Source: Somniosus microcephalus | Lineage: Eukaryota | Direction of reading: 5' to 3' | Assembly: GCA_052327205.1 (NCBI GenBank) | Contig: JBMRGM010000043.1 | Location: forward strand, 31,434,001 to 31,498,000 | Length of the DNA: 64,000 nt | Shown here: positions 1 through 64,000 of the stretch, piece after piece | Position numbering within the stretch: position 1 is the first letter of the stretch | How the letters are laid out: each line of letters opens with the position of its first letter | Translations under genes and position numbers: made by a program | Notes under the pieces: model-generated | The model's database searches: none | Seen by the model: only the letters and a program-made list of their open reading frames with translations | What the model was told of the DNA's origin: nothing

Positions 1-847
1 AGCTCCAGCAGATTTCTTTCTCCTCCCGACCCACCTTTGAGGAGAATTTGGCGGCTTCCTCCATTACCACCATGTGACATCTAGAGGCTGACGGGCAGTT
101 TTCTGCCACGGAACCGAAATTTGATGCTGCCTCTGTCCTTAATAAGCACGATGAGTATATTTGACAAAGTACCAGCAGGTCCTCGTGAGACCCTGGAACG
201 TCAGTGGTCGGTCCGCTGACGAACATTGTGGAAGGATAGAATAAGCAGTGTGCTCCTCTCCACTCTGTTTTGCTATTTTCACTTACGTGTTTGGCGCAAA
301 CTTCGCCACAGACCCCTAATAAACTATGGGAGCAGATTCCCTTGGATGCCCTTGTCATCGCAGCGGGTGTGTTATATCATCACTGATCCATCACCCTGGC
401 CGTGAGAATCTGGAGTCTTTGTAAATTCAGATGGTGACAACGGAGCAGGGGGCTTTGTTGGGGACAGAGCGATTTTGCTGCGACCAATTGTGGAGTTCAC
501 CGTGGTCATAATAGATGGTGAGACACGGCAGATAATGGCTAAAAGAGAAAAGAGCTATGGGAGGATCCCTGCTGAAATATAAGTCTTGTCCTGGTTGGAA
601 TTTCTGTTTCAGCACTTTATATTAAGCAGATTAAGATCTCCGCAAACAAAGCAGCGAGAGGAATTCCACAACAATATAGTAATGCTTCCTGCTCTAGTGT
701 TCCACAATACAGCTGCTAGTTACCGTTAATTGTAGACGCCCCTCGTGGCGATTTGCGGTATTGCCTTGCTCCTATTAAAAAGCTCTGCTGTCTGTTTAAC
801 TCAGTGATAGGAAATGTTACCTGTCAATCCAGATTCTGCTTTCACAG

Positions 848-1110
848 AACTCTTCTCCAAACCTAAACTGAGGACTGACCCTGCAGTTGAAATATTTGAA
901 ACAATAACAATATTATTGAAACAATGCCGTACAGTAATGGGCTTCAATACTCATTTTACAAAAATGGCGAAGCTCTGATATTGACTTCATACAACACATT
1001 TAAGCTCACGGAGACAGCTTCTTTGAAGGACTCGGGGACTTACCTGTGTGAAGCAAATATTTCCTACCGCGTTGTGAAAAAGAGTGATGAGGTTTCCATT
1101 GCGGTTAAAG
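848..1110 (+). pseudogene. Frameshifted Ig exon (ELFSKPKL type), gene A
   Basis: cacAG|..|GTaagg intact but length 263 nt; first Cys region lost relative to the 6889 paralog; entry frame reaches TGA at 976-978; DSGTYLC lies in another frame. Confidence 0.8.
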
Positions 1111-2439
1111 GTAAGGACAGCCAGCTGTAATTATAGTTGAATGAAAGAATTCTTCAGGGGATTATACTTAAATAAACATACGAGAGGGATCCAGTCTGGT
1201 AAAGGATTTACCCACAAGTTTATGACGTAATAATCAATTTTGAATGCAACCTGCTAAATGACAGCGCCACCTGGTTCTTACACTATCCATACATTTGCTG
1301 AAAACCGAAGTTTTAAAAGCTGCTACGTTTAAGGACCAGCGCCCACTCCCAGTGGGTAATAGTAGCTTCCTGAAATAGTGTGGAATTGGGCGATATTGAA
1401 TTTATCTCCCATTATATGTCCCGACCGTTTTTGCATCCATTGATCTTCAATGGACAGGAATATCGCGCGTAGTGTAGAATTGGTGCAAGATTCGATGCCG
1501 TGCATTTTAACCCATAACCCCAAGGTAAAGTTACCTTCCCTGTTTCTAACTGGCATATTCAGCAGCGAGCAGAACCTGGTCAGGAACAGCAGGGTGATTA
1601 ATCAGCCAATGCCTTACCACTTACTAGCCCCGGAAATCTTTTATAGTTGAAAACTCGGGGGTAAAATTTAACATTGAGAGCGCTAAAACTGAACGGCAGA
1701 AAATTGAATTGAAATTGGCCTGTGTTTATAAAGGGTGAGCAATCTGCTACCACCGGTTTTTTACCCCAGACAAACTTGAATTTTCACCCCCTCCAATTTC
1801 AGTAGCGGTGGATGCAAAATGCCCGAGGTCACTAACGTCTGTGCCTCTGGTGCCCGGGGATTCCTTCCCAATCTTTTAGATCCGACCAATCATAACTCGA
1901 GCTTCGCATTTTCAATGGAGCAGGCAATCTGAAAACAAGGTGGGAGTTATCAATCCTGTGTCGGCAGTGGATTTCAGAAAAATTGTATTGATAGTAGCTG
2001 AGCGTTTAACATGAAGGTCCTAAAATTTGCAGGTGCTGCCACAACGACCAAGGATATTTCAGTATTTAAGACCCGGGAGTAAAGCATCGCCTGGGCTGAG
2101 AGCAGAGTTCAAATGATGGGGTTGTGGGGTTGGGGTGTTGGGGGATAATCTCACAGGACCCGCAGGATGTTTCTTCCATTCATTTCAATGGAAGGGTTAA
2201 CTTGTTCCCAAATCTAGCCACGACAGGATGTTCAGATCTCAAGTGATAACTGTGTCAATGTCCCGAACTGCATATTCCCGTGGCAGAGCGCAATCAAGGA
2301 TTATTGAAAGCCTCTTTCTCTGAGCTGCTGTCGGCTTTTCATTCTTCTGCTCATTAACGTGAGCTGTCCAAACACATAAATTGTTAAGTCTGTGATGGAT
2401 GTGGAACCCGGAAAATCCATGCATTATTCTATTTTATAG

Positions 2440-2718
2440 AGGTCTTCTCCATACCTACACTGAGGGCTGAGTCTGGAGCTCAATTATTTGTGGACCAACA
2501 GTTAAATCTCGCCTGTTTGGTTAAAATATTTCGATCCAATACTTCCTTGAGACTCGTATTTTACAATGATGGACAATCTCTCACTTCAGCGGCAGACAAC
2601 AACTATTACATCAAGAAGACATCTCGGCCGGACGATTCGGGGAATTACTGGAGCGAAGCAACTACTTTGAACAGTGAGGTGAAGAAACTGAGTAATCAGG
2701 TTTCCGTTTCAGTCAGAT
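2440..2718 (+). CDS. Ig exon (FCRL D3-like), second Cys replaced by Ser
   Basis: 279 nt, phase 1-1, EVFSIPTLRAESG..LAC..DSGNYWSEATT..VSVR, donor GTGAGT. Confidence 0.75.
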
Positions 2719-3773
2719 GTGAGTACAATTTAAGACAATGTTATAACACTTTTAAAGAGAACATGAAAATCATAGAATACGGGTAGCGTACACCAGGGAA
2801 GTAAAAGTGTATTCACCAGGATAGACTTGAGGTATTGGGACTAACACTACCGGGTTAGCCATAGCTAAAGGTTATTTCATTAGTGGTTTTTAAATGCAAA
2901 TTCCGAAATTGGGCGATTAGGGAAAGATATTTTCTCTGATTGCGAAGACAGGAAGGAGGGATCAGTAATGTATAATTATCATTAAAGCGGGAGGGTAGCG
3001 CTTAGAAGGACGTTCTTTATATAGACGAGTGCTGGAACATAGAATGATTTGCCAGGTGGAGCGGTGGAGTTAGATAGAATTTTACAGTGAACATGAGGCT
3101 AGTGGCAGTGCCCTCAGGCCTACTGATGTGCGCCTGTCACTGCCCTACAGAAACCAGCGTAAGCCCGTCCCAACATAGGCAGATCTCTTGCTAATGGATG
3201 AGAGAGTGTAGCTGAGGCCAGGAAGGTTTGGCGCACTCTTTCCTTATCGTCACAACGCAACTCGGGCACTGTGTGCCCTCTGGGAGGCTCAGAAAGCAAA
3301 AGGAGCTGGATGCACACCTTCCATAATCTGGTCGGAGGGGGGGATGGAATGCACTTCACAGAATCCGGTGGAGTTTCCTTCTGTTGAGATCAATGGAGTA
3401 CATTTACGGTGAGTTCGGTAAGCAATAAGTGATCATTAGTGCTAGATTTTCTAATCCCTTATGTGCTCAGGCGTTGCTTAACCGTCGTTCCCAAAATAGT
3501 TTATTTTCAGTGTATCAAACTAAGAAGAGCTGGGCCAAATGGTGGGGAGCTGCTGCACGAGGATAGATTATCAATAAACCCCATTTACAACCATCAGTAA
3601 ATTCAACACCACCCGACTGCTGTTTCCTTTCTGTTCTTCTTTTTCCCAGACTTGCCTGGAGTTGGGATTGGGGTTTTCTCGTGTCCAATGTATACGGGCT
3701 GTTGTGGAGCAGTTCTCAGTTTGAGTTAAGCATTTGTTAAGCTAAAACCGCCACATTTTGTTCCCAACATTAG

Positions 3774-4031
3774 ATCGCAAAGTGGCCTTCAATGTCGACC
3801 CACCTTCGGTTTTGGAAGGAGGTGTTCTGAATCTGAATTGTTGGTTCAGAATGCATTATTGGAGGCATAAAGATGTTGGCTTTTACAAGGGCAATATAAG
3901 GATTCACTCAATGAAGTTGACCGATCGGAGAGCTCTGCATAGCATTAGAGTGAATAGTTCAAAAGACAGCAGATCATACCATTGCACTGTTGGCAATAAG
4001 GAATCACGAAGTGTTCATGTTCACGTTCAAG
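3774..4031 (+). CDS. Ig exon (FcR D2-like)
   Basis: 258 nt, phase 1-1, DRKVAFNVDPPSVLEGGVLNLNC..VGFYKG..SYHC..VHVQ; tAG / GTACGT. Confidence 0.85.
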
Positions 4032-4167
4032 GTACGTCGGCAATATTTCAATTGGCGATATCGCTCTTGGATATTTATCCATATTACAGGTCCGAGAGGT
4101 TCTGAATCTGTCCACATTTATGCATAGCTGTGTGAGCTCGGAAGAATTTGTTCGTGTTAGGTCATAG

Positions 4168-4887
4168 AGGCCTTGAATTTCCGTTCGGCGGTTTCCTGCC
4201 GGTAGATGCCTCCAATCGGAAACAAATCTACGAACTTACCTGCTGGTTTGGAGAGCCCGAGGCTTCCGATCCTGGGCCTCTCCTGTTGGAAATGCGCAGA
4301 GGCCCAGGTATCCCAGGGGCACATACGGTTTGCAAGCGCTCCTGGGATCACGTGAGAAAGGCGAACAAATCAAAGAAGGGAATCCCCCTTCATACATTTG
4401 ACAGGTCTGTAGGGACTGAACTGTCAAAAGTATGATTGGGAACCACATTTAAAAACACACTAAAACAGTAAATAAACTATTTAAAATTACAAAATTAAAA
4501 TGAATTAAAATTCCATTTAATTAAATATTTTAAACATAATTTATAGAAAAAAAATTAAACATTTTTACTGGGCTATAAATAATTTACCGTTTCAAGAGTA
4601 TTTCTAACTTATAAGTGAGTGATCAAATTTGTTATTTCTAACTTTCATCACTCTTATGCCTACTTTTACCAGTTGGACGAATTCTACAGCCTTTCAGCTG
4701 CCGGAAGTTGTGCAAACTCTCCAGCCACAGAGGCTCTTTTCTTGGGCAAGTGGATCATCTGTCAAGAGAATTCTTGACAGATCGCAGGTGCCGGTTTTAA
4801 GCGCATACCTGAAATCGGTACCTGCAAGGCCCCTATGGGTGAGTACACAGCTCGTATGCACCCGTGGGGGTTGGAAAACTTGGCCCA
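4168..4887. mobile_element. MITE-like element, related to 27128-27827 in opposite orientation
   Basis: Imperfect terminal inverted ends (ggccttgaatttcc / ggaaaacttggcc), GC-rich arms, AT-rich core, shared hairpins. Confidence 0.55.
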
Positions 4888-5699
4888 TGATGGCTGTCTA
4901 ACACCGTGCTACTTTAGCCAATAATTAACCCAGGGTGGGTCTCCTCCCGTGCTAACGCCGGCAGCTTTCTTTCTCCTCCCGCCCCACCTCAGAGGAGAAT
5001 TTGGCGGCTTCCCATTACCAGCCTGTTACATCAAGAGGCTGACGGGGAGTATTCCACCACTAAACCGAAATATGATGGTGCCTCTCTCCCTAACAACCAT
5101 GATGATGAGTTGACAAAATGCACCAGCAGGTACTCCTGAAAATTCAGTGGCGGGTCCGCTGATGGACTGTGTGGAAGGACACAATAAGCAGTGTGCTCCT
5201 CTCCCCTCTCTTTTGCCCTTTCCACTTACCTGTTTGGCATAAGCTTAATCACAGGCTCCTAATAAAATCTGTACGCTAATGCCGTTGGATGTCCTTATCA
5301 TCGCAACGGGTGAGTTATATCATCACTGATCCATCACCCTGGCCGGGAGAATCGGGAGTCTTTTTAATTTCAGATGGTGACAGCTGAGCTGGGGGCTGGC
5401 TAGGGACAGAGCAATGTAGCTGTGGATATTGGTGGAGTTCACCCTGGTCATACTAGATGGTGAAGACGCAGCAGAGAATGGCTAAAAGAGAAAAGATCTA
5501 AGGGAGGATATTCCTGCTGATAATTAAGCCTTGCCCAGTATGGAATTCCGGTTTCAGCAGAATAAATTAAGCAGGTTAAGTTCTCCGCAAACAAAGCAGC
5601 GAGAGGAAATCCATAAAAACATAATAATGCTTCCTGCTCTAGTGATCCACAATACAGCTGCTGGTTACCATTAAGTATAGGCGCCCATCGTGGCTATTC

Positions 5700-6796
5700 T
5701 CTAGATGTAATCTCTCCAAATTTGCAGACAACACAAAGCTTGCTGGGCGTGTGTGCTATGAGGAGGATGCCAAGAAACTCCAGGCTGATTTGGAGAGATT
5801 GGGTGATTGGGCAAAAGCGTGGCAGATGCAATATAACGTGGATAAATGTGAGGTTATCCACTTTGGTGGCAAAAACAGGAAGGCAGATTATTATCTGAAT
5901 CGCAATAGATTGGGAGAAGGGGAAGTGCAACGAGACCTGTGTGTCCTTGTGCACCAGTCGCTGAAGGTAAGCATGCAGGTGCAGCAGGTGGTTAAGAAGG
6001 GAATTGGCATGTTGGCCTTCGTAGCGAGATGGTTTGAGTACAGGAACAAGGATGTCTTGCTGCAGTTATACAGGGCCGTGGTGAGACCACACCTTGAGTA
6101 TTGTGTGCAGTTTTGGTCAGCTTATCTGAGGAAGGATCACAGATCACAGAAACCCCACAGTGCAGATAGAGGCCATTTCGGCACATATCCCACCCAATCC
6201 CCGTAACCCCTACACCAAAACATATCCCCATTTAATCCCCCTAACACTAAGGGTCAATTTATCATAGCCAATCAACCTAACCCGCCATGGAAGGAGTTCA
6301 GCGAAGATTCACCAGGCTGATACCTGGGATGGCAGGAATGACGTATGAGGAGAGATTGGGTCGATTGGGCTTGTCCTTGCTGGAGTTTAGAAGAATGAGA
6401 GGGGATCTCATTGAAACTTATAAAATTCTGACGGGACTGGACAGACTAGATGCAGGAAGAATGTTCCCGATGGTCGGGCAGTCCAGAACCAGGGGTCACA
6501 TTCTAAGGATAAGGGGTAAGCCATTTAGGACAGCAATGAGGAGGAATTTCATCACCCAGAGAGTGGTGAACCTGTGGAATTCTCTGCCACAGAAGGCAGT
6601 AGAGGCCAATTCATTAAATATATTCAAGAAGGAGTTGTATATATTTCTTAAGGCTAAAGGGATCAAGGGGTATGGGGATAAAGCAGTGACCAGGTACTGA
6701 ATTTGGTTGATCGGCCATGATCGCATTGAATGGCGGAGAAGGCTCGTGGGGCCGAATGCCAACTCCTGCTCCTATCTTCTATGTTTCTATGTTTCT
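5700..6796 (+). mobile_element. CR1-type LINE 3' fragment with nested SINE piece
   Basis: ORF2 C-terminal motifs (KFADNTKL, RPHLEYCVQFWS, WNSLP), (TTCTATGT)n tail; absent at the paralogous sites ~750 and ~37035. Confidence 0.92.
6137..6284 (-). mobile_element. Truncated 3' part of HE1/V-SINE inside CR1
   Basis: Nearly the same sequence as 10514-10704; interrupts the CR1 ORF at LRKD/AMEG. Confidence 0.8.
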
Positions 6797-6888
6797 CGGT
6801 ATTGGCTTGCTCTTATTATCAATCTCTGCTATTTGTTTAACACAGTGATAGGAACTGTTACCTATCAATCCATATTCTGTTTTCACAG

Positions 6889-7167
6889 AACTCTTCACCA
6901 AACCTAAACTGAGGTCTGAGCCTGCAGTTGAAATACTTGAGGGAGACCAGTTAAAATTCATCTGTTTTATTGAAAATATACCGTCAAATATTTGCTTAAA
7001 ATATTCATTTTACAAAAATGGCACAGCTCTGATCTTGACCCCATACTACAAATATATTCTCACTGAGGCAGCTTCATTGAAGGACTCAGGGACTTACCAG
7101 TGCGTAGCAAATGCTTTCGACTTTGGTGTGAAAAAGAAGAGTGATGAGGTTTACATTTCGGTAACAG
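6889..7167 (+). CDS. Ig exon (FCRL D3-like), intact; not in the ORF track
   Basis: 279 nt, ELFTKPKLRSEPAVEILEGDQLKFIC..YSFYKNG..DSGTYQC..KKSDEVYISVT; cAG / GTATGG. Confidence 0.88.
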
Positions 7168-8355
7168 GTATGGACATCCAGCTTTAATTATTGTTCATCT
7201 TTCATTTAAAGAATTCTTCAGGGCATTATAGTTAAGTAACCATACGGGAGGGATCCGGTCTGGTAAAGGGTTAACCCTCAAGTTTATCGGGTATAAATCA
7301 ATTTGAATGCAATCTTTTCAAATCTTATCACCACGTGGCTCTTATACAATCCTTACATTTGCTGAAAACCGCATTTGTAGGAGCTGCAAAATTTGAAGTC
7401 CAGTGCCCACTCTCAGTGGGTAACATTAGCTTCCTTCAGTAGTGTGGAAATGGGCGATTATGAAATTGCCTCCCATTATTTGTCCCGCCCGTTTTTGCTT
7501 CCCATCATCTTCAGCAGACAGGAAAATCGTGCGTGGTGTACAATTGGCGCAAGCTTCGATATTGGAAATTTTACCCCATGGCTCCAAGGTAAAGATACTT
7601 GCTCTGTTTCTGTCTGGCTGAATGAGAAACCAGCAGAACCTGGTCAGGAATAGCAGGGTGTTTAATCAGACAAAGCCTTAGCACTTACGAGTCCCGGAAA
7701 TCTTTGATAGTTGAATACTCGGGGGTAAAATTTAACTTTGAGAGCGCAGTAGCGGATCAGCAGACAATGGAATTGAAATTTGCCTGTGTTTATAACGGGA
7801 GGCCAATCTGCGACCACCGGTTTTGCACCCCATCGAAATTTGAAATTTCACCCCGTCCAATTTCAGTAGAGGTGGAAGAGGATGAGGAAAAACGCCCGAG
7901 GTCACTAAAGTGTGAGCCTTTGATGCCCAGGAATTCCGTTTCCACTCCGTTAGATCCGGTCAATCATAACGCTATCTTTGCATTTTCTATGGAGCAGGCA
8001 ATCTGATGACAAGGTGGGAGTTATCGATCCTGTGTTGGGAGTGGATTTCCAAAGAATGGCATTGTCAGTTGCTGAGCTTCTAGCATGAATGTCGCAAAGT
8101 TTGCAGGCGCTGCAACAATGACGAAGGAGACTTCAATATTTAAGGCCTGGGCGCAAAGCATCATCTAGGCAGAGAGCTGAGTTAAAATTCTGGATCAGGG
8201 GCGCGTTCTGGTGTTGTGGGCTAATCTCACAGGACCCGCAGGATGTGTCTTCCACTCAATGTTCCAAAGATTAACATTTGCTGCACAAATCCGAAATTGT
8301 AATGTCTGTGATAGTTGTGGAATCTGTCAAATCCATAATTCGTTCTATTTTATAG

Positions 8356-8634
8356 AGCTCTTCTCCGAACCTACTTTGCGGGCTGATTCTGGAGCTCAAT
8401 TATTTGAGGGCCAACAGATAAAACTCGCCTGTTTGGTAGAAATATTTCGATCCAATTCTTCCTTGAGACTCGTATTTTACAAAGATGGACAACCTCTCAA
8501 TTCAGCGGCAGACCACAGCTATTACATCAGGGAAGCATCTCGGCCGGAAGATTCGGGGATTTACCGGTGTGAAGCAACTACTTTGAACCGTGAGGTGAAG
8601 AAACTGAGTAATCAGGTTTCAGTTTCAGTCAGAC
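8356..8634 (+). CDS. Ig exon (FCRL D3-like)
   Basis: 279 nt, ELFSEPTLRA..LAC..VFYKDG..DSGIYRCEATT..KKLSNQVSVSVR; tAG / GTGAGT. Confidence 0.9.
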
Positions 8635-9324
8635 GTGAGTACAATTTAAGATAATTGTTTATCACTTTTAAAGAGAACAGGAAAATCATAGAGAACGAGT
8701 AACGCTGATTCAACAGATGATGCCAGGGAATGGAAATTTTATTCAACAGGATAGACTTGAGCCACTGGGACTAACACGGGTTTGCCATGCCTAAGAGTTA
8801 TTTCATCAGTGCTTAGTACATGCCAATTGCGAGATAGGGCGATTAGGGAAAGCTATTCCCTCTGTTTGCGAAGACAGGAAGGAGGATCAGTAAAGTATAA
8901 TTATCACTAAAAGCGAGAGGGTAGCGCTTACGTGAACATTTTATGTGTAGCTGACTGCTGGAAAGTAGAATTATTTGTCAGGTGGAACGGTGAAGTTAGA
9001 TACCACTGCATTTAGGTAGAGTAATGTTTATGGTATTGGAATAGTGCAGAGTTCCTGCTTTTCACTAGCAGAGTCAGGAGGAATAAGGACCAGGCCAACA
9101 TAGTAGGGTGGCCATAAGTGGATTGCAGTAGGAATCATTGTCGTTCCAGGATCAGGCTTTCCTCTATTAATTCCACCTACTGCTAAAGTAGGAGAGGGAG
9201 ACGGGCGCCCAATATTGGTGTGGTAACCTATATGTCGAGCCTTCTTTATTATGATGAGAACCCTATTTCACTTTGAAAGTAATGCTACAAATTCTGCAAA
9301 AGCAATGTAATTAACAATTTGCAG

Positions 9325-9612
9325 GAATCCCAGTGTCAAAACCGGAACTGGCAATCAGCCCTGGTGAAGAGTTAATAGAAGGAGACACAGCGTCGTTAAC
9401 CTGCTCAGTGTTCAACGGTTCTACCCTGATTACTTACATTTTCTACAAAGACCCGGATAAAGAACTCCTCCGTGAGGAGTCCAACCTAACCGAAATTAAT
9501 TACCAAATCAGTGAAATCAACCAAAGCACCCAAGGGGATTATAGTTGCGGTGTTTCAAACAAAGCGACAGGACGTCCTCTGCAAAGCGATGTTGTTACAG
9601 TTTCAGTGATAG
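9325..9612 (+). CDS. Ig exon (FCRL D5/PECAM-like)
   Basis: 288 nt, RIPVSKPEL..LTCSVFNGSTLITYIFYK..QGDYSCGVSN; cAG / GTGAGT. Confidence 0.9.
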
Positions 9613-9999
9613 GTGAGTTATTATAAGTACCCCTGAGGCAGAACGAAACAAGTGGCTCAAAGTCAGATGAGCCCGGTAATCACTGCTTGTGCCATCAGCT
9701 TGGATGGTGTAACATTTTCTTTGACATTCCTCTATGTGAAGTGAGGCACTGCACCATTTACATTAAACAGGTGAATTACTAAAAAGAACTAGAATGTCAT
9801 CTGATCGCATCAAGTATTGGTCTATAAACTGCAACAGTTATTTGTAGGTTTAAAAAGGCCGATCAGTATGTTTAATTGACAAATTGAGGGAAGTAATACG
9901 GATAATTTAAGGACTCAAAACTTAATGCCATAGGTAGTAGTTTCTGGGCTATATGTTTTAGACCACCATTTCTCGACAGTTGTTGCTAATATATTTGTA

Positions 10000-10940
10000 T
10001 TCGTTTATGTGATGTGGGTATCTCTGGCAATGCCAGAATTTATTGCCTATCCCTAATTGCCCTTGAGAAGGTAGTGCTGAGCGGCCTTCTTGAACCGTTG
10101 CTGTCCGTGTGTTGACGGTACTCCCGTAGTGCTGTGAGGGAGGGAGTTCCAGGAATTTGACGCAGTGACGATGAAGGATCGGCGATAAACTTTTAAATCA
10201 GGATGGTAGATGATTTGTAAAGGATCTTACAGGTGCGGAGTCCCCATGCCTCTTCTGCTCTTGTCCTTCTAAATGGAAGAAGTATCGGGTTTGGGAGGTG
10301 CTGCCGAAGAAGTCTTGGCATGTTGCTGCAGTGCATCTTGTAGATGGTGCACACTGCAGCCATGATACGCTGGTGGTGGAGGGAGTGAATTTGTTACTTG
10401 TTGGATGATGTGCCAATCAAGGAGGCTGCTTTGTACTGGCTGGTGTCGAGCTTCTTGAGTGTTGTTGGAGCTGCACTTATCCAGGCAAGTGGAGAGTATT
10501 CCGTCACACGACTTCACAGAAATCACAGAAACCCCACAGTGCAGATAGAGGCCATTTCGGCCCATCGAGCCTGCACCGACACATATCCCACCCGATCCCC
10601 GTAACCCCTACACCAACACATATCCCACCCTATCCCCGTAACCCCACATATTTAATCCCCCTAACACTAAGGGTCAATTTATCATAGCCAATCAACCTAA
10701 CCCGCACATCTTTGGACTGTGGGAGGAAACCGGAGCACCCGGAGGAAACCAACGCAAACACGGGGAGAATGTGCAAACTCCACACAGACAGTCGCCCAAG
10801 GCCGGATTCGAACCCGGGTCCCTGGTGCTGTGAGGCAACAGTGCTAACCACTATGCCACCGTGTCTGCCCTTGTAGATGGTTGAAAGGCTTTGGGGAGTC
10901 AGGAGGTGAGACACACGCCGCGGATTACCCAGCCTCTGCC
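10000..10940 (-). mobile_element. L2/CR1-group LINE 3' fragment (paralog 40580-41175)
   Basis: Minus-strand translation HSLHH..YKMHC..RRSF..WNSLP..FKK..HLLKGN*. Confidence 0.75.
10514..10870 (-). mobile_element. Full-length tRNA-derived V-SINE (HE1-like)
   Basis: On minus strand: A box TGGCATAGTGG, B box GGTTCGAATCC, V-domain TGTGGAGTTTGCACATTCTCCCCGTG, CR1-like tail GGGCCGAAATGGCCT..TTCTGTGA; absent in gene B. Confidence 0.88.
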
Positions 10941-11810
10941 CTATATCGATATCATGGTACTAGGTAGAAGTTTCATAAAGCTTGATCTGATTTCATGAAA
11001 TACTTTTCTTTCGACAACGCAAACAGTATATTGATTTCGTATGATTTATACGTCATAAAGGACACATCACACCTCAGGTGAACATTTATAAGTCTAGTTT
11101 CTGATTAAGAAATTGATCATAACTAGATGGAAATAGACCTGAAATAAACTAGCAGAATTTCCCACAAGCGCTTTAGAATTTGAAATTGATAAGGTCAAAA
11201 GCAGAGCCATGGTTATAAAGCGAGAGAGAGGGAGAGATTGGAAGGGGTGAGCAAAAAACTGGCTGCAAATATGGGTCTGGTAGGAAGTTTGAAGCAGGCT
11301 GTAGTAGAGATGTAAATGCGATTAATGAGATGGTTTAAGAGAGCAGAATCAAATTACTTTCACTAATGGTGTGACAAAGGAAGCGTATATGCCCAATCGG
11401 CCACAAATCAATTGACTGAACTGTGTAAAGACAGAGATAAAATTGGAGGAGATTTGTCAGATATAGTGAACAGGAGGACCAGGAGTTTAAGTTTATTACA
11501 TTGGAGGACAGGGAGCTAGATGAAAACAATGGCGAGTAAGAATTAACGTGGGACAGGGACGTTTGGATTAGTTGGAATTAGTGGACAGCGGGGTCAGGAG
11601 CCCAGAAAGGAAGTCATTGTAATAATCGAGGCTAGAGCTTACAAATCCACGGATCAGTGTTTCAGCGTGCAGGGGTTGAGGTGGGTAGAAAGGGAATCAA
11701 TTTAGTGCAGATTAAAAAATAAAAATTAATTCTGCGTATGGTGCGAGGTTGAATTTGTTATGATTGGAACGGTTTTATATGATTCATGGAATAATTTTGT
11801 TTGATTCCAG

Positions 11811-11912
11811 CACAAAGTCACACAACCGCGATCACAGCAGCCGTTCTTCCACTTTTTCTGATCGCTACCCTGATTGCACTGGTTTCCTTCAAACTTCGGA
11901 AAAAGAAACAAG
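11811..11912 (+). CDS. Transmembrane exon, gene A
   Basis: 102 nt, AQSHTTAITAAVLPLFLIATLIALVSFKLRKKKQ: hydrophobic span then basic stop-transfer; cAG / GTGAGC. Confidence 0.9.
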
Positions 11913-12439
11913 GTGAGCAGTGTCTTACGGGCAGCTGAGTGGCTTGACAGTTACGTGAGGGGATTCAATCCCCTCCATATTCAGATGCAGCATTCGAAAT
12001 GTAACAGAATGATTTGAGAGGGAGACCAATAGTGTGGGCTGGAGAACGAAGACTTAATTACCAGGATAAGTTCGGATCATGAAGTCAGCTTACTGGTTTG
12101 AGGGTATTTTTCCACCTTCTTCCATTTTGAAAAGGTCTGCATCTTGGCGAGGGACAGACAAATAACTGGCAGGTGGTTAGTAAGAGAATGTGAAATCTGA
12201 TAGCGGATGTCTAATGCCTGGTAACATCTTAAAGTTTCCCAGACGCTCTTTGTGCATTCGTCCTCTGTTTTAGTTAGTGATTCATTTAAATGCACGTTTG
12301 CAACAGTTTCTGATTAATAATCAACGAAAAAGTTTACTGTTTGGAGATTACTTAAGGTAACTCAAGCCAGCTCTAGCCAGGAAGAGCGCAATATTTACTG
12401 CACAACTTGCTGAAATATGTCTCTTCCTATTTTATCCAG

Positions 12440-12470
12440 ACAATTCCTCAAGTGTTTCACAGCCGCAGGG
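12440..12470 (+). CDS. Cytoplasmic mini-exon 1, gene A
   Basis: 31 nt, phase 1-2, DNSSSVSQPQG; ccAG / GTAAGT; identical in gene B. Confidence 0.8.
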
Positions 12471-12774
12471 GTAAGTCTGCAAAATATTTGTATTTGTCAG
12501 TCATAACTATATCCATGATTATACTGAAAGGGTGAACATCGTCTTTGGCATGGTTGCAAATCAGGCGGCATTGCATCTACCACCATTTATACACCCCCGA
12601 ATTGAACTGAATATTGGATGGACATTGATGGGCGGTAGGGGCACTTCAGTCAGTTATTCCTCCACGCCCAATTCGAATTCTCCCCGTAGTATCTGATATA
12701 GCTCCGCTGGAGACAGTTACAATTTTTAAGAGCTAAATATTACCTTATTTTTGTTTTTGCTTTTTAGTTTATCA

Positions 12775-13535
12775 ACAGGCCAGTCAGCCTAACATAGTTA
12801 TTTGGAACCATTATTAGGGAAAAAATAAACTTTTATTTGGAAATCATGGTTTAATCAAGGAGATCCAACATGGATTTGTTGAAGGCAAATCGTGTCTGAC
12901 AAACTCGATTGAATTCTTTGATGAGGTAACAGAAACTTTTGATCAAGGTAGTGTAGTAAATGTTGTATATTATAGACTTTCGGAAGGCAGTCGACCGAGG
13001 CTTGTTAAAAAATATGTAAACTCATGGGATTAAGGGAACGTGGCGGTATGGATAGGGAATTAGCTCGGTGACAGGATGCAGAGTGTGGTGGTGGATGGAT
13101 GTTTCTCAGACTGGGAGGCGGTTTTGCAGTTCTGTTCCCCAAGGGTCAGTTTGGGGTCCATAACTCTTTGCAATTGCAATGAGCGACCGAGATTAAGGTG
13201 TAGGGGGCAACATTGTAAACTTGCAGATGACACATAACTTGGCCAGGTAGTAGATAGTGATGAGGATACTTGTAGTCTTCAGGGTAACATAGACAGGAAT
13301 GGTTAAATGGGCAGAAGCATGGCACTTGGAGTTCAACCCTGAGAACTGTGAAGTGATGTACTTCTGGAGAACTAAACTGGAAAGACAATATACAATAAAG
13401 GACTCGATTTTGAAAATGGTGGATGAGCAGAGATGACTTGGTGTGCTTATAAACAAATTCTTAAATATGGCAGGACAAGTTGCTAAGTTGGTTAAAGCAG
13501 CATAGGGAACACTTGTATTTTTTAAATAGCGGCTT
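12775..13535 (+). mobile_element. Old degenerate CR1 RT fragment (continues 15064-15900; paralog 43910-45520)
   Basis: Disrupted QHGF..GKSCLTNL, DF.KA and ADDT motifs. Confidence 0.8.
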
Positions 13536-15063
13536 AGATGCACTAAGGATGATTTTTCAGAATTCATTAGACTCGGGAACAGTGCCGATGGATTGGAGGG
13601 TAGCTAACGTTACCCCACTATTCAAAAAGGGGGGTAGGGAAAAAGCAGGTAATTACAGACCTGTAAGCCTTACATCAGTTGTGGGCAAAATGCTGGAGTC
13701 CATCATTAAGGATGAAATAGCGGAGCACTTAGCAAATGGGGACAGGATAGGACAGAGTCAACATGGATTTACAAAGGGTAAATCGTGCTTGACTAATCTA
13801 TTGGAATTTTTTGAGGGAGTAACTGGTAGAATAGATGGGGGAGAGCCAGTAGATGTGGTGTACCTGGACTTCCAAAAGGCCTTCGATAAGGTCCCACATA
13901 AAAGATTAGCATGGAAAATTGAGGCTCATGGGATAAAGGGGAAAGTTTTGGCGTGGATAGGGAACTGGCTGTCAGATAGAAAACAGAGAGTTGGAATAAA
14001 CGGCTCATTTTCTGAATGGCAGGCAGTAACAAGTGGGGTACCACAGGGATCTGTCCTGGGCCCCCAGCTGTTCACAATTTACATTAATGACCTGGATCAG
14101 GGAGTCGGATGCAGCATTTCCAAATTTGCAGACGACACTAAACTAGGAGGTGGGGTGGGCTCAGAGGAAGAGACCAGGAAGCTCCAGAGCGATTTGGACA
14201 GACTGGGCGATTGGGCGGATAAATGGCAGATGCACTATAATGTGGACAAGTGCGAAGTTATCCACCTTGGGTGCAGGAACGGGAGGGCAAATTATTATTT
14301 AAATGGCAATAGATTGGGAGAGGGGGAAGTACAGAGAGACCTGGGTGTTCTTGTACACCAGTCACTGAAGGCGAGCATGCAGGTGCAACAGGCGGTCAAG
14401 AAGTCAAACGGTATGCTGGCCTTCATAGCAAAAGGGTTAGAATACAGGAACAGGGATACCTTGCTGCAGCTGTACAGGGCACTGGTGAGACCACACCTCG
14501 AGTACTGTGTACAGTTTTGGTCGCCTCATCTGAGGAAGGATGTTCTTGCCATGGAGGGGGTGCAGCGGCGATTCACCAGGCTGATACCAGGAATGGCGGG
14601 AATGACCTATGAGGAGAGACTATGTAGTTTAGGGATGTACACACTGGAGTTTAGAAGATTGAGAGGGGACCTCATAGAAGTGTATAAAATTCTGACAGGT
14701 CTAGACAGACTGGATGCAGAAGGAATGTTTCCCTTGGCGGGTGAAAACAGAACTAGAGGACATAATTTAAGGATAAGGGCTAAACCATTTAGGACAGAGA
14801 TGAGGGGGAATTTCTTCACTCAGAGAGTGGTGAACCTGTGGAACTCATTGCCACAGAGGGCAGTGTACGCCAGCTCATTAAATATATTTAAGAGGGAATT
14901 AGATATATTTCTACGGGCAAAAGGGGTTAAGGGTTACGGAGAGAAGGGGGGGACGGGATACTGAATTAAAGGATCAGCCATGATCTCATTAAATGGCGGA
15001 GCAGGCACGAAGGGCCGAATGGCCTACTCCTGCTCCTATCTTCTATGTATCTATGTATCTATG
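13536..15063 (+). mobile_element. Young 5'-truncated CR1 LINE with uninterrupted RT-region ORF
   Basis: ORF 13480-14964 with NYRPVSLTS, YLDFQKAFDKV, SGVPQGSVLGP, FADD; (CTATGTAT)n tail; empty site in gene B at ~44665. Confidence 0.95.
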
Positions 15064-15124
15064 TAAAAGCAAAGAGAACATGCTAGAACTTTTGAAATCA
15101 GTAGTTAGACCTCAGCTGGACAAT

Positions 15125-15455
15125 TCTAGGCAGCAACTTGCCAAGGCTCCTTCGACAGCACCTCCGAAACCCGCTATCTCTTCCACCTAGAAGGACAAGG
15201 CGCATCAGAACACCACCTCCGAGTTCCCCTCCAAGTCAAACACCATCCTGCCTTAGAAGTATATCGCCGCTCCTTAATCGTCGCTTGGGCCAATATCCTG
15301 GAACTCCCTCCCTAACAGCACTGTGGGAGTACCTTCACCACACGGACTGCAGCGGTTCAAGAAGGCAGCTAACCACCACCTTCTCAAGGGCAATTAGCGA
15401 TGGGAAGTATATGTTGGCGTTGTCAGCGATGCCCACATCCCAAATACGAATAAAA
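15125..15455 (+). mobile_element. L2/CR1-group LINE 3' fragment (paralog 44735-45075)
   Basis: PRLLRQHL..PPRRTR..WNSLP..HLLKGN homology. Confidence 0.75.
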
Positions 15456-16021
15456 TCACACTTCAGGAAACATGTAAGAGGCAAAGAAAGCATACAGAGG
15501 ATGTTTACAGGATATTACCAGGGATGAGAGACTTTATATACGAGGAGTGGTTGGAAAATTAGGAGGTGGAAGAGAGAAGGTTAAGGGGTGAGTCAATAGT
15601 GGTTTTCAAGAGGACGAGAGGTTTTGTTAGAGTAGATAGAGAAACAATATTCCCTCTTGATCAATAACTAGAGTTCGTAGATTTAACATCATTGTAAAAA
15701 GATCTTGAGGGGAGATGTGGAGAACTATTTTTCATTCAGAGAGTTGTCGGTATCTAGAACACTCCACCTGAAAATTTGGTGGAAGCTATTTCCATCAATA
15801 ACTTTAGCAGTTAATTGGACGGATCTTTGAGGATGAGGACCTTACAGGGCTGCAGACAAAAGCCAGGGATATGGGACTAAGCAGGATTGCTCCTTCAAGG
15901 AGTTCTATGTTCTCTGTAGCTACTGCTGAATGTTTCTATGATGCTGTAACATTTCGTTGAAAGTGAACTTTGAGTTGTTGATGCATGAATCCTTAATATC
16001 TAAGAATATTTTCGTGCAAAG

Positions 16022-16113
16022 GGTGACAACTGAAAATAGATCTGTACCTCCGAGTGAAGAAACATCTGCGAGCAATTTCGAGTATGCAGTTGGGGGATCA
16101 GCCCCAAATACTG
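16022..16113 (+). CDS. Cytoplasmic exon 2, gene A (FEYAVG)
   Basis: 92 nt, phase 2-1, VTTENRSVPPSEETSASNFEYAVGGSAPNT; aAG / GTAAGC. Confidence 0.8.
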
Positions 16114-17096
16114 GTAAGCATGAACTGACACTTGAAAAATATGGTAGATTGTTCACGGTAACATTTGTTCTGCTGGTAACCCACTGTCACATCAGTGGAA
16201 GTTCAGTGAAAACTTTAGGGAGACGGCCGTTTCACATGACTTGCGCCAATATTCCGCCGACATTGCGACGAGACATGGTGGAAATCGACCATGGACATTG
16301 GAGATCTTCATCTGCAAGCATTCAGCATACTCTAGTTAGATTTATAACTTACTGCCTGGACAGGTAGCATCGCATGGGTTGAGCATACGAAGGGAAATAG
16401 TTTGGGGTCTTTGGCACGGTCCATTTGAACCATGTTGATAGAAAGAAATGCAGGTGGTTCAGTAAAGGATGTGCCTGTTGCCCCAGCAGACTGAGCTGTC
16501 TGCGCTCTTTGCAGATGATGCTAACTGCTCCGACGCCAAGACAAAAAGCTACCCCTTATTCCCTTTTCCTTTTGAATTAATTATTTCCTCTACTTCTCAT
16601 TCTCATCTTTTTCTGAAGTTAGTGGGTCCCAATCGGCCGGGATTGATAGGAAGGCATCTGGGTGCTAGTCCATATGTGTTAATCTCAGAAACTGATAATC
16701 AGACATAATGAGCAATATCTTGAGTACTCAATTGACATTGGGACCTGTCTCCTCACAACCACTACAAATCAAATTTCCAAGCAAAGAATGATGGAACTGG
16801 ACCTCTCACCGCTATCTGGGTGAAAGGAATGGAGAGAATGAGAGAATGTGCTGCTCACCGCCACCCTGTTTACAAGCAAGCGACTCAGCCCAGCCCCATG
16901 GCTTGGGACCAAGACACTTCATGACTTTGCTCACGGGACTTTGGATCAGCTTGTATTGATCAGGGTAAATAGTTGCTAGCTTTTAAAACCAGTGAACACA
17001 GCTGTAAATTTCCAATCATGAATTGTAGGATGGGTCTGGTATCTAAGTGCTTCCTTGATTATCATTGATCGCAGTTTCCTCTTTCTCTCTCTACAG

Positions 17097-17153
17097 CTTC
17101 TAGTTCTGACCAGGTAACCTACAGTTTAGTACAAGGCACGAAGCCCATGGAAG
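17097..17153 (+). CDS. ITIM exon, gene A (VTYSLV)
   Basis: 57 nt, phase 1-1, ASSSDQVTYSLVQGTKPME; pyrimidine tract, cAG / GTAAGG. Confidence 0.85.
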
Positions 17154-17699
17154 GTAAGGATTCGCTGTGTTACTTTGCTAGAGGGCTTGTAGCGTCTGTC
17201 TTCAGTTTGTGAGACGTCATCTGGGAAGAGCCTGAATCGATTGATGCATTATAGGACTGACACCACAGTACCAGTATTTGTAAAAGAAAAAATCACTATA
17301 GGCTCTTTGTAAGTTCCATCTCTCGGGATTAGTATCCTTAGAACCTGCACACAAACTCCCCTGTTCTGGTTTTTTGATAACATCATAACTGGCCGGACTA
17401 TTAATGTTGCCATAAACTGCAATGACGATAACAAATGCTTAATATAAGTCGATCGATACATTTGAAGGCAAATAATGTGTACTTTTGGTGGCAAACATCA
17501 TCCATTCTTGGACATTTAAATCAATGCTATTCAATTAATGGTTATATATCATCCTTATTAAACTGATGGAAAAGACATGATCTATTCCCATGCACTATAT
17601 TCATATTATGGATACTAATACGGTTGTCTCAATTCATTATCGCTATCAATTAATTTATATCAAGCAATCAATCAGTCTACCTTTGTAAATGGCTATCCA

Positions 17700-17845
17700 T
17701 TTATCCATCAATATGTTTCTATCTATGTATCTATCTATCTTTATATCTATTTTCCAAATATCTATATCTTTCTATCTATCTCCCCGTGTCTTCCTCCCTA
17801 TTTCTCTATATATATCTATCGTCTCTCTATCATCTATATATTAAT
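17700..17845. repeat. Degenerate (TCTA)n microsatellite (paralog 48175-48325)
   Basis: tctatctatgtatctatctatc runs. Confidence 0.75.
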
Positions 17846-17886
17846 CCCTCGTTTTTGACTTGTTTTCTCTTTTTGTTTCTGTTTAG

Positions 17887-17952
17887 ATATTACCGGAAAT
17901 GCTGCCAATTTAGTGTATTCGGAGGTCACTATCAGAAAGTCACGAGACTGTG
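17887..17952 (+). CDS. ITIM exon, gene A (LVYSEV)
   Basis: 66 nt, phase 1-1, DITGNAANLVYSEVTIRKSRDC; tAG / GTAAAT. Confidence 0.85.
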
Positions 17953-18059
17953 GTAAATTCTGTGAATTGTTCGCTGCTGTTGCTAAGGGAGATGATAATT
18001 ACAGTTCTAGATAATGTTGGGATATTCCTGTGCTTGGTATAGTGGGAATGAGGCACATG

Positions 18060-21000
18060 GACTGTAAACTAAATAGTGGGGGTTGGGAATCAGGTGAAGG
18101 GGAACTTCGAAAGTCAAAGAGAAGGTAGAAGGTAATAGTGCAAGGTAGCGATAGGGTTAATGATAACTAGAGAGTGACAGGAGGAGATAGAGCATACAAA
18201 CATAAACGTGCAACTACACATAGATTCAGAGTCGGTAAAAATGGTATAAAATAAATAAAAGTTATTTATCTGAATGCACACAGCATTCGTAACAAGATAG
18301 ATGAGTTGGCGGCATGAAGAGAAATAAATGTGTGTGATCTGAAAGCCATTACAGAGACGGGGTTGCAAGGTGACCAAGGCTGGGAACTGAATATTCAGGG
18401 GTATTTGACATTTCGGAAGAATAGGCAGAAAGCAAAAGGAGTTGGGTAGCTCTTTTAATAAAGGATGATATCAGTGCAGTGACGAGAAATGATATTGCCT
18501 CAGGAAATCAAGATGTAGATATAGTTTAAACGGAGAGAAGAAATAATAAGTGAAATAAGTCACTAGAGGGAGCAATCTATAGGCCTCGTAAAAGTACCTA
18601 CACTGTAGGACAGAGTATAAATCTTGAAATAATATTGGCTTGTAAGAAATATACTGTGATAATCATGGGCAATTTTAATCTTTATATAGATTGAACAAAT
18701 CGAATTGACAAGGTTAGCCTTGAGGACGAGTTCATAGAATGGATTCAGGATGTTTTGCTAGAACAATACGCTGTGGAATCAACCAGGGAGAAGGCTATTT
18801 TAGACCTGGCAATATGTAATGAGGCAGGATTAATTCATGATCTCATGGTAAAGGATTCTCTAGGGAACAGTGATCATAGCATGATGAATTTCTAATTCAG
18901 TTTGAGGGTGAGAAACTTGGGTCTGAAACTAGTGTCCTAAACTTAAATAAAGGCAGTTACAAAGGTATGAAGGCAGAGTTGGCTAACGTAGACTGGGAAA
19001 ATAGATTAATGAGTAAGACGGTAGAAAATCAGTGACAGGTATTTAAGGATATTTTTCGTAACTCTCAGCAAAGATTTATTCCAGCGTCAAAGGCAGACTC
19101 TACGAGAAGGATGAACATCTGTGGCTAACTAAAGAAGTTAAAGACGGTATCAAATTGAAAGAAGAGGCAGATAATGTTGCAAAAATTAGTGGTAGGTCAG
19201 AGGATTGGGAGATTTTTGGAATTCGGCACAGGATGAATAAAAAACTAATAAAGAGGAAGAAATAGATTATGAAAGGAAATTAGCACAAAATATAAAGAAA
19301 CAGACAGTAAGAGCTTCTACATGTATATAAATGGGAAGAGAATAGCTAAAGTAAACGTTGGTCACTTAGAGGATGGGACTGGGGAATTAATAATGGGAAA
19401 CAGGGAAATGGCAGAGACTTTGAATACACTAAAAGCATCACAATAATAATTGGTAATCAAGGGCTATGTTCACAATATATATCAGTAATTTAGGTGAGGG
19501 TACCAAATGTAATATTTCCAAGTTTGCTGACGTCACGAAACCAGGTGGGATTGTGAGTTGTGAGGAGGATGCAAAGAGGCTTCAAGGTGATTTGGAGAAG
19601 TTGACTGAATGGGCAAATACATGGCAGATGCAGTATAACGTGGATAAATGTGAGGTTATCCATTTCGGTACAAAAAACAGAAAGTCTGAATATTATTTAA
19701 ATGTTGATAGATTGGGAAATGCTGAATTACAGAAGGACCTGGCCGTCCCTGTACACCAGTCACTGAAAGCAAACATGGAGGTGCAGCAAGCAGTTAGGAT
19801 GGCAAATTATATGTTGGCCTCCATTGCAAGATGACTTAAGTAGAGGAAAAATGAAACCTTACTACATTATACGGGGCCTTGGTGAGACCTTGTGCATTTT
19901 TGGTCTCCTCACCTAAGAAAGGATAAACTTGCCACAGAGGGAGTGCAGCGAATGTTCACCAGTCTGATTCCTGGGAAAGCAGGACTGTCGGATGAGCAGA
20001 GATTTGGTCGACTAGGCCTGTATTCACTAGAGTTTAGAAGAATGAGAGGGGATCTCATTGAAACGTATAAAATTCTGACAGTGCTAGACAGACGGGATGC
20101 AGGGAGGATGTTTCCCTGGCTGGGCGGGTGGGGTCTAGAATGATGGGTCACAGTCTCAGGATGCGGGGTAGGACATTTAGGACTGAGATGAGGAGAAATT
20201 TCTTCACTCAGAGGGTGGTGAACCTATGTAATTCTCTACCACAGATGGCTGTCGAGGCCAAGTAACTGAATATATTTTTAGAAGGAGATAGCTAGATTTC
20301 CAGACACAAAAGGCATCAAGGGGTATGAGTAGAGAGCGCGAATATGATATTGAAATAGATAATCAGCCATGATCACTTGAATGGCGAGCAGGCTCAAAGG
20401 GATGAATGGCCTACTCCTGCTACTAATTTTCAATTCACTATGTTTTCTAAATCAATGACTATCACTAGAGAAAAACTGCGAGGCAAATTAATGAGACTAA
20501 AGACTGACAATTGCCCTGGACCTGATGGCCTACTTTCAAGGGTCTTAAAAGAAGAGGCTCCAGAGATACTGGATGCGTTGTTTGTAATCGACCAAAATTC
20601 CATGGATTCTGGCGAGCTCCCAGTGCCTTGGAGAACCGCAAATGAAGCACTTCTATTAAAGAAAGGAGGGAGGCAAAAAGCAGGAAACTATAGGCCAGTT
20701 AGCCTAACATCTGTCATTGGGAAAATGCGGGAATCCATTATTAAGGAAGTCATAGCAGGACATTTAGAAAATCCTAATGCAAACAAGCAGAGTCAACATG
20801 GTTTTATGGAAGGGAAATTGTGCTTGACAAATTTACCAGAGTTCTTTGAGGATGTAACGAGCAGGGTGGATAAAGGGGGACCATTAGATGTGGTGTATTT
20901 GAATTTCCAGAAGGCATTCGATAAGTTGCCACATAAAAGGTTACTGCACAAGATAAGAGCTCATGGGGTTGGGAGTAATATATTAGCATGGATAGTGGAT

Positions 21001-22035
21001 AGGATAACTAACAGAAAAATAAAAAGCCGGGATAAATGGGTCATTTTCCAGTTGGCAAACTTTAACTAGTGGGGTGCCACAAGAATCAGTGCTGGGGCCT
21101 CAACTATTTACACTCTATAGTAATGACCGGGCCAAATTTGCTGATGATACAAAGATAGGTGGGAAACAAATTGTGAGGAGTACACAATTAGTTTGCAAAT
21201 ATAGATATGTTAAGTAAGTGGGCAAAAATATCGCAGATGAAGATTAATGTGGGAAAATGTGAGATTATCAACTTTGGTAAGAAAATTAAAACAACAAATT
21301 ATTATTTAAATGGAGGGAGACTATTTAATCCTGCCATACAGAGGGATCTGGGTGTCCTCGTATTTGAAACACAAAAGGTTAGCATTCAGGTACAGAAAGT
21401 AATTAGGAAGGCAAATGGAATGTTGTCCTTTATTGCCAGGGGGTGGAGCATTAAAGTAGGGAAATCTTGCTACAACTGGAGTACTGCATGCAGTTTTGGT
21501 CTCCTTATTTCAGGCGGGATATACCTGCATTGGAGATAGTTCAGAGAGGGTTCACTAGGCTAATTCCTGAGATGAAGCGATTGTCTTCTGAAGAAACGTT
21601 GAGCAGGATGGGCCCATACACATTGGAGTTTAGAAGAATGAGAGGTGATCCTATTGAAACATATAAGATTCTGAGGGAGCCTGACAGGGTAGATTTAGGG
21701 AGGATGTTTCCCCTCGTGGGGTAATCTAGAAGTAGGGGGCACAGTCTCAGGATAAGGGATCGCCCATTTAAAATGGCGATGAGGAGTAATTTCTTCTCTG
21801 AGGTTCGTGAATCTTTGGAATTCTCTACCCCAGTGAGCTGTGGAGGCGGAGTCATTGATTGTATTCAAGGCAGAGATAGACATATATGTGAGCTACAGGG
21901 GAGTGAAGGTTTTTGAGGAGCGGATGGGAAAGTGGCGTTGAGGGCAATATCAGATGAGACATGATCTTATTGAATGGTGGTGCAGGTTCGAGGGACCGAA
22001 TGGCCTACTCTTGCTCCTATTGCTTATGTTTCTTA
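18060..22035 (+). mobile_element. Composite degenerate CR1 (endonuclease region plus two RT/3' fragments); paralog 48555-52185
   Basis: IMGDFN, ILDL, SDH endonuclease motifs; jump to FTIYI at 19466; 3' UTRs at ~20430 and ~22030. Confidence 0.9.
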
Positions 22036-22325
22036 TGAAATATCACGTAGATGTTATTAGCACATGTAATTTTTACCTTACTCAGCCTGGCCGAAAATGG
22101 ACAGGGTCTGGTGAAATGTCGGTTCTCAATCGCACCCATTTTTACTCTCCTACTACAATGGAGAGAAAATCCACTGGGGATAAACCCAGAAATTGTCCCG
22201 ATCCCTTCAGTTTACCGGTAGGGTAGGTGAGATTAAAATGACCCCGGATTAGGCTGGATTCATCTAATTCTGTTCATCAACTTCCCCAGATTGTTTCATT
22301 TATAATGCGTCTCCTTTATTTACAG

Positions 22326-22357
22326 GTAATGATGGTGGCGCCTCAGGAAGGAAACAG
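22326..22357 (+). CDS. Cytoplasmic mini-exon, gene A
   Basis: 32 nt, phase 1-0, GNDGGASGRKQ; cAG / GTAAGT; supplies the phase shift required by the last exon. Confidence 0.8.
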
Positions 22358-22947
22358 GTAAGTTATCTTTATAGGGGAAAGATGCTGCTGATAAATACCA
22401 CGACCAATGCGGGTAGATTTCTAACTTACCTTCGCAAAGTAAAGTGTCAGCCATCAGTTATAGCAATGGCCCGATTGATACACACACCCTTATTGAAAAG
22501 ATAGTCGTTTGGACTGTGAACCGAGCAGCACATTCGCTGTCACCCGTTATGGTCCCACACTGCCCAAAAGCAATTTTAAACCTGATGTCTATTATTCTCT
22601 ATCATTGGGGCAGATATTCTGCTTGCTTCTTGGGCTTAATAGAGGCAATCAGGATCTTTCACGCAGAATAGAAAACGCACACATTTAATTTGCATTGATT
22701 TGAATTAAAAGTAGAATCCGGCGGTTCCGATCACTGCAAGTTTTAAGCCTTGACCCAATTTCTAATATCCACATCATTCTGTCTGCAAAGGTCATCACTA
22801 AACTGAATATATTGTCTCCACCCCACTCAAGTAGCCAGTGAATAGTAATTTAATTCCCGACGATTATTTTAAAAATTCAGTTACCAGTTGTTTACAAAAT
22901 GGTAAAGACAATTGTAGATTCATTCCCCCGAAAGTTCATTGCAATCA

Positions 22948-23535
22948 TGGGTGCAGTAGCTTAGTGGTGACATAACTGGACTAATAATCCAGAGGCTTCG
23001 ACTAATGATCCGAAGAAATGAATTCAAATCCCACCACCGGCAGCTGGGGAATGTAAACTCAGTTAAATAAATAAATCTGGGATAAAAAGCTGATAACAGT
23101 AAAGGCGACCACGACACTCTCAGGTTGTTGTAAAACCCAACTAATGTCCTCCAGGAAGGAAATTGGCTGTCCTTACCTGGTCTACCCTATATGTGACTCC
23201 AGACCCACTGCCAATGTGGTTGACAGTTAACTGCCCCTGAAATGGCCGAGCAAGCGGCGCAATTGCAACAAACCATTACGAAAAGATGTTACCCCTATGG
23301 TAACACCTTCCCCTCCAAGTCACACACCATCCTGACTTGGAAGTACATTGCCATTCCTTCATCGTCGCTGGGTCAAACTCCTGGAACTCCCTGTCTAACA
23401 GCACTGTGGGATAACCTTCACCACACAGATGCAGCATTCCAAGAAGGCGGCTCACCACCACCTTCTCCAAGGCAATTACGGAGGAGCAATAAATGCGGGC
23501 CTTGCCAGTGATGCCCACATCCTGTGAATGAATAA
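22948..23535 (+). mobile_element. tRNA-derived SINE followed by L2-type 3' fragment (paralog 53093-53680)
   Basis: A-box-like TAGCTTAGTGG, B-box-like TTCAAATCC, L2-type end ..CCCACATCC(TGAA)n. Confidence 0.65.
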
Positions 23536-23840
23536 AAAATTATCATCCCTTGTTTAAATTTAGTCGTTGGTTTATTCATTGCTCGTTTCATTCCAACCAT
23601 TTTCTTTAATTTTTTTGCTATAAAATAAATTCAGAGAGGAATCATAAGTGTATTTTTGTGTGACCTCAGCCAGTTAATTGTCAGTAGTTTTGAACACACT
23701 GAAAATCGGGCGATATTGAATTGGCCATCCATTATCCATCTCTCCCGACTTCCCTTCCACTGAAATAACCACTGATTCTACCTCGCCAGCTGTGCGCCAC
23801 CGCCTGAGACCAATTTCAGCTTCCTGTTCATTAATTCCAG

Positions 23841-23969
23841 GCTAACAAGAATGGTCCCAACGACTATTGTGTCACATACGCCATAGTTAACCGTGCAAAC
23901 ACTGAAGCTAGTTTGGAAGGAGGCCCAATGGAAGAAGGCTGTGTCTACGAAAACTTTCCACGGAAATAA
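23841..23969 (+). CDS. Terminal coding exon, gene A (ITIM VTYAIV, YENF)
   Basis: ANKNGPNDYCVTYAIVNRANTEASLEGGPMEEGCVYENFPRK*; ccAG acceptor, phase 0. Confidence 0.88.
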   Translation, partial: ANKNGPNDYCVTYAIVNRANTEASLEGGPMEEGCVYENFPRK

Positions 23970-25374
23970 GAGCAAAGCAGGATTAACAAGCATAGAAACA
24001 ACAAAGAAAACAGAATGGAGGCAACGGCAATCAACTTGTGCTCTGCGCAAATTACCTGCCCTCAGGGACTTTAGTCTGAAGGCAGGTTAGGCCATTGTTC
24101 CTTGTGCAAGGCCTTCTAGGCACAGAGTTCGTGCCCGCCAGCCATTCAATTTATACGTATGTTTTACTCTGACAGGACTTTATATCTCTGCAGCTTATAT
24201 TTTGCAGAGGGCTCCTACCTCTGGCTTTGGTGGTGCTACCTGCAAGACTATACTGTTTGTAAGACCATTACATCAGAATGTATACCCATTTTATCCATGT
24301 TAAAATGCAATTAACTAACGGGCGTGTTGGGGCTCTTGCTCTAATATTCTGCCAGTGTTCTTGAATGCTTCCGTAACTGCAGAGGGAGATCAGTAGATCT
24401 TCTGGAGAAATTATGCAAATGGCCGAAGGTGGGAGAAAACCTGTAGCAATTTCCAGGGTCAATTTTTTCTTTAATAATGTTGTAAAATGAATGCTATCAA
24501 ATTGACCGCTTGTATAACCCCACGGCCTATTTACTTTTCCATTATTTTCAATAAAGGAAAAGCGGGCATGATGTACAATGGGAGCCTTGATTGATATCAT
24601 ACATTTCCCATCCTCGCCCAAATTCCAATCTATCTGACTGCCACAAATAAACTGTGTATAGAGTAACTGGTTACTGCTTAATCTTCATCACCTTGGGGTT
24701 TAGCATTCGAGGGGCAGAGCGCAGGATAATACATCTGGCGGGGAGGATGGCTTGTTACTTGCAAAACCCATCGAATTTTGCTTTCTTTCAGCCTTTAAAC
24801 ATCAGGCCATTCCGTTACCGGTATCCCTCTTGCCAAATCTTCCATCCACATTCTGGCGGTAAAGTCTGAACTCTACCTCACCATATATTAGTGCCAAATG
24901 CATAAGACATAGCGTTTTGTATTGCTACATGATATGATGGGATTTTAAAAATTACACAGAATTTAAAGCACAGTAACCGGCCATTCTGACCAACAGGTCT
25001 GTGCTTGTGTTTATGATGCACACGAGACTCTTCTCACCTTCTTTCGTCTAATCCTATCAATATCTCCTTTAATTCCTTTCTCTCATATGTACTTATCTAG
25101 ATTACCCTTTAAGATATCTGTGTTGTTCGCCTCCATCACCTAAACTTCTGGAATTTCTATAAGTGGACTCCTCTTCTCTATGCCTACCCTATCAAACCCC
25201 TTCATAATTTAAAATAACTCTACTCGTTCTCCCCTCAGACCTCTGTTTTCTACAGAAAAGAATCCCGATCTATTAGTTATATCTTGAGAGTTAAGACGTT
25301 TCATTTCTGGTACAATGCTCCTCAATACGTTTTACCGTCTCTTTTTCCTCTATGCATTTTGTAATATATAACAA

Positions 25375-25920
25375 TAAAGAACATAAGAAGTAGGAGCAGG
25401 AGTAGACCATATGGAGCCTCGAGGCTGCTCTTGCATTCAATAAGATCATGGCTGATCTTCAAACTTAACTGCACTTGTTTGCCCGGTCTCCATGTCCCAT
25501 GTATCCACTAGAATCCAAAAATCGATCTTATCTCAGCCTTGAATGTACTGAACGATTCTGCATGCACAGCTAATTGGGAAAGAGAATTCCAAAGAGTAAC
25601 TAACCTCTGAGTGAAGACATTTCTCCTCATCGCTGACCCATATCTTGAGACTATGCCCCCTAGTTATAGACTCTCCAGCCAGGGGATACAGCCTGTCAGC
25701 ATATAACCTGCAAATCCCCCTCAGAATCTTATGTTTCAATGAGCTCACCCCTCATTCTTCTAAAATCCAGTGCTTATGGTCTCAATCTACTCAATCTCTC
25801 CTCATCGGACAACCCTCTCATCCCGGGAATCAATCTAGTGGAGCTGCATTGAACCGCCTCTAAAATGGAGACCACAAGTGTACACAATACTTTAATGTGG
25901 CCCAACTACGTTTCTATACA
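25375..25920 (-). mobile_element. CR1 3' fragment (paralog 55270-55800)
   Basis: Reverse-complement tail acataagaagtaggagcaggagtag; RGHSLKI motif. Confidence 0.8.
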
Positions 25921-26769
25921 AATTTAACATGGCTTCTCTGCTTTTCAATGCATTTCCTCTAGAAATGCACTTCAATACTTTGGTAGCATTTTTAGGGCCT
26001 TGTCAAATTGCGTTACTAATTTTAATGATTTGTGAATGTGTACCCCTGGATACCTTTGCTCCTCTGCCACATTTAGATTCTTATTTTGCGAGGATAAAGT
26101 GCTTCCTCATTCCTTCTACCAAAATTCACAAACTAACTATGTTAAAATTCGCTTGCCATGTAGATGCCCATTCAGCATGATTATTACCGTCTTTTTATAT
26201 TTTATCGTGCTTCGACAATAACTTTTTATCGCTGAATAATAAATATAATGTTAAGAAATATTCCCTGTTGTTCACAGATTGAGACATAAGTGTAAGTCTA
26301 TTCACTAGGATTTCAACCAAACCTTCTGCTAATTCAATGCACAAATAAAGTGGCTTTAGTTTGAAACTGGGCAATGACCATGCCTTTCTGCCGGTGTTTC
26401 ACTGGAGACTCTCTCCCAATGATTGGGTAGGACGGGGAGGAAAAATGTATTTCTGGTGTCTTTCACTCATATTCCGGTGCATATTTAAAATATATATATT
26501 TATTTTAATCAATAAGTATTCTTGGATGCAGCACAATATGAATATGGTAACAATTAATTCTGAAGATGGCTCCAAAATGATTAATTACTTTTTCGGAAAA
26601 TTAGAGAATGTAATAACAAAAAATTTGTTAGTTTCTTATGGGCATTCCATATATTTATATAGCGCATTCTCAGTCTGTTTTAATCTACCTATCGAACTAA
26701 CTCTCTGTGTTTGACTTACGACCTATCTAAATATCTGTCTGTTTCTTCATCCTCAGTCTAACAAATAAT

Positions 26770-28140
26770 CAAAGGCATGCATCAATAGGACAGTTTTAGT
26801 TCCAATGATAGATTTTATCAGTAGAATCGTACAGGTACCAACCATAGAACTCTTTCAGTCGGCAAGTATATGTAATCAACATAGGCCTGTACAAGTAGGA
26901 GTATAAAGTTTGAAAAATGTTCCTGTAACAAAAGGACAGTATACTCACTAATCAAAGATCTGCAGCACTAGGACAATATAAACAGTCATTAAAATATCTG
27001 AGCCAGTATGACAGTTAAGTTATTAATCAAAGGCCTGTACCAATAGGACAGTATAGATAATGATTAGAGACCTGCAGCAGTCGGACATTATAGGCACTAG
27101 TCATAGACCTGTAGCAAAAGGACAGATATTGGCCCAGAAATTCGGGTCTCCATGGGTGAGTACGCACGGGGTACTCACCAGTAAGGCCGATGGAAGTGCC
27201 GGTTTCCTGCATGCACTGCGCATTCGCGGGAAACCGGCACTTCCTTTCCACTGAAAGCAGGGGTTCAGAGGTCACGTGCGCGGGGGAGGCTGCGTGTGCG
27301 CATCTAACTTACGTTTTTCTTACAGGTTTTTCCGTGAGGGTAAGTCTGCAGAATTTAGAAATACAAAAAGCAGGCGTAAGGTCTGCTTCTTACAAGGTAA
27401 ATGGTGAATTAATTAAATTAAAACATTTTTTTCCACAGGTTTATTATTTTTAAATACTTTACAGCTAGGTAAGTTGATTATTAGTCCCGTTAGAATAAAA
27501 AAATATTTTTTTCAAAAATTTCTATTATTGTTTAAAATAGTTATTTCTTGTAATTTATAGTTTGTTTAGTGCTATTTTGGGGCCGTAGCACTTCCTGTCA
27601 AGACTTATGAATGGAGCATTCCCTGCTCCGATTGGCTGCTCATGGCCCAAGTAATCCCAGGGGACGCTTCAAACTAACTGTGCCCCTGGGATACGCAAGC
27701 ACTGTGCGCCGGCAGTTTGACCAGGACCCGGATCGGAATCCCACGACTCAACCGCTGGCGCGCTAGGTTAGTGCAGATCAGGGGCTTACACCCGCAGGAA
27801 GCAACCGACCTACAATTCTGGGCCAATGTAATGAGCAATGACCGGCACCTCTAGGGCTATATATGTGCTAATAACGAACGGCACGGTTAGTAAATTACAG
27901 GTTGCTTATCCAGTAGCTCTGTATCGGTCCCAGTCATAGACCAACACCAATGGAACTGTGCAGATTCTAATTAGAGTTTGCCACAATATTATAGATTGGG
28001 TATTTATCGGAGATCTGTGCAAAGAGGACAGTATAGCTACTAATAGCTGGCCTGTACTAGAAGTCGTGTCTAAGTACTGATCATATACATTCTGCAGTAG
28101 GACAGTCGAGGCAGCAATCATAGACCTGCACCAGTAGGTG
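26770..28140. repeat. Degenerate ~36-bp minisatellite, interrupted by MITE (paralog 56635-57260)
   Basis: Recurring agacctgcaccagtaggacagtata-like unit. Confidence 0.65.
27128..27827. mobile_element. MITE-like non-autonomous element
   Basis: Terminal inverted repeat attggcccagaa / ttctgggccaat; absent at the paralogous site ~56940. Confidence 0.75.
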
Positions 28141-28916
28141 ATACCTACAGTGAGCCCGAGAGAGGAACAATATTGTGTGGCTCAAGGAGATGCCCCATTT
28201 AAGCCTCGTTTTGGGCTTCAGTTATTTGAGAGTCGAATCACCTATTTGCTGAACATTATTGACGGAATTAAGCTCTCGGGACTTAAATGGTTAATCGTGC
28301 CAGGGTGTACCACCTCCCTTACCCCTCTACCATTGTACCAGGCCACATACACAGAGCGGGAGTTGACCACTTCCCTAAGCCCGTGAAAAAAACAAGCCTT
28401 CACCCTGGGGCCACAGACCAGGCCAGTCTCTCTGTTAACGTTATAAACTGCGGTTAGAATAAATCATATTTGAAACAGTTTGAACAGGTTACTACGGCCT
28501 GGATTCCAACTGTTCGCTTCTGATAAGAATTCAGTTTAAAACTGACAGGGCTCAGGTAACTTTTCAGCGTTAGGGTGGATTCGTCATCGTGTCCGGTTTA
28601 ATTTCCTCTTGGCTCCAATGTGGTCAGAAGTCACAGTGATCACAGTGTGCAGTCGGCTGGTGCATGGGCAGTGAGCAATACAGCTGCAGACTGCTCTCGG
28701 GGAACTCGCTCCAGCCGCTGTCTCCTCATTCCCCGTAAGTACCGACTCGGGATCTGCGCGTGCGGGCATTTGGTAATGAAGAAGTCGAACAGTGTCAGCG
28801 GCTGAATGTGATTCTATGATATCAGTTTTCAGGTGAACAGAACTGAAAACAGCTGATCCGAAGCGCGGGTCTTCACAGAGGGAGGTGGACTGCTTCTCGG
28901 ATCCCCCGCATTCGAA

Positions 28917-28947
28917 ATGATTCACATCTGTCGCCTTCTGACCTTGT
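28917..28947 (+). CDS. Signal peptide exon S1, gene B
   Basis: ATG..31 nt MIHICRLLTL then GTAAGT, phase 1; paralog at 58073. Confidence 0.72.
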
Positions 28948-29518
28948 GTAAGTAAATCTCAAATATTTCCAGTGCCTTTGAAAATCAACGTCACTCACCC
29001 CTGACCGTTAACCAGATTAATAAGACTCATTCAGTGAGAGGGTGCTTCACAGTAAATTAATATTCAGACTTTATTAAGGTCAAACATTCAATTATACTGC
29101 ATTGAAATGTCATTTCCATGCTTCAGTTTTAATCAGAATTTAGTGGAACAACAGAAATAAGTTTGATTAGTCAGGCAAACAGGATCTTTCTGCTCATCTA
29201 AGGTTGCAGCCGACCTTAGTCACATCTAAACGGTCCAATATTTATTATTTCACCAATTATTTAGCCTCACCTGCAGAAACTGCTTGCACGTTTCTTATTG
29301 TTGTCGTTTTGTTTATTAGAAAAAAATAAATTTTTTATGCGCTTCATCTCAAGTATCAGCGTTGGCTCAGTTGACTCACTCTTACAAATTGCTCTTAATA
29401 CATGCGGTGAGATTTACAGTGCGTGGGTTCTGTGGCTAGATGTTAAACTTGGTCCATGTCATTGCTTGATGATTTCGTGTGCGGCAGGCACGCTTCTTGT
29501 TAACAACTGCCACAGTGC

Positions 29519-29683
29519 GAGAGAGAGAGAGAGAGGGAGAGAGAGAGGCGGAGCGGGAGAGGGAGTCAGTGCGAAAGACAATCAGATAGGGACAGAGAGA
29601 GACAGATAGACAGAGATTGTAAGAAAGTAACAATTAAGCTGTCCACGAAGGAGAGTGACAGAGAGAGAGAGAGAGAGAGAGAG
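29519..29683. repeat. (GA)n microsatellite in intron 1 (paralog 58690-58830)
   Basis: Direct GA runs. Confidence 0.9.
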
Positions 29684-30717
29684 GGCAGGAGTTTTTTTTT
29701 CAACTCAGTTTTGCAGATTCACGATGAAGGGCTGCTTTTATTTTCTGTTGTGAGGGAGAAAATAGACATTAACGGGACGACAACACTTGAGTTAACAAAG
29801 CTGAGGAGAACATATTTACTATGATTATACTTGACCTAAACTGACGGCTTAAGGATGTTTGGCAAGGAAATTTAAAATGCAGCATCTTTAAAATTAATTT
29901 CTGATGCTGTTTATTGGAATTTAGACAGAAATGACTCTTTATGGCCACAGGACATTGAGGCTGCCTTCCTGTGAGATGCTGACGTCAGCGCTCTATTGGC
30001 TTGTTAACCACTGGATCACAAGCCCAGCAAACAGGAACAAACAACAGGGTTTGCATCTTTAATGTACCACCGACTCTTTCACCAGAATCTCATCTATTTT
30101 AGTAACTTGACATTAGTTGTGGGACCATGTTGGTCACAGCTACTTCCACAGATTAATGAGGTAGAGCTTAAAATATGTGAAGTTAACCTCAAGTTGTTCA
30201 TTCTTGAGCATATAATAGGCCCCATGATTTATTTGTTGCACAGCACATGAAACCCACTTTTTGGAAATATTGGCCTAACTGAATGCTTGAAACATTCACC
30301 CTATTGAATCCTAGCTGGACAAAAGTCCCAGGTTCTACATGTTGAACAATGAAATACAGACACATCTGCATTGACCATTGACCCTTTTGCAATTATATTT
30401 GCAAGGTTTGCAGCAGCAGGCATTGCCTTAGTAGTCTGATTCCTGTGGCCTGAGGCGCGACAAAAGCTTCCTGCTGCTTTCTGCTGCTAGCGGCTGGGTC
30501 ATGTATTGTCTTCACGAGTATCAGTTGCAACCCAGGTAATACTTGTGATTCTGAATCGATTAAAGATGAGTTAACTGATGATAGGAACATACCAACAGGA
30601 GTAGGCCATTCAGCCCTTCGACGCTGCTCTGTCATTCAATTATATGATGGTTAATCTGTACCTCCACTCCAATTACCCCACTTTGCTCAACATCCATTGT
30701 TACGCTTACTCAACTCG

Positions 30718-31112
30718 TGTCAGCCGTGGCTCAGTGTATAGCATTCTCGCCTCTGAGTCAGAAGGTTCGTGTGATTCCGGTCCCACTACAGGGACTTGAG
30801 CACAATCAACTAAGCTGATACTCCAGTGCAGTGCTGAGGGAGTGCCGCACTGTCGGATTGGCCGTTTTTTATAATAGACGTTAAAGTGAGGCCCCTTCCA
30901 GGGTGTTTATCCCTGGTGCCCTGGGCAATATTTGTCCCTCAATCAACATGACAAAAACAGATAATCTGGTCATTATCAACATCATTGTGTGAACATTGGC
31001 TGCCACATTTCCTACACTGACTAAACTTTAAAAGTCCTTCATTGGTTTTAAAACGCTTTGGGAAGTTCGGAGGTCTTGAAAGGCGCTATAGGAATGCAAC
31101 TATTTCTTTCAT
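30718..31112 (+). mobile_element. DeuSINE (SacSINE1/AmnSINE1-like), internally deleted; paralog 59862-60245
   Basis: tRNA-like head TGGCTCAGTG, ctccagtgcagtgctgagggagtg, tail gaaaggcgctata..aatgcaa. Confidence 0.75.
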
Positions 31113-31676
31113 TTTTTAACGAAGATCTATCGATCTCCGTCTTGGAAGTACCAATTTACCCGCAAAATCCACAGCGGTTTTTGTAAAGAGCGTTGAAATT
31201 TCTCACTACACATTGTGTGAAAAAGTGCTTCCTGATTTCCATCCTAAATGGCCTATAAACAATTTTAATGAAATATTCCCTTCTCCTTGACAGAACAATC
31301 ACACTCATTGGCTCTCAGAACAATGATACATTTCAATATTTGTCAGTTTCCTTTCATCCGGCAGCAACTTTTCCATATAGTCCTCAGACCATGGGGAACT
31401 TCCACAAAATAACAATTTATCTTTGTCCGTGAGAGGGACAATTGGCATCATTCGATATATTAATATTTTACATTTACTTCAACTGAACTGAATACCTCGT
31501 GGCATGTATGGACTGGCAGCAAATGTGTTTCCGCCTGTTTTGTGTCCCTGCCGAAGTCAAATTTCAACCCCTGGGTGTTTCCTCTATTCAGCTGCCTTAC
31601 AGCTGAGCAGCTGAGGTCAAACTTGAAGATGGTCTCAGATAATGAAACATATTTTACATTGTCTTCTCTCTTGCAG

Positions 31677-31706
31677 TGCAAATTACTCATCAGGCGACCA
31701 CACAAG
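31677..31706 (+). CDS. Signal peptide mini-exon S2, gene B
   Basis: 30 nt, phase 1-1, LQITHQATTQ; strong pyrimidine tract, gcAG / GTATGA; paralog at 60806. Confidence 0.75.
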
Positions 31707-32649
31707 GTATGATGACAATAATGTCCTTTATTGATAATAATCCAGTTGTGGAATGAACGCTTCCAATTTATATCTATAGGACAACAACAATCCAGCAATG
31801 GAGTAATTATCAGCTGTTCGCCCGTGCGTAAAACTGTGGTTCTGGACTCGCCACCTATGAGAAACTTTCGGTCATCATTTTCATTGATTCGGTGGGAATG
31901 TAAAGTGGGCGGTTTCTCTCACGGTCGGCCAATCAGAACCCCAGTTTTAAGCCTCGGCGCCAAGTTTAATGTCTACCACAATATATTAAAGAAAAAGCGA
32001 CCTAGAAATTTGTCTGTGTAACTGCTAGATCATTTAACTGTGGGTTGGCAGCGAGTAATCATAACTGAGTAAATAAATGGATGGATAGATAGACAGTTCT
32101 TTGTTGAAGTAACAGGGAATGCTAATCAAATTAGTGCAGTTCACTGTCGTGTATATAGACTTTCAAAAAATGCCTAATGAAGTACCACACAACTGACTTG
32201 TTCGCAAAAATCGTATTGTTATCATTGCGATTAAGGGGTACGGACAGCGTGGATAAGAAATTGTCTGAGACAAGGAAGCAGAGAATAGTTTTCAATTTTC
32301 GTTTTCTGTGATTGGAAGGGAATATTCAGTGTTATTCATAGTCATAGAGTTATACAGCACAGAAAGAGGCCCTTCGGCCCATCGTGTACACGCCAGCCAT
32401 CAAGCCCTATCTATTCTAATCCCATTTTCGAGCTCTTGGTCCGTAGCCTTGTATGCTGTTGCGTTTCAAGTGCTCATCTGAATGCTTCTTGAATGTTGTG
32501 AGGGTTCCTGCATCTACCATTTCATGATGATATGGAAATATATGGAAAGCGTACTTATTCTGTGTCGCTTTTATGCTTTCGCTAGTAAATCTGATGGGAG
32601 AGTGCATGGAGCACACTCCGACCATTCTGTTCTGCAATGACATACGGGG

Positions 32650-33692
32650 TGGGAGGCGGTGACTAGTGGTGTTTTGCAAGGATCAGTGCTTGGGCACCAG
32701 CTATTCACAATAAATATCAATGATTTGGATGAGGGAACCAAATATAATATTTCCAAGTTTGCTGATGAAATGACACGAGGTGGGATCGTGAGTTGTTATT
32801 AGGAGGCAAAGTGTCTTCAAGGAGATTTAGACAAGTTGAGTGAGTGGGCAAAACCATTGCAGATGCAGCATAACGTGGATAAATGTGAAGTTATCCACTT
32901 CGGTTGGAAAAACAGAAAGGCAGAGTACTAAATAAATGGTGATAGATTGGGAAATGTTCATGTATAAAGGGACCTGTGTGTCCTTGTACCCCAAACACTG
33001 AAAGCAAATATGCAGGTACAGCAAGCAGTTAGGAAGGCAAGTGGTATGTTGATATTCATTGCAAGAGGATTTGAGTACAGGAGCAAGGATGTCTTTCTAC
33101 AGTTATAGAGGGCCTTGGTGAGACAACACCTGGAGTACTGTGTGCAGTTTTGGTCTCCTTGCCTAAGAAAGGATGTACTTGACATAGAGGGAGTGCAGCG
33201 AAAGTTCACCAGACTGGTTGCCGGGATGGCAGGACTGTCGTATGAGGACAGACTGGGTCGACTAGGCCTGTGTTCACTACAGTTTAGAAGAATGTGTGGA
33301 TCTCATTGAAACGGTTAAAATTCTGGCAGGGCTACGCAGACTGGATGCAGGGAGGATGTTTCCCCTGGCTGGCGTGTCTAGAACGAGGGGTCACAGTCTC
33401 AGGATACGGGGTAGGAAGTTTAGGACTGAGACGAGGAGAAACGTCTTCACTCATAGGGTGGTGAACCTGTGGAATTCTCTACCACAGAAGGCTGTGGAGG
33501 GCGAGTCACTGAATATATTTAAGAAGGGGATAGATAGATTTCTAGACACAAAAGGCATCAAGGGGCATGGGGAGAGAGCTGGAATATGTTTGTGAGACGT
33601 AGGATCTGCCATGATCATATTGAATGGCAGAGCATGCTCGAAGGGCTGAATGGCCTACTCCTTCTCCTATTTTTCCATGTTTCTGTGTTTCT
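32650..33692 (+). mobile_element. CR1 3' fragment, gene B intron 2
   Basis: QGSVLG, KFADE, HLEYCVQFWSP, WNSLP; TTCTGTGT-type tail. Confidence 0.9.
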
Positions 33693-34005
33693 AAGCTGGG
33701 TCCGGTGTAAATCACAAAATCCTGATTTGCATGGTGACAGAGGAGTACCGCCAGGAAAAGGCAGGTGCTTCTGCCGCCCAAAGGTCGGCCATTCTAAAAG
33801 TTTAAGCAGCCAGGGAGTTTCCGTTTACAACGTGCTGAGGTCGATATCAACGATGTAAAGTCATCACCAACTCAAAAGATCGATCCATGGGCACCCGATA
33901 GGTAGCGCCCATTTTGGACAGCGACTAGAAATTCTCTGTAGTGGATATTGCACAGATTAGTTTCAACAATTCTAATCAGAACATTATTTTATTTTCATTC
34001 TACAG

Positions 34006-34260
34006 CCCATGTCCCAGAAGTAGTCCTTAGCAATCCGAGCGATGGAATCGTGAAAGAAGGGGAGACATTTTACCTGCATTGTCGATACAGAGGCATGAAT
34101 AAATGGGCTTATTGGTATAAAGATGAGACTTATATTCATTTTAAATATATGTTCTTTGAAAGATATGCAGATAGTCGCAGTGGAGCGTCTTACCAGTGTT
34201 CAGTGCCGCCGCCTTGGTCCTCCTCTGAGAAGAGTAAACCTCTGGATTTAGTCACCATTG
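34006..34260 (+). CDS. Ig exon D1, gene B
   Basis: 255 nt, AHVPEVVL..EGETFYLHC..YWYKD..GASYQC..LDLVTI; cAG / GTAGGT. Confidence 0.88.
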
Positions 34261-36076
34261 GTAGGTAAACTTCGACACCAATGATCATAGCTCAGTTTTA
34301 GTCGAGAAATGTGTCGCTTATAAAGGGGCCTCACAGTCAAATATAGTACAGGATATCAAGCACATGCAATACTGGGATAAAATTGGACCACTGGGCAGAA
34401 GTGTATCTTCATCCCTCCTCCTAACAGGGGGACCTCTCGGTTTCCCCAGAGTTGAAATATATGCCGCTATTTTGTGCGGTAGTATCAGCCAGTTTCACCT
34501 CCCATTTATATCACATTAACTTCAATTGAAATATCGCACAGAGTCTAAATCTACCCAAATTCTTACATGTTGTTAGGTCAATCAAATGTTATTTATTTCA
34601 AGAGAGACCTTAAACCGCTAATTGTGCATGGAACAGCGGCTCTCTAAAACAGCAGATACGAGAAAGCCACCGTTAATATCTCCTAGAGTAATTTTAAGAC
34701 TGTGTTGAAAGCTTAAATTCTATTTCCAAAGTTCAAACTACAAAATCTGTGATCTGCAAACTAGTTTATATTAATAATAATGACATCTGAGAATTGCTGT
34801 GTCGCCTTCTGGCTGCGTTGTGTCGCTGGTCTGATATGCAATGACTTCTCCATTTAAACATTACTTCATCCTCTGCGAAGTAGGTTGTAGGGTGACCCAT
34901 CACAGGTTTAAAATCCAACTTTGGTGGAAGCACGTAATGGGCTCTACTCTCTCCAACCCTGTTACAAATCAAATGTAAAAGTCATAAAACCGACTGCTGT
35001 TTCGTATTCGCTCATTTGCCGCCAATGTGTATTGCAAATTTATACCGGAGTGGGAATAACTTTACCTTTCATCGCAGGGTGAAATAAACAGGCGAGGTCC
35101 AATCAATCGCCATGTTTTAGATTCAGGTGGAGTCGCATTTCTATTTACTTCAGTGTTAAATAAATCGAGAGTGGTTTGAAACTTATGGCTGCTCCATTAC
35201 TGCCCTTTGGCCTCTTGGCGGTAAAAGTGAAAAGTAGCTCAAGTGTATCCTCCCGGCGCTCCCCTGGGATCAGGATTGGTTGGAAGTGCATCTGCAGACC
35301 CGAGGCATGGTGAGAAGTGGAGTGTACATTTATCTTGTGTCTCTCAGAAAACAAATTATTATGAGGTGCAACGAATGCTTTTATCTAGGTAATAAGCAAT
35401 GCTAGAAAAATTGTTGATAGGTGACTAACTAGGGGCGCTCCTTGAGCACTGCCACAAGTTTATTGTATGTGCAGTGCAAAAACCCTTTACATACATAAAT
35501 GGGGTTCCCTTCCGCACACCTGGCGAAGTTACAGCGGAGGAGCGAAGGCAGGAAATTGCCCTGTGTTTCCACAAAAGGTAATGGGACAATGAGCAGCTAA
35601 TTTGTTTGGTCTTGCTGGACGAACGAGCAATACCCCAGGACACTGGAACGACTTCTTCGTCTTGGCGTCGTTCAATGGGATTTTTAACTGATATCAGAAG
35701 CACCTGAACAGGTGAAAGCGGCCACGGTTTTAATATCTTGATTCCACAACATTTACAAATACCAGACGTTTATTTAGAGAGGGCTGGGCATCTGCCTGGC
35801 TGTTGAATCGATCCTCGCCATTGAACTTCGTTGATGAAACCTTGAAGGGCAATATGAGCAGTGATAGCTCAGCATTAGAAAGGGAACGGTCACTCTCTGA
35901 ACCAATAAACATTAGTTTGGCTTTTCAGGTCTTAAAATTACTTTTAGTTACTGAGGTGATACCGATTGCTCTGGATATTGAGCTGCACTTTCAAGCCAAT
36001 GTTTTTTAACATTGAAGAAGGGTGCTTTAACATATTTTAATTTGTATTTCGTTCATATGTTTCACTTTTTTTGCAG

Positions 36077-36343
36077 CTTCTGATATGAATTTAACTCTGG
36101 AAGTGAATCCAACATCCGCACTGTCAGGTGACAGTATTATCCTGAAATGTTTGATGCCTTCCTGGAAATGGAGAGGAGGTTTTCCCTTCCTGTGGTATCG
36201 AGATAAACAGTTAATAGCAGAAACTGACGAATCTCAGTACACCATAGAAAACGCAAAAGAGTCAGATACGGCACCATATCGGTGTGAACTCAAAATACGT
36301 TACAGGAAGTGGATCTCCCCGGATGTAACCATCACCATAAAAA
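36077..36343 (+). CDS. Ig exon D2, gene B
   Basis: 267 nt, ASDMNLTLEVNP..GDSIILKC..LWYRD..DTAPYRC..SPDVTITIK; gcAG / GTTGGT. Confidence 0.85.
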
Positions 36344-36429
36344 GTTGGTCACTGCTTTTCTTTTTCATTTTCTTTATTTGATCTGGTAATGAGCTGTTGA
36401 AGGATGTGAAGTATTCTAAGAATCCTTGG

Positions 36430-36735
36430 CTTATATATGACTGCACAACCACAGAAATGTGGTTGACTCTAAATCCCCTCTGAAATGGCCTGGCAAGCTA
36501 CTAAGTTTTATCAAAGCACGAGAAAAAACTGTAAGATTAAAACTTGGAGGAACACCTGGCATTGAACAAGGCATCATATTCGGACACAGATAAGACACAC
36601 AGTCAACCCTGCAAAGCCCTCCTCCCTAACATCTGGGGACTTCTGCAAAAATTGGGACAGCTGTCCCACAGACCAGTCAAGCAATAGCCTGTCATAGTGA
36701 TGATCACAGAATCATACCTTCCAACCAATGTGGTG
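36430..36735 (+). mobile_element. LINE fragment including start of an endonuclease domain
   Basis: Translates as NIWGLLQKLGQLSHRPVKQ*PVIVMITESYL, an APE N-terminal pattern. Confidence 0.55.
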
Positions 36736-37131
36736 GCTGGGTGGTGACAGAGTGATGTAACTGTGAATATTTGCAGAATTCACAGTGATCATAGTAGATG
36801 TTGAGACACAGCAGGGAATAGCGAAAAGAGCAAAGTTCTATTGAAGGATTCATACTTGAATAAGTCTTGCACAGCGTGGAGTTCCTGTATCAGCAGAATA
36901 TATTAAGCAGATTAAGTTCTCCGCAAACAAAGCAGCGAGTGCAAATCCATAACAATATAGTAATGCTGCCTACTGGAGTGTTCCACAATACAGCTGCTGG
37001 TTACCATTTAGTACAGTCGCACCTCGTGGTGGTTCTTGGTATATCCTTGCTCTTGTTATCAATAATCTCTGCTATTTGTTTAACTATATGAGATGAATTC
37101 TTACCTCCCAATCCATATTCTGTTTTCACCG

Positions 37132-37409
37132 AACTCTTCTCCAAACCTAAACTGAGGACTGAGCCTACAGTTAAAATATTTGAGGTAGATCAGTTAAAAT
37201 TCATTTTTTTTATTGAAACAATGCTGTTCAATATTAGGCTTCAATACACATTTCACAAAAATGGCAAAGCTCTGCAGTTGAATTCATACATCAACTCTAA
37301 GCACATGGGGGCAGCTTCTTTGAAGGGCTCGGTGACTTAGCCTTGTTGAGCAAATGCTTTCTACCACCGTGATAACAACAGAGTGATGAGGTTTCCATTA
37401 CGGTAGAAG
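37132..37409 (+). pseudogene. Ig pseudo-exon (ELFSKPKL type), gene B
   Basis: Acceptor AG changed to CG, first Cys to Phe, in-frame TAG and TGA near the second Cys. Confidence 0.85.
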
Positions 37410-38744
37410 GTAAATAGAACCAGCTGTAATTACTGTTCATCTTTCATTTAAAGTATTTTTCAGGGGATTATAGATAAATAAATATACGGGAGGGATCCAA
37501 TGTGGAAAAAGATTTACTCCCAGCTTTATCACATAATAAATCAATTTTGGATGTGATCTGTTTAAATCAAAGCGCCACCTGGTTCTATATAAAATCCATA
37601 CATTTACTGAAACCCACACTTGTAATAGCTGCAACGTTTGAAGACCAGTGTCCACTCCCAGTGGCTAATATTAGCTTCCTGCAATAGTGTCGAATGGGCG
37701 ATACTGAATTTGCCTCCCATTATATGTCCCTCCCGTGTTTGCGTCGCATCATTATCATTGGACAGGAACATCGTGCGTGGTGTACAATTGGTGCAAGATT
37801 CGATACCATGCGTTTTACACCATGGATCCAAGGTCAAGTTACCTCCTCTGTTTCTGTCTGACTGAATCAGCAACGAGCAGAACCTGGTCAGGAACAGCAC
37901 GGTGTTTAATCAGACAGTGCCTTACCACTTACTAGTCCCGGCAATCGTTGCTAGCTGAAATCTCGGTGCTAAAATTTAACTTGGAGAGTGCAGTAGATAA
38001 TTGGCAGACAAGGAAATCGAATTTCACCTGTGTGTAGATAGTATGGCCAATGAGCTACTACCGGTTTTGCACCCCAGACAAACTTGAATTTCCACCCCTC
38101 CAATTTCAGTAGAGGGGGATGACGGGGTGGCAAAACGCCGGAGGCTATTGAAGGCTGAGCCCCTGATGTCCGGCCTCTCGATTGCGTTCAGTTAGAATCT
38201 GCCAATCATAACTCTATCTTTACATTTTAAAAGGAGCAGGCAATCAGAACACCAAGTGGGTGTTATCGATCCTGTGTCATCAGTGCATTTTCAAAGAATT
38301 GCATTGTCCATAGCTGAGCGTTTAACATGAATGTCCTAAAATGTGAAGGTGCTGCAACAATGACCAATGAGGTTTCAGTATTTAAGACTTGGGCATAAAG
38401 CATCGCCTGGGCGGAGAGCAGAGTCCAAAATCTGAGTGGGGGGAATGGGGTGGGCTGAAGAGGGATAATCTCACAGGACCCGCAGAGTGTTTCCTCCATT
38501 CATTTTAACGGAAGGGTTAACTTCTCCCCAAATCTAGCCACGAGAGTATGTTCAGATGTCGGTGTTCCAAAGTGCATCTTCCTATAAACAGAGTGCAACC
38601 AAGGATTATTGAACGGCTCTTTCTTTGAACCGCTGTCAGCATTTCATTGCTCTGATCATTAACTTGTGTTATCCAAACAAATACTTTCATAAATCTTTGA
38701 GAGATGCTTCAGCTGGTAAATCTATTTTTTACTCTATTTTATAG

Positions 38745-39023
38745 AGCTCTTCTCCAAACCTACATTGAGGGCTGATTCTGAAGCTCAAATATTTGAGGGC
38801 CAACAGTTAAATCTCGCATGTTTGGTTGAAATATTTCGCTCCAATTCGTCTTTGAGATATGTATTTTTCAAAAATGAACAAGCTCTCAATTCAGCGGCAG
38901 ACCACAACTATTACATCAAGGAGACATCACTGCTGGACGATTCGGGGATTTACCAGTGTGAAGCAAGTACTTTGAACAGTGAGGTGAAGAAACTGAGTAA
39001 TCAGGTTTCTGTTTCAGTCAGAC
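38745..39023 (+). CDS. Ig exon (D3-like), gene B
   Basis: 279 nt, ELFSKPTLRA..LAC..DSGIYQCEAST..VSVR; tAG / GTGAGT. Confidence 0.9.
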
Positions 39024-39902
39024 GTGAGTACAATTTACTGTTAGAATTTAGCATCTTTCATCCACAAAATTCCCAGCAGGTTCGCACACGGGGATTGATC
39101 CGTGAAGTAAGGGCCTTACCTATATGTTCAACATGCACTGAATACATAAATAACTAAATTATTGTCGCATAGACAACAGGGGAAAGGAAATAATAGCATG
39201 TTTATACAACACATTCGTGAGGCCACAGATACTGTGTCCAATGTCCTGCCTTCCATTTTAAAGAGAACAGTAAAATCACAGAAAACGGGCAGCGTTGATT
39301 CACCAGATGACGCCAGGGATGGAAAACTTTATTCACCAGAATAGACTTGAGCTACTGGCACGAACACTACCGGAGTAGCCATGGCTAAGAGTTATTTCAT
39401 TACTGTTTATTACATGATAAGACCGAGATAGGGTGATAAGGGAATGGTATTTACTCTGATTGCGAAGACAGGAAGGAGGGATCATTGATGTATAATTATC
39501 AATATAAGCGGGAGGATAGCTTAGAAGAACGTTCTTTATTCGAGGATTGCTGGAACAAAGAATGATTGGCCAAGTGGAGCAGTGGAGTTAGATGCAATTG
39601 CATTTAGGTAGATAGTGTTTATGGTACTGGAATAGTGCAGAGTTAGTAGGAATCAGTACCAGGCCAGAGATAGTAGGGTGGCCACTAGTGGATTGCAATA
39701 GGAATCATTGCAGTTCCAGAATCAGTTTTTCCTCTATTAATTCCACTGACTGCTGAAGTAGGAGAGGGGCACGGGCGCCCAAGATTGGAGTGGTAACCTA
39801 AATGACGAGGCTCTTTATTTTGATGAGAGCCCTATTTCACTTTGAAAGTAATACTACAAATTCCACAAAAGCAATGTAATTGACAAATGGTTATATTTAC
39901 TG

Positions 39903-40190
39903 GAATCCCAGTGTCCAAACCGGAACTGGCAATCAGCCCTGGTAAAGAGTTACTGGAAGGCGACACAGCATCGTTAACCTGCTCAGTGTTCAACGGTTCT
40001 ACCCCGATTACCTACATATTGTACAAAGGCCCAAATAAAGAACTCTTCCGAGAGGAGTCCAACCTAACCGAAATTACTTACCAAATCGGTAAAGTCAACC
40101 AAAGCACCCAAGGGGATTATATTTGTGGTGTTTCAAACGAAGCGACCAGACGTCCTCTACACAGCGATTTTGTTACGGTTGCAGTGCTAG
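39903..40190 (+). CDS. Ig exon (D5-like), gene B, canonical acceptor mutated
   Basis: Open 288-nt paralog of 9325-9612; TG replaces AG at 39901-39902; in-frame AG at 39910-39911. Confidence 0.72.
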
Positions 40191-41846
40191 GTGAGTTATT
40201 ATAAATACCTCTGAGGCAGAACGAAACAAGTGACTCAGTGAGAACAGTCCGGGAATCACTGCTTTTGCCAATAGCTTGGACGTTGTAACATCTTCTTTGA
40301 CATTCTTCTGTGTGAAGTGAGGCACTGCGCCATTTACATTAAACAGGTGAATGCCTAAAAAGAACAAGAATGTCATCTGATTGCATCAAGTATTGGTCTA
40401 CAAACTGCAACTGTTAGTTGTAGATTTAAAACGGCCGATCAGTCTGTTTAATTGACAAATTGAGAGAAGTTATACGGAGAGGTTAATGACGACTCAAATC
40501 TTAATACCATCGGCAGTAATTTTTGGGCTATAAATTTTAGAACATCATCTCTTAACCGTAGCTGCTAATACTTTTGTATTTGTATATGGGATTGGGCGTC
40601 GCTGGCAACATTTGCTTTAATTGGCCATCCCTAATTGCCCTTGAGAAGGTAGTGGTGAGCCACCTTCTTGAACCGCTGCAGTCCACGTGGTGATGGTACT
40701 CCCACAGTGCTGTGAGGGAGGGAGTTCCAGGATATTGACGCAGCAGCGATGAAGGATCGGCGATATACTTCTAAATCAGGGCAATGTGTGGCTTGGAGGG
40801 GACCTTGGAGGTGATGGTGTTTCCATGCCCCTGCGGCCCTTGTCCTTCTTGGGGGAAGAGGTCGCGGGTTTGGGAGGTGCTGCCGAAGAAGCCTTGGCGA
40901 GTTGCTGCAGTGCATCTTGTAGATGGTGCACACTGCAGCCACGGTGTGCCAGTGGTGGAGGGAGTGAATGTTTAAGGTGGTGGATGGGGTGACAATCAAG
41001 GGGGCTGCATTGTCCTGATGGTGTTAAGATTCTTTAGTGTTGTTGGAGCTGCACTCAATAGAAAAGTGGAGAGTATTCCATCACTCCTTAATTGTGCCTT
41101 GTAGATGGTGGAAAGTCTTTGTGGAGTCAGGAGGTGAGACACGCGCCAGAGATTACCTAGACTCTGACCTGCTCGTGCTGATAATATATTTCAAGCTCAG
41201 TTGGACAATATAGGTTCCATCCCTATATTGGAAGATGGGCAACAGTGGAGCCCTCAGGCTTTCGGCCCGAATTAAGCTTTGCTCTGAAGCGGGCCATTGT
41301 AACTTTAGCCGAAGGTGAAACATGGGTCATATCGTAGAGTTCGCCCATTATAATCAACGTCATATATTTCCTTCCATTGCCTGGTGGATTCCCCCCGCAT
41401 TGTTCTGTATGTAACTCAGCGCAAGTTGTACTGATGGCTCATTGTCACCACCACATTGAGGCCGGTGACAAAGGAAATCTGCACATGTTTCAGTGCATTA
41501 ACGAACCTACCTGAAAACAATCATCTTGTTTGTCCACTCGCTATATTTCCCGTTTCATATACAGTCCTGTTGAAAACTTTCAATTTTGGAAGAAAACCTA
41601 CTATTTGGTGTTATGTGCAGAAACATTAGTTAGAACTAATATTCAATATCACTAATGGAACAGCGCAAGGACAATTCTGAACTAAATATTTTCGCCAATG
41701 CATTTACACCTGATCAACAATTCTTGCACCAGTCTGATTTATTTATCTGATTTAATCTAAGTGAGTACTCAAAATAGGTTTCAATTTTGAATTGTAACTT
41801 GCAGAATTAATTCTCTACATCTTTAATCTTATCTGCTTTCCACTAG

Positions 41847-42149
41847 TTCCTGCAGCTGGTGCTTCTCTCACTTCCAATGCCAACAAAACTGAGATTTCAG
41901 CGGGGGACCGTCTCTTTCTCCAGTGCCTGGTGAAGAGAGGCACTGCACTGCTTTTCCGCTGGTACCTGAACAACCAACAGTTAGGAAACAACAGCGAATC
42001 TTATCACTTAAGCAGGGACGGGAGTGAACTCATTATCAATTCATTCCAGACAGGCCATGGAGGTCGATATCACTGTGTAGCGACCAACAGAGGGAGCTTT
42101 GAAGGAATAGTAATGACAACCAGCAATTATATCGATGTCACGGTACCAT
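41847..42149 (+). CDS. Membrane-proximal Ig exon, gene B
   Basis: 303 nt, VPAAGASL..GDRLFLQCLVKRGT..FRWYLN..HGGRYHCVATN..IDVTVP; tAG / GTAACA. Confidence 0.85.
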
Positions 42150-42979
42150 GTAACAGAACATTGTGCTTGATCTAATTTTATGAAATACTTTTCTTCCGTC
42201 AAAGTAAACAGTATATTGAATTTGCATGACTTATATCTCATAAAGAAAACATTGCAGCTCAGGTGGAAATTTATAAGTATAGTTTCTGATTAAGAAATTG
42301 AACTTAACTAGGTGAAAACCGTGCTGAAATAAACTAGCAAATTTTCACAAGGGTGCTTTTGAAGTTGAAATTGATAAGGATACAAAGCAGAGCCATGGTC
42401 ATAAAGTGACAGAGAGGGGAAGTTTGGGAGGGGTGAGCAAAAACCTGGCTGCAAATATGGTTCCTGTGAGGATGTTTGAAGCAGGCTGTAGTAGAGGTGG
42501 TTTAGGAGAGTAGAGCCAAAGCACTTTCACTAATGGTGTGACACAGGAAGCGCGTGAGCCCAATAGGCCACAAATTAACTGACTGAGGGCTGTAAGGATG
42601 GAGATATAATTGGAGGATATATGTAAGAAATATAGTGAACACGACGACCAGGTGTTTAAAATTGTTACATTCGAGGACAGGAAGCTAGATTGGAAAAGTG
42701 GCGAGTAGGAATTGGTGTGGGACAGGGATGTCTTGTTTAGTTGTAGTTTGTGGATGGCGGCGTTGGGAGCTCAGCAAGGAAGGCATGGTAATAATCGACC
42801 CTAGAGCTGACAAATCCATGGACCAATGTTCCAGGTTCGTGGGTCTCAGGTGGGTAGAAAGGGAATCCATTCAGTGCAGATTTTAAAAACAATTTTAATT
42901 CGGTGTATGGTGCGGTGTTGGATTTGTAATGCTTGGAATGGTTTTATGCTATTCATGTAATAAGTTTGTTTGATTCCAG

Positions 42980-43081
42980 CACAAAGTCACACAACCGCGA
43001 TCACAGCAACAGTTCTTCCACTTTTTCTGATCGCTGCCCTGATTGCACTGGTTTTCTTCAAACTTCGGAAGCAGAAACAAG
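42980..43081 (+). CDS. Transmembrane exon, gene B
   Basis: 102 nt, QSHTTAITATVLPLFLIAALIALVFFKLRKQKQ. Confidence 0.9.
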
Positions 43082-43606
43082 GTGAGCAGTGTCTTCCGGG
43101 CAGGTGATTGGCTCGACAGACACGGGATGGGATTCATTACCCAACATATTCAGTTGCATCATTCGAAATGTAACAGACTGATTTGAGAGGGAGAGGCACA
43201 GTTTGGGCAGGAGTGCAAAGAGTTATTTACATGGATGAATTCGGTTGATGAACTCAGCTTGCTTAGTTGAGGATATGTTTCCGCTTCTACCATTCTCAAA
43301 AGGAATAAATCTGTGCCAGGGGGAGAATAATAACTGGCACGTGGTTAGGAAGAGAATGTGAAATCTGCTTGATGATTTGTAATGATTGGTGATATCTTAA
43401 ATTTTTCCAGAAGTTCTTTGTGCATTCGTGCTCTGTTTTATTTAATTATTGATATAAATGCACGTGTGTAACAGTTTTTAATTATTAACAATGAAAATGC
43501 TTACTGTCTGACGATTATTTCAGGAAACCAAAACCATCTCTAGGCAGTAGAAGTGCCATATTTATTGCACAACTTGCTGAAATATGTCTCTTTCTATTTT
43601 ATCCAG

Positions 43607-43637
43607 ACAATTCCTCAAGTGTTTCACAGCCGCAGGG
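43607..43637 (+). CDS. Cytoplasmic mini-exon 1, gene B
   Basis: 31 nt, DNSSSVSQPQG; cAG / GTAAGT. Confidence 0.8.
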
Positions 43638-45638
43638 GTAAGTCTGCAAAATCTTTATATTAGTCCATCGTAACTATATCCATGATTATACTGAAAGCTG
43701 AAAATCCTCTTTGGCCCGGGTGCAAATTATACGCCCCCAATTGGAACCGAATATTGGACTCGACCTAGACGGTCGCTAGTTGCGCCTTTTATGCCTCCAC
43801 GTACAAATGGAATTACACCCCATAGTCTCTGATATAGCTCCGATGGAGACGGTTGGAATGTTTAAGTGCTAAATACTCTCTTTTTTTGTTCTTGCTTTTT
43901 AGTTTATCAACAGGTCAGTCAGCCTAACATAGTTATTGGAAACCATTATTAGGGAAAAAATAAACATTAATTTGTAAAGACATTGTTTAATCAAGGAGAT
44001 GCAACATGGATTTGTTAAAGGAAATCATGTGTGACTAACTTGATTGAATATTTGATGAGTTAACAGAGACTTTTGATCAAGATGGTGTAGTAGATGTTGC
44101 ATATATTGACTTGCAGAAGGCAGTCATCCGAGGCTTGTTAAAAAAGATGTAAACCCATGGGATTAAGGGAAAGTGGCGTTATGGATACAGAATGGGCTCG
44201 GTGACAGGAAGCAGAGAGTGGTGGTGGATGGATATTTCTCAGACGGGGAGGTGGTTTTGCAGTGGTGTTCCCCAACAGTCATTTTGGGGTCCAGTACTCT
44301 TTGAATTTTAATGACTGACCTAGACAAAGGTGTAAGGAGCAACATTGTAAATCTGCAGATGATACATAACTTGGCCAGGTAGTAGATTGTGATGAGGATA
44401 GTTGTAGTCTTCAGGGTGACATAGACAGGAATGGTTAAATGGGCAGAAGCATGGCAGATGGAGTTCAACCTGGAACTGTGAAGTGATGTACTTTTGGAGA
44501 ACTAATCTGGAAAGACAATATACAACAAAAGCCACGATTTTGAAAAGTGTAGATGAGCAGAAATACTTTGGTGTGCATATACACAAATCCTTAAATATGA
44601 CATGGCAAGTAGATAAGTTGGTTAAAGAAGCATATGGATCATTTGTTTTTTTAAAATAGCAGCTTATAATGTAAAAGCAAAGAGAACAAGCTAGAACTTT
44701 ATGAATCAATGTTTAGGTCTCAGCTGGACAATTCATGGTAGCAACTCATCAAGGCTTCTTCGGCAGCAGCTCCAAAACACGCAAACTCTTCCAACTAGAA
44801 GGACAAGGGCAGCAGGCGCATGGGAACACCACCACCTCCAAGTTCCCCTCCAAGTCACACACCATCCTGACTTAGAAGTATATCGCCGATCCTTCATCGC
44901 CGCTGGGTCAAAATCCTGGAACTCCCTCCCTAACAGCACTGTGGGAGTACCTTCACCACACGGACTGCAGCGGTTCAAGGAGGCGGCTCACCACCACCTT
45001 CTCAAGGGGCAACTAGGGATGGGCAATAAATGCTGACCTTGCCAGCGACACCCACATCCAAAATACGAATAAAACCACACTTCAGGAAACATAGTAAGAG
45101 GCAAAGAAAGGTTACAGCGGAGGTTTACAGGATATTGCAAGGGATGAGGGACTTTATTTACGAGCAGTGGTTGGATAATTAGGACATGGAATAGAGAAGG
45201 TTAAGAGGTGAGCCATTAGAGATTTTCAAGGGGATGAGAAGTTTTGTTAGAGTAGATAGAGAAACAATATTCCCTCTTGGTCAATAACTAGAGGTCATAG
45301 ATTTAACATCATTGTATAAAGATCTTGAGGGGAGATGTGGAGAAATATTTTTCAATGAGAGAGTTGTCGGGATGTAGAATGCTCTACCTGAAAATTTGGT
45401 GGAAGCTATTTCCATCAATAACTTTAGCAGTGAGTTGGACGGATCGTTGACGATGAGGACCATTTAGGGCTGCGGACAACAGCCAGGGATATGGGACTAA
45501 GTACGATTGCTCCTTCAAGGCATTCTATGTTCTGTATATCTACTTCTGAATTCTATGATTCTGTAACATTTCGTTAAAAGTTAACTTTGCGTTGTTGATG
45601 CATGAATCCTAAATATCTGAGAACATTTTCGTGCACAG

Positions 45639-45730
45639 TGTGGCAACTGAAAATAAATCTCTAACCCCGAGTGAAGAAACATCTGCGAACAATTTCGAGT
45701 ATGCAGTTGTGGGATCAGCCCGAAATACCG
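45639..45730 (+). CDS. Cytoplasmic exon 2, gene B (ITIM-like FEYAVV)
   Basis: 92 nt, VATENKSLTPSEETSANNFEYAVVGSARNT; cAG / GTAAGC. Confidence 0.82.
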
Positions 45731-46720
45731 GTAAGCGTGAACTGACACATGTGAAAAATATGGTAGATTGTTCATGGTAACATTGGTTCTGCCGGTAACC
45801 CATCGTATCTTCGGTGGAATATCGGTAAATATTCAGGGAAACGGCCATATATGCATGGCTTGCGGCAATATTCCACTGACGTTGTGACAGGACATGGTGG
45901 AAATCACCCATGGACATTGGAGTTCTTCATCTGCAAGCATTCAGAATACCCTCGTGTTAGATTCCCATCTTATTGTCTGGGTATTAAGCATCGCATGGGT
46001 CGAGCATACTCAGGGAAATAGTTGAGGCACTTGGCACGGTTCAATTGAACCATGTTAGTGGAAAGAAAAGCTGGTTGGTTCCGTAAAGGATGTGCCTGTT
46101 GCCCCAGCAGACTGAGCAGTCTGCGCTCTTTGCAGGTGATGCTAACTGTTCCGATGCCAAAACAAAAATCTACCCCCTATTCCCTTTTAATTTTGAATTC
46201 ATTATTTCCTCTACCTCTCATTTTTCTTTTTTCTGATGGTAGTGGTTCTCAATCGGCTGGGATTGATAGGTGGACATCTGGGTGCTAGTCCAAAGTTTTA
46301 ATCTCGGAACCTGATAATCAGACATATTGAACAATATCTTGAGTATTAAATTGATTTGGGGAACTGTCTCCTCCCCACCATTACAAATCAACTTTCCAAG
46401 CAAAGGATGCTGGAACTGGTCCTCAGCCCGATATCTGGGTGCCTGGAATGGAGTAATCAGAGAATATGCTTCTCACCGTCACCCTGTTTACAAGCAAGCG
46501 ACTCAGCCCAGCCCTATGGCTTGGGACCAAAACACTTCATGAATTTGCTCACGGGACGGTGGATCAGCTTGTATTGATCAGGATAATTAGTTGCTTAATT
46601 TTAATACCAGTAAACACAGCAGTAAATTTCTAATCATGAATTGTAGGTTGTGTCTGGTATCTAAATGCTTCCTTAATTAACTATGTCATTGAGCACAGTT
46701 TCCATTTATTCTCTCTGCAG

Positions 46721-46777
46721 CTTCTATTTCCAATCATATAATCTACAGTGTAGTCCAAGGCACGAAACCTATGGAAG
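46721..46777 (+). CDS. ITIM exon copy 1, gene B (IIYSVV)
   Basis: 57 nt, ASISNHIIYSVVQGTKPME; cAG / GTAAGG. Confidence 0.82.
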
Positions 46778-47556
46778 GTAAGGATTCGCCTTGTTACTTG
46801 GCTGGAGGGATTTGTATATCTCATAGGGCTTCATAACTACTGTGAGGGTAGCGACTGTCTTCAGACTGTGAGAAGTAATCTGGGAAGGGTCTGAATCCAT
46901 TGATGCATTATAGGACTGGCACCACAATCACAGTATTTGTAAATGACAAAATCACTATTGGCACTTTGTAAGTTCCATCTCTCGGGAGTAGTATCCTTAG
47001 AACCTGCACACGAACTCCACTGTTCTGGTTTTTAGATAACTATTGTGTGGAACATCGTAATTGGCCAGACTCTTAATGTCACCATAAAATGCAACGACGA
47101 TAACAAATCCTTAATATAACTCGATCGATACAGTTGAAGGCAAGTAACGTGTACATTTGGCAAACATAATCCATTCTTGGACATTTAAATCAATGCTATG
47201 CAATTAATGGTTATATAACTGAGGGGAATGATATGCTCTAATTCCATGCACTATATACATATTATGGATACTAATACGATTTTCTCAATTCATTATCGCT
47301 GTCAATTAATTTATACCAAGCAATCAGTCAGTCTAGCTCTGTAAATAGGTATCCATGTGTCCGTCAATATCTTTCTATCTATGACTTTGCTCACGGGCCT
47401 GTGGAGCAGCTTTTATTGATCAGGTTAATTAGTTGCTTCATTTTAAAACCAGTGAACACAGCAGTAAATTTCCAATCATGAATTGTAGGATGGATCTGGT
47501 ATCTAAGTGCTTCCTTGATTATCATTGATCGCAGTTTCCTCTTTCTCGCTCTACAG

Positions 47557-47613
47557 CTTCTAGTTCTGATCAGATAACCCACAGTTTAGTACAAGGCACG
47601 AAGCCCATGGAAG
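47557..47613 (+). CDS. ITIM exon copy 2, gene B (Tyr to His, ITHSLV)
   Basis: 57 nt, ASSSDQITHSLVQGTKPME; splice sites intact. Confidence 0.78.
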
Positions 47614-48378
47614 GTAAGGATTCGCTGTGTTACTTTGCTGGAGGGCTTGTTAACTACTGTAAGGGTAGTGACTGTCTTCAGATTGTGAGACATCATCTGG
47701 GAAGAGCCTGAATCGATTGATGCATTATAGGACTGAAACCACAATACCAGTATTTGTAAATGAAAAAAATCACTATAGGCACTTTGTAAGTTCCATCTCT
47801 CGGGAGTAGTATCCTTAGAACCCGCACACAAACTCCCCTGTTCTGATTCTTAGATAACATCATAATTGGCTGGACAATTAATGTTGCCATAAACTGCAAT
47901 GACGATAACAAATGCTTAATATAAGTCGATCAATAAAGTTGAAGGCAAATAATGTGTACTTTTGGTGGCAAACATCATCCATTCTTGGACATTTAAAACA
48001 ATGCTATTCAATTAATGGTTATATATCATCCTTATTAAACTTATGGAAATGACATCATCTATTCCCATGCACTAAATTCATATTATGGATACTAATACGG
48101 TTGTCTCAATACATTATCGCTAGCAATTAATTTATATCAAGCAATCAATCAGTCTACCTCTGTAAATAGCTATCCATGTATCCATCAATATCTTTCTATC
48201 TATGTATCTATCTATCTTTATATCTATCTTCCAAATATCTATGTATCTTTCTATCTATCACTCCATGTCTTCCTCCCTATTTCTCTATATATATCTATCG
48301 TCCCTCTATCATCTATATATTAATCCATCTTAATGAAGCCTTATTTTTGTCTTGTTTTCTCTTTTTGTTTCTGTTTAG

Positions 48379-48444
48379 ATATTACCGGAAATGCTGCCAA
48401 TTTAGTGTATTCGGAGGTCACGATCAGAAAGTCACGAGGCTGTG
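48379..48444 (+). CDS. ITIM exon, gene B (LVYSEV)
   Basis: 66 nt, DITGNAANLVYSEVTIRKSRGC; tAG / GTAATT. Confidence 0.85.
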
Positions 48445-51400
48445 GTAATTTCTGTCAATTGATCGCAGCTGTTGCTAAGCAAGATGATAATTACAGTTCT
48501 ACATAATGTTGGGTTATTCCTCTGCTTGATATAGTTGGAATGAGGTACATGGACTGTAAACTAAATAGTGGGGAGGGGGGAGGGTTCAGTTGAAGGGGAA
48601 TTTAGAAAGTCAAACAGAAAGGAGGAGGTAACAGTGCAAGGTAGCGATAGGGGTAATGATAACCAGAGATTGACAGGAGGAGACAAAGCATACAGACATA
48701 AACGTGCACTTGCAAACAGATTCAGAGTAGTTAAAAATGGTATAAAAATAAATAAAAGCTCTTTAACTGAATGCATGCAGCATTCATAACAGGATAGATG
48801 AGTTGCCGGCACAAATCGAAATAAATGGGCATGATCTGATAGTCATTACAGAGACGGGGTTGCAAGGTGACCAATTCTGGGAACTGAATATTCAAGGGTA
48901 TTTGATATTTCGGAAGAATAGGCAGAAAGCAAAAGGAGTTGGGTAACTCTTTTAATAAAGGATGTGATCAGTGCAGTGGTGAGAAATGATATTGGCTCAG
49001 AATATCAAAATATAGAATTTGTTTTAACGGAGATAATAAATAGTAAGGGAAATAAATCATTAGCGGGAGCAGTCTATAGCACTCCTAACTGTAGCTACAC
49101 TGTGTAGGACAGTGTATAAATCAAGAACTAATAGGGGCTTGTAAGTAAGGTACTGCGATAATCATGGGCGATTTTAATATTCATATAGCTAGAACAAATC
49201 TAATTGACAAGGTTAGCCTTGCGGACGAGTTCATAGAATGTATTCGGTATGGTTTCTTAGAACAATACGTTGTGGAATCAACCAGGGAGATGGCTATTTT
49301 AAATCTGGTAATATGTAATGGGGCAGGATTAATTAATGATCTCATGGTAAAGGATCCTCTTGTGAAGAGCGATCATAGCATGATGAATTTCTAATTCAGA
49401 TTCAGGGTGAGAAACTTGGGTCTGAAACTTAAATAAATTCAATTACAAAAGGTATGAAGAAAGAGTTGGCTAAAGTAGACTGGGAAAATAGATTAAAGTG
49501 TAAGACGGTAGATAGGCAGTGACAGATATTTAATGAGATTTTTCATAACTCTCAGCAAAGATTTATTGCAGTGTGAAAGAAAGACTCTACGAGAAGGATG
49601 AACATCCGGGGCTAACTGACGAAGTTTAGGATGGTATCAAATTGAAAGAAAATGCATAATATGTTGCAAAGATTCGTAGTAGGTGAGAATTGGGAAATTT
49701 TTGAAAATCAGCAAAGGATGACTAAAAAATTAATAGAGGTAGAAGATAGATTATGAAAGTAAACTAGCAAAGAATATAAAAAAACAGAGACTAAGAGCTT
49801 CAACAGGTATATAAATGAAAGATAATAGCTAAAGTAAACGTTGGTCCCTTAGATGATGGGACTGGGGAATTAGTAATGGGAAACGGGGAAATTGCAGAGA
49901 CATTTAACAAATATTTTGTATTGGTTTTCACGGTAGAAGACACAAAAAGCATCCCAATGATAATTGATAATCAAGGTGCTGTATTCACAATATATATCTA
50001 AAATTTGGGTGAGGGTCCCAAATGTAATATTTCCAAGTTTGCTGACATCACAAAACTAGGTGGGATTGTGAGTTGTGAGGAGGAGGCTAATAGGCTTCAA
50101 GCTAATTTAGACAAGTTGATTGAGTGGGCAAATACATGGCAGATGCAGTATAACGTGGATAAATCTGAAGTTATCCATTTCAGTACGAAAAACAGAAATG
50201 CAGAATATTATTTAAATGTTGATAGATTGGGAAATGTTGATGTACAGACGGACCTGGGCGTCCCTGTACACCAGTCACTGAAAGCAAACATGCAGGTGCA
50301 GCAAGCAGTTAGGAAGGGAAATTGAATGTTGGCCTTCATTGCAAGAGGAGTTGAGTACAGGAGCGAGGATGTACATTTATACAGGGCCTTGATGAGACCT
50401 TGGGAGTACGGTGTACAGTTTTGTTTTCCTTACCTAAGAAAGGATATACTTACGATAGAGGGAGTGCAGCGAGGGTTCATCAGACTGATTCCTGGGATGG
50501 CAGGACTGTCGTCTGAGGAGCGATTGGGCCGACTAAGCTTTATTCACGAGAGTTTAAAAGAATGTGAGTGTATCTCATTCAAACGTATAAAATTCTGACA
50601 GGGCTAGACAGACTGGATGCAGGGAGGATGTTTCCCCCGGCTGGTGGATCTAGAAGGATTGGTTACATTCTCAGGATGGCGTACATTCAAGGTTCTTAAA
50701 TGAAGTGGCTGCAAAGATAGTCGATGCATTGGTTGTAATCAACCAAATTTCCCTGGATTCTAGAGAGCTCCCAGCGGCTTGGAAATTCGCAAATTTAACG
50801 CTCCAATTGAAGAAAGGAAAGAGGCCAAAAGCAGGAAGCTATTGGCCAGTTAGCCTTACATCTGTCATTGGGAAAATGATGGAATCCATTATTAAGGAAT
50901 GAATAGCAGGACATATAGAAAATCATAATGCCATCTACTTGAGTCAACATGGTTTTATGGAAGGGAAATTGTGCTTGACAAATTTATTGGAGTCCTTTGA
51001 GGATGTAACGAGGAGTGTGGATAAAGGGGAACCAGTAGATGTAGTGTATTTGAATTTGCAAAAGTCATTCGCTAAGGTGCCAGATAAAAGGTTACTGCAC
51101 AAGATAAGAGCTCTCGGGCTTGGGGGTAATATATTAGCATGGATAGAGGATTGGCTAACTAACAGAAAACAAAGAGTCGGGATAAATGGGTCATTTTCCG
51201 GTTGGCTAACTGTAACTAGTGGGATGCCACAGGTATCAGTTCTGGGGCCTCCACTATTTACAATCTATATTTATGACCTGGCCAAATTTGCTGACGATAC
51301 AAAGGTACATGAGAAACAAGTTGTGAGGAGGACACAATTAGTTTGCAAAGGGATATAAATATGTTAAGTGAGTGGGCAGAAATTCGGCACATGCAGTATA

Positions 51401-52479
51401 ATGTGGGAAAATATGAGATTATCCACTTTGGTAAGAAAACTAATGAAACAAATTATTATTTAAATGGGGAGAGACTACCTAATGCTGCCATACATAGGGG
51501 ACTGGGTGTCCTCATACTTGAAACACAAACGGTTAGCATGCAAGTACAGCAAGTAATTAGGAAGGCAAATGGAATGTTGACCTTTATTGCCAGGGGGTGG
51601 AGCATAATAGTGGGGAAGTCTTGCTACAACTGGAGTATTGCGTGTAGTTCTGGTCCCCTTATTTCAGGCGGGATACACTTGCATTGGAGGCAGTTCAGAG
51701 ATGGTTCACTAGGTTAATTCCTGAGATGAAGGGGTTGTCTAAAGAAGAAATGTTGAGCAGGGTGGGCATTTACGCATTGGAGTTTAGAAGAATGAGAGGT
51801 GATCTTATTGAAACATATAAGATTCTGAGGGTGCTTGACAGGGTAGATTCAGGGAGGATGTTCCCCCTCGTGGGGGAATCTAGCAGTAGTGGACAAAGTT
51901 ACAGGATATGGGATCGCTCTTTTAAAACGATGATGAGGAGGAATTTCTTCTCTGAGGTTGTGAATCTTTGGAATTGTCTAACCCAATGAGCTGTGGAGGC
52001 AGAGTCATTGAGTATATTCAAGGTGGAGATAGACATATATTTGAGCTACAGGGGAGTTAAGGGTTTTGAGGAGCGGATGGGAAAGTGGGGATGAGGCCAA
52101 GTCAGATCAGTCATGGTCGTATTGAATGGTGGTGCAGGTTCGAGGGGCCGAATGGCCTACTCTTGCTCCTATTTATGTTTCTCATGAAATATCACGTAGA
52201 TGTTATTAGCAGGTGTAATTTTAACCTAACTCAGCCTGGTCGAAAAGGGACTGGGTCTGGTGAAATCCCTGTTGTCAATCGCACCCAATTTTACTCTCCT
52301 ACTACAAGGGAGAGTAAAGTCCATTGGGTGTACACCCACCCTGAAATTGTCCCGATCTCGTCAGTTTACTGCCAGGGTGGGTGATACTAAAATGACCCCG
52401 GATTAGGCTGGATTAATCTGATTCTGTTCATCAACTTCCCCAGATTGTTGCCTTTATAATGCATCTGCTTTATTTACAG

Positions 52480-52511
52480 ATAATGATGATGGCGCCTCAG
52501 GAAGGAAACAG
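52480..52511 (+). CDS. Cytoplasmic mini-exon, gene B
   Basis: 32 nt, DNDDGASGRKQ; cAG / GTAAGT. Confidence 0.8.
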
Positions 52512-53984
52512 GTAAGTTTTCTTTAGAGGGGAAAGATGCTGGTGAGAAATATCACGACCAATGCGGGTAGATTTCTAACTAACCTTCGCAAAGTAAACTG
52601 TCGGCCATCAGTTTTAGCAATGGCCCGATTGAAACACACACCCTTATCAATAAGATATTCCTTTGGACTGTGAAACGAGCAGCACATTCGCTGTCCACCC
52701 GTTATGGTCCCACACTGCCCAAAAGCAATTTTAACCCCGATGTCTATTATTCTCTATCATTGGGACAGATATGCTGCTTGCGACTTGGGCTTAAAGAGGG
52801 CGATGACGGTCTTTCACACAGAATAGAAAACACACATTTTTAATTTGCAATGATTTGAATTAAAAATAGAATCCGGCGGTTCCAGTCGACGCCAGTTTTA
52901 AGCCTGGGCCGAATTTGTGAAATCTAAATCATTCTGTCTGCAAAGGTCGCTGCTAAACTTGCTCCACACCACTAAAGTAGCCCCTGATTAGTAATTTAAA
53001 TCCCGACCATTATTTTAAAATTCAGTTGCCAGTTGTTTACAGAATAATAAAGAACATTTTAGTTTCGTTCCACCGAAAGATCATTGCAAACATGGGTGCA
53101 GTAGATTATTGGTTACATAACTGGATCAATAATCCAGAGGTCTCGAATAATGGTCCGAAGATATGAGTTCAAATCCCAGCACTGGCAGCTGGGGAAAGTA
53201 AATTCAGTTAATTAAATACATCTGGAATAAAAAGCTCATAACAGTAATGGTGACCATGACACTCTCTGGTTGTTGTAAAACCCAACTAATGTCCTCAAGG
53301 AAGGAAATTGGCTGTCCTTACCTGGTCTACCCTATATGTGACTCCAGACTCACTAGCAATGAGGTTGACCCTTAACTGCCCCTAAAATGGCCGAGCAAGC
53401 CAATCAATTGTACCAAACTGCAAGAAAAGGCATTAACCCTATGGGAACACCTCCCCCTCCAAGTCACACACCATCCTGACTTGGAAGTATATTGCCATTC
53501 CTTCAGCGCTGCCGGGTCAAACTCCTGGAACTCACTCCCTACCAGCACTGTGGGAGCACCTTCACAACACAGACTGCAGCATTTCAAGAAGGCGGCTCGC
53601 CACCATCTTCTCAAGGGCAATTAGGAATGGGCAATAAATGCTGGCCTTGCCAGCGACGCCCACATCCCGTCAATGAATAAAAAATTATCATCGCTTGTTT
53701 AAATTTAGTCGGTGGTTTATTCATTGCTCGTTTCAATCCAACCATTTTATTTTGATTTTTAACTATAAAAGTAAATTAATAGAGGAATTATAAGTGAAAT
53801 TGTGTGAGCTCAGCCAATTAATTGTCAGTAGTTTTGACCATACTGTAAATCGGGCAATATTGAATTGGCCATCCATTATCCATCTCTCCCGACTTCCCTT
53901 CCACTGAAATCACCACTGATTCTCTCTCGCCAGCTGTGCACCATCACCTGAGACCAATTTCAGCCCCATATTCTTTAATTCCAG

Positions 53985-54113
53985 GATAACAAGATTGGTC
54001 CCAGCGACTATTGTGTCACGTACGCCACAGTTAACCGCACAAACACTGAAGCTAGTTTGGAAGGACGTCCAATGGAAGAAGGCTGTGTCTACGAAAACCT
54101 TCCACGGAAATAA
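53985..54113 (+). CDS. Terminal coding exon, gene B (ITIM VTYATV, YENL)
   Basis: DNKIGPSDYCVTYATVNRTNTEASLEGRPMEEGCVYENLPRK*. Confidence 0.88.
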   Translation, partial: DNKIGPSDYCVTYATVNRTNTEASLEGRPMEEGCVYENLPRK

Positions 54114-57100
54114 GAGAGAAGCAGGATTAAAAAGCATGGATACAACAAGAAAACAGAATGGAGGCAACGACAATCAACTTGTGCTCTGTGCAAACTACCT
54201 GCCCTCAGGGACTTTAGTCTGAAGGCAGGTTAGGCCATTGTTCCTTGTGCAACGCCTTCTAGGCACAGCGTTCCTGCCCACCAGCCATTCAATTTATACA
54301 TATGTTTTACTCTGACAGGACTTTATATCTCGAGGGATATCATGTCGCAAGCTTTGCAGCTGATATTTTGCACAGGGAACCTATGTGTGGCTTTGGTGGT
54401 GCTACGTGCAAGTCTATACAGTGTGTAAGAATATTGCACCGGAACGTACACCCAGGCTAGCCATGTTCTAATGCAATTAGTTAATGGATGCGTTTGGGGC
54501 TCTTGCTCTCTTGTTCCGCCAGTGTACTTGCATTCTTCCAAAACTGCAGAGGGAGATCAGTGGATCCCCTGGAGAAATTATGCAAATGCCCGAAGATGAT
54601 GGGAGAAATCCTGTAGCAATTTCTAGGGTCAATTTTATCTTAAGTCATGTTGTAAAATGAATGTTATCGAACTGACCACCTATGTGACCCCATGACCCCA
54701 TGACATATTTCCTTTTCCATTAACTTCAATGTAAAGTAAAACCGGGCATGCTGTATAATGGGAGCCTTGATTGATATCGTCCATTTGCCACTCTCGCCCA
54801 ATATTCAAATTATTCCAATCTATATGAATGCCAGAAAAAAACTGTGTATAGAGTAAGTGGTTACTGTTTAATCTTCATCAATTGGGAGTTTAGCATTGCA
54901 TTGGCAGAGCGCAGGGTAGAATATCTGGTGGGAAGGATGGCCCATTACTTGCCAAGCCCATCGAATTTTGCTTTCTTTCAACCTTCAAAAAGCAGGCCGT
55001 TCCGTTACCGGCATCCCTTGTGCCAAACTTTCCTTCCACGTTCCGGCAGTACAGACTGAACTTTACCTCACCACATATTAGTGCCAGATGCATAAGACAT
55101 AGCGTTTTGTAATGCTACATGGATGATGGGATTTTTAAAATTTACACGGAATTTAAAGCACAGTAACTGGCATTCTGCCCAAGTGGCCTGTGCTGGCGTT
55201 TATGTTCCACACGAGACTCTTCTCACCTTCCCTCATCTAATCCTATCAACATATCCATTTTGTAACATATAACATAAAAACATAAGAATTAGGAGCAGGA
55301 GTAGACCATATGGTCCCTCGAGGCTGCTCTGGCGTTCAGTAAGATCGTGGCAGATCTTCGACCTTAACTCCACTTGCCCGCCCGATTTCCATATCCCTTG
55401 TTTGAACTAGAATCCAAAAATCGATTTTATCTCAGCCTTGAATGTACTCAATGATTCTGCATACACACCAAATTGGGGAAGTGCATTACAAAGACTCACA
55501 ACCCTCTGAGTTAAGAAATTCCACCTCATGGCTGACCCCATAACCTCAGACTATGTCCCCGAGTTTTAGAATCTCCAGCCAGGGGAAACTGCCTCTCAAC
55601 ATCTATCCTGTAAATCCCCCCAGAATCCTAGATCATCTCTCATTCTTCTAAATCCCAGTGAGTATGGTCCCAATCTACTCAATATGTCCTCTTCGGACAA
55701 CCCTCTCATCCCGGGAATCAATCTAGTGGACCCTCATTGAACCGCCTCTGTGATGGAGACCACAAAAGGACACAATACTCTAATGTGGTCCAACAACATT
55801 TCTATACAAATTTAACATGGCTTCTCTCCTTTTCCATTCATTTCCTCTAGAAATGGACTCCAATACTTCGGTAGCAACTTGTTTTTCTAATTTTAATGAT
55901 TTGTGAATGTGCACCCCTGGATCCCTTGCTCCTCTACCCCATTTAGATTCTAATTTTTCGAGAATAATGTGGCTTCCTCATTCCTCGGACCAAAATTCAC
56001 AACCTAACTATGTTAAAATTCGCTTGCCATGTACACGCCCATTCAGCATGTTTATTAACGTCTTTTTGTATTTTATCGTGCTTCAACAATAACTGTTTTA
56101 ATCGTTGAATAATAAATACAATTTTAAGAAATATTCCCTGTTGTTCACAGATTGACATCAAGTGTAAGTCTATTCAGAACGATTTCAACCAAACCTTCTG
56201 CTAATTCAATGCACAAATACAGTGGCTTTAGTTTGTATTTGGGGAATGACCATACGGTACTGCCTGGAGACTCCCTCCAAATGAGTGGGTAGGACAGGGG
56301 AGGGAAAATATATTTCTGATGTCTTTAACTCATATTCCGCTGCATATTTAAAATATATATATTTATTTTAATCACTAAATATTCTGGGATGCGGCACAAT
56401 ACGAAAATGGAAACAATTAATTTTGATGATGGCGCCAAAACGATTAATCTCTTTTTCTAAAAGTTAGAGAAAGGAATAACAAAAATTCTGTTAGTTCCTT
56501 ATGGGCATTCCATATATTGTTATAGCGCATTGTCGGTCTGTTTTATCTACCTATTGATCTATCTTTTTGTGTTAGATTTACTAATTATCTAACTATGTGT
56601 CTGTTTATTCATCGTCAGTATCACAAATAATCAAAGGCATGCAACAATAGGACAATTGAAGTTCCAATTATGGATTGTACCAGTAGAATACTACAGGTAC
56701 TAACCATAGACTCTGTCAGTGGGACAGTATAATTGACAAACAAAGGCCTGTACGAGTAGGACAATAAAGTTTGAAAAAGACCTGCAGCAATAGGACAATT
56801 TAAACAGTCATCAAAATATCTGATCTAGTATAGGTACTACTCATAGGCATGCACATATAGGACAGTATAACAAATGATTAGAGACATGCAGCAGTCGGAC
56901 ATTATAGGCACTATTTATAGAGCTGTACCAGAAGGACAGTGAATGTACTGAGCATTGCCCGCCACCTGTAGGGCTATATATGTACTGATTACTAACTGCA
57001 CGAGTAGTAAATTAAAAATTCCTTATCCAGTGTCTCTTTATCGCTCCCAGTCATAGACAGACACCAATTGAACTGCGCAGATTCTAATTAGAGTTCGCCA

Positions 57101-58072
57101 CAATAGTAAAGAATTGGTATTTATTGGAGATCTGGGCAAAGAGGACAGTATCACTACCAATAGCTGAACTGTACTAGAAGTGCTATCTAAGCACTAATCA
57201 TATACATTCTGCAGTAGGAGAGTCGAGGCAGCAATCATAGACCTGCACCAGTAGGTGATATCTAGAGTGAGCCCGAGAGAGGAGCAATACTGTGCGACTC
57301 AAGGAGATGCCCCATATAAGCCTGGTATTAGGCTTCAGTAATTTGAGGTTCGAATCACCCATTTGCTAAACATTAATGACGAGATTGAACTCACGGGATT
57401 TAAATGGTTAATTGTGCCAGAGTGTAACAGGTTCAGTGGTCCGATTTTTCGCTGGTATCAGCACTTCGCCTCCCTTCCCCCTCTAAAGTTGTACCAGGCC
57501 ACATACACAGAGCTGGGGTGACCGCTTCCCTAAGCCTGTGGAAAAAAGCAAGCCTTCAGCCTGGGGCCACAGAGCAGGCCAGTCTCTCTGTTAACGGTAT
57601 AACTGTGGTTAAAATAAATCATATTTAAAACAGTTTGAAGCGGTGTCTCCAGCATGGATGCCAACTGTTCGCTTCTGATCAGAATTCATTTTAAAACTGA
57701 CAAGGCTCAGTTAACTTTTCAGCGTTAGAGTGGACTCGTCATCACGTCCGGTTTGATTTCCTGTTGTCTCCAATATGGTCAGAAGTCAGACTGATCTCAG
57801 TGTGCAGTCGCCTGGTGCATGAACAGTGAGCTCCACAGCTGTAGACTGCTTCTTGGGGAACTCGCTCCAGCCGCTGTCTCCTCATTCACCGTAAGTACAG
57901 ACTCGGGATCTGTGCGTGCAGGCGTTTGGTACTGAAGAATTAGAACAGTGTCAGCGGCTGAATGTGATTCTATGATTTCACTTTTCAGGTGAACAGAACT
58001 GAAAACAGCTGATCCGAAGCGCGCGTCTTCACAGAGGGAGGTGGACTGCTGCTCGGATCCCCCGCATTCGAA

Positions 58073-58103
58073 ATGAAGCACATCTGTCGCCTTCTGATCT
58101 TCA
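58073..58103 (+). CDS. Signal peptide exon S1, gene C
   Basis: 31 nt MKHICRLLIF then GTAAGT. Confidence 0.72.
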
Positions 58104-60805
58104 GTAAGTGAATCTCAAATATTTCCAGTGCCTTTGAAAGTCAACGTCACTCACCCCTGACAGTTAATCAGATTAATAAGACTCATTCTGTGAGAGGGAT
58201 CATCACGCTATATTAATATTCAGAGATTATTAAGGTCAAACATTCATTTAAAATGCATTGAAATGTCATTTCTATGCTTCCGTTTTAATCAAAATTGAAT
58301 GCAACAACAGAAATATGTTTGCTTAGTCAGGCTAACAGGATCTTTCTGCTCATCTAAGGGGATCCCTCTTTACTATTAAAGGTTGCAGCCCACTTAAGAT
58401 TGCTTCTAAACGGTCCAATGTTCATTATTTTACCAATTATTTAGCCTCACCTGCAGAATCTGGTTGGACATTTCTTATTGTTCTAGTTTTGCTTATGAGG
58501 AAAAAAATTTTTTATACGCTTCATATCAAGTATCAGCGTTGGCTCAGTTGACTCACTCTTACAAATTGCTATTAATACATGCGGTGAGATTTAAAGTGCC
58601 TGGCTTCTGTAGCTAGATGTTAAAATTGGTCCGTATCATTGCTTGATGATTCGAGATCCACAGGCAAGTTTCTTGTTAACATCTGCCACAGAGAGAGAGA
58701 GAAAGATAGAGAGCAAGAGAACGGCAGAGCGAGAGAGAGATAGGGACAGAGAGAGACAGATAGACAAAGATAGGAAGAAAGTAACAATCTAGATGTGCAC
58801 GAGGGAGAGTGACAGAGAGAGTGAGAGCGAGGGCAGGAGTGTTTTTCAACTCAGCTTTTCACATTCTTTATGAAGGGCTTATTTTATTTTCAGGTGTGAG
58901 GGACAAAATATATATTAGCAGGACGACATCCCTTGAGTTAACAAAGCTGAGGAGAACACATTTACTATGATTTTACTTGAGCTAAACTGACGGCTTTAGG
59001 GTGTTTGGCAGGGAAATTAAAAATGCTGGATCTTTAAAATTAATTTCTGATGCTGTTTACTGGAATTTAGAGATAAGTGACTCTTTATGGCCACATGGCT
59101 TTGAGGCTACTTTTCTGTGAGATGCTGACGTCAGCGCTCTATTGTCTTGTTACCCACTGGACCACAAGACCAGCAAACAGGAACAAATAACAGGGTTTGC
59201 ATCTTTAATGTACCACCGACTCTTTCACCAGAATCTCATCTTTTTCAATAACTTGACATTAGTTGTGGGACCATGTTGATTAAATCTAGTTCGACAGATT
59301 AATGAGGTAGAGCATAAAAGATGTGAAGTTAATCTCAAATTGATCATTCTTAAGCATATAATAGGCCCCATGATTTATTTGTTGCACAGCACATGAAACC
59401 CACTTTTTGGAAATATTGGCCTAACTGAATGCTTGAAACATTCACCCTATTGAGTCCCAGCTGGACAAAAGTCCCAGGGTCTCCATGTTGAACAATGAAA
59501 TACAGACACATCTGCACTGATCATTGACCCATTTGCAATTATTTTTGCAAAGTTGCAGCGACAGGCATTGCCTTAATAGTGTGATTCCTGTGGTCTGAGG
59601 CGTGATAAAAGCTTTCTGCTGCTTTCTGCTTCTAGCTGCTGGGTCATGTATTGCCTTCACGAGTATCAGTTGCAACCCTGGCAATAATTGTAATTCTGAT
59701 TAGGTTAAAGATGAGTTAACTGATAATAGGAACATAACAACAGGAGTAGGCCATTCAGCCCTTCGAGACAGCTCTGTCATTCAATTATATGATGGTTGAT
59801 CTGTACCTCCACTCCAGTTAACCTACCTGGCTCAGTATCCATTGTTACCCTTACTCAACTAGTGTCAGCCGAGGCTCAGTGTATAGCATTCTCGCCTCTG
59901 AGTCAGAAGGGTCGTGGATTCCGTTCCCACTACAGGGACCTGAGCACAATCATCTAAGCTGATACTCCAGTGCAGTGCTGAGGGAGTGCCGCACTTTCGG
60001 ATTGGCTGTCTTTCGGATGAGACGTTACAGTGAGGCCCCTTCCAGGGTGTTTATCCCTGATGCCCTGGGCAATATTTGTCCATCAATGATGTAACAAGAA
60101 CAGATAATCTGCTCATTATCAACATCATTGTGTGAACATTGGCTGCCACATTCCTACAGTCACTTAACTTTAAAAGTCTTTCATTGGTTTTAAAACGCTT
60201 TCGGAAGTCTTGAAAGGTGCTATAGAAATGCAACTATTTCTTTCATTTTAATAAATAAATGATCGATCTCCATCTTTAAAGCACCAATTTACCCCCAGAA
60301 TCCACAGCGTTTTTTGCAAAGAGCGTTGCAATTTCTCACTGCACATTGTGTGAAAAAGTGCTTCCTGATTTCCATCCTAAATGGCCTATAAACAATTTTA
60401 AAGGAATGCTTCCTTCTCCATGACAGAACAATCACACTCAGTGACTCTCAGAACAATGACCATTTCAATCTTTGTCAGTATCCATTCATCTGGCAGCAAC
60501 TTTTCCGTGTAGTCCTCAGACCATTAGGAACTTAACTAAAAACAATTTATCTTTGTTCGTGAGAGGGACAACTGGCATCATTCGATGTGTTAATATTTTA
60601 CATTTACTTTAACTGAAGTGAATACATGTCGCCACGTATAGACTGGTGGCAAATGTGTTACTGCCTGCTATGTGTCCCTGCCGAGGTCAAATTTCACCCC
60701 TGGGTGTTTCCTCTATTCAGCTGCCTTACAGCTTAGCAGCTTTGGTCAAACATGAAGATGGCCTTAGATAATGAAACATATTTTACTTTGTCTTCTCTCT
60801 TTCAG

Positions 60806-60835
60806 TGCAAGTTACTCATCAGGCGACCACACAAG
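60806..60835 (+). CDS. Signal peptide mini-exon S2, gene C
   Basis: 30 nt, MQVTHQATTQ; tcAG / GTATGA. Confidence 0.75.
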
Positions 60836-61219
60836 GTATGATGACAATAATGTCCATTATTGATAATAATGCAGTTTGTGGAATGAACGCTTCAAATTTA
60901 TATCTAGAGGACAGCAGCAATCCAGCAATGGAGTAATTGTCAGCTGTTCACCCGAGTGTAAAACTGACCTTCTGGATTCGCGACCTATAAGAGAAACGCT
61001 CGATCATCATTTTAATTGATTGAGTGGGAATATTAAGTGGGCGGTTTCTCTAACAGTCAGCCAATCAGAACCCCAGTTATAAGCCTCAGCGCCAAGTTTA
61101 ATGTCCAGCACAATTTATTAAAGACAAAGTGACCTATAAATTGGCCTGGGTAACTGCCAGCTCAGTCACCTGAGGATTGGAAGCGAGTAATAATAAATGA
61201 GTAAATAAATGGATGGATA

Positions 61220-61810
61220 AATAGACAGTTCTTTGATGAAGTAACAGCGAGTGTTGATGAAATTAGTGCGTTAATGTTGGTTATAGACTTTCAAAAAGCG
61301 CTTAATGAAGATCAACGTAACAGACTTGTTAGCAAAATTGAAACCAATGTGAATAAGGGGAAGTGGCAGTGTGGTTAAGAAATGGACTGAGACAAAAAGC
61401 AGAGACTAGTTGTGAAGTGAATATTCAGCGGTGTCTCGCAGATGTCTGTATTGAGACCTCTGTTCTGTCTGATATTTATATATCACCTGGATTTGGGTAC
61501 ACATGGGCACAATTACAAGCCTTACAAAAGTCATGAAGCTCGGAAATGTAGTAAGGAATACGAAAGGTCGAAGCAGGCTTCAGGATGATAAAGACAGAGG
61601 GGCGAAATAGGCAGACACATGGCAGATACAATTTAATGCTGGAAATTGCAAAGGAAAGTTACTAAAAGTGTACCAGGGACACGGGATTTCAGTTGCATGG
61701 AGAAACTAGGGCTGTTCTCCTTTGAGCACAGAAGTTTAAGGTGTGATTTGATAAAGGTGTTCAAAGTCATGAAAGCTTTTGATACAGTAAATAAGGAGAC
61801 ACTTTTAAAA
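61220..61810 (+). mobile_element. Degenerate CR1 fragment
   Basis: DFQKA and LGLFSFEHRSLRCDLIKVFK homology. Confidence 0.7.
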
Positions 61811-62142
61811 TGTAAGTTAATTGTTATATTTGAAACGCCTACCACCTGATACAGGGAGGCGATTGTGCCACAAAACCATTGGTCCTTATGAAAATCATAG
61901 CGGGCAGAGATTCGGGCTAAAGGGATGGTAAGCCTACCGATCCCATCTCGAGGTTCTTACCACCCGATTTCGGCAAGTTAATGTCACCTCTTAAATAGAA
62001 ATTTTGGTCAACAGCCCGCCAAAAGTTAGCGCCTGTTTGGGACACTGAGTAGAAATAACCACTCTATTTATTACAGTGGATATTTCATAGATTAGAAGTT
62101 CAATATTTCTAACAACAAATTCCTTTTAATGTCTTTCTGCAG

Positions 62143-62376
62143 CTTCTGGACCGGAAGTGCTGGTTAGTTATCCCAGCAGTGGAGTCGTAAAGGAAGGAGA
62201 TACATTTAAACTGCAGGGCCGATACACTTATTGGTGGAAAAATAATGAAAAGTTACCTGAATCTTATGGGGATATTTATGAATCGCTTGTCGACAGTAGC
62301 AGTGGCGGCTCTGACCAGTGTGAAATGTTTTCGGTAGAATGGCGGAGGAGTGAGACTTTGGAAGTGGTCACCATCG
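62143..62376 (+). CDS. Ig exon D1, gene C, lacking the first Cys
   Basis: 234 nt open, ASGPEVLV..EGDTFKLQG..YWWKN..GGSDQC..LEVVTI; cAG / GTAGGT. Confidence 0.75.
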
Positions 62377-63088
62377 GTAGGTGAACTTTGACACTTAAAA
62401 TCTGTATTTATCTACCGTCTTTCACGACCTCCGATAGCACCATAGTGGGCAGCGAGTGAGCCAGGCCTATTGTTGATTATTGGCTGCTGAGTCAAACCGC
62501 TGGAAGTGGCCAGCTTCGGTCGCTGAACTTTGACCCATAGTCAGCTCAGCTCTTGTCCCGAAAGGTTACGTTTTTAAAGAGGCCTCTCACTAAATCGTAA
62601 GACAGTGTAGCAAACATATTATATACTTGAACAAAATTGCCAAATGTTCACCGGGGTGAAGCGTGCGGCCAGTCCACAAAACTGAAGTCCCTCTTCCCTG
62701 ATACCATTCTGGTGCAACTCCCTTCAACCAGCTCTGTTCTAAATAGAACAATCCCAGCTCCTTTAGTCTCACCACACCTGATGAACAAATAAAAGTCGCT
62801 CCTTGAGAGAGGGCCGAGTTTGTTGCTCATTTGTAGAATCGGGTTTCTAAGTAAAAGTTATTTGATGAACGTTTGCAGGACAACATACGGGGAGTCAGCT
62901 GAACATTAGAAGGGACACGTGACTTTATAATGCCACACCTGTCGCTATGGCTTTTCGGGTTATAGATGTGTTCATTACTGAAGTGATTAGTATAGCTGCA
63001 CTTTAAAGGAAATATACTATAGGATGTCATACATGTAATTTAACATATTCCAATTTGTACTTACTTAATATTTCTTTCATACTGTCAG

Positions 63089-63349
63089 CTTCTGATATGA
63101 TTATAACTCTTAAAGTAAATCCAAGAGCCGCGCTGTCAGGAGAACCAATTATCCTGAATTGTTTGGTGTCTGACCAGAAAGGGACAGGATACTTCCTGTG
63201 GTATCAGAAAGAAGAGATAATAATTGGAATTTTTCAATCTCAATACATCATAGCTAAAGTGGATATTGCAGATGAGGCATCTTATCGGTGCGAACACAGA
63301 ATATGCTACAGGAAGTGGCTCTCACCGGAAGTTAACCTCACCATAACAG
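63089..63349 (+). CDS. Ig exon D2, gene C
   Basis: 261 nt, ASDMIITLKVNP..IILNC..LWYQK..DEASYRC..SPEVNLTIT; cAG / GTTAAT. Confidence 0.85.
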
Positions 63350-63729
63350 GTTAATCCCTGGTTTGGTTGTTTTCCTCCAAAATTTGCTGCTTGGTAATTT
63401 GCGGAAAGATGGAAAATGAATCGAAGTGCATTCTTTGACCAGAAAAGTTCTGATGAAATTGGTAAATATTTGCAATTACTGGGAAAACATCCCAAGCTGG
63501 GCACTTTAGGCAAGTTTCTGGGTCGCATGTGGCAACATAACACACTCTGTTACTGTAAGGGCCCCATGAATCCATAGGAGGGGAGGTCTCCTTCTCGGTT
63601 GCACCTGAGAACTATTGAGAAATGTCGTGGGGGGTCATTTGCAATTCATTTCCGTGCTCTCAAGCTGCTGTGCGATTTCATGTGTAACCCCGTGCTCATA
63701 TCACTGGGACTAGCGTCAGTAATAAGAAG

Positions 63730-63925
63730 GTGGTTAGAATGTGGAACTCGCTCCCACAGGGAGTAGTTGATGAAACTGCATTTAATGTGAAGATAGGTAG
63801 GCACATGTGGGAGAAAGCAATATATGGATATGTTGCTGGGGTAGATGATGAAAGGTGGCCAAAGACACGTGTTGAGGATAAGCACCTGCATGGACTTATA
63901 GGGCCGAATGACTCTCTGCTGTAAA
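63730..63925 (+). mobile_element. CR1 3' end fragment
   Basis: VRMWNSLPQGVV, GGGCCGAATG tail. Confidence 0.7.
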
Positions 63926-64000
63926 TACTGGGAGCAATTTACTATGAGTCTGGTGGTGGTGATCCAGTTTTCCCCAATAGTTTCCTATCCATTTAGCCAT

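Follow-up and report, generated by a model that had tools for sequence, protein, structure and literature searches.

Probable inhibitory receptors of a Fc-receptor-like gene family in the shark Somniosus microcephalus

Two genes, A and B, in a 64,000-nt stretch of the Somniosus microcephalus genome (GCA_052327205.1, JBMRGM010000043.1:31,434,001-31,498,000, forward strand; hereafter the window) are, on balance, best explained as inhibitory receptors of the FCRL lineage whose ligand would be a fast-changing molecule other than antibody Fc. Judging from sequence, the window genes are likely part of a shark Fc-receptor-like family of about 40 genes and probable inhibitory receptors. Around this cluster lie more than 100 exons that belong to another, LILR-like family of receptors. 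The original prediction had described three multi-ITIM paralogs; its description (Ig exons, uncharged TM, three ITIMs and YEN) held for A and B, the only two of the three with TM and tail inside the window, but failed for the third, gene C, which has neither the uncharged TM nor the conserved ITIMs.

Gene models in the window

All features given here lie on the plus strand. Gene A starts 8.8 kb upstream of the window, with its leader and first three Ig exons 0.2-8.8 kb upstream. Inside the window we found a frameshifted D3-type (delta) pseudo-exon of 263 nt (848..1110) and an open D3-type (epsilon) exon without the second Cys, which is not in the 813-aa model (2440..2718). These are followed by the Ig exons gamma (D2-like, 3774..4031), delta (6889..7167) and epsilon (8356..8634), both of FcR D3 type, and zeta, of FcR D4 or PECAM1 D6 type (9325..9612). 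The uncharged TM exon (11811..11912) precedes tail exons c1 (31 nt, 12440..12470) and c2 (92 nt, 16022..16113), the ITIM exons VTYSLV (17097..17153) and LVYSEV (17887..17952), tail exon c5 (32 nt, 22326..22357), and the last coding exon with VTYAIV, YENF and the stop (23841..23969).

Gene B begins with a leader exon of 31 nt from the ATG (28917..28947) and a second of 30 nt (31677..31706). Its Ig exons are a divergent alpha (34006..34260) and a beta (36077..36343), both weakly D1/D2-like, an FcR D3-type epsilon (38745..39023), a zeta (39912..40190), and an eta of the amphibian/coelacanth FCRL membrane-proximal type, "D6" (41847..42149). A dead delta exon, with a stop and with its acceptor and first Cys lost, lies at 37132..37409. 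The usual acceptor of zeta is TG, and the exon is entered via a downstream in-frame AG at 39911; in an upstream copy of gene B the zeta acceptor is intact and epsilon is absent. The uncharged TM exon (42980..43081) is followed by c1 (43607..43637), c2 (45639..45730), the ITIM exon IIYSVV (46721..46777), a duplicate of this first ITIM exon with Tyr changed to His (47557..47613), the ITIM exon LVYSEV (48379..48444), c5 (52480..52511), and the last coding exon with VTYATV, YENL and the stop (53985..54113).

Gene C has leader exons at 58073..58103 and 60806..60835, a shortened alpha exon that has lost its first Cys (62143..62376), and a beta exon, its single intact Ig exon within the window (63089..63349). 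Past the window it has several broken Ig exons and an Arg-bearing TM whose donor is altered, and a search for ITIM exons there found none. Gene C is outside the inhibitory pattern and is degenerate past the window.

The predicted exon structure was borne out in most respects. The Ig exons have phase 1/1 with AG/GT borders, and splicing of the listed exons gave open models from ATG to stop for A (813 aa) and B (669 aa), with in-frame AG/GT joins throughout. The named motifs were all found on the plus strand, at 17114, 17910, 23871 and 23946 in gene A and at 46738, 48402, 54015 and 54090 in gene B. The split leader exists as two exons in A, B and C, but with sizes of 31+30 nt and not 30/21. Models A and B have 6-7 tail exons each, with three ITIMs plus YEN, and a fourth Tyr motif on the 92-nt tail exon (FEYAVV in B, FEYAVG in A) had earlier been overlooked. 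As a chance control, 20 shuffles were compared with the window: the Ig C..C pattern occurred 6 times vs 0 and YENxPR twice vs 0, whereas the bare ITIM consensus was no commoner than in shuffles (308 vs 337), so that the ITIM calls rest on exon context and conservation. The tail motifs recur among shark and ray proteins, and the gene B tail is colinear with all five aligned RefSeq shark proteins.

Predicted signalling and ligand

The products of genes A and B would be type I membrane proteins with several Ig domains, of Fc-receptor-like lineage and presumably expressed on leukocytes. From established ITIM biology, Src-kinase phosphorylation of the three ITIMs is predicted to recruit SHP-1/SHP-2, and the YEN motif may bind a Grb2-type adaptor, pYxN being the consensus for such binding; inhibitory signalling by both genes appears highly probable. 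Arg-TM siblings and neighbouring LILR-like genes may give the opposing signal via FcR-gamma. Since the family contains ITIM-less members with an Arg-TM besides inhibitory forms, the term inhibitory, earlier applied to the whole family, was too broad.

The ligand would be a fast-changing microbial or cell-surface molecule rather than a fixed antibody Fc, and we lean slightly towards a non-Ig ligand for A and B. A rather unlikely alternative is that these proteins are true Ig receptors. As inhibitory Fc receptors they would recognise complexes of IgM, IgW or IgNAR, and would have diversified to match the numerous shark Ig loci. Among solved structures, epsilon, beta and the first exon of an edge gene match FCRL5, FcgRI, FCRL4 and FcgRIII best, which fits such a role, as does an FcR-gamma-type TM exon present on contig C40. 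The best candidate would be the edge gene itself (C43:30.272-30.286 Mb, on the contig of the window), which alone is led by a clear D1 (margin 28 bits; tree support 93) and has two D2-like exons and one D4 exon; human FCRL5 binds IgG via D1-D3 (PMC12757038). However, a clear D1 is missing from the window genes, copies vary through loss, shuffling or inactivation of their N-terminal exons, and Ig binding by FCRL5 is itself species-specific. The same paper describes hexameric IgG1 Fc as bound by FCRL5 alone among six human FCRLs and mouse FCRL5 as not binding mouse IgG or IgM Fc, so that Ig binding would not be family-wide among FCRLs.

Relation to FcR/FCRL and PECAM1

For domain scoring, the subtype profiles were built without shark rows. 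FcR D3 was the best score for 23/23 elasmobranch delta/epsilon domains (margin 16-47 bits) and D2 for 8/8 gamma domains (2-23 bits). All eight eta domains scored best as D6 (20-39 bits), a provisional label of our own. Alpha/beta margins were only 0-12 bits, and the main family has no clear D1. The delta/epsilon profile reached 68-74 bits on FcgRI and 47.7 bits on one FCRLA domain, vs at most 27 bits on any domain of six PECAM1 proteins. Model B scored 155 bits on coelacanth, 137 on caecilian FCRL3, 114-121 on sturgeon, 117 on Xenopus and 116 on squirrel FCRL5, vs 87-100 bits on PECAM1 and 68 on a CD22-like protein. Eta, the membrane-proximal domain, clades with an amphibian/coelacanth FCRL domain (support 98/97), and the domain order D3-D3-D4-like-D6-TM is common to coelacanth P0201. 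These comparisons suggest that genes A and B very probably belong to the FCRL lineage.

It is improbable, by comparison, that the family expanded from the PECAM1/Allergin-1 side, or as a sister of both, to give adhesion or checkpoint receptors that carry ITIMs. For 9/11 zeta domains PECAM1 D6 is the top-scoring type (margin 2-15 bits), and zeta joins it in a quick tree (support 88); by sequence, zeta appears as near to PECAM1 D6 as to FcR D4 and is of ambiguous type. Zeta as D5 was rejected (p 0.007). For delta/epsilon, the AU test could reject a sister relation neither to FcR D3 (p 0.415) nor to PECAM1 D3/D4 (p 0.562). The automatic RefSeq names of several relatives are PECAM-like, and among the matches listed the homologs include PECAM1 proteins and no tetrapod FCRLs. 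The Atlas gives FCRL and PECAM clusters an equal score (0.97), and PECAM1 tails share an LVYSEV-like ITIM with the family. Against this origin, a grouping of eta with PECAM1 D6 was rejected (p-AU 0.01). The PECAM1-type D3 on C21 sits within the PECAM1 clade (99/99) with the cluster domains outside it; the PECAM1-type genes and all PECAM1 D1 matches are on C21, and in profile scoring no family domain was best as PECAM1 D1-D5. The ELF-type junction, proposed earlier as an FCRL mark, is not diagnostic because frog and hyena PECAM1 carry it too. CD22/Siglec identity found no support: the CD22-like profile, built from one protein, was the top scorer for none of the domains, and no V-set hit exceeded the cut-off. 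Of the groupings to be checked, eta fell with FCRL and CD22 was unsupported, and the topology tests left delta/epsilon and zeta compatible with either FcR or PECAM1.

Family turnover, genomic setting and comparison with known receptors

The FCRL-lineage family is pan-elasmobranch, and in S. microcephalus its 108 D3-type matches and at least 40 TM exons are all on C43. The proposed birth-and-death evolution agrees with about 40 copies, exon shuffling and dead exons. Pairwise dN/dS was about 0.9-1.0 for beta/gamma/delta and 0.4-0.6 for epsilon/zeta/eta/last exon (alpha 0.43); with values near 1, relaxed copies are possible and the set may include pseudogenes. In two RNA runs of unrecorded tissue, no spliced read was present among the joints listed, and depth was <1 in exon bins. 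That the array consists largely of segmental duplicates that are in decay or inflated by the assembly, with few functional genes, is very improbable: it would suit 10 copies of the gene A epsilon exon on C43 that are 99-100% identical, with spacings of about 70 kb between several, the 16 kb upstream of the window at 99.4% identity with it, the near-repeat of C43 block 25.30-25.34 Mb at 30.30-30.34 Mb, many broken exons and this very low RNA depth, but the copies are not uniform in which exons they have or in their substitutions, the lower dN/dS is that of proximal domains and tail, and many sharks and rays have multi-gene RefSeq sets.

The family sits inside a region of about 21 Mb occupied by paired receptors of LILR/IGSF1-like type. 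TFPT-PRPF31 is on the same contig, 5 Mb from the receptor complex (CNOT3 is on C28), a linkage inferred also in two other sharks. The LILR-like two-domain family best matches LILRB2/LILR/PIR-B/OSCAR, with IGSF1 and TARM1 clusters, at modest scores (E ~1e-8 per domain); as a whole protein its top match is FCRL5, a HIDE1 domain matches too, and the trees were built without tetrapod LRC sequences. Against a frog TM1 profile its TMs scored 11-21 bits, apart from one member at 9.5, and controls reached 0.7-10; its activating form has an Arg and a late Glu in the TM exon, which also encodes a short tail, the Asn of NxxR being absent. None of the five human 1q23-type markers VANGL2, NCSTN, FCER1G, UFC1 and PRCC was found on C43, which counts against positional orthology, not homology; VANGL/NCSTN/FcR-gamma are on C40 and UFC1/PRCC on C41, an SDHC search gave no match, and no FcR-type exon occurs within the 800 kb read on C40. 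SLAM and IGSF9 are also markers of FcR/FCRL linkage (PMC2413239). A tentative and somewhat doubtful idea is that the distal 21 Mb is the surviving undivided FcR-plus-LRC complex of the jawed-vertebrate ancestor, with FCRL and LILR types interleaved near TFPT-PRPF31, signalling through FcR-gamma and including a shark antibody receptor, for which the D1-led gene at 30.27 Mb would be the candidate.

The earlier statement that surveys had found FcR/FCRL genes only from bony fish onward agrees with the literature: PMC4016189 (2014) reports no FCRL, FcR-gamma or C2-only LRC genes in sharks, and the review PMC13337447 (2026) repeats that cartilaginous fish are without Fc-receptor-like genes and asks how antibodies engage cells. 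The shark family would make the D3 and D6-type domains older than the divergence of sharks and bony fish; D6 had been described as Xenopus-specific (PMC2413239). This shark genome has both a large family related to FCRL and a large paired family of LILR-like type, besides an FcR-gamma-type exon, and so supplies named candidates to assay for Ig binding and signalling. The claim is tempered by RefSeq auto-annotation, which already names members of what had been called a poorly described family, and by a 2021 study of elephant shark in which Wang et al. reportedly found two fcrl genes together with an LRC-like one.

Among known receptors, PECAM1/Allergin-1 have related C2 domains, ELF-type junctions, a similar ITIM and a D6 near zeta, but the shark family lacks PECAM1 D1/D2 and differs in eta grouping and contig. 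The likeness to LRC receptors (LILR, IGSF1, TARM1, OSCAR), with paired forms, belongs to the neighbouring two-domain family and not to the window genes. Teleost LITRs, compared by description, and the FCRL-like proteins of sturgeon, gar and bichir are the next-best relatives, being clustered multi-Ig receptors; D3 is common to the shark family, sturgeon, gar and bichir, whereas the ray-finned proteins scored have no D6-type domain and catfish LITRs have no D3-D5 (PMC2413239). Mammalian FCRL3/4/5 and FcgRI are alike in D3-type domains, a 31-nt first leader exon and ITIM tails, and differ in a second leader exon of 21 nt vs 30 and in the extra D6-type domain of the shark. Because the 30/21-nt leader of FCRL1-6/FcgRI occurs in only a fraction of Xenopus genes (PMC2413239), the leader mismatch is compatible with family membership. 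Compared with amphibian XFL/FCRL and coelacanth FCRL-like receptors (PMC2413239; P0066, P0143, P0201), the shark family has no clear D1/D2 pair and no D5, lies away from VANGL/NCSTN, and has an Arg TM that scores like its own uncharged TM (3-5 bits), unlike frog TM1. Both have a repeated D3, a D4-like domain and the non-mammalian membrane-proximal domain; in both the leader is split, the Tyr tail spans several exons, the genes number in the dozens and have shuffled exons, and inhibitory and Arg-TM forms are intermingled.

Gene models in and around the window

The locus lies at 31,434,001-31,498,000 of contig JBMRGM010000043.1 (C43; other C numbers denote contigs of the same assembly) within a 6.45-Gb genome, and the closest named proteins come from sharks, with 72% identity in Pristiophorus and 54-62% in Heptranchias and Mustelus. 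Using exon mapping and in-script splicing, we obtained two open models on the + strand, genes A and B, in which every junction is AG/GT. The Ig exon types are named alpha to eta in N- to C-terminal order. Gene A (813 aa, starting 8.8 kb upstream of the window) comprises leader, alpha, beta, gamma, gamma, delta, epsilon, zeta, transmembrane (TM) exon and tail, and its model omits two exons, a frameshifted one (848) and one that lacks its second Cys (2440). Gene B (669 aa) comprises leader, alpha, beta, epsilon, zeta, eta, TM and tail; here a dead exon at 37132 is omitted, and zeta relies on an in-frame downstream acceptor. The tails, built from six exons in gene A and seven in gene B, each carry three ITIMs and a terminal YEN, and their fourth Tyr motif resides in a 92-nt exon that the original prediction had overlooked. 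The gene B tail aligned end to end with all five RefSeq shark proteins tried.

All motifs named in the original prediction were found on the + strand. Its claim of three inhibitory paralogs holds for genes A and B, which are open and have ITIM tails, but not for gene C, whose part inside the window is limited to a leader and two Ig exons. Past the window, four Ig exons of gene C are broken, its TM carries an Arg, and the stretch examined there yielded no ITIM exon. The cluster of FCRL-lineage receptors is real, though partly mis-described in that prediction. Ig and YENxPR patterns are present in the window and occurred 0 times in 20 shuffles. The bare ITIM consensus was rejected as a diagnostic, with 308 occurrences in the window versus 337 in shuffles and so no enrichment, and ELF-type junctions (the VQ-ELF domain boundary) were likewise rejected.

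Upstream of the window, at C43:31.407-31.429 Mb, the leader exons of gene A are tandemly triplicated in an 11.7-kb repeat (96% identical), possibly providing alternative first exons. A 499-aa LINE reverse transcriptase frame (PF00078) lies inside a gene A intron at window positions 13465-14964, and about one third of the window matches unlinked loci, that is, interspersed repeats. A search of sequencing runs turned up no RNA run containing the locus. When two RNA runs and two contig sets were mapped to window positions 34170-54169, intronic repeats dominated the signal. In this repeat-swamped mapping none of the 15 joints listed (795 more exist) connects predicted exons, and the depth of the two runs over exon bins was below 1; one contig piece stops precisely at the 36343 donor, at most a hint of splicing.

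Extent and turnover of the family

An epsilon exon query gave 108 matches after all 147 candidates were scored. Every one of them lies on C43, in the 25.3-25.5 or the 30.3-31.9 Mb interval; 56 are full-length at 68% identity or above, and 10 reach 99-100%. The TM exon query, with 40 of 46 candidates scored, gave at least 40 matches, none of them on another contig; 25 are 88-100% identical to the query, and the other 15 are 80-84% identical. An Arg near the TM start was present in all seven TMs examined, five from the 80-84% group and two others. Of the tail, no more than the first two exons turned up in these Arg-TM genes, the Tyr motif is degenerate, and most Ig exons are gone from some of them; they are candidate activating or decoy partners. 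An LRC/TM1 module as the source of the Arg TM in these ITIM-less members was rejected, because it scored 3-5 bits on a frog TM1 profile, similar to the uncharged TM. The Arg TM therefore seems to have been derived within the family.

Exon content varies between genes of the family. Mean pairwise dN/dS was 1.02 for beta, 1.00 for delta, 0.89 for gamma, 0.43 for alpha and epsilon, 0.58 for zeta, 0.61 for eta and 0.49 for the last exon, values that constitute weak evidence and come from 5-11 distinct copies each within the stretches read, broken-gene copies being kept in. At the left edge of the cluster (C43:30.272-30.286 Mb) lies a divergent FcR-like gene whose Ig exons comprise a clear D1, one D4 and two that are D2-like; going downstream, 14 kb pass before the next TM that was found, which is of the Arg type. 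Immediately past the right-hand end of the cluster, C43:31.891-31.898 and 31.956 Mb contain intronless 7TM receptor genes alongside remnants of histones H2A/H3 and three Ig exons that have degenerated. Near-identical blocks at C43:25.30-25.34 and 30.30-30.34 Mb, like the VANGL copies on C1 and C14, reflect either recent duplication or assembly duplication.

Domain relationships to FCRL and PECAM1

In a homolog search with a Heptranchias member, the top 30 of 60 proteins were all from sharks and rays, followed by sturgeon proteins and PECAM1. Members are already auto-named in RefSeq, as FCRL2/3/5, FcgRI-like, PECAM-like or otherwise. A delta/epsilon profile placed FCRL5, FcgRI, FCRL4 and FCRLA on top among solved structures, and among 1.84 billion representatives it retrieved frog, caecilian, coelacanth, gar, bichir, alligator and mammalian FCRL-type proteins (20 of 150 matches named). 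Since the PDB sequence searches gave no PECAM1 row and may under-represent its inner domains, PECAM1 proteins were compared instead, and subtype profiles were made from these and from tetrapod FcR/FCRL proteins. The best profile was D3 for all 23 delta/epsilon domains, D2 for 8/8 gamma and D6, our label for the membrane-proximal domain of amphibian and coelacanth FCRL, for 8/8 eta. Alpha and beta weakly matched D1/D2, while zeta matched PECAM1 D6 best in 9 of 11 cases by small margins. Whole-model scores ranked FCRL-type proteins above PECAM1.

Trees were built on 94-99 columns with 108, 40 and 44 rows chosen from about 250 domains, omitting near-duplicates. The FcR/FCRL origin put forward in the original prediction stood for eta, which joins the amphibian/coelacanth domain (98/97), its grouping with PECAM1 D6 being rejected (p 0.01). 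It was less clear-cut elsewhere: for zeta, D5 was rejected (p 0.007) and neither D4 (p 0.27) nor PECAM1 D6 (p 0.36) was, and delta/epsilon fall outside the PECAM1 D3/D4 clade (99/99), with tests rejecting neither an FcR nor a PECAM1 sister. That clade includes a C21 domain of the same genome and excludes one long-branch fish domain. Guselnikov 2002 draws a structural link between FcR-like genes and PECAM-1 in its title, so some FcR/PECAM1 ambiguity is to be expected. We file the family as a probable FCRL-lineage variant, not an ortholog of any mammalian FCRL.

PECAM1/Allergin-type genes are located on C21. They include a tandem array of PECAM1/Allergin-1-like genes at 69.78-69.96 Mb, each with between three and six Ig exons, and these 200 kb showed no canonical six-domain PECAM1. 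An AlphaFold model of the relative P0001 reached pLDDT 84.7 and pTM 0.48, and its Foldseek matches, sorted by Ig-string length with rmsd 19-23 A to FcgRI, say nothing on domain arrangement.

Linkage, flanking receptors and putative function

UFC1 and PRCC lie on C41, and NCSTN, VANGL and an FcR-gamma-type TM exon on C40; in human, 1q23 is home to these markers. A scan of 800 kb around the C40/C41 markers revealed no FcR-type Ig exon while detecting the C21 and C43 controls, and a genome search for SDHC gave no match. A Pfam scan of 150 of the 1203 flank ORFs returned only Ig, histone and 7TM families, with no conserved neighbour within 200 kb. TFPT (INO80F) and PRPF31, which adjoin the LRC in human, stand head to head at C43:16.25-16.30 Mb; CNOT3 has one copy on C28 and another on unplaced C984. 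Two zeta-family TM exons were located, at C40:10.607 Mb, which we take to be of FcR-gamma type, and at C14:86.66 Mb, presumably of CD247 type; ITAM exons for the two were not found. PMC4016189 reports FcR-gamma as absent from sharks.

Both cluster flanks carry Ig genes of two domains, the second of which has LILRB2 and its relatives as best matches. One form of these genes combines an Arg TM, a late Glu and a short tail in a single exon, another has an uncharged TM, and full-length relatives have Tyr motifs. Of 798 candidates for a LILR-like exon, 150 were scored; all but one of the 110 best matches (E up to 2e-9; hand count) fall on C43 at 21.5-42.5 Mb. This LILR/IGSF1/TARM1-resembling family thus has at least 109 exon matches there, activating- and inhibitory-type TMs and some inverted pairs. 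In Heterodontus (27,249,576) and Heptranchias (1,238,652) both families lie on equally sized contigs, from which we infer the same FCRL/LILR-like linkage. Dispersed multi-copy Ig exons on C39, C40, C41 and C29, with 30-37% identity to the LILR-like domain (E 1e-7 to 1e-5), may represent other expanded receptor families.

Beyond the anatomy, motifs, paired forms and turnover established here, signalling may follow established ITIM biology: binding of a putative ligand would lead to tyrosine phosphorylation and SHP-1/2 recruitment, damping activating signals that Arg-TM and LILR-like receptors could deliver via FcR-gamma. A variable microbial or cell-surface target is, by a slight preference, favoured as the ligand over the less likely Ig Fc: the N-terminal exons are subject to turnover, and according to PMC12757038 Ig binding is no common property of FCRLs. 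A like argument for a variable target is made for Xenopus in PMC2413239.

The literature searches listed no published description of this family in elasmobranchs, though supplements of genome papers may list such genes; the scale, the paired forms, the shark D6-type domain and the way a large LILR-like family is interleaved with this one were not found in print. Wang, Belosevic and Stafford reportedly described in 2021 a single LRC-like gene and two distant fcrl genes from elephant shark, as well as linkage of FCRL clusters to vangl2, arhgef11 and slam genes. Compared with LRC receptors, the Arg-form TM of the flanking two-domain family agrees with most of the description in PMC6557307, differing in that it has no Asn.

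Follow-up and report, generated by a model that had tools for sequence, protein, structure and literature searches.

FCRL-like genes of a Somniosus microcephalus cluster: probable recombinants of old outer Ig lineages, a likely diversifying D1, conserved D4-D6 and exchanged tails

Why do two genes that align closely through promoter and leader part company at their outer immunoglobulin (Ig) domains? The question is raised by genes B and C, which, together with the 3′ part of gene A, lie in a stretch of 64,000 nucleotides (hereafter the window; contig C43, JBMRGM010000043.1, positions 31,434,001-31,498,000) inside a ~1.6-Mb FCRL-like cluster of the 6.4-Gb genome of Somniosus microcephalus. The initial annotation proposed mosaic genes with swapped or rapidly evolving ligand-binding tips on a homogenised signalling chassis, as in pathogen-driven paired receptor families. 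Our preferred reading, to which we give a probability of about 0.7, is that A, B and C are recombinant FCRL-like members combining outer Ig domains of likely old lineages, a B-type D1 that is likely diversifying, conserved D4-D6 and exchanged tails; outer Ig domains of separate lineages would thus have been recombined onto conserved D4-D6 stalks.

Genes of the window and their family

The genes of the cluster, taken for exon mapping as 30.284-31.948 Mb of C43, follow one plan: a leader exon S1, a 30-nt leader mini-exon S2, Ig exons in varying subsets of D1-D2-Dx-D3-D4-D5-D6, a transmembrane (TM) exon and cytoplasmic exons (Table 1). The domain names are labels of the present analysis, not FcR subtypes, and the Ig exons are all in phase 1-1. 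Exons of the window match elasmobranch (shark, ray) proteins automatically named Fc receptor-like (2/3/5/6) or PECAM-like, which have the same leader, domain types and tail motifs and are the family itself. Pfam Ig_2 or Ig_3 matches 8 of 9 exons, and a sevengill homolog (P0003) finds human FCRL5 as its best PDB match (E 1.8e-59), then FCRL4 and FcgRI, with far weaker matches to PECAM1; Pfam and FCRL5 matches together place the ectodomain in the FcR/FCRL-type C2 Ig class. The AlphaFold model of B D1 (pLDDT 89.6) matches C2-type domains including those of FceRI and FcgR. The shark cluster has ITIM-type tails, as mammalian FCRL1-6/Fc-gamma receptors do, but domain identities of FCRL/FcgR to the B D1 model are low (mostly 14-24%), with no FcR subtype match for D1, and D1-D2 match FcgR weakly (E about 1e-4, by similarity search only).

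A human 1q23 arrangement was not found, in what is a weak test with few markers: the cluster lies on C43, an FcR-gamma-like exon and a calponin-repeat gene on C40, and PRCC on C41. RGS-like hits fall on C26 and C12, and the synteny marker DDX5 was matched nowhere in the genome. Among the LRC linkage markers PRPF31 and CNOT3 (PMC6557307, cited, like all papers named here, for its accessible text), a PRPF31-like gene lies on C43 at 16.3 Mb, 14 Mb away, and a CNOT3-like one on C28. Orthology with FCRL is not established, because the 1q23 placement is missing and the LRC markers disagree, and the anatomy suggests an FcR-like paired family.

Several features of the cluster are recorded here for themselves. 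Further family members lie 5 and 9 Mb off, at 25.30-25.52 Mb and 21.5 Mb of C43; the cluster counts given below omit these related copies (25.3-25.5 and 21.5 Mb), which are known from search loci only. Scores of the 25.32-Mb gene equal those of the 30.32-Mb gene, a possible duplication or haplotype duplicate. Genes at ~30.36-30.67 Mb are on the minus strand, in an inverted block mirroring 30.67-30.9 Mb, with an assembly gap at 30,665,637-30,666,137; at the edge, a B-type gene breaks off behind D1. Ahead of most A-type genes (e.g. 31.408-31.423 Mb), every repeat unit carries leader exons (S1, S2, S1) that are orphans, lacking Ig exons, and there are 70 S1 exons as against 39 TM exons. Other Ig-like exons flank both cluster ends; those at 31.895-31.897 Mb look degenerate, and a PDB search with the two Ig-like open frames there gave no useful match. 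A frame resembling histone H3 was noted at 31.892 Mb. LINE-like long insertions with strong GC skew occupy window positions 18000-22000 and 48500-52200; A and B carry them in the same cytoplasmic intron, as an 86% block.

Gene B has intact D1 and D2 exons. Its D3 is dead, as in all B-type copies carrying one (acceptor CG or CA), and skipping it, which we predict, would preserve the frame because all Ig exons are in phase 1-1. At the D5 acceptor (39901-39911) gene B alone has TG, the rest of the B-type copies AG. With another AG in frame 9 nt further on, D5 may be either trimmed or left out. The 57-nt ITIM exon of B is duplicated (46539-47383 vs 47381-48204; exons within 46721-47613), with the Tyr of the second copy changed to His. 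Among public runs, one (X2, of a kind not on record) has contigs that begin at the D1 acceptor, preceded by 24 foreign letters, that break off at the D2 donor, followed by 56 letters, and that join 43079 to 43605 over a GT..AG intron between the TM and the next exon; these contigs are spliced RNA from some B-like copy. Run X2 has zero cover over the dead D3 exon, and the D2-to-D4 joint was absent among the matches listed. Among the runs listed as containing D1 none was marked as RNA, and the raw RNA runs X7 and X8, of which 24% and 31% were read, gave scant cover of gene B and no splice joint.

In gene A, whose D1 and D2 lie 3.5 and 2.3 kb ahead of the window, an internal duplication Dx-D3-D4-Dx-D3-D4 spans 848-9612; its first D3 is frameshifted in this copy, and its first D4 lacks the second Cys in all A-type copies. 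Gene C, beyond the window, has a frameshifted D3, stops in D4 and D6, TT as its TM donor and an Arg-type TM, and is a pseudogene.

Table 1. Exons and other features of the window (positions counted from its first letter)
Feature	Position	Strand	Remarks
Gene A, 3′ part	848..23966	+	dead D3, D4 without second Cys, Dx, D3, D4 (8356-8634), D5, neutral TM (11811-11912), ITIM-type tail
Gene B leader exon S1	28917..28947	+	ATG, 31 nt
Gene B leader mini-exon S2	31677..31706	+	30 nt, phase 1-1
Intron-2 switch zone, B ceases to resemble C and A	32000..32300	.	LINE-fragment-like sequence (judged by eye)
Gene B D1 Ig exon, intact	34006..34260	+	13-14 variable sites among near-identical copies, all nonsynonymous
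Gene B D1 hot spots	codons 31-33 (BC loop, 34098-34106); codons 66-69 (FG loop, 34203-34214)	+	
Gene B D2 Ig exon, intact	36077..36343	+	
Gene B dead D3 exon	37132..37409	+	acceptor CG, 278 nt, frameshift, stops; predicted in-frame skip
Gene B D4 Ig exon	38745..39023	+	'D3-like' in the initial annotation
Gene B D5 Ig exon	39903..40190	+	open frame; acceptor TG in this copy only
4-nt microhomology	40691..40694	+	B-side junction point (B sequence to Arg-TM tail) of six copies elsewhere in cluster
Gene B D6 Ig exon	41847..42149	+	
Gene B neutral TM exon	42980..43081	+	
Gene B cytoplasmic exons, whole span	43607..54110	+	
Gene B cytoplasmic exon	43607-43637	+	
Gene B cytoplasmic exon	45639-45730	+	FEYAVV
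Gene B cytoplasmic exon	46721-46777	+	IIYSVV
Gene B cytoplasmic exon	47557-47613	+	Tyr lost
Gene B cytoplasmic exon	48379-~48444	+	LVYSEV; end read by eye
Gene B terminal exon	~53982-54110	+	VTYATV, VYENL
Gene C leader exon S1	58073..58103	+	
Gene C leader mini-exon S2	60806..60835	+	
Gene C D1 exon, A/C lineage, degraded	62143..62376	+	6 codons short, first Cys to Gly, no Pfam hit
Gene C D2 exon, A/C lineage	63089..63349	+	

Mosaicism and exchange of tails

Through promoter and leader, B and C are as alike as first described: the block 27825-32290 of B is 86.4% identical in DNA to 56942-61411 of C, and a three-way alignment shows B departing from both A and C over about 32000-32300. The end point of ~32300/61400 given for the similarity is right; it had been placed just beyond intron 1 and in fact sits in intron 2, the leader being made up of two exons. 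The hand estimates for the outer domains (D1 roughly 40%, D2 about 50% of amino acids) agree with the aligned exons, D1 being 45% identical over 75 aligned codons, or 40% of the longer exon, and D2 51%/50%. Most of the flanking intron length does not align, as had been judged by eye, but patches do at 68-72%: 203 nt (69%) leading into D1, 155 nt (68%) after D1 and 334 nt (72%) over D2. The 'D3-like' exon pair of A and B, for which 19 differences in 93 residues had been counted, exists as well (8356 vs 38745, 79% of 92 codons), but it is a D4-type exon.

Downstream, the exons of gene C taken from the genome give B-C protein identities of 70% for D4 and 78% for D6, and since these stand against 40% and 50% for D1 and D2, a uniform B-C divergence is ruled out. 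The outer domains are thus far more diverged than D4 and D6, but not than everything else, since protein identity is only 61% for the TM exon and DNA identity 65% over the TM-cytoplasmic stretch. The homogenised signalling chassis does not survive, as the tails of B and C differ in class; the conserved or homogenised part is the membrane-proximal D4-D6 stalk, not the signalling end. By segment (exon plus flanks), B/C identity is 91% for S1, 89% for S2, 62% for D1, 64% for D2, 81% for D3, 73% for D4, 86% for D6 and 72% for TM. Among lineage representatives of the family (open exons, <96% nucleotide identity), mean amino acid identity is 56% for D1, 60% for D2, 64% for Dx, 66% for D3, 74% for D4, 75% for D5 and 81% for D6, with 65% for TM; exons with stops, frameshifts or lost splice sites were left out here and in the codon models below.

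Trees of ten segments, with up to 13 representative genes each, conflict. For D1 and D2, C falls beside A (78/88%), and the partners of B are two other genes (84-92%); for TM, B groups with A (87%). When clades from the tree of one segment were tested on another, 6/6 AU tests rejected them (p-AU 5e-4 to 2e-47), which bears out the proposal of mosaic genes. A swapped tip is seen in g8063 and g15883, which at D2 are 73% identical and over D3 through TM 100%. More often it is the tail that is swapped: B-type genes are 99-100% identical from leader to D5 and carry either tail type, with 68% identity at TM between ITIM-tailed and Arg-tailed genes.

Of the 39 TM exons in the mapped cluster, 21 are neutral and go with ITIM-type tails; the other 18 have an Arg at their outer end, and the Cy4/Cy5 tyrosine-motif exons follow none of these 18. 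Ten B-type D1 copies comprise four with ITIM tails, five with Arg tails and one truncated, and the same D1 is encoded at 31.064 Mb (Arg) and 31.758 Mb (ITIM). This anatomy, with ITIM and Arg-TM forms bearing near-identical ectodomains, supports the paired-receptor family that had been suggested, and we predict an inhibitory role for the ITIM-type tail and an activating one for the Arg tail. A single junction recurs in six copies: up to it they match B at 99.7%, after it the tails of g8063-type genes at 98.0-98.5%. The parents are unalignable there and have 4 nt of microhomology only, on which ground a homologous crossover within a repeat common to both was rejected. At 31.34-31.40 Mb an ITIM-type B gene lies directly ahead of a g8063-type gene, so that a deletion of about 42 kb would yield the chimera; the Arg-tail B form may have been born when such a deletion (~42 kb) fused a B gene to the Arg-tail gene next to it, and may have spread by tandem duplication.

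It is possible, if unlikely, that the Arg-TM copies are tail-less decoys or drifting debris, which would make the family one of inhibitory receptors plus decoys instead of true pairs. A single base change (ACA to AGA) creates the Arg, the LRC-type NxxR motif was found in 2/18 Arg-TM exons (1/5 Arg-TM lineages), several Arg-TM genes are broken (C, g15255), and no other-shark protein with such an Arg and a short tail was retrieved by a search that favoured long proteins. Against this, the Arg and an open TM frame are kept in 5/5 Arg-TM lineages, a double stop directly follows the last exon in 4/5 tails, the fifth ending a codon further on, and the main Arg-TM exon has 0/102 variable positions in 11 recent copies compared with 18/796 in its flanks (not significant alone). 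Three Arg-tail sequence types retain an SxYxxV motif; the main Arg tail has lost its lone tyrosine motif, with the stop just past its last exon. The genome also has two zeta-family TM exons, on C40 and C14, which from their motifs we take to be FcR-gamma-like and CD247-like, respectively; the presence of the former argues against decoys or debris, and the Arg-TM form may pair with such an FcR-gamma-like adaptor.

Age of the tips and probable selection on D1

A tree with the proteins of other sharks, in which the species' own seven D1+D2 pairs were forced into one clade, was rejected (p 0.0135 and 0.0171), and B-type tips group with sevengill, carpet-shark and catshark sequences. Single-domain AU tests of an own clade give 0.060 for D1, 0.076 for D2 and 0.073 for Dx, with long branches involved. 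The own D4+D5 form one clade (support 88/86), as does D6, and grouping B's D4+D5 with the D1-D2-D4-D5 type genes of other sharks was rejected (p 0.008), which sets aside whole-gene orthology of B with those genes. On this moderate evidence from sequence comparison, B-type and A/C-type tips are likely old lineages joined to a D4-D5 stalk that is particular to this species, in which it would have been homogenised or expanded.

The B-C gap has three causes, likely old tip lineages, probable diversifying selection and decay of gene C, and much of it is old lineage divergence. Part of the distance is decay because gene C is a pseudogene. The pace of protein change alone is insufficient for D1, where the synonymous distance is high too: B-C dS is 0.84 in D1 and about 0.2 at D4/D6, and the family mean is 0.74 in D1 vs 0.15-0.32 in other exons.

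Probable selection in progress shows among near-identical copies. In nine B-type copies aligned over 5.3 kb (these block statistics leave out the copy at 30.368 Mb, which ends after D1), diversity is 0.003-0.004 in introns and 0.019 in D1, with variable sites at 14/249 positions of D1, 5/267 of D2 and 47/4882 of introns (22/2300, 15/1795 and 10/787). All 14 D1 sites change an amino acid (codons read by hand), and two copies have an in-frame deletion of 2 codons in D1. A ten-copy count gives 13 nonsynonymous and 0 synonymous sites (Fisher p 8.8e-5 vs introns); of the 18 exon sets, B-type D1 alone falls below 0.05 (0.0016 after Bonferroni), and the chance of all its sites being nonsynonymous is 0.014-0.044. 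B-type D4 has 7 nonsynonymous and 0 synonymous sites but is not enriched relative to its flanks (p 0.29). Nor is there an excess in the 11 copies of A-type D1 (6/252 vs 27/800), so current selection appears confined to one lineage. The modelled strands of B D1 (4-9, 20-27, 35-38, 41-46, 49-53, 60-66 and 79-83) leave codons 31-33 to the BC loop and codons 67-69 to the FG loop, both of which, in Ig domains, belong to the tip farthest from the membrane.

Codon models for each domain, the check proposed in the initial annotation, give M8 vs M8a p values of 0.023 for D1, 0.0008 for D2, 0.0001 for Dx, 0.0007 for D3, 0.31 for D4, 0.41 for D5 and 0.16 for D6. The D1 signal is marginal, with a family-wide M0 omega of 0.54 and M2a vs M1a p of 0.10, and 0.023 fails correction for seven domains. 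Note that these tests used our own code and fixed trees, included exons of broken genes, omitted from D4 the exons without the second Cys, and can be inflated by recombination; among B-type copies, 149/276 informative site pairs are incompatible. Rapidly evolving tips are thus seen for B-type D1, from the site excess, and for D2, Dx and D3, from the codon models, but not for D4-D6.

It is improbable that the D1/D2 gap is history only, that is, old blocks recombined onto younger promoters and stalks plus the decay of C, with no positive selection. Such a history does account for most of the B-C distance: synonymous and intron divergence (flanks 68-69%) climb with protein divergence at D1, gene C is a pseudogene and the M2a test of D1 is not significant. 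It leaves unexplained the D1 excess of 13-14 to 0 at an intron diversity of about 0.003, and the M8 signals of D2, Dx and D3. A local mutation or conversion hot spot, or assembly error, is very improbable as the source of B-type D1 variation: 6/14 sites do fall in three adjacent codons, exchange among copies is heavy and only 2/14 sites (34079 and 34210) recur in contigs of other public runs among the matches listed, but synonymous companions are absent, errors would not spare introns and silent sites, the variants recur across copies, and the variant BC-loop codons are absent from the other D1 lineages fetched in the cluster, which disposes of a donor there. We conclude that B-type D1 is probably under diversifying selection.

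Relation to known paired receptors

The D1 loops may contact a variable ligand, most likely either a molecule by which a pathogen exploits the ITIM form or a self molecule that is polymorphic, and a changing ligand such as a pathogen likely drives the tip variation. The evolutionary pattern is already familiar from other paired receptor families, e.g. Xenopus XFL. The XFL genes (PMC2413239) have in common with the shark genes a large cluster, a two-exon leader, combinatorial Ig domains, shuffling, birth-and-death, charged TM with short tail vs neutral TM with YxxL/I/V tails, and pairs with identical ectodomains. The XFL signal peptide is spread over two exons by a 30/21 nt rule (PMC2413239), whereas the shark leader is split into 31 nt coding and a 30-nt mini-exon, not 21 nt. 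XFL TM1 has an NxxR motif and its tail within the TM exon, whereas the shark Arg arose from a neutral TM and two spliced tail exons remain; XFL also adjoin SLAMF8/IGSF9/DUSP23/TAGLN2, a linkage not found for the shark cluster (PMC2413239).

Xenopus CEACAM pairs (PMC5112662) have matched and selection-diversified ligand-binding domains, like the presumed ones of the shark, but the frog matching is by N-domain gene conversion and the shark's by a whole ectodomain joined to another tail. In LILR/KIR and teleost LITR, too, activating and inhibitory partners have matching ligand-binding domains that selection has diversified, and in LRC receptors an Arg at the outer end of the TM serves pairing with FcR-gamma (in part PMC6557307 and PMC2413239). 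The domain families of CEACAM, LILR/KIR and LITR differ from those of the shark. The accessible text of the LITR review PMC4810170 has nothing on distal-domain variability. A literature search, with subscription papers and supplements outside its reach, found nothing on the evolution of shark FCRL clusters.

More tentatively, and with less than even odds in our estimate, the activating arm was invented afresh, by Thr-to-Arg and tail loss, and grafted through microhomology onto a D1-D2 lineage predating the split of shark orders, with an arms race in the D1 loops of the twins.

This last reading, if true, would make the shark system the earliest-branching example of FcR/LRC-type paired receptors. 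FcR-like molecules are absent from cartilaginous fishes according to the accessible text of a survey of 2014 (PMC4016189) and a review of 2026 (PMC13337447), the survey having found no FcR-gamma; the cluster and the FcR-gamma-like exon contradict both at the level of sequence. The selection signal names specific residues of the D1 loops and natural inhibitory/activating-type twins with the same D1. With these residues and twins, the proposal that FcR/KIR-type paired receptors first arose to sense pathogens (PMC2413239) becomes testable in a lineage that split off before the bony fishes.
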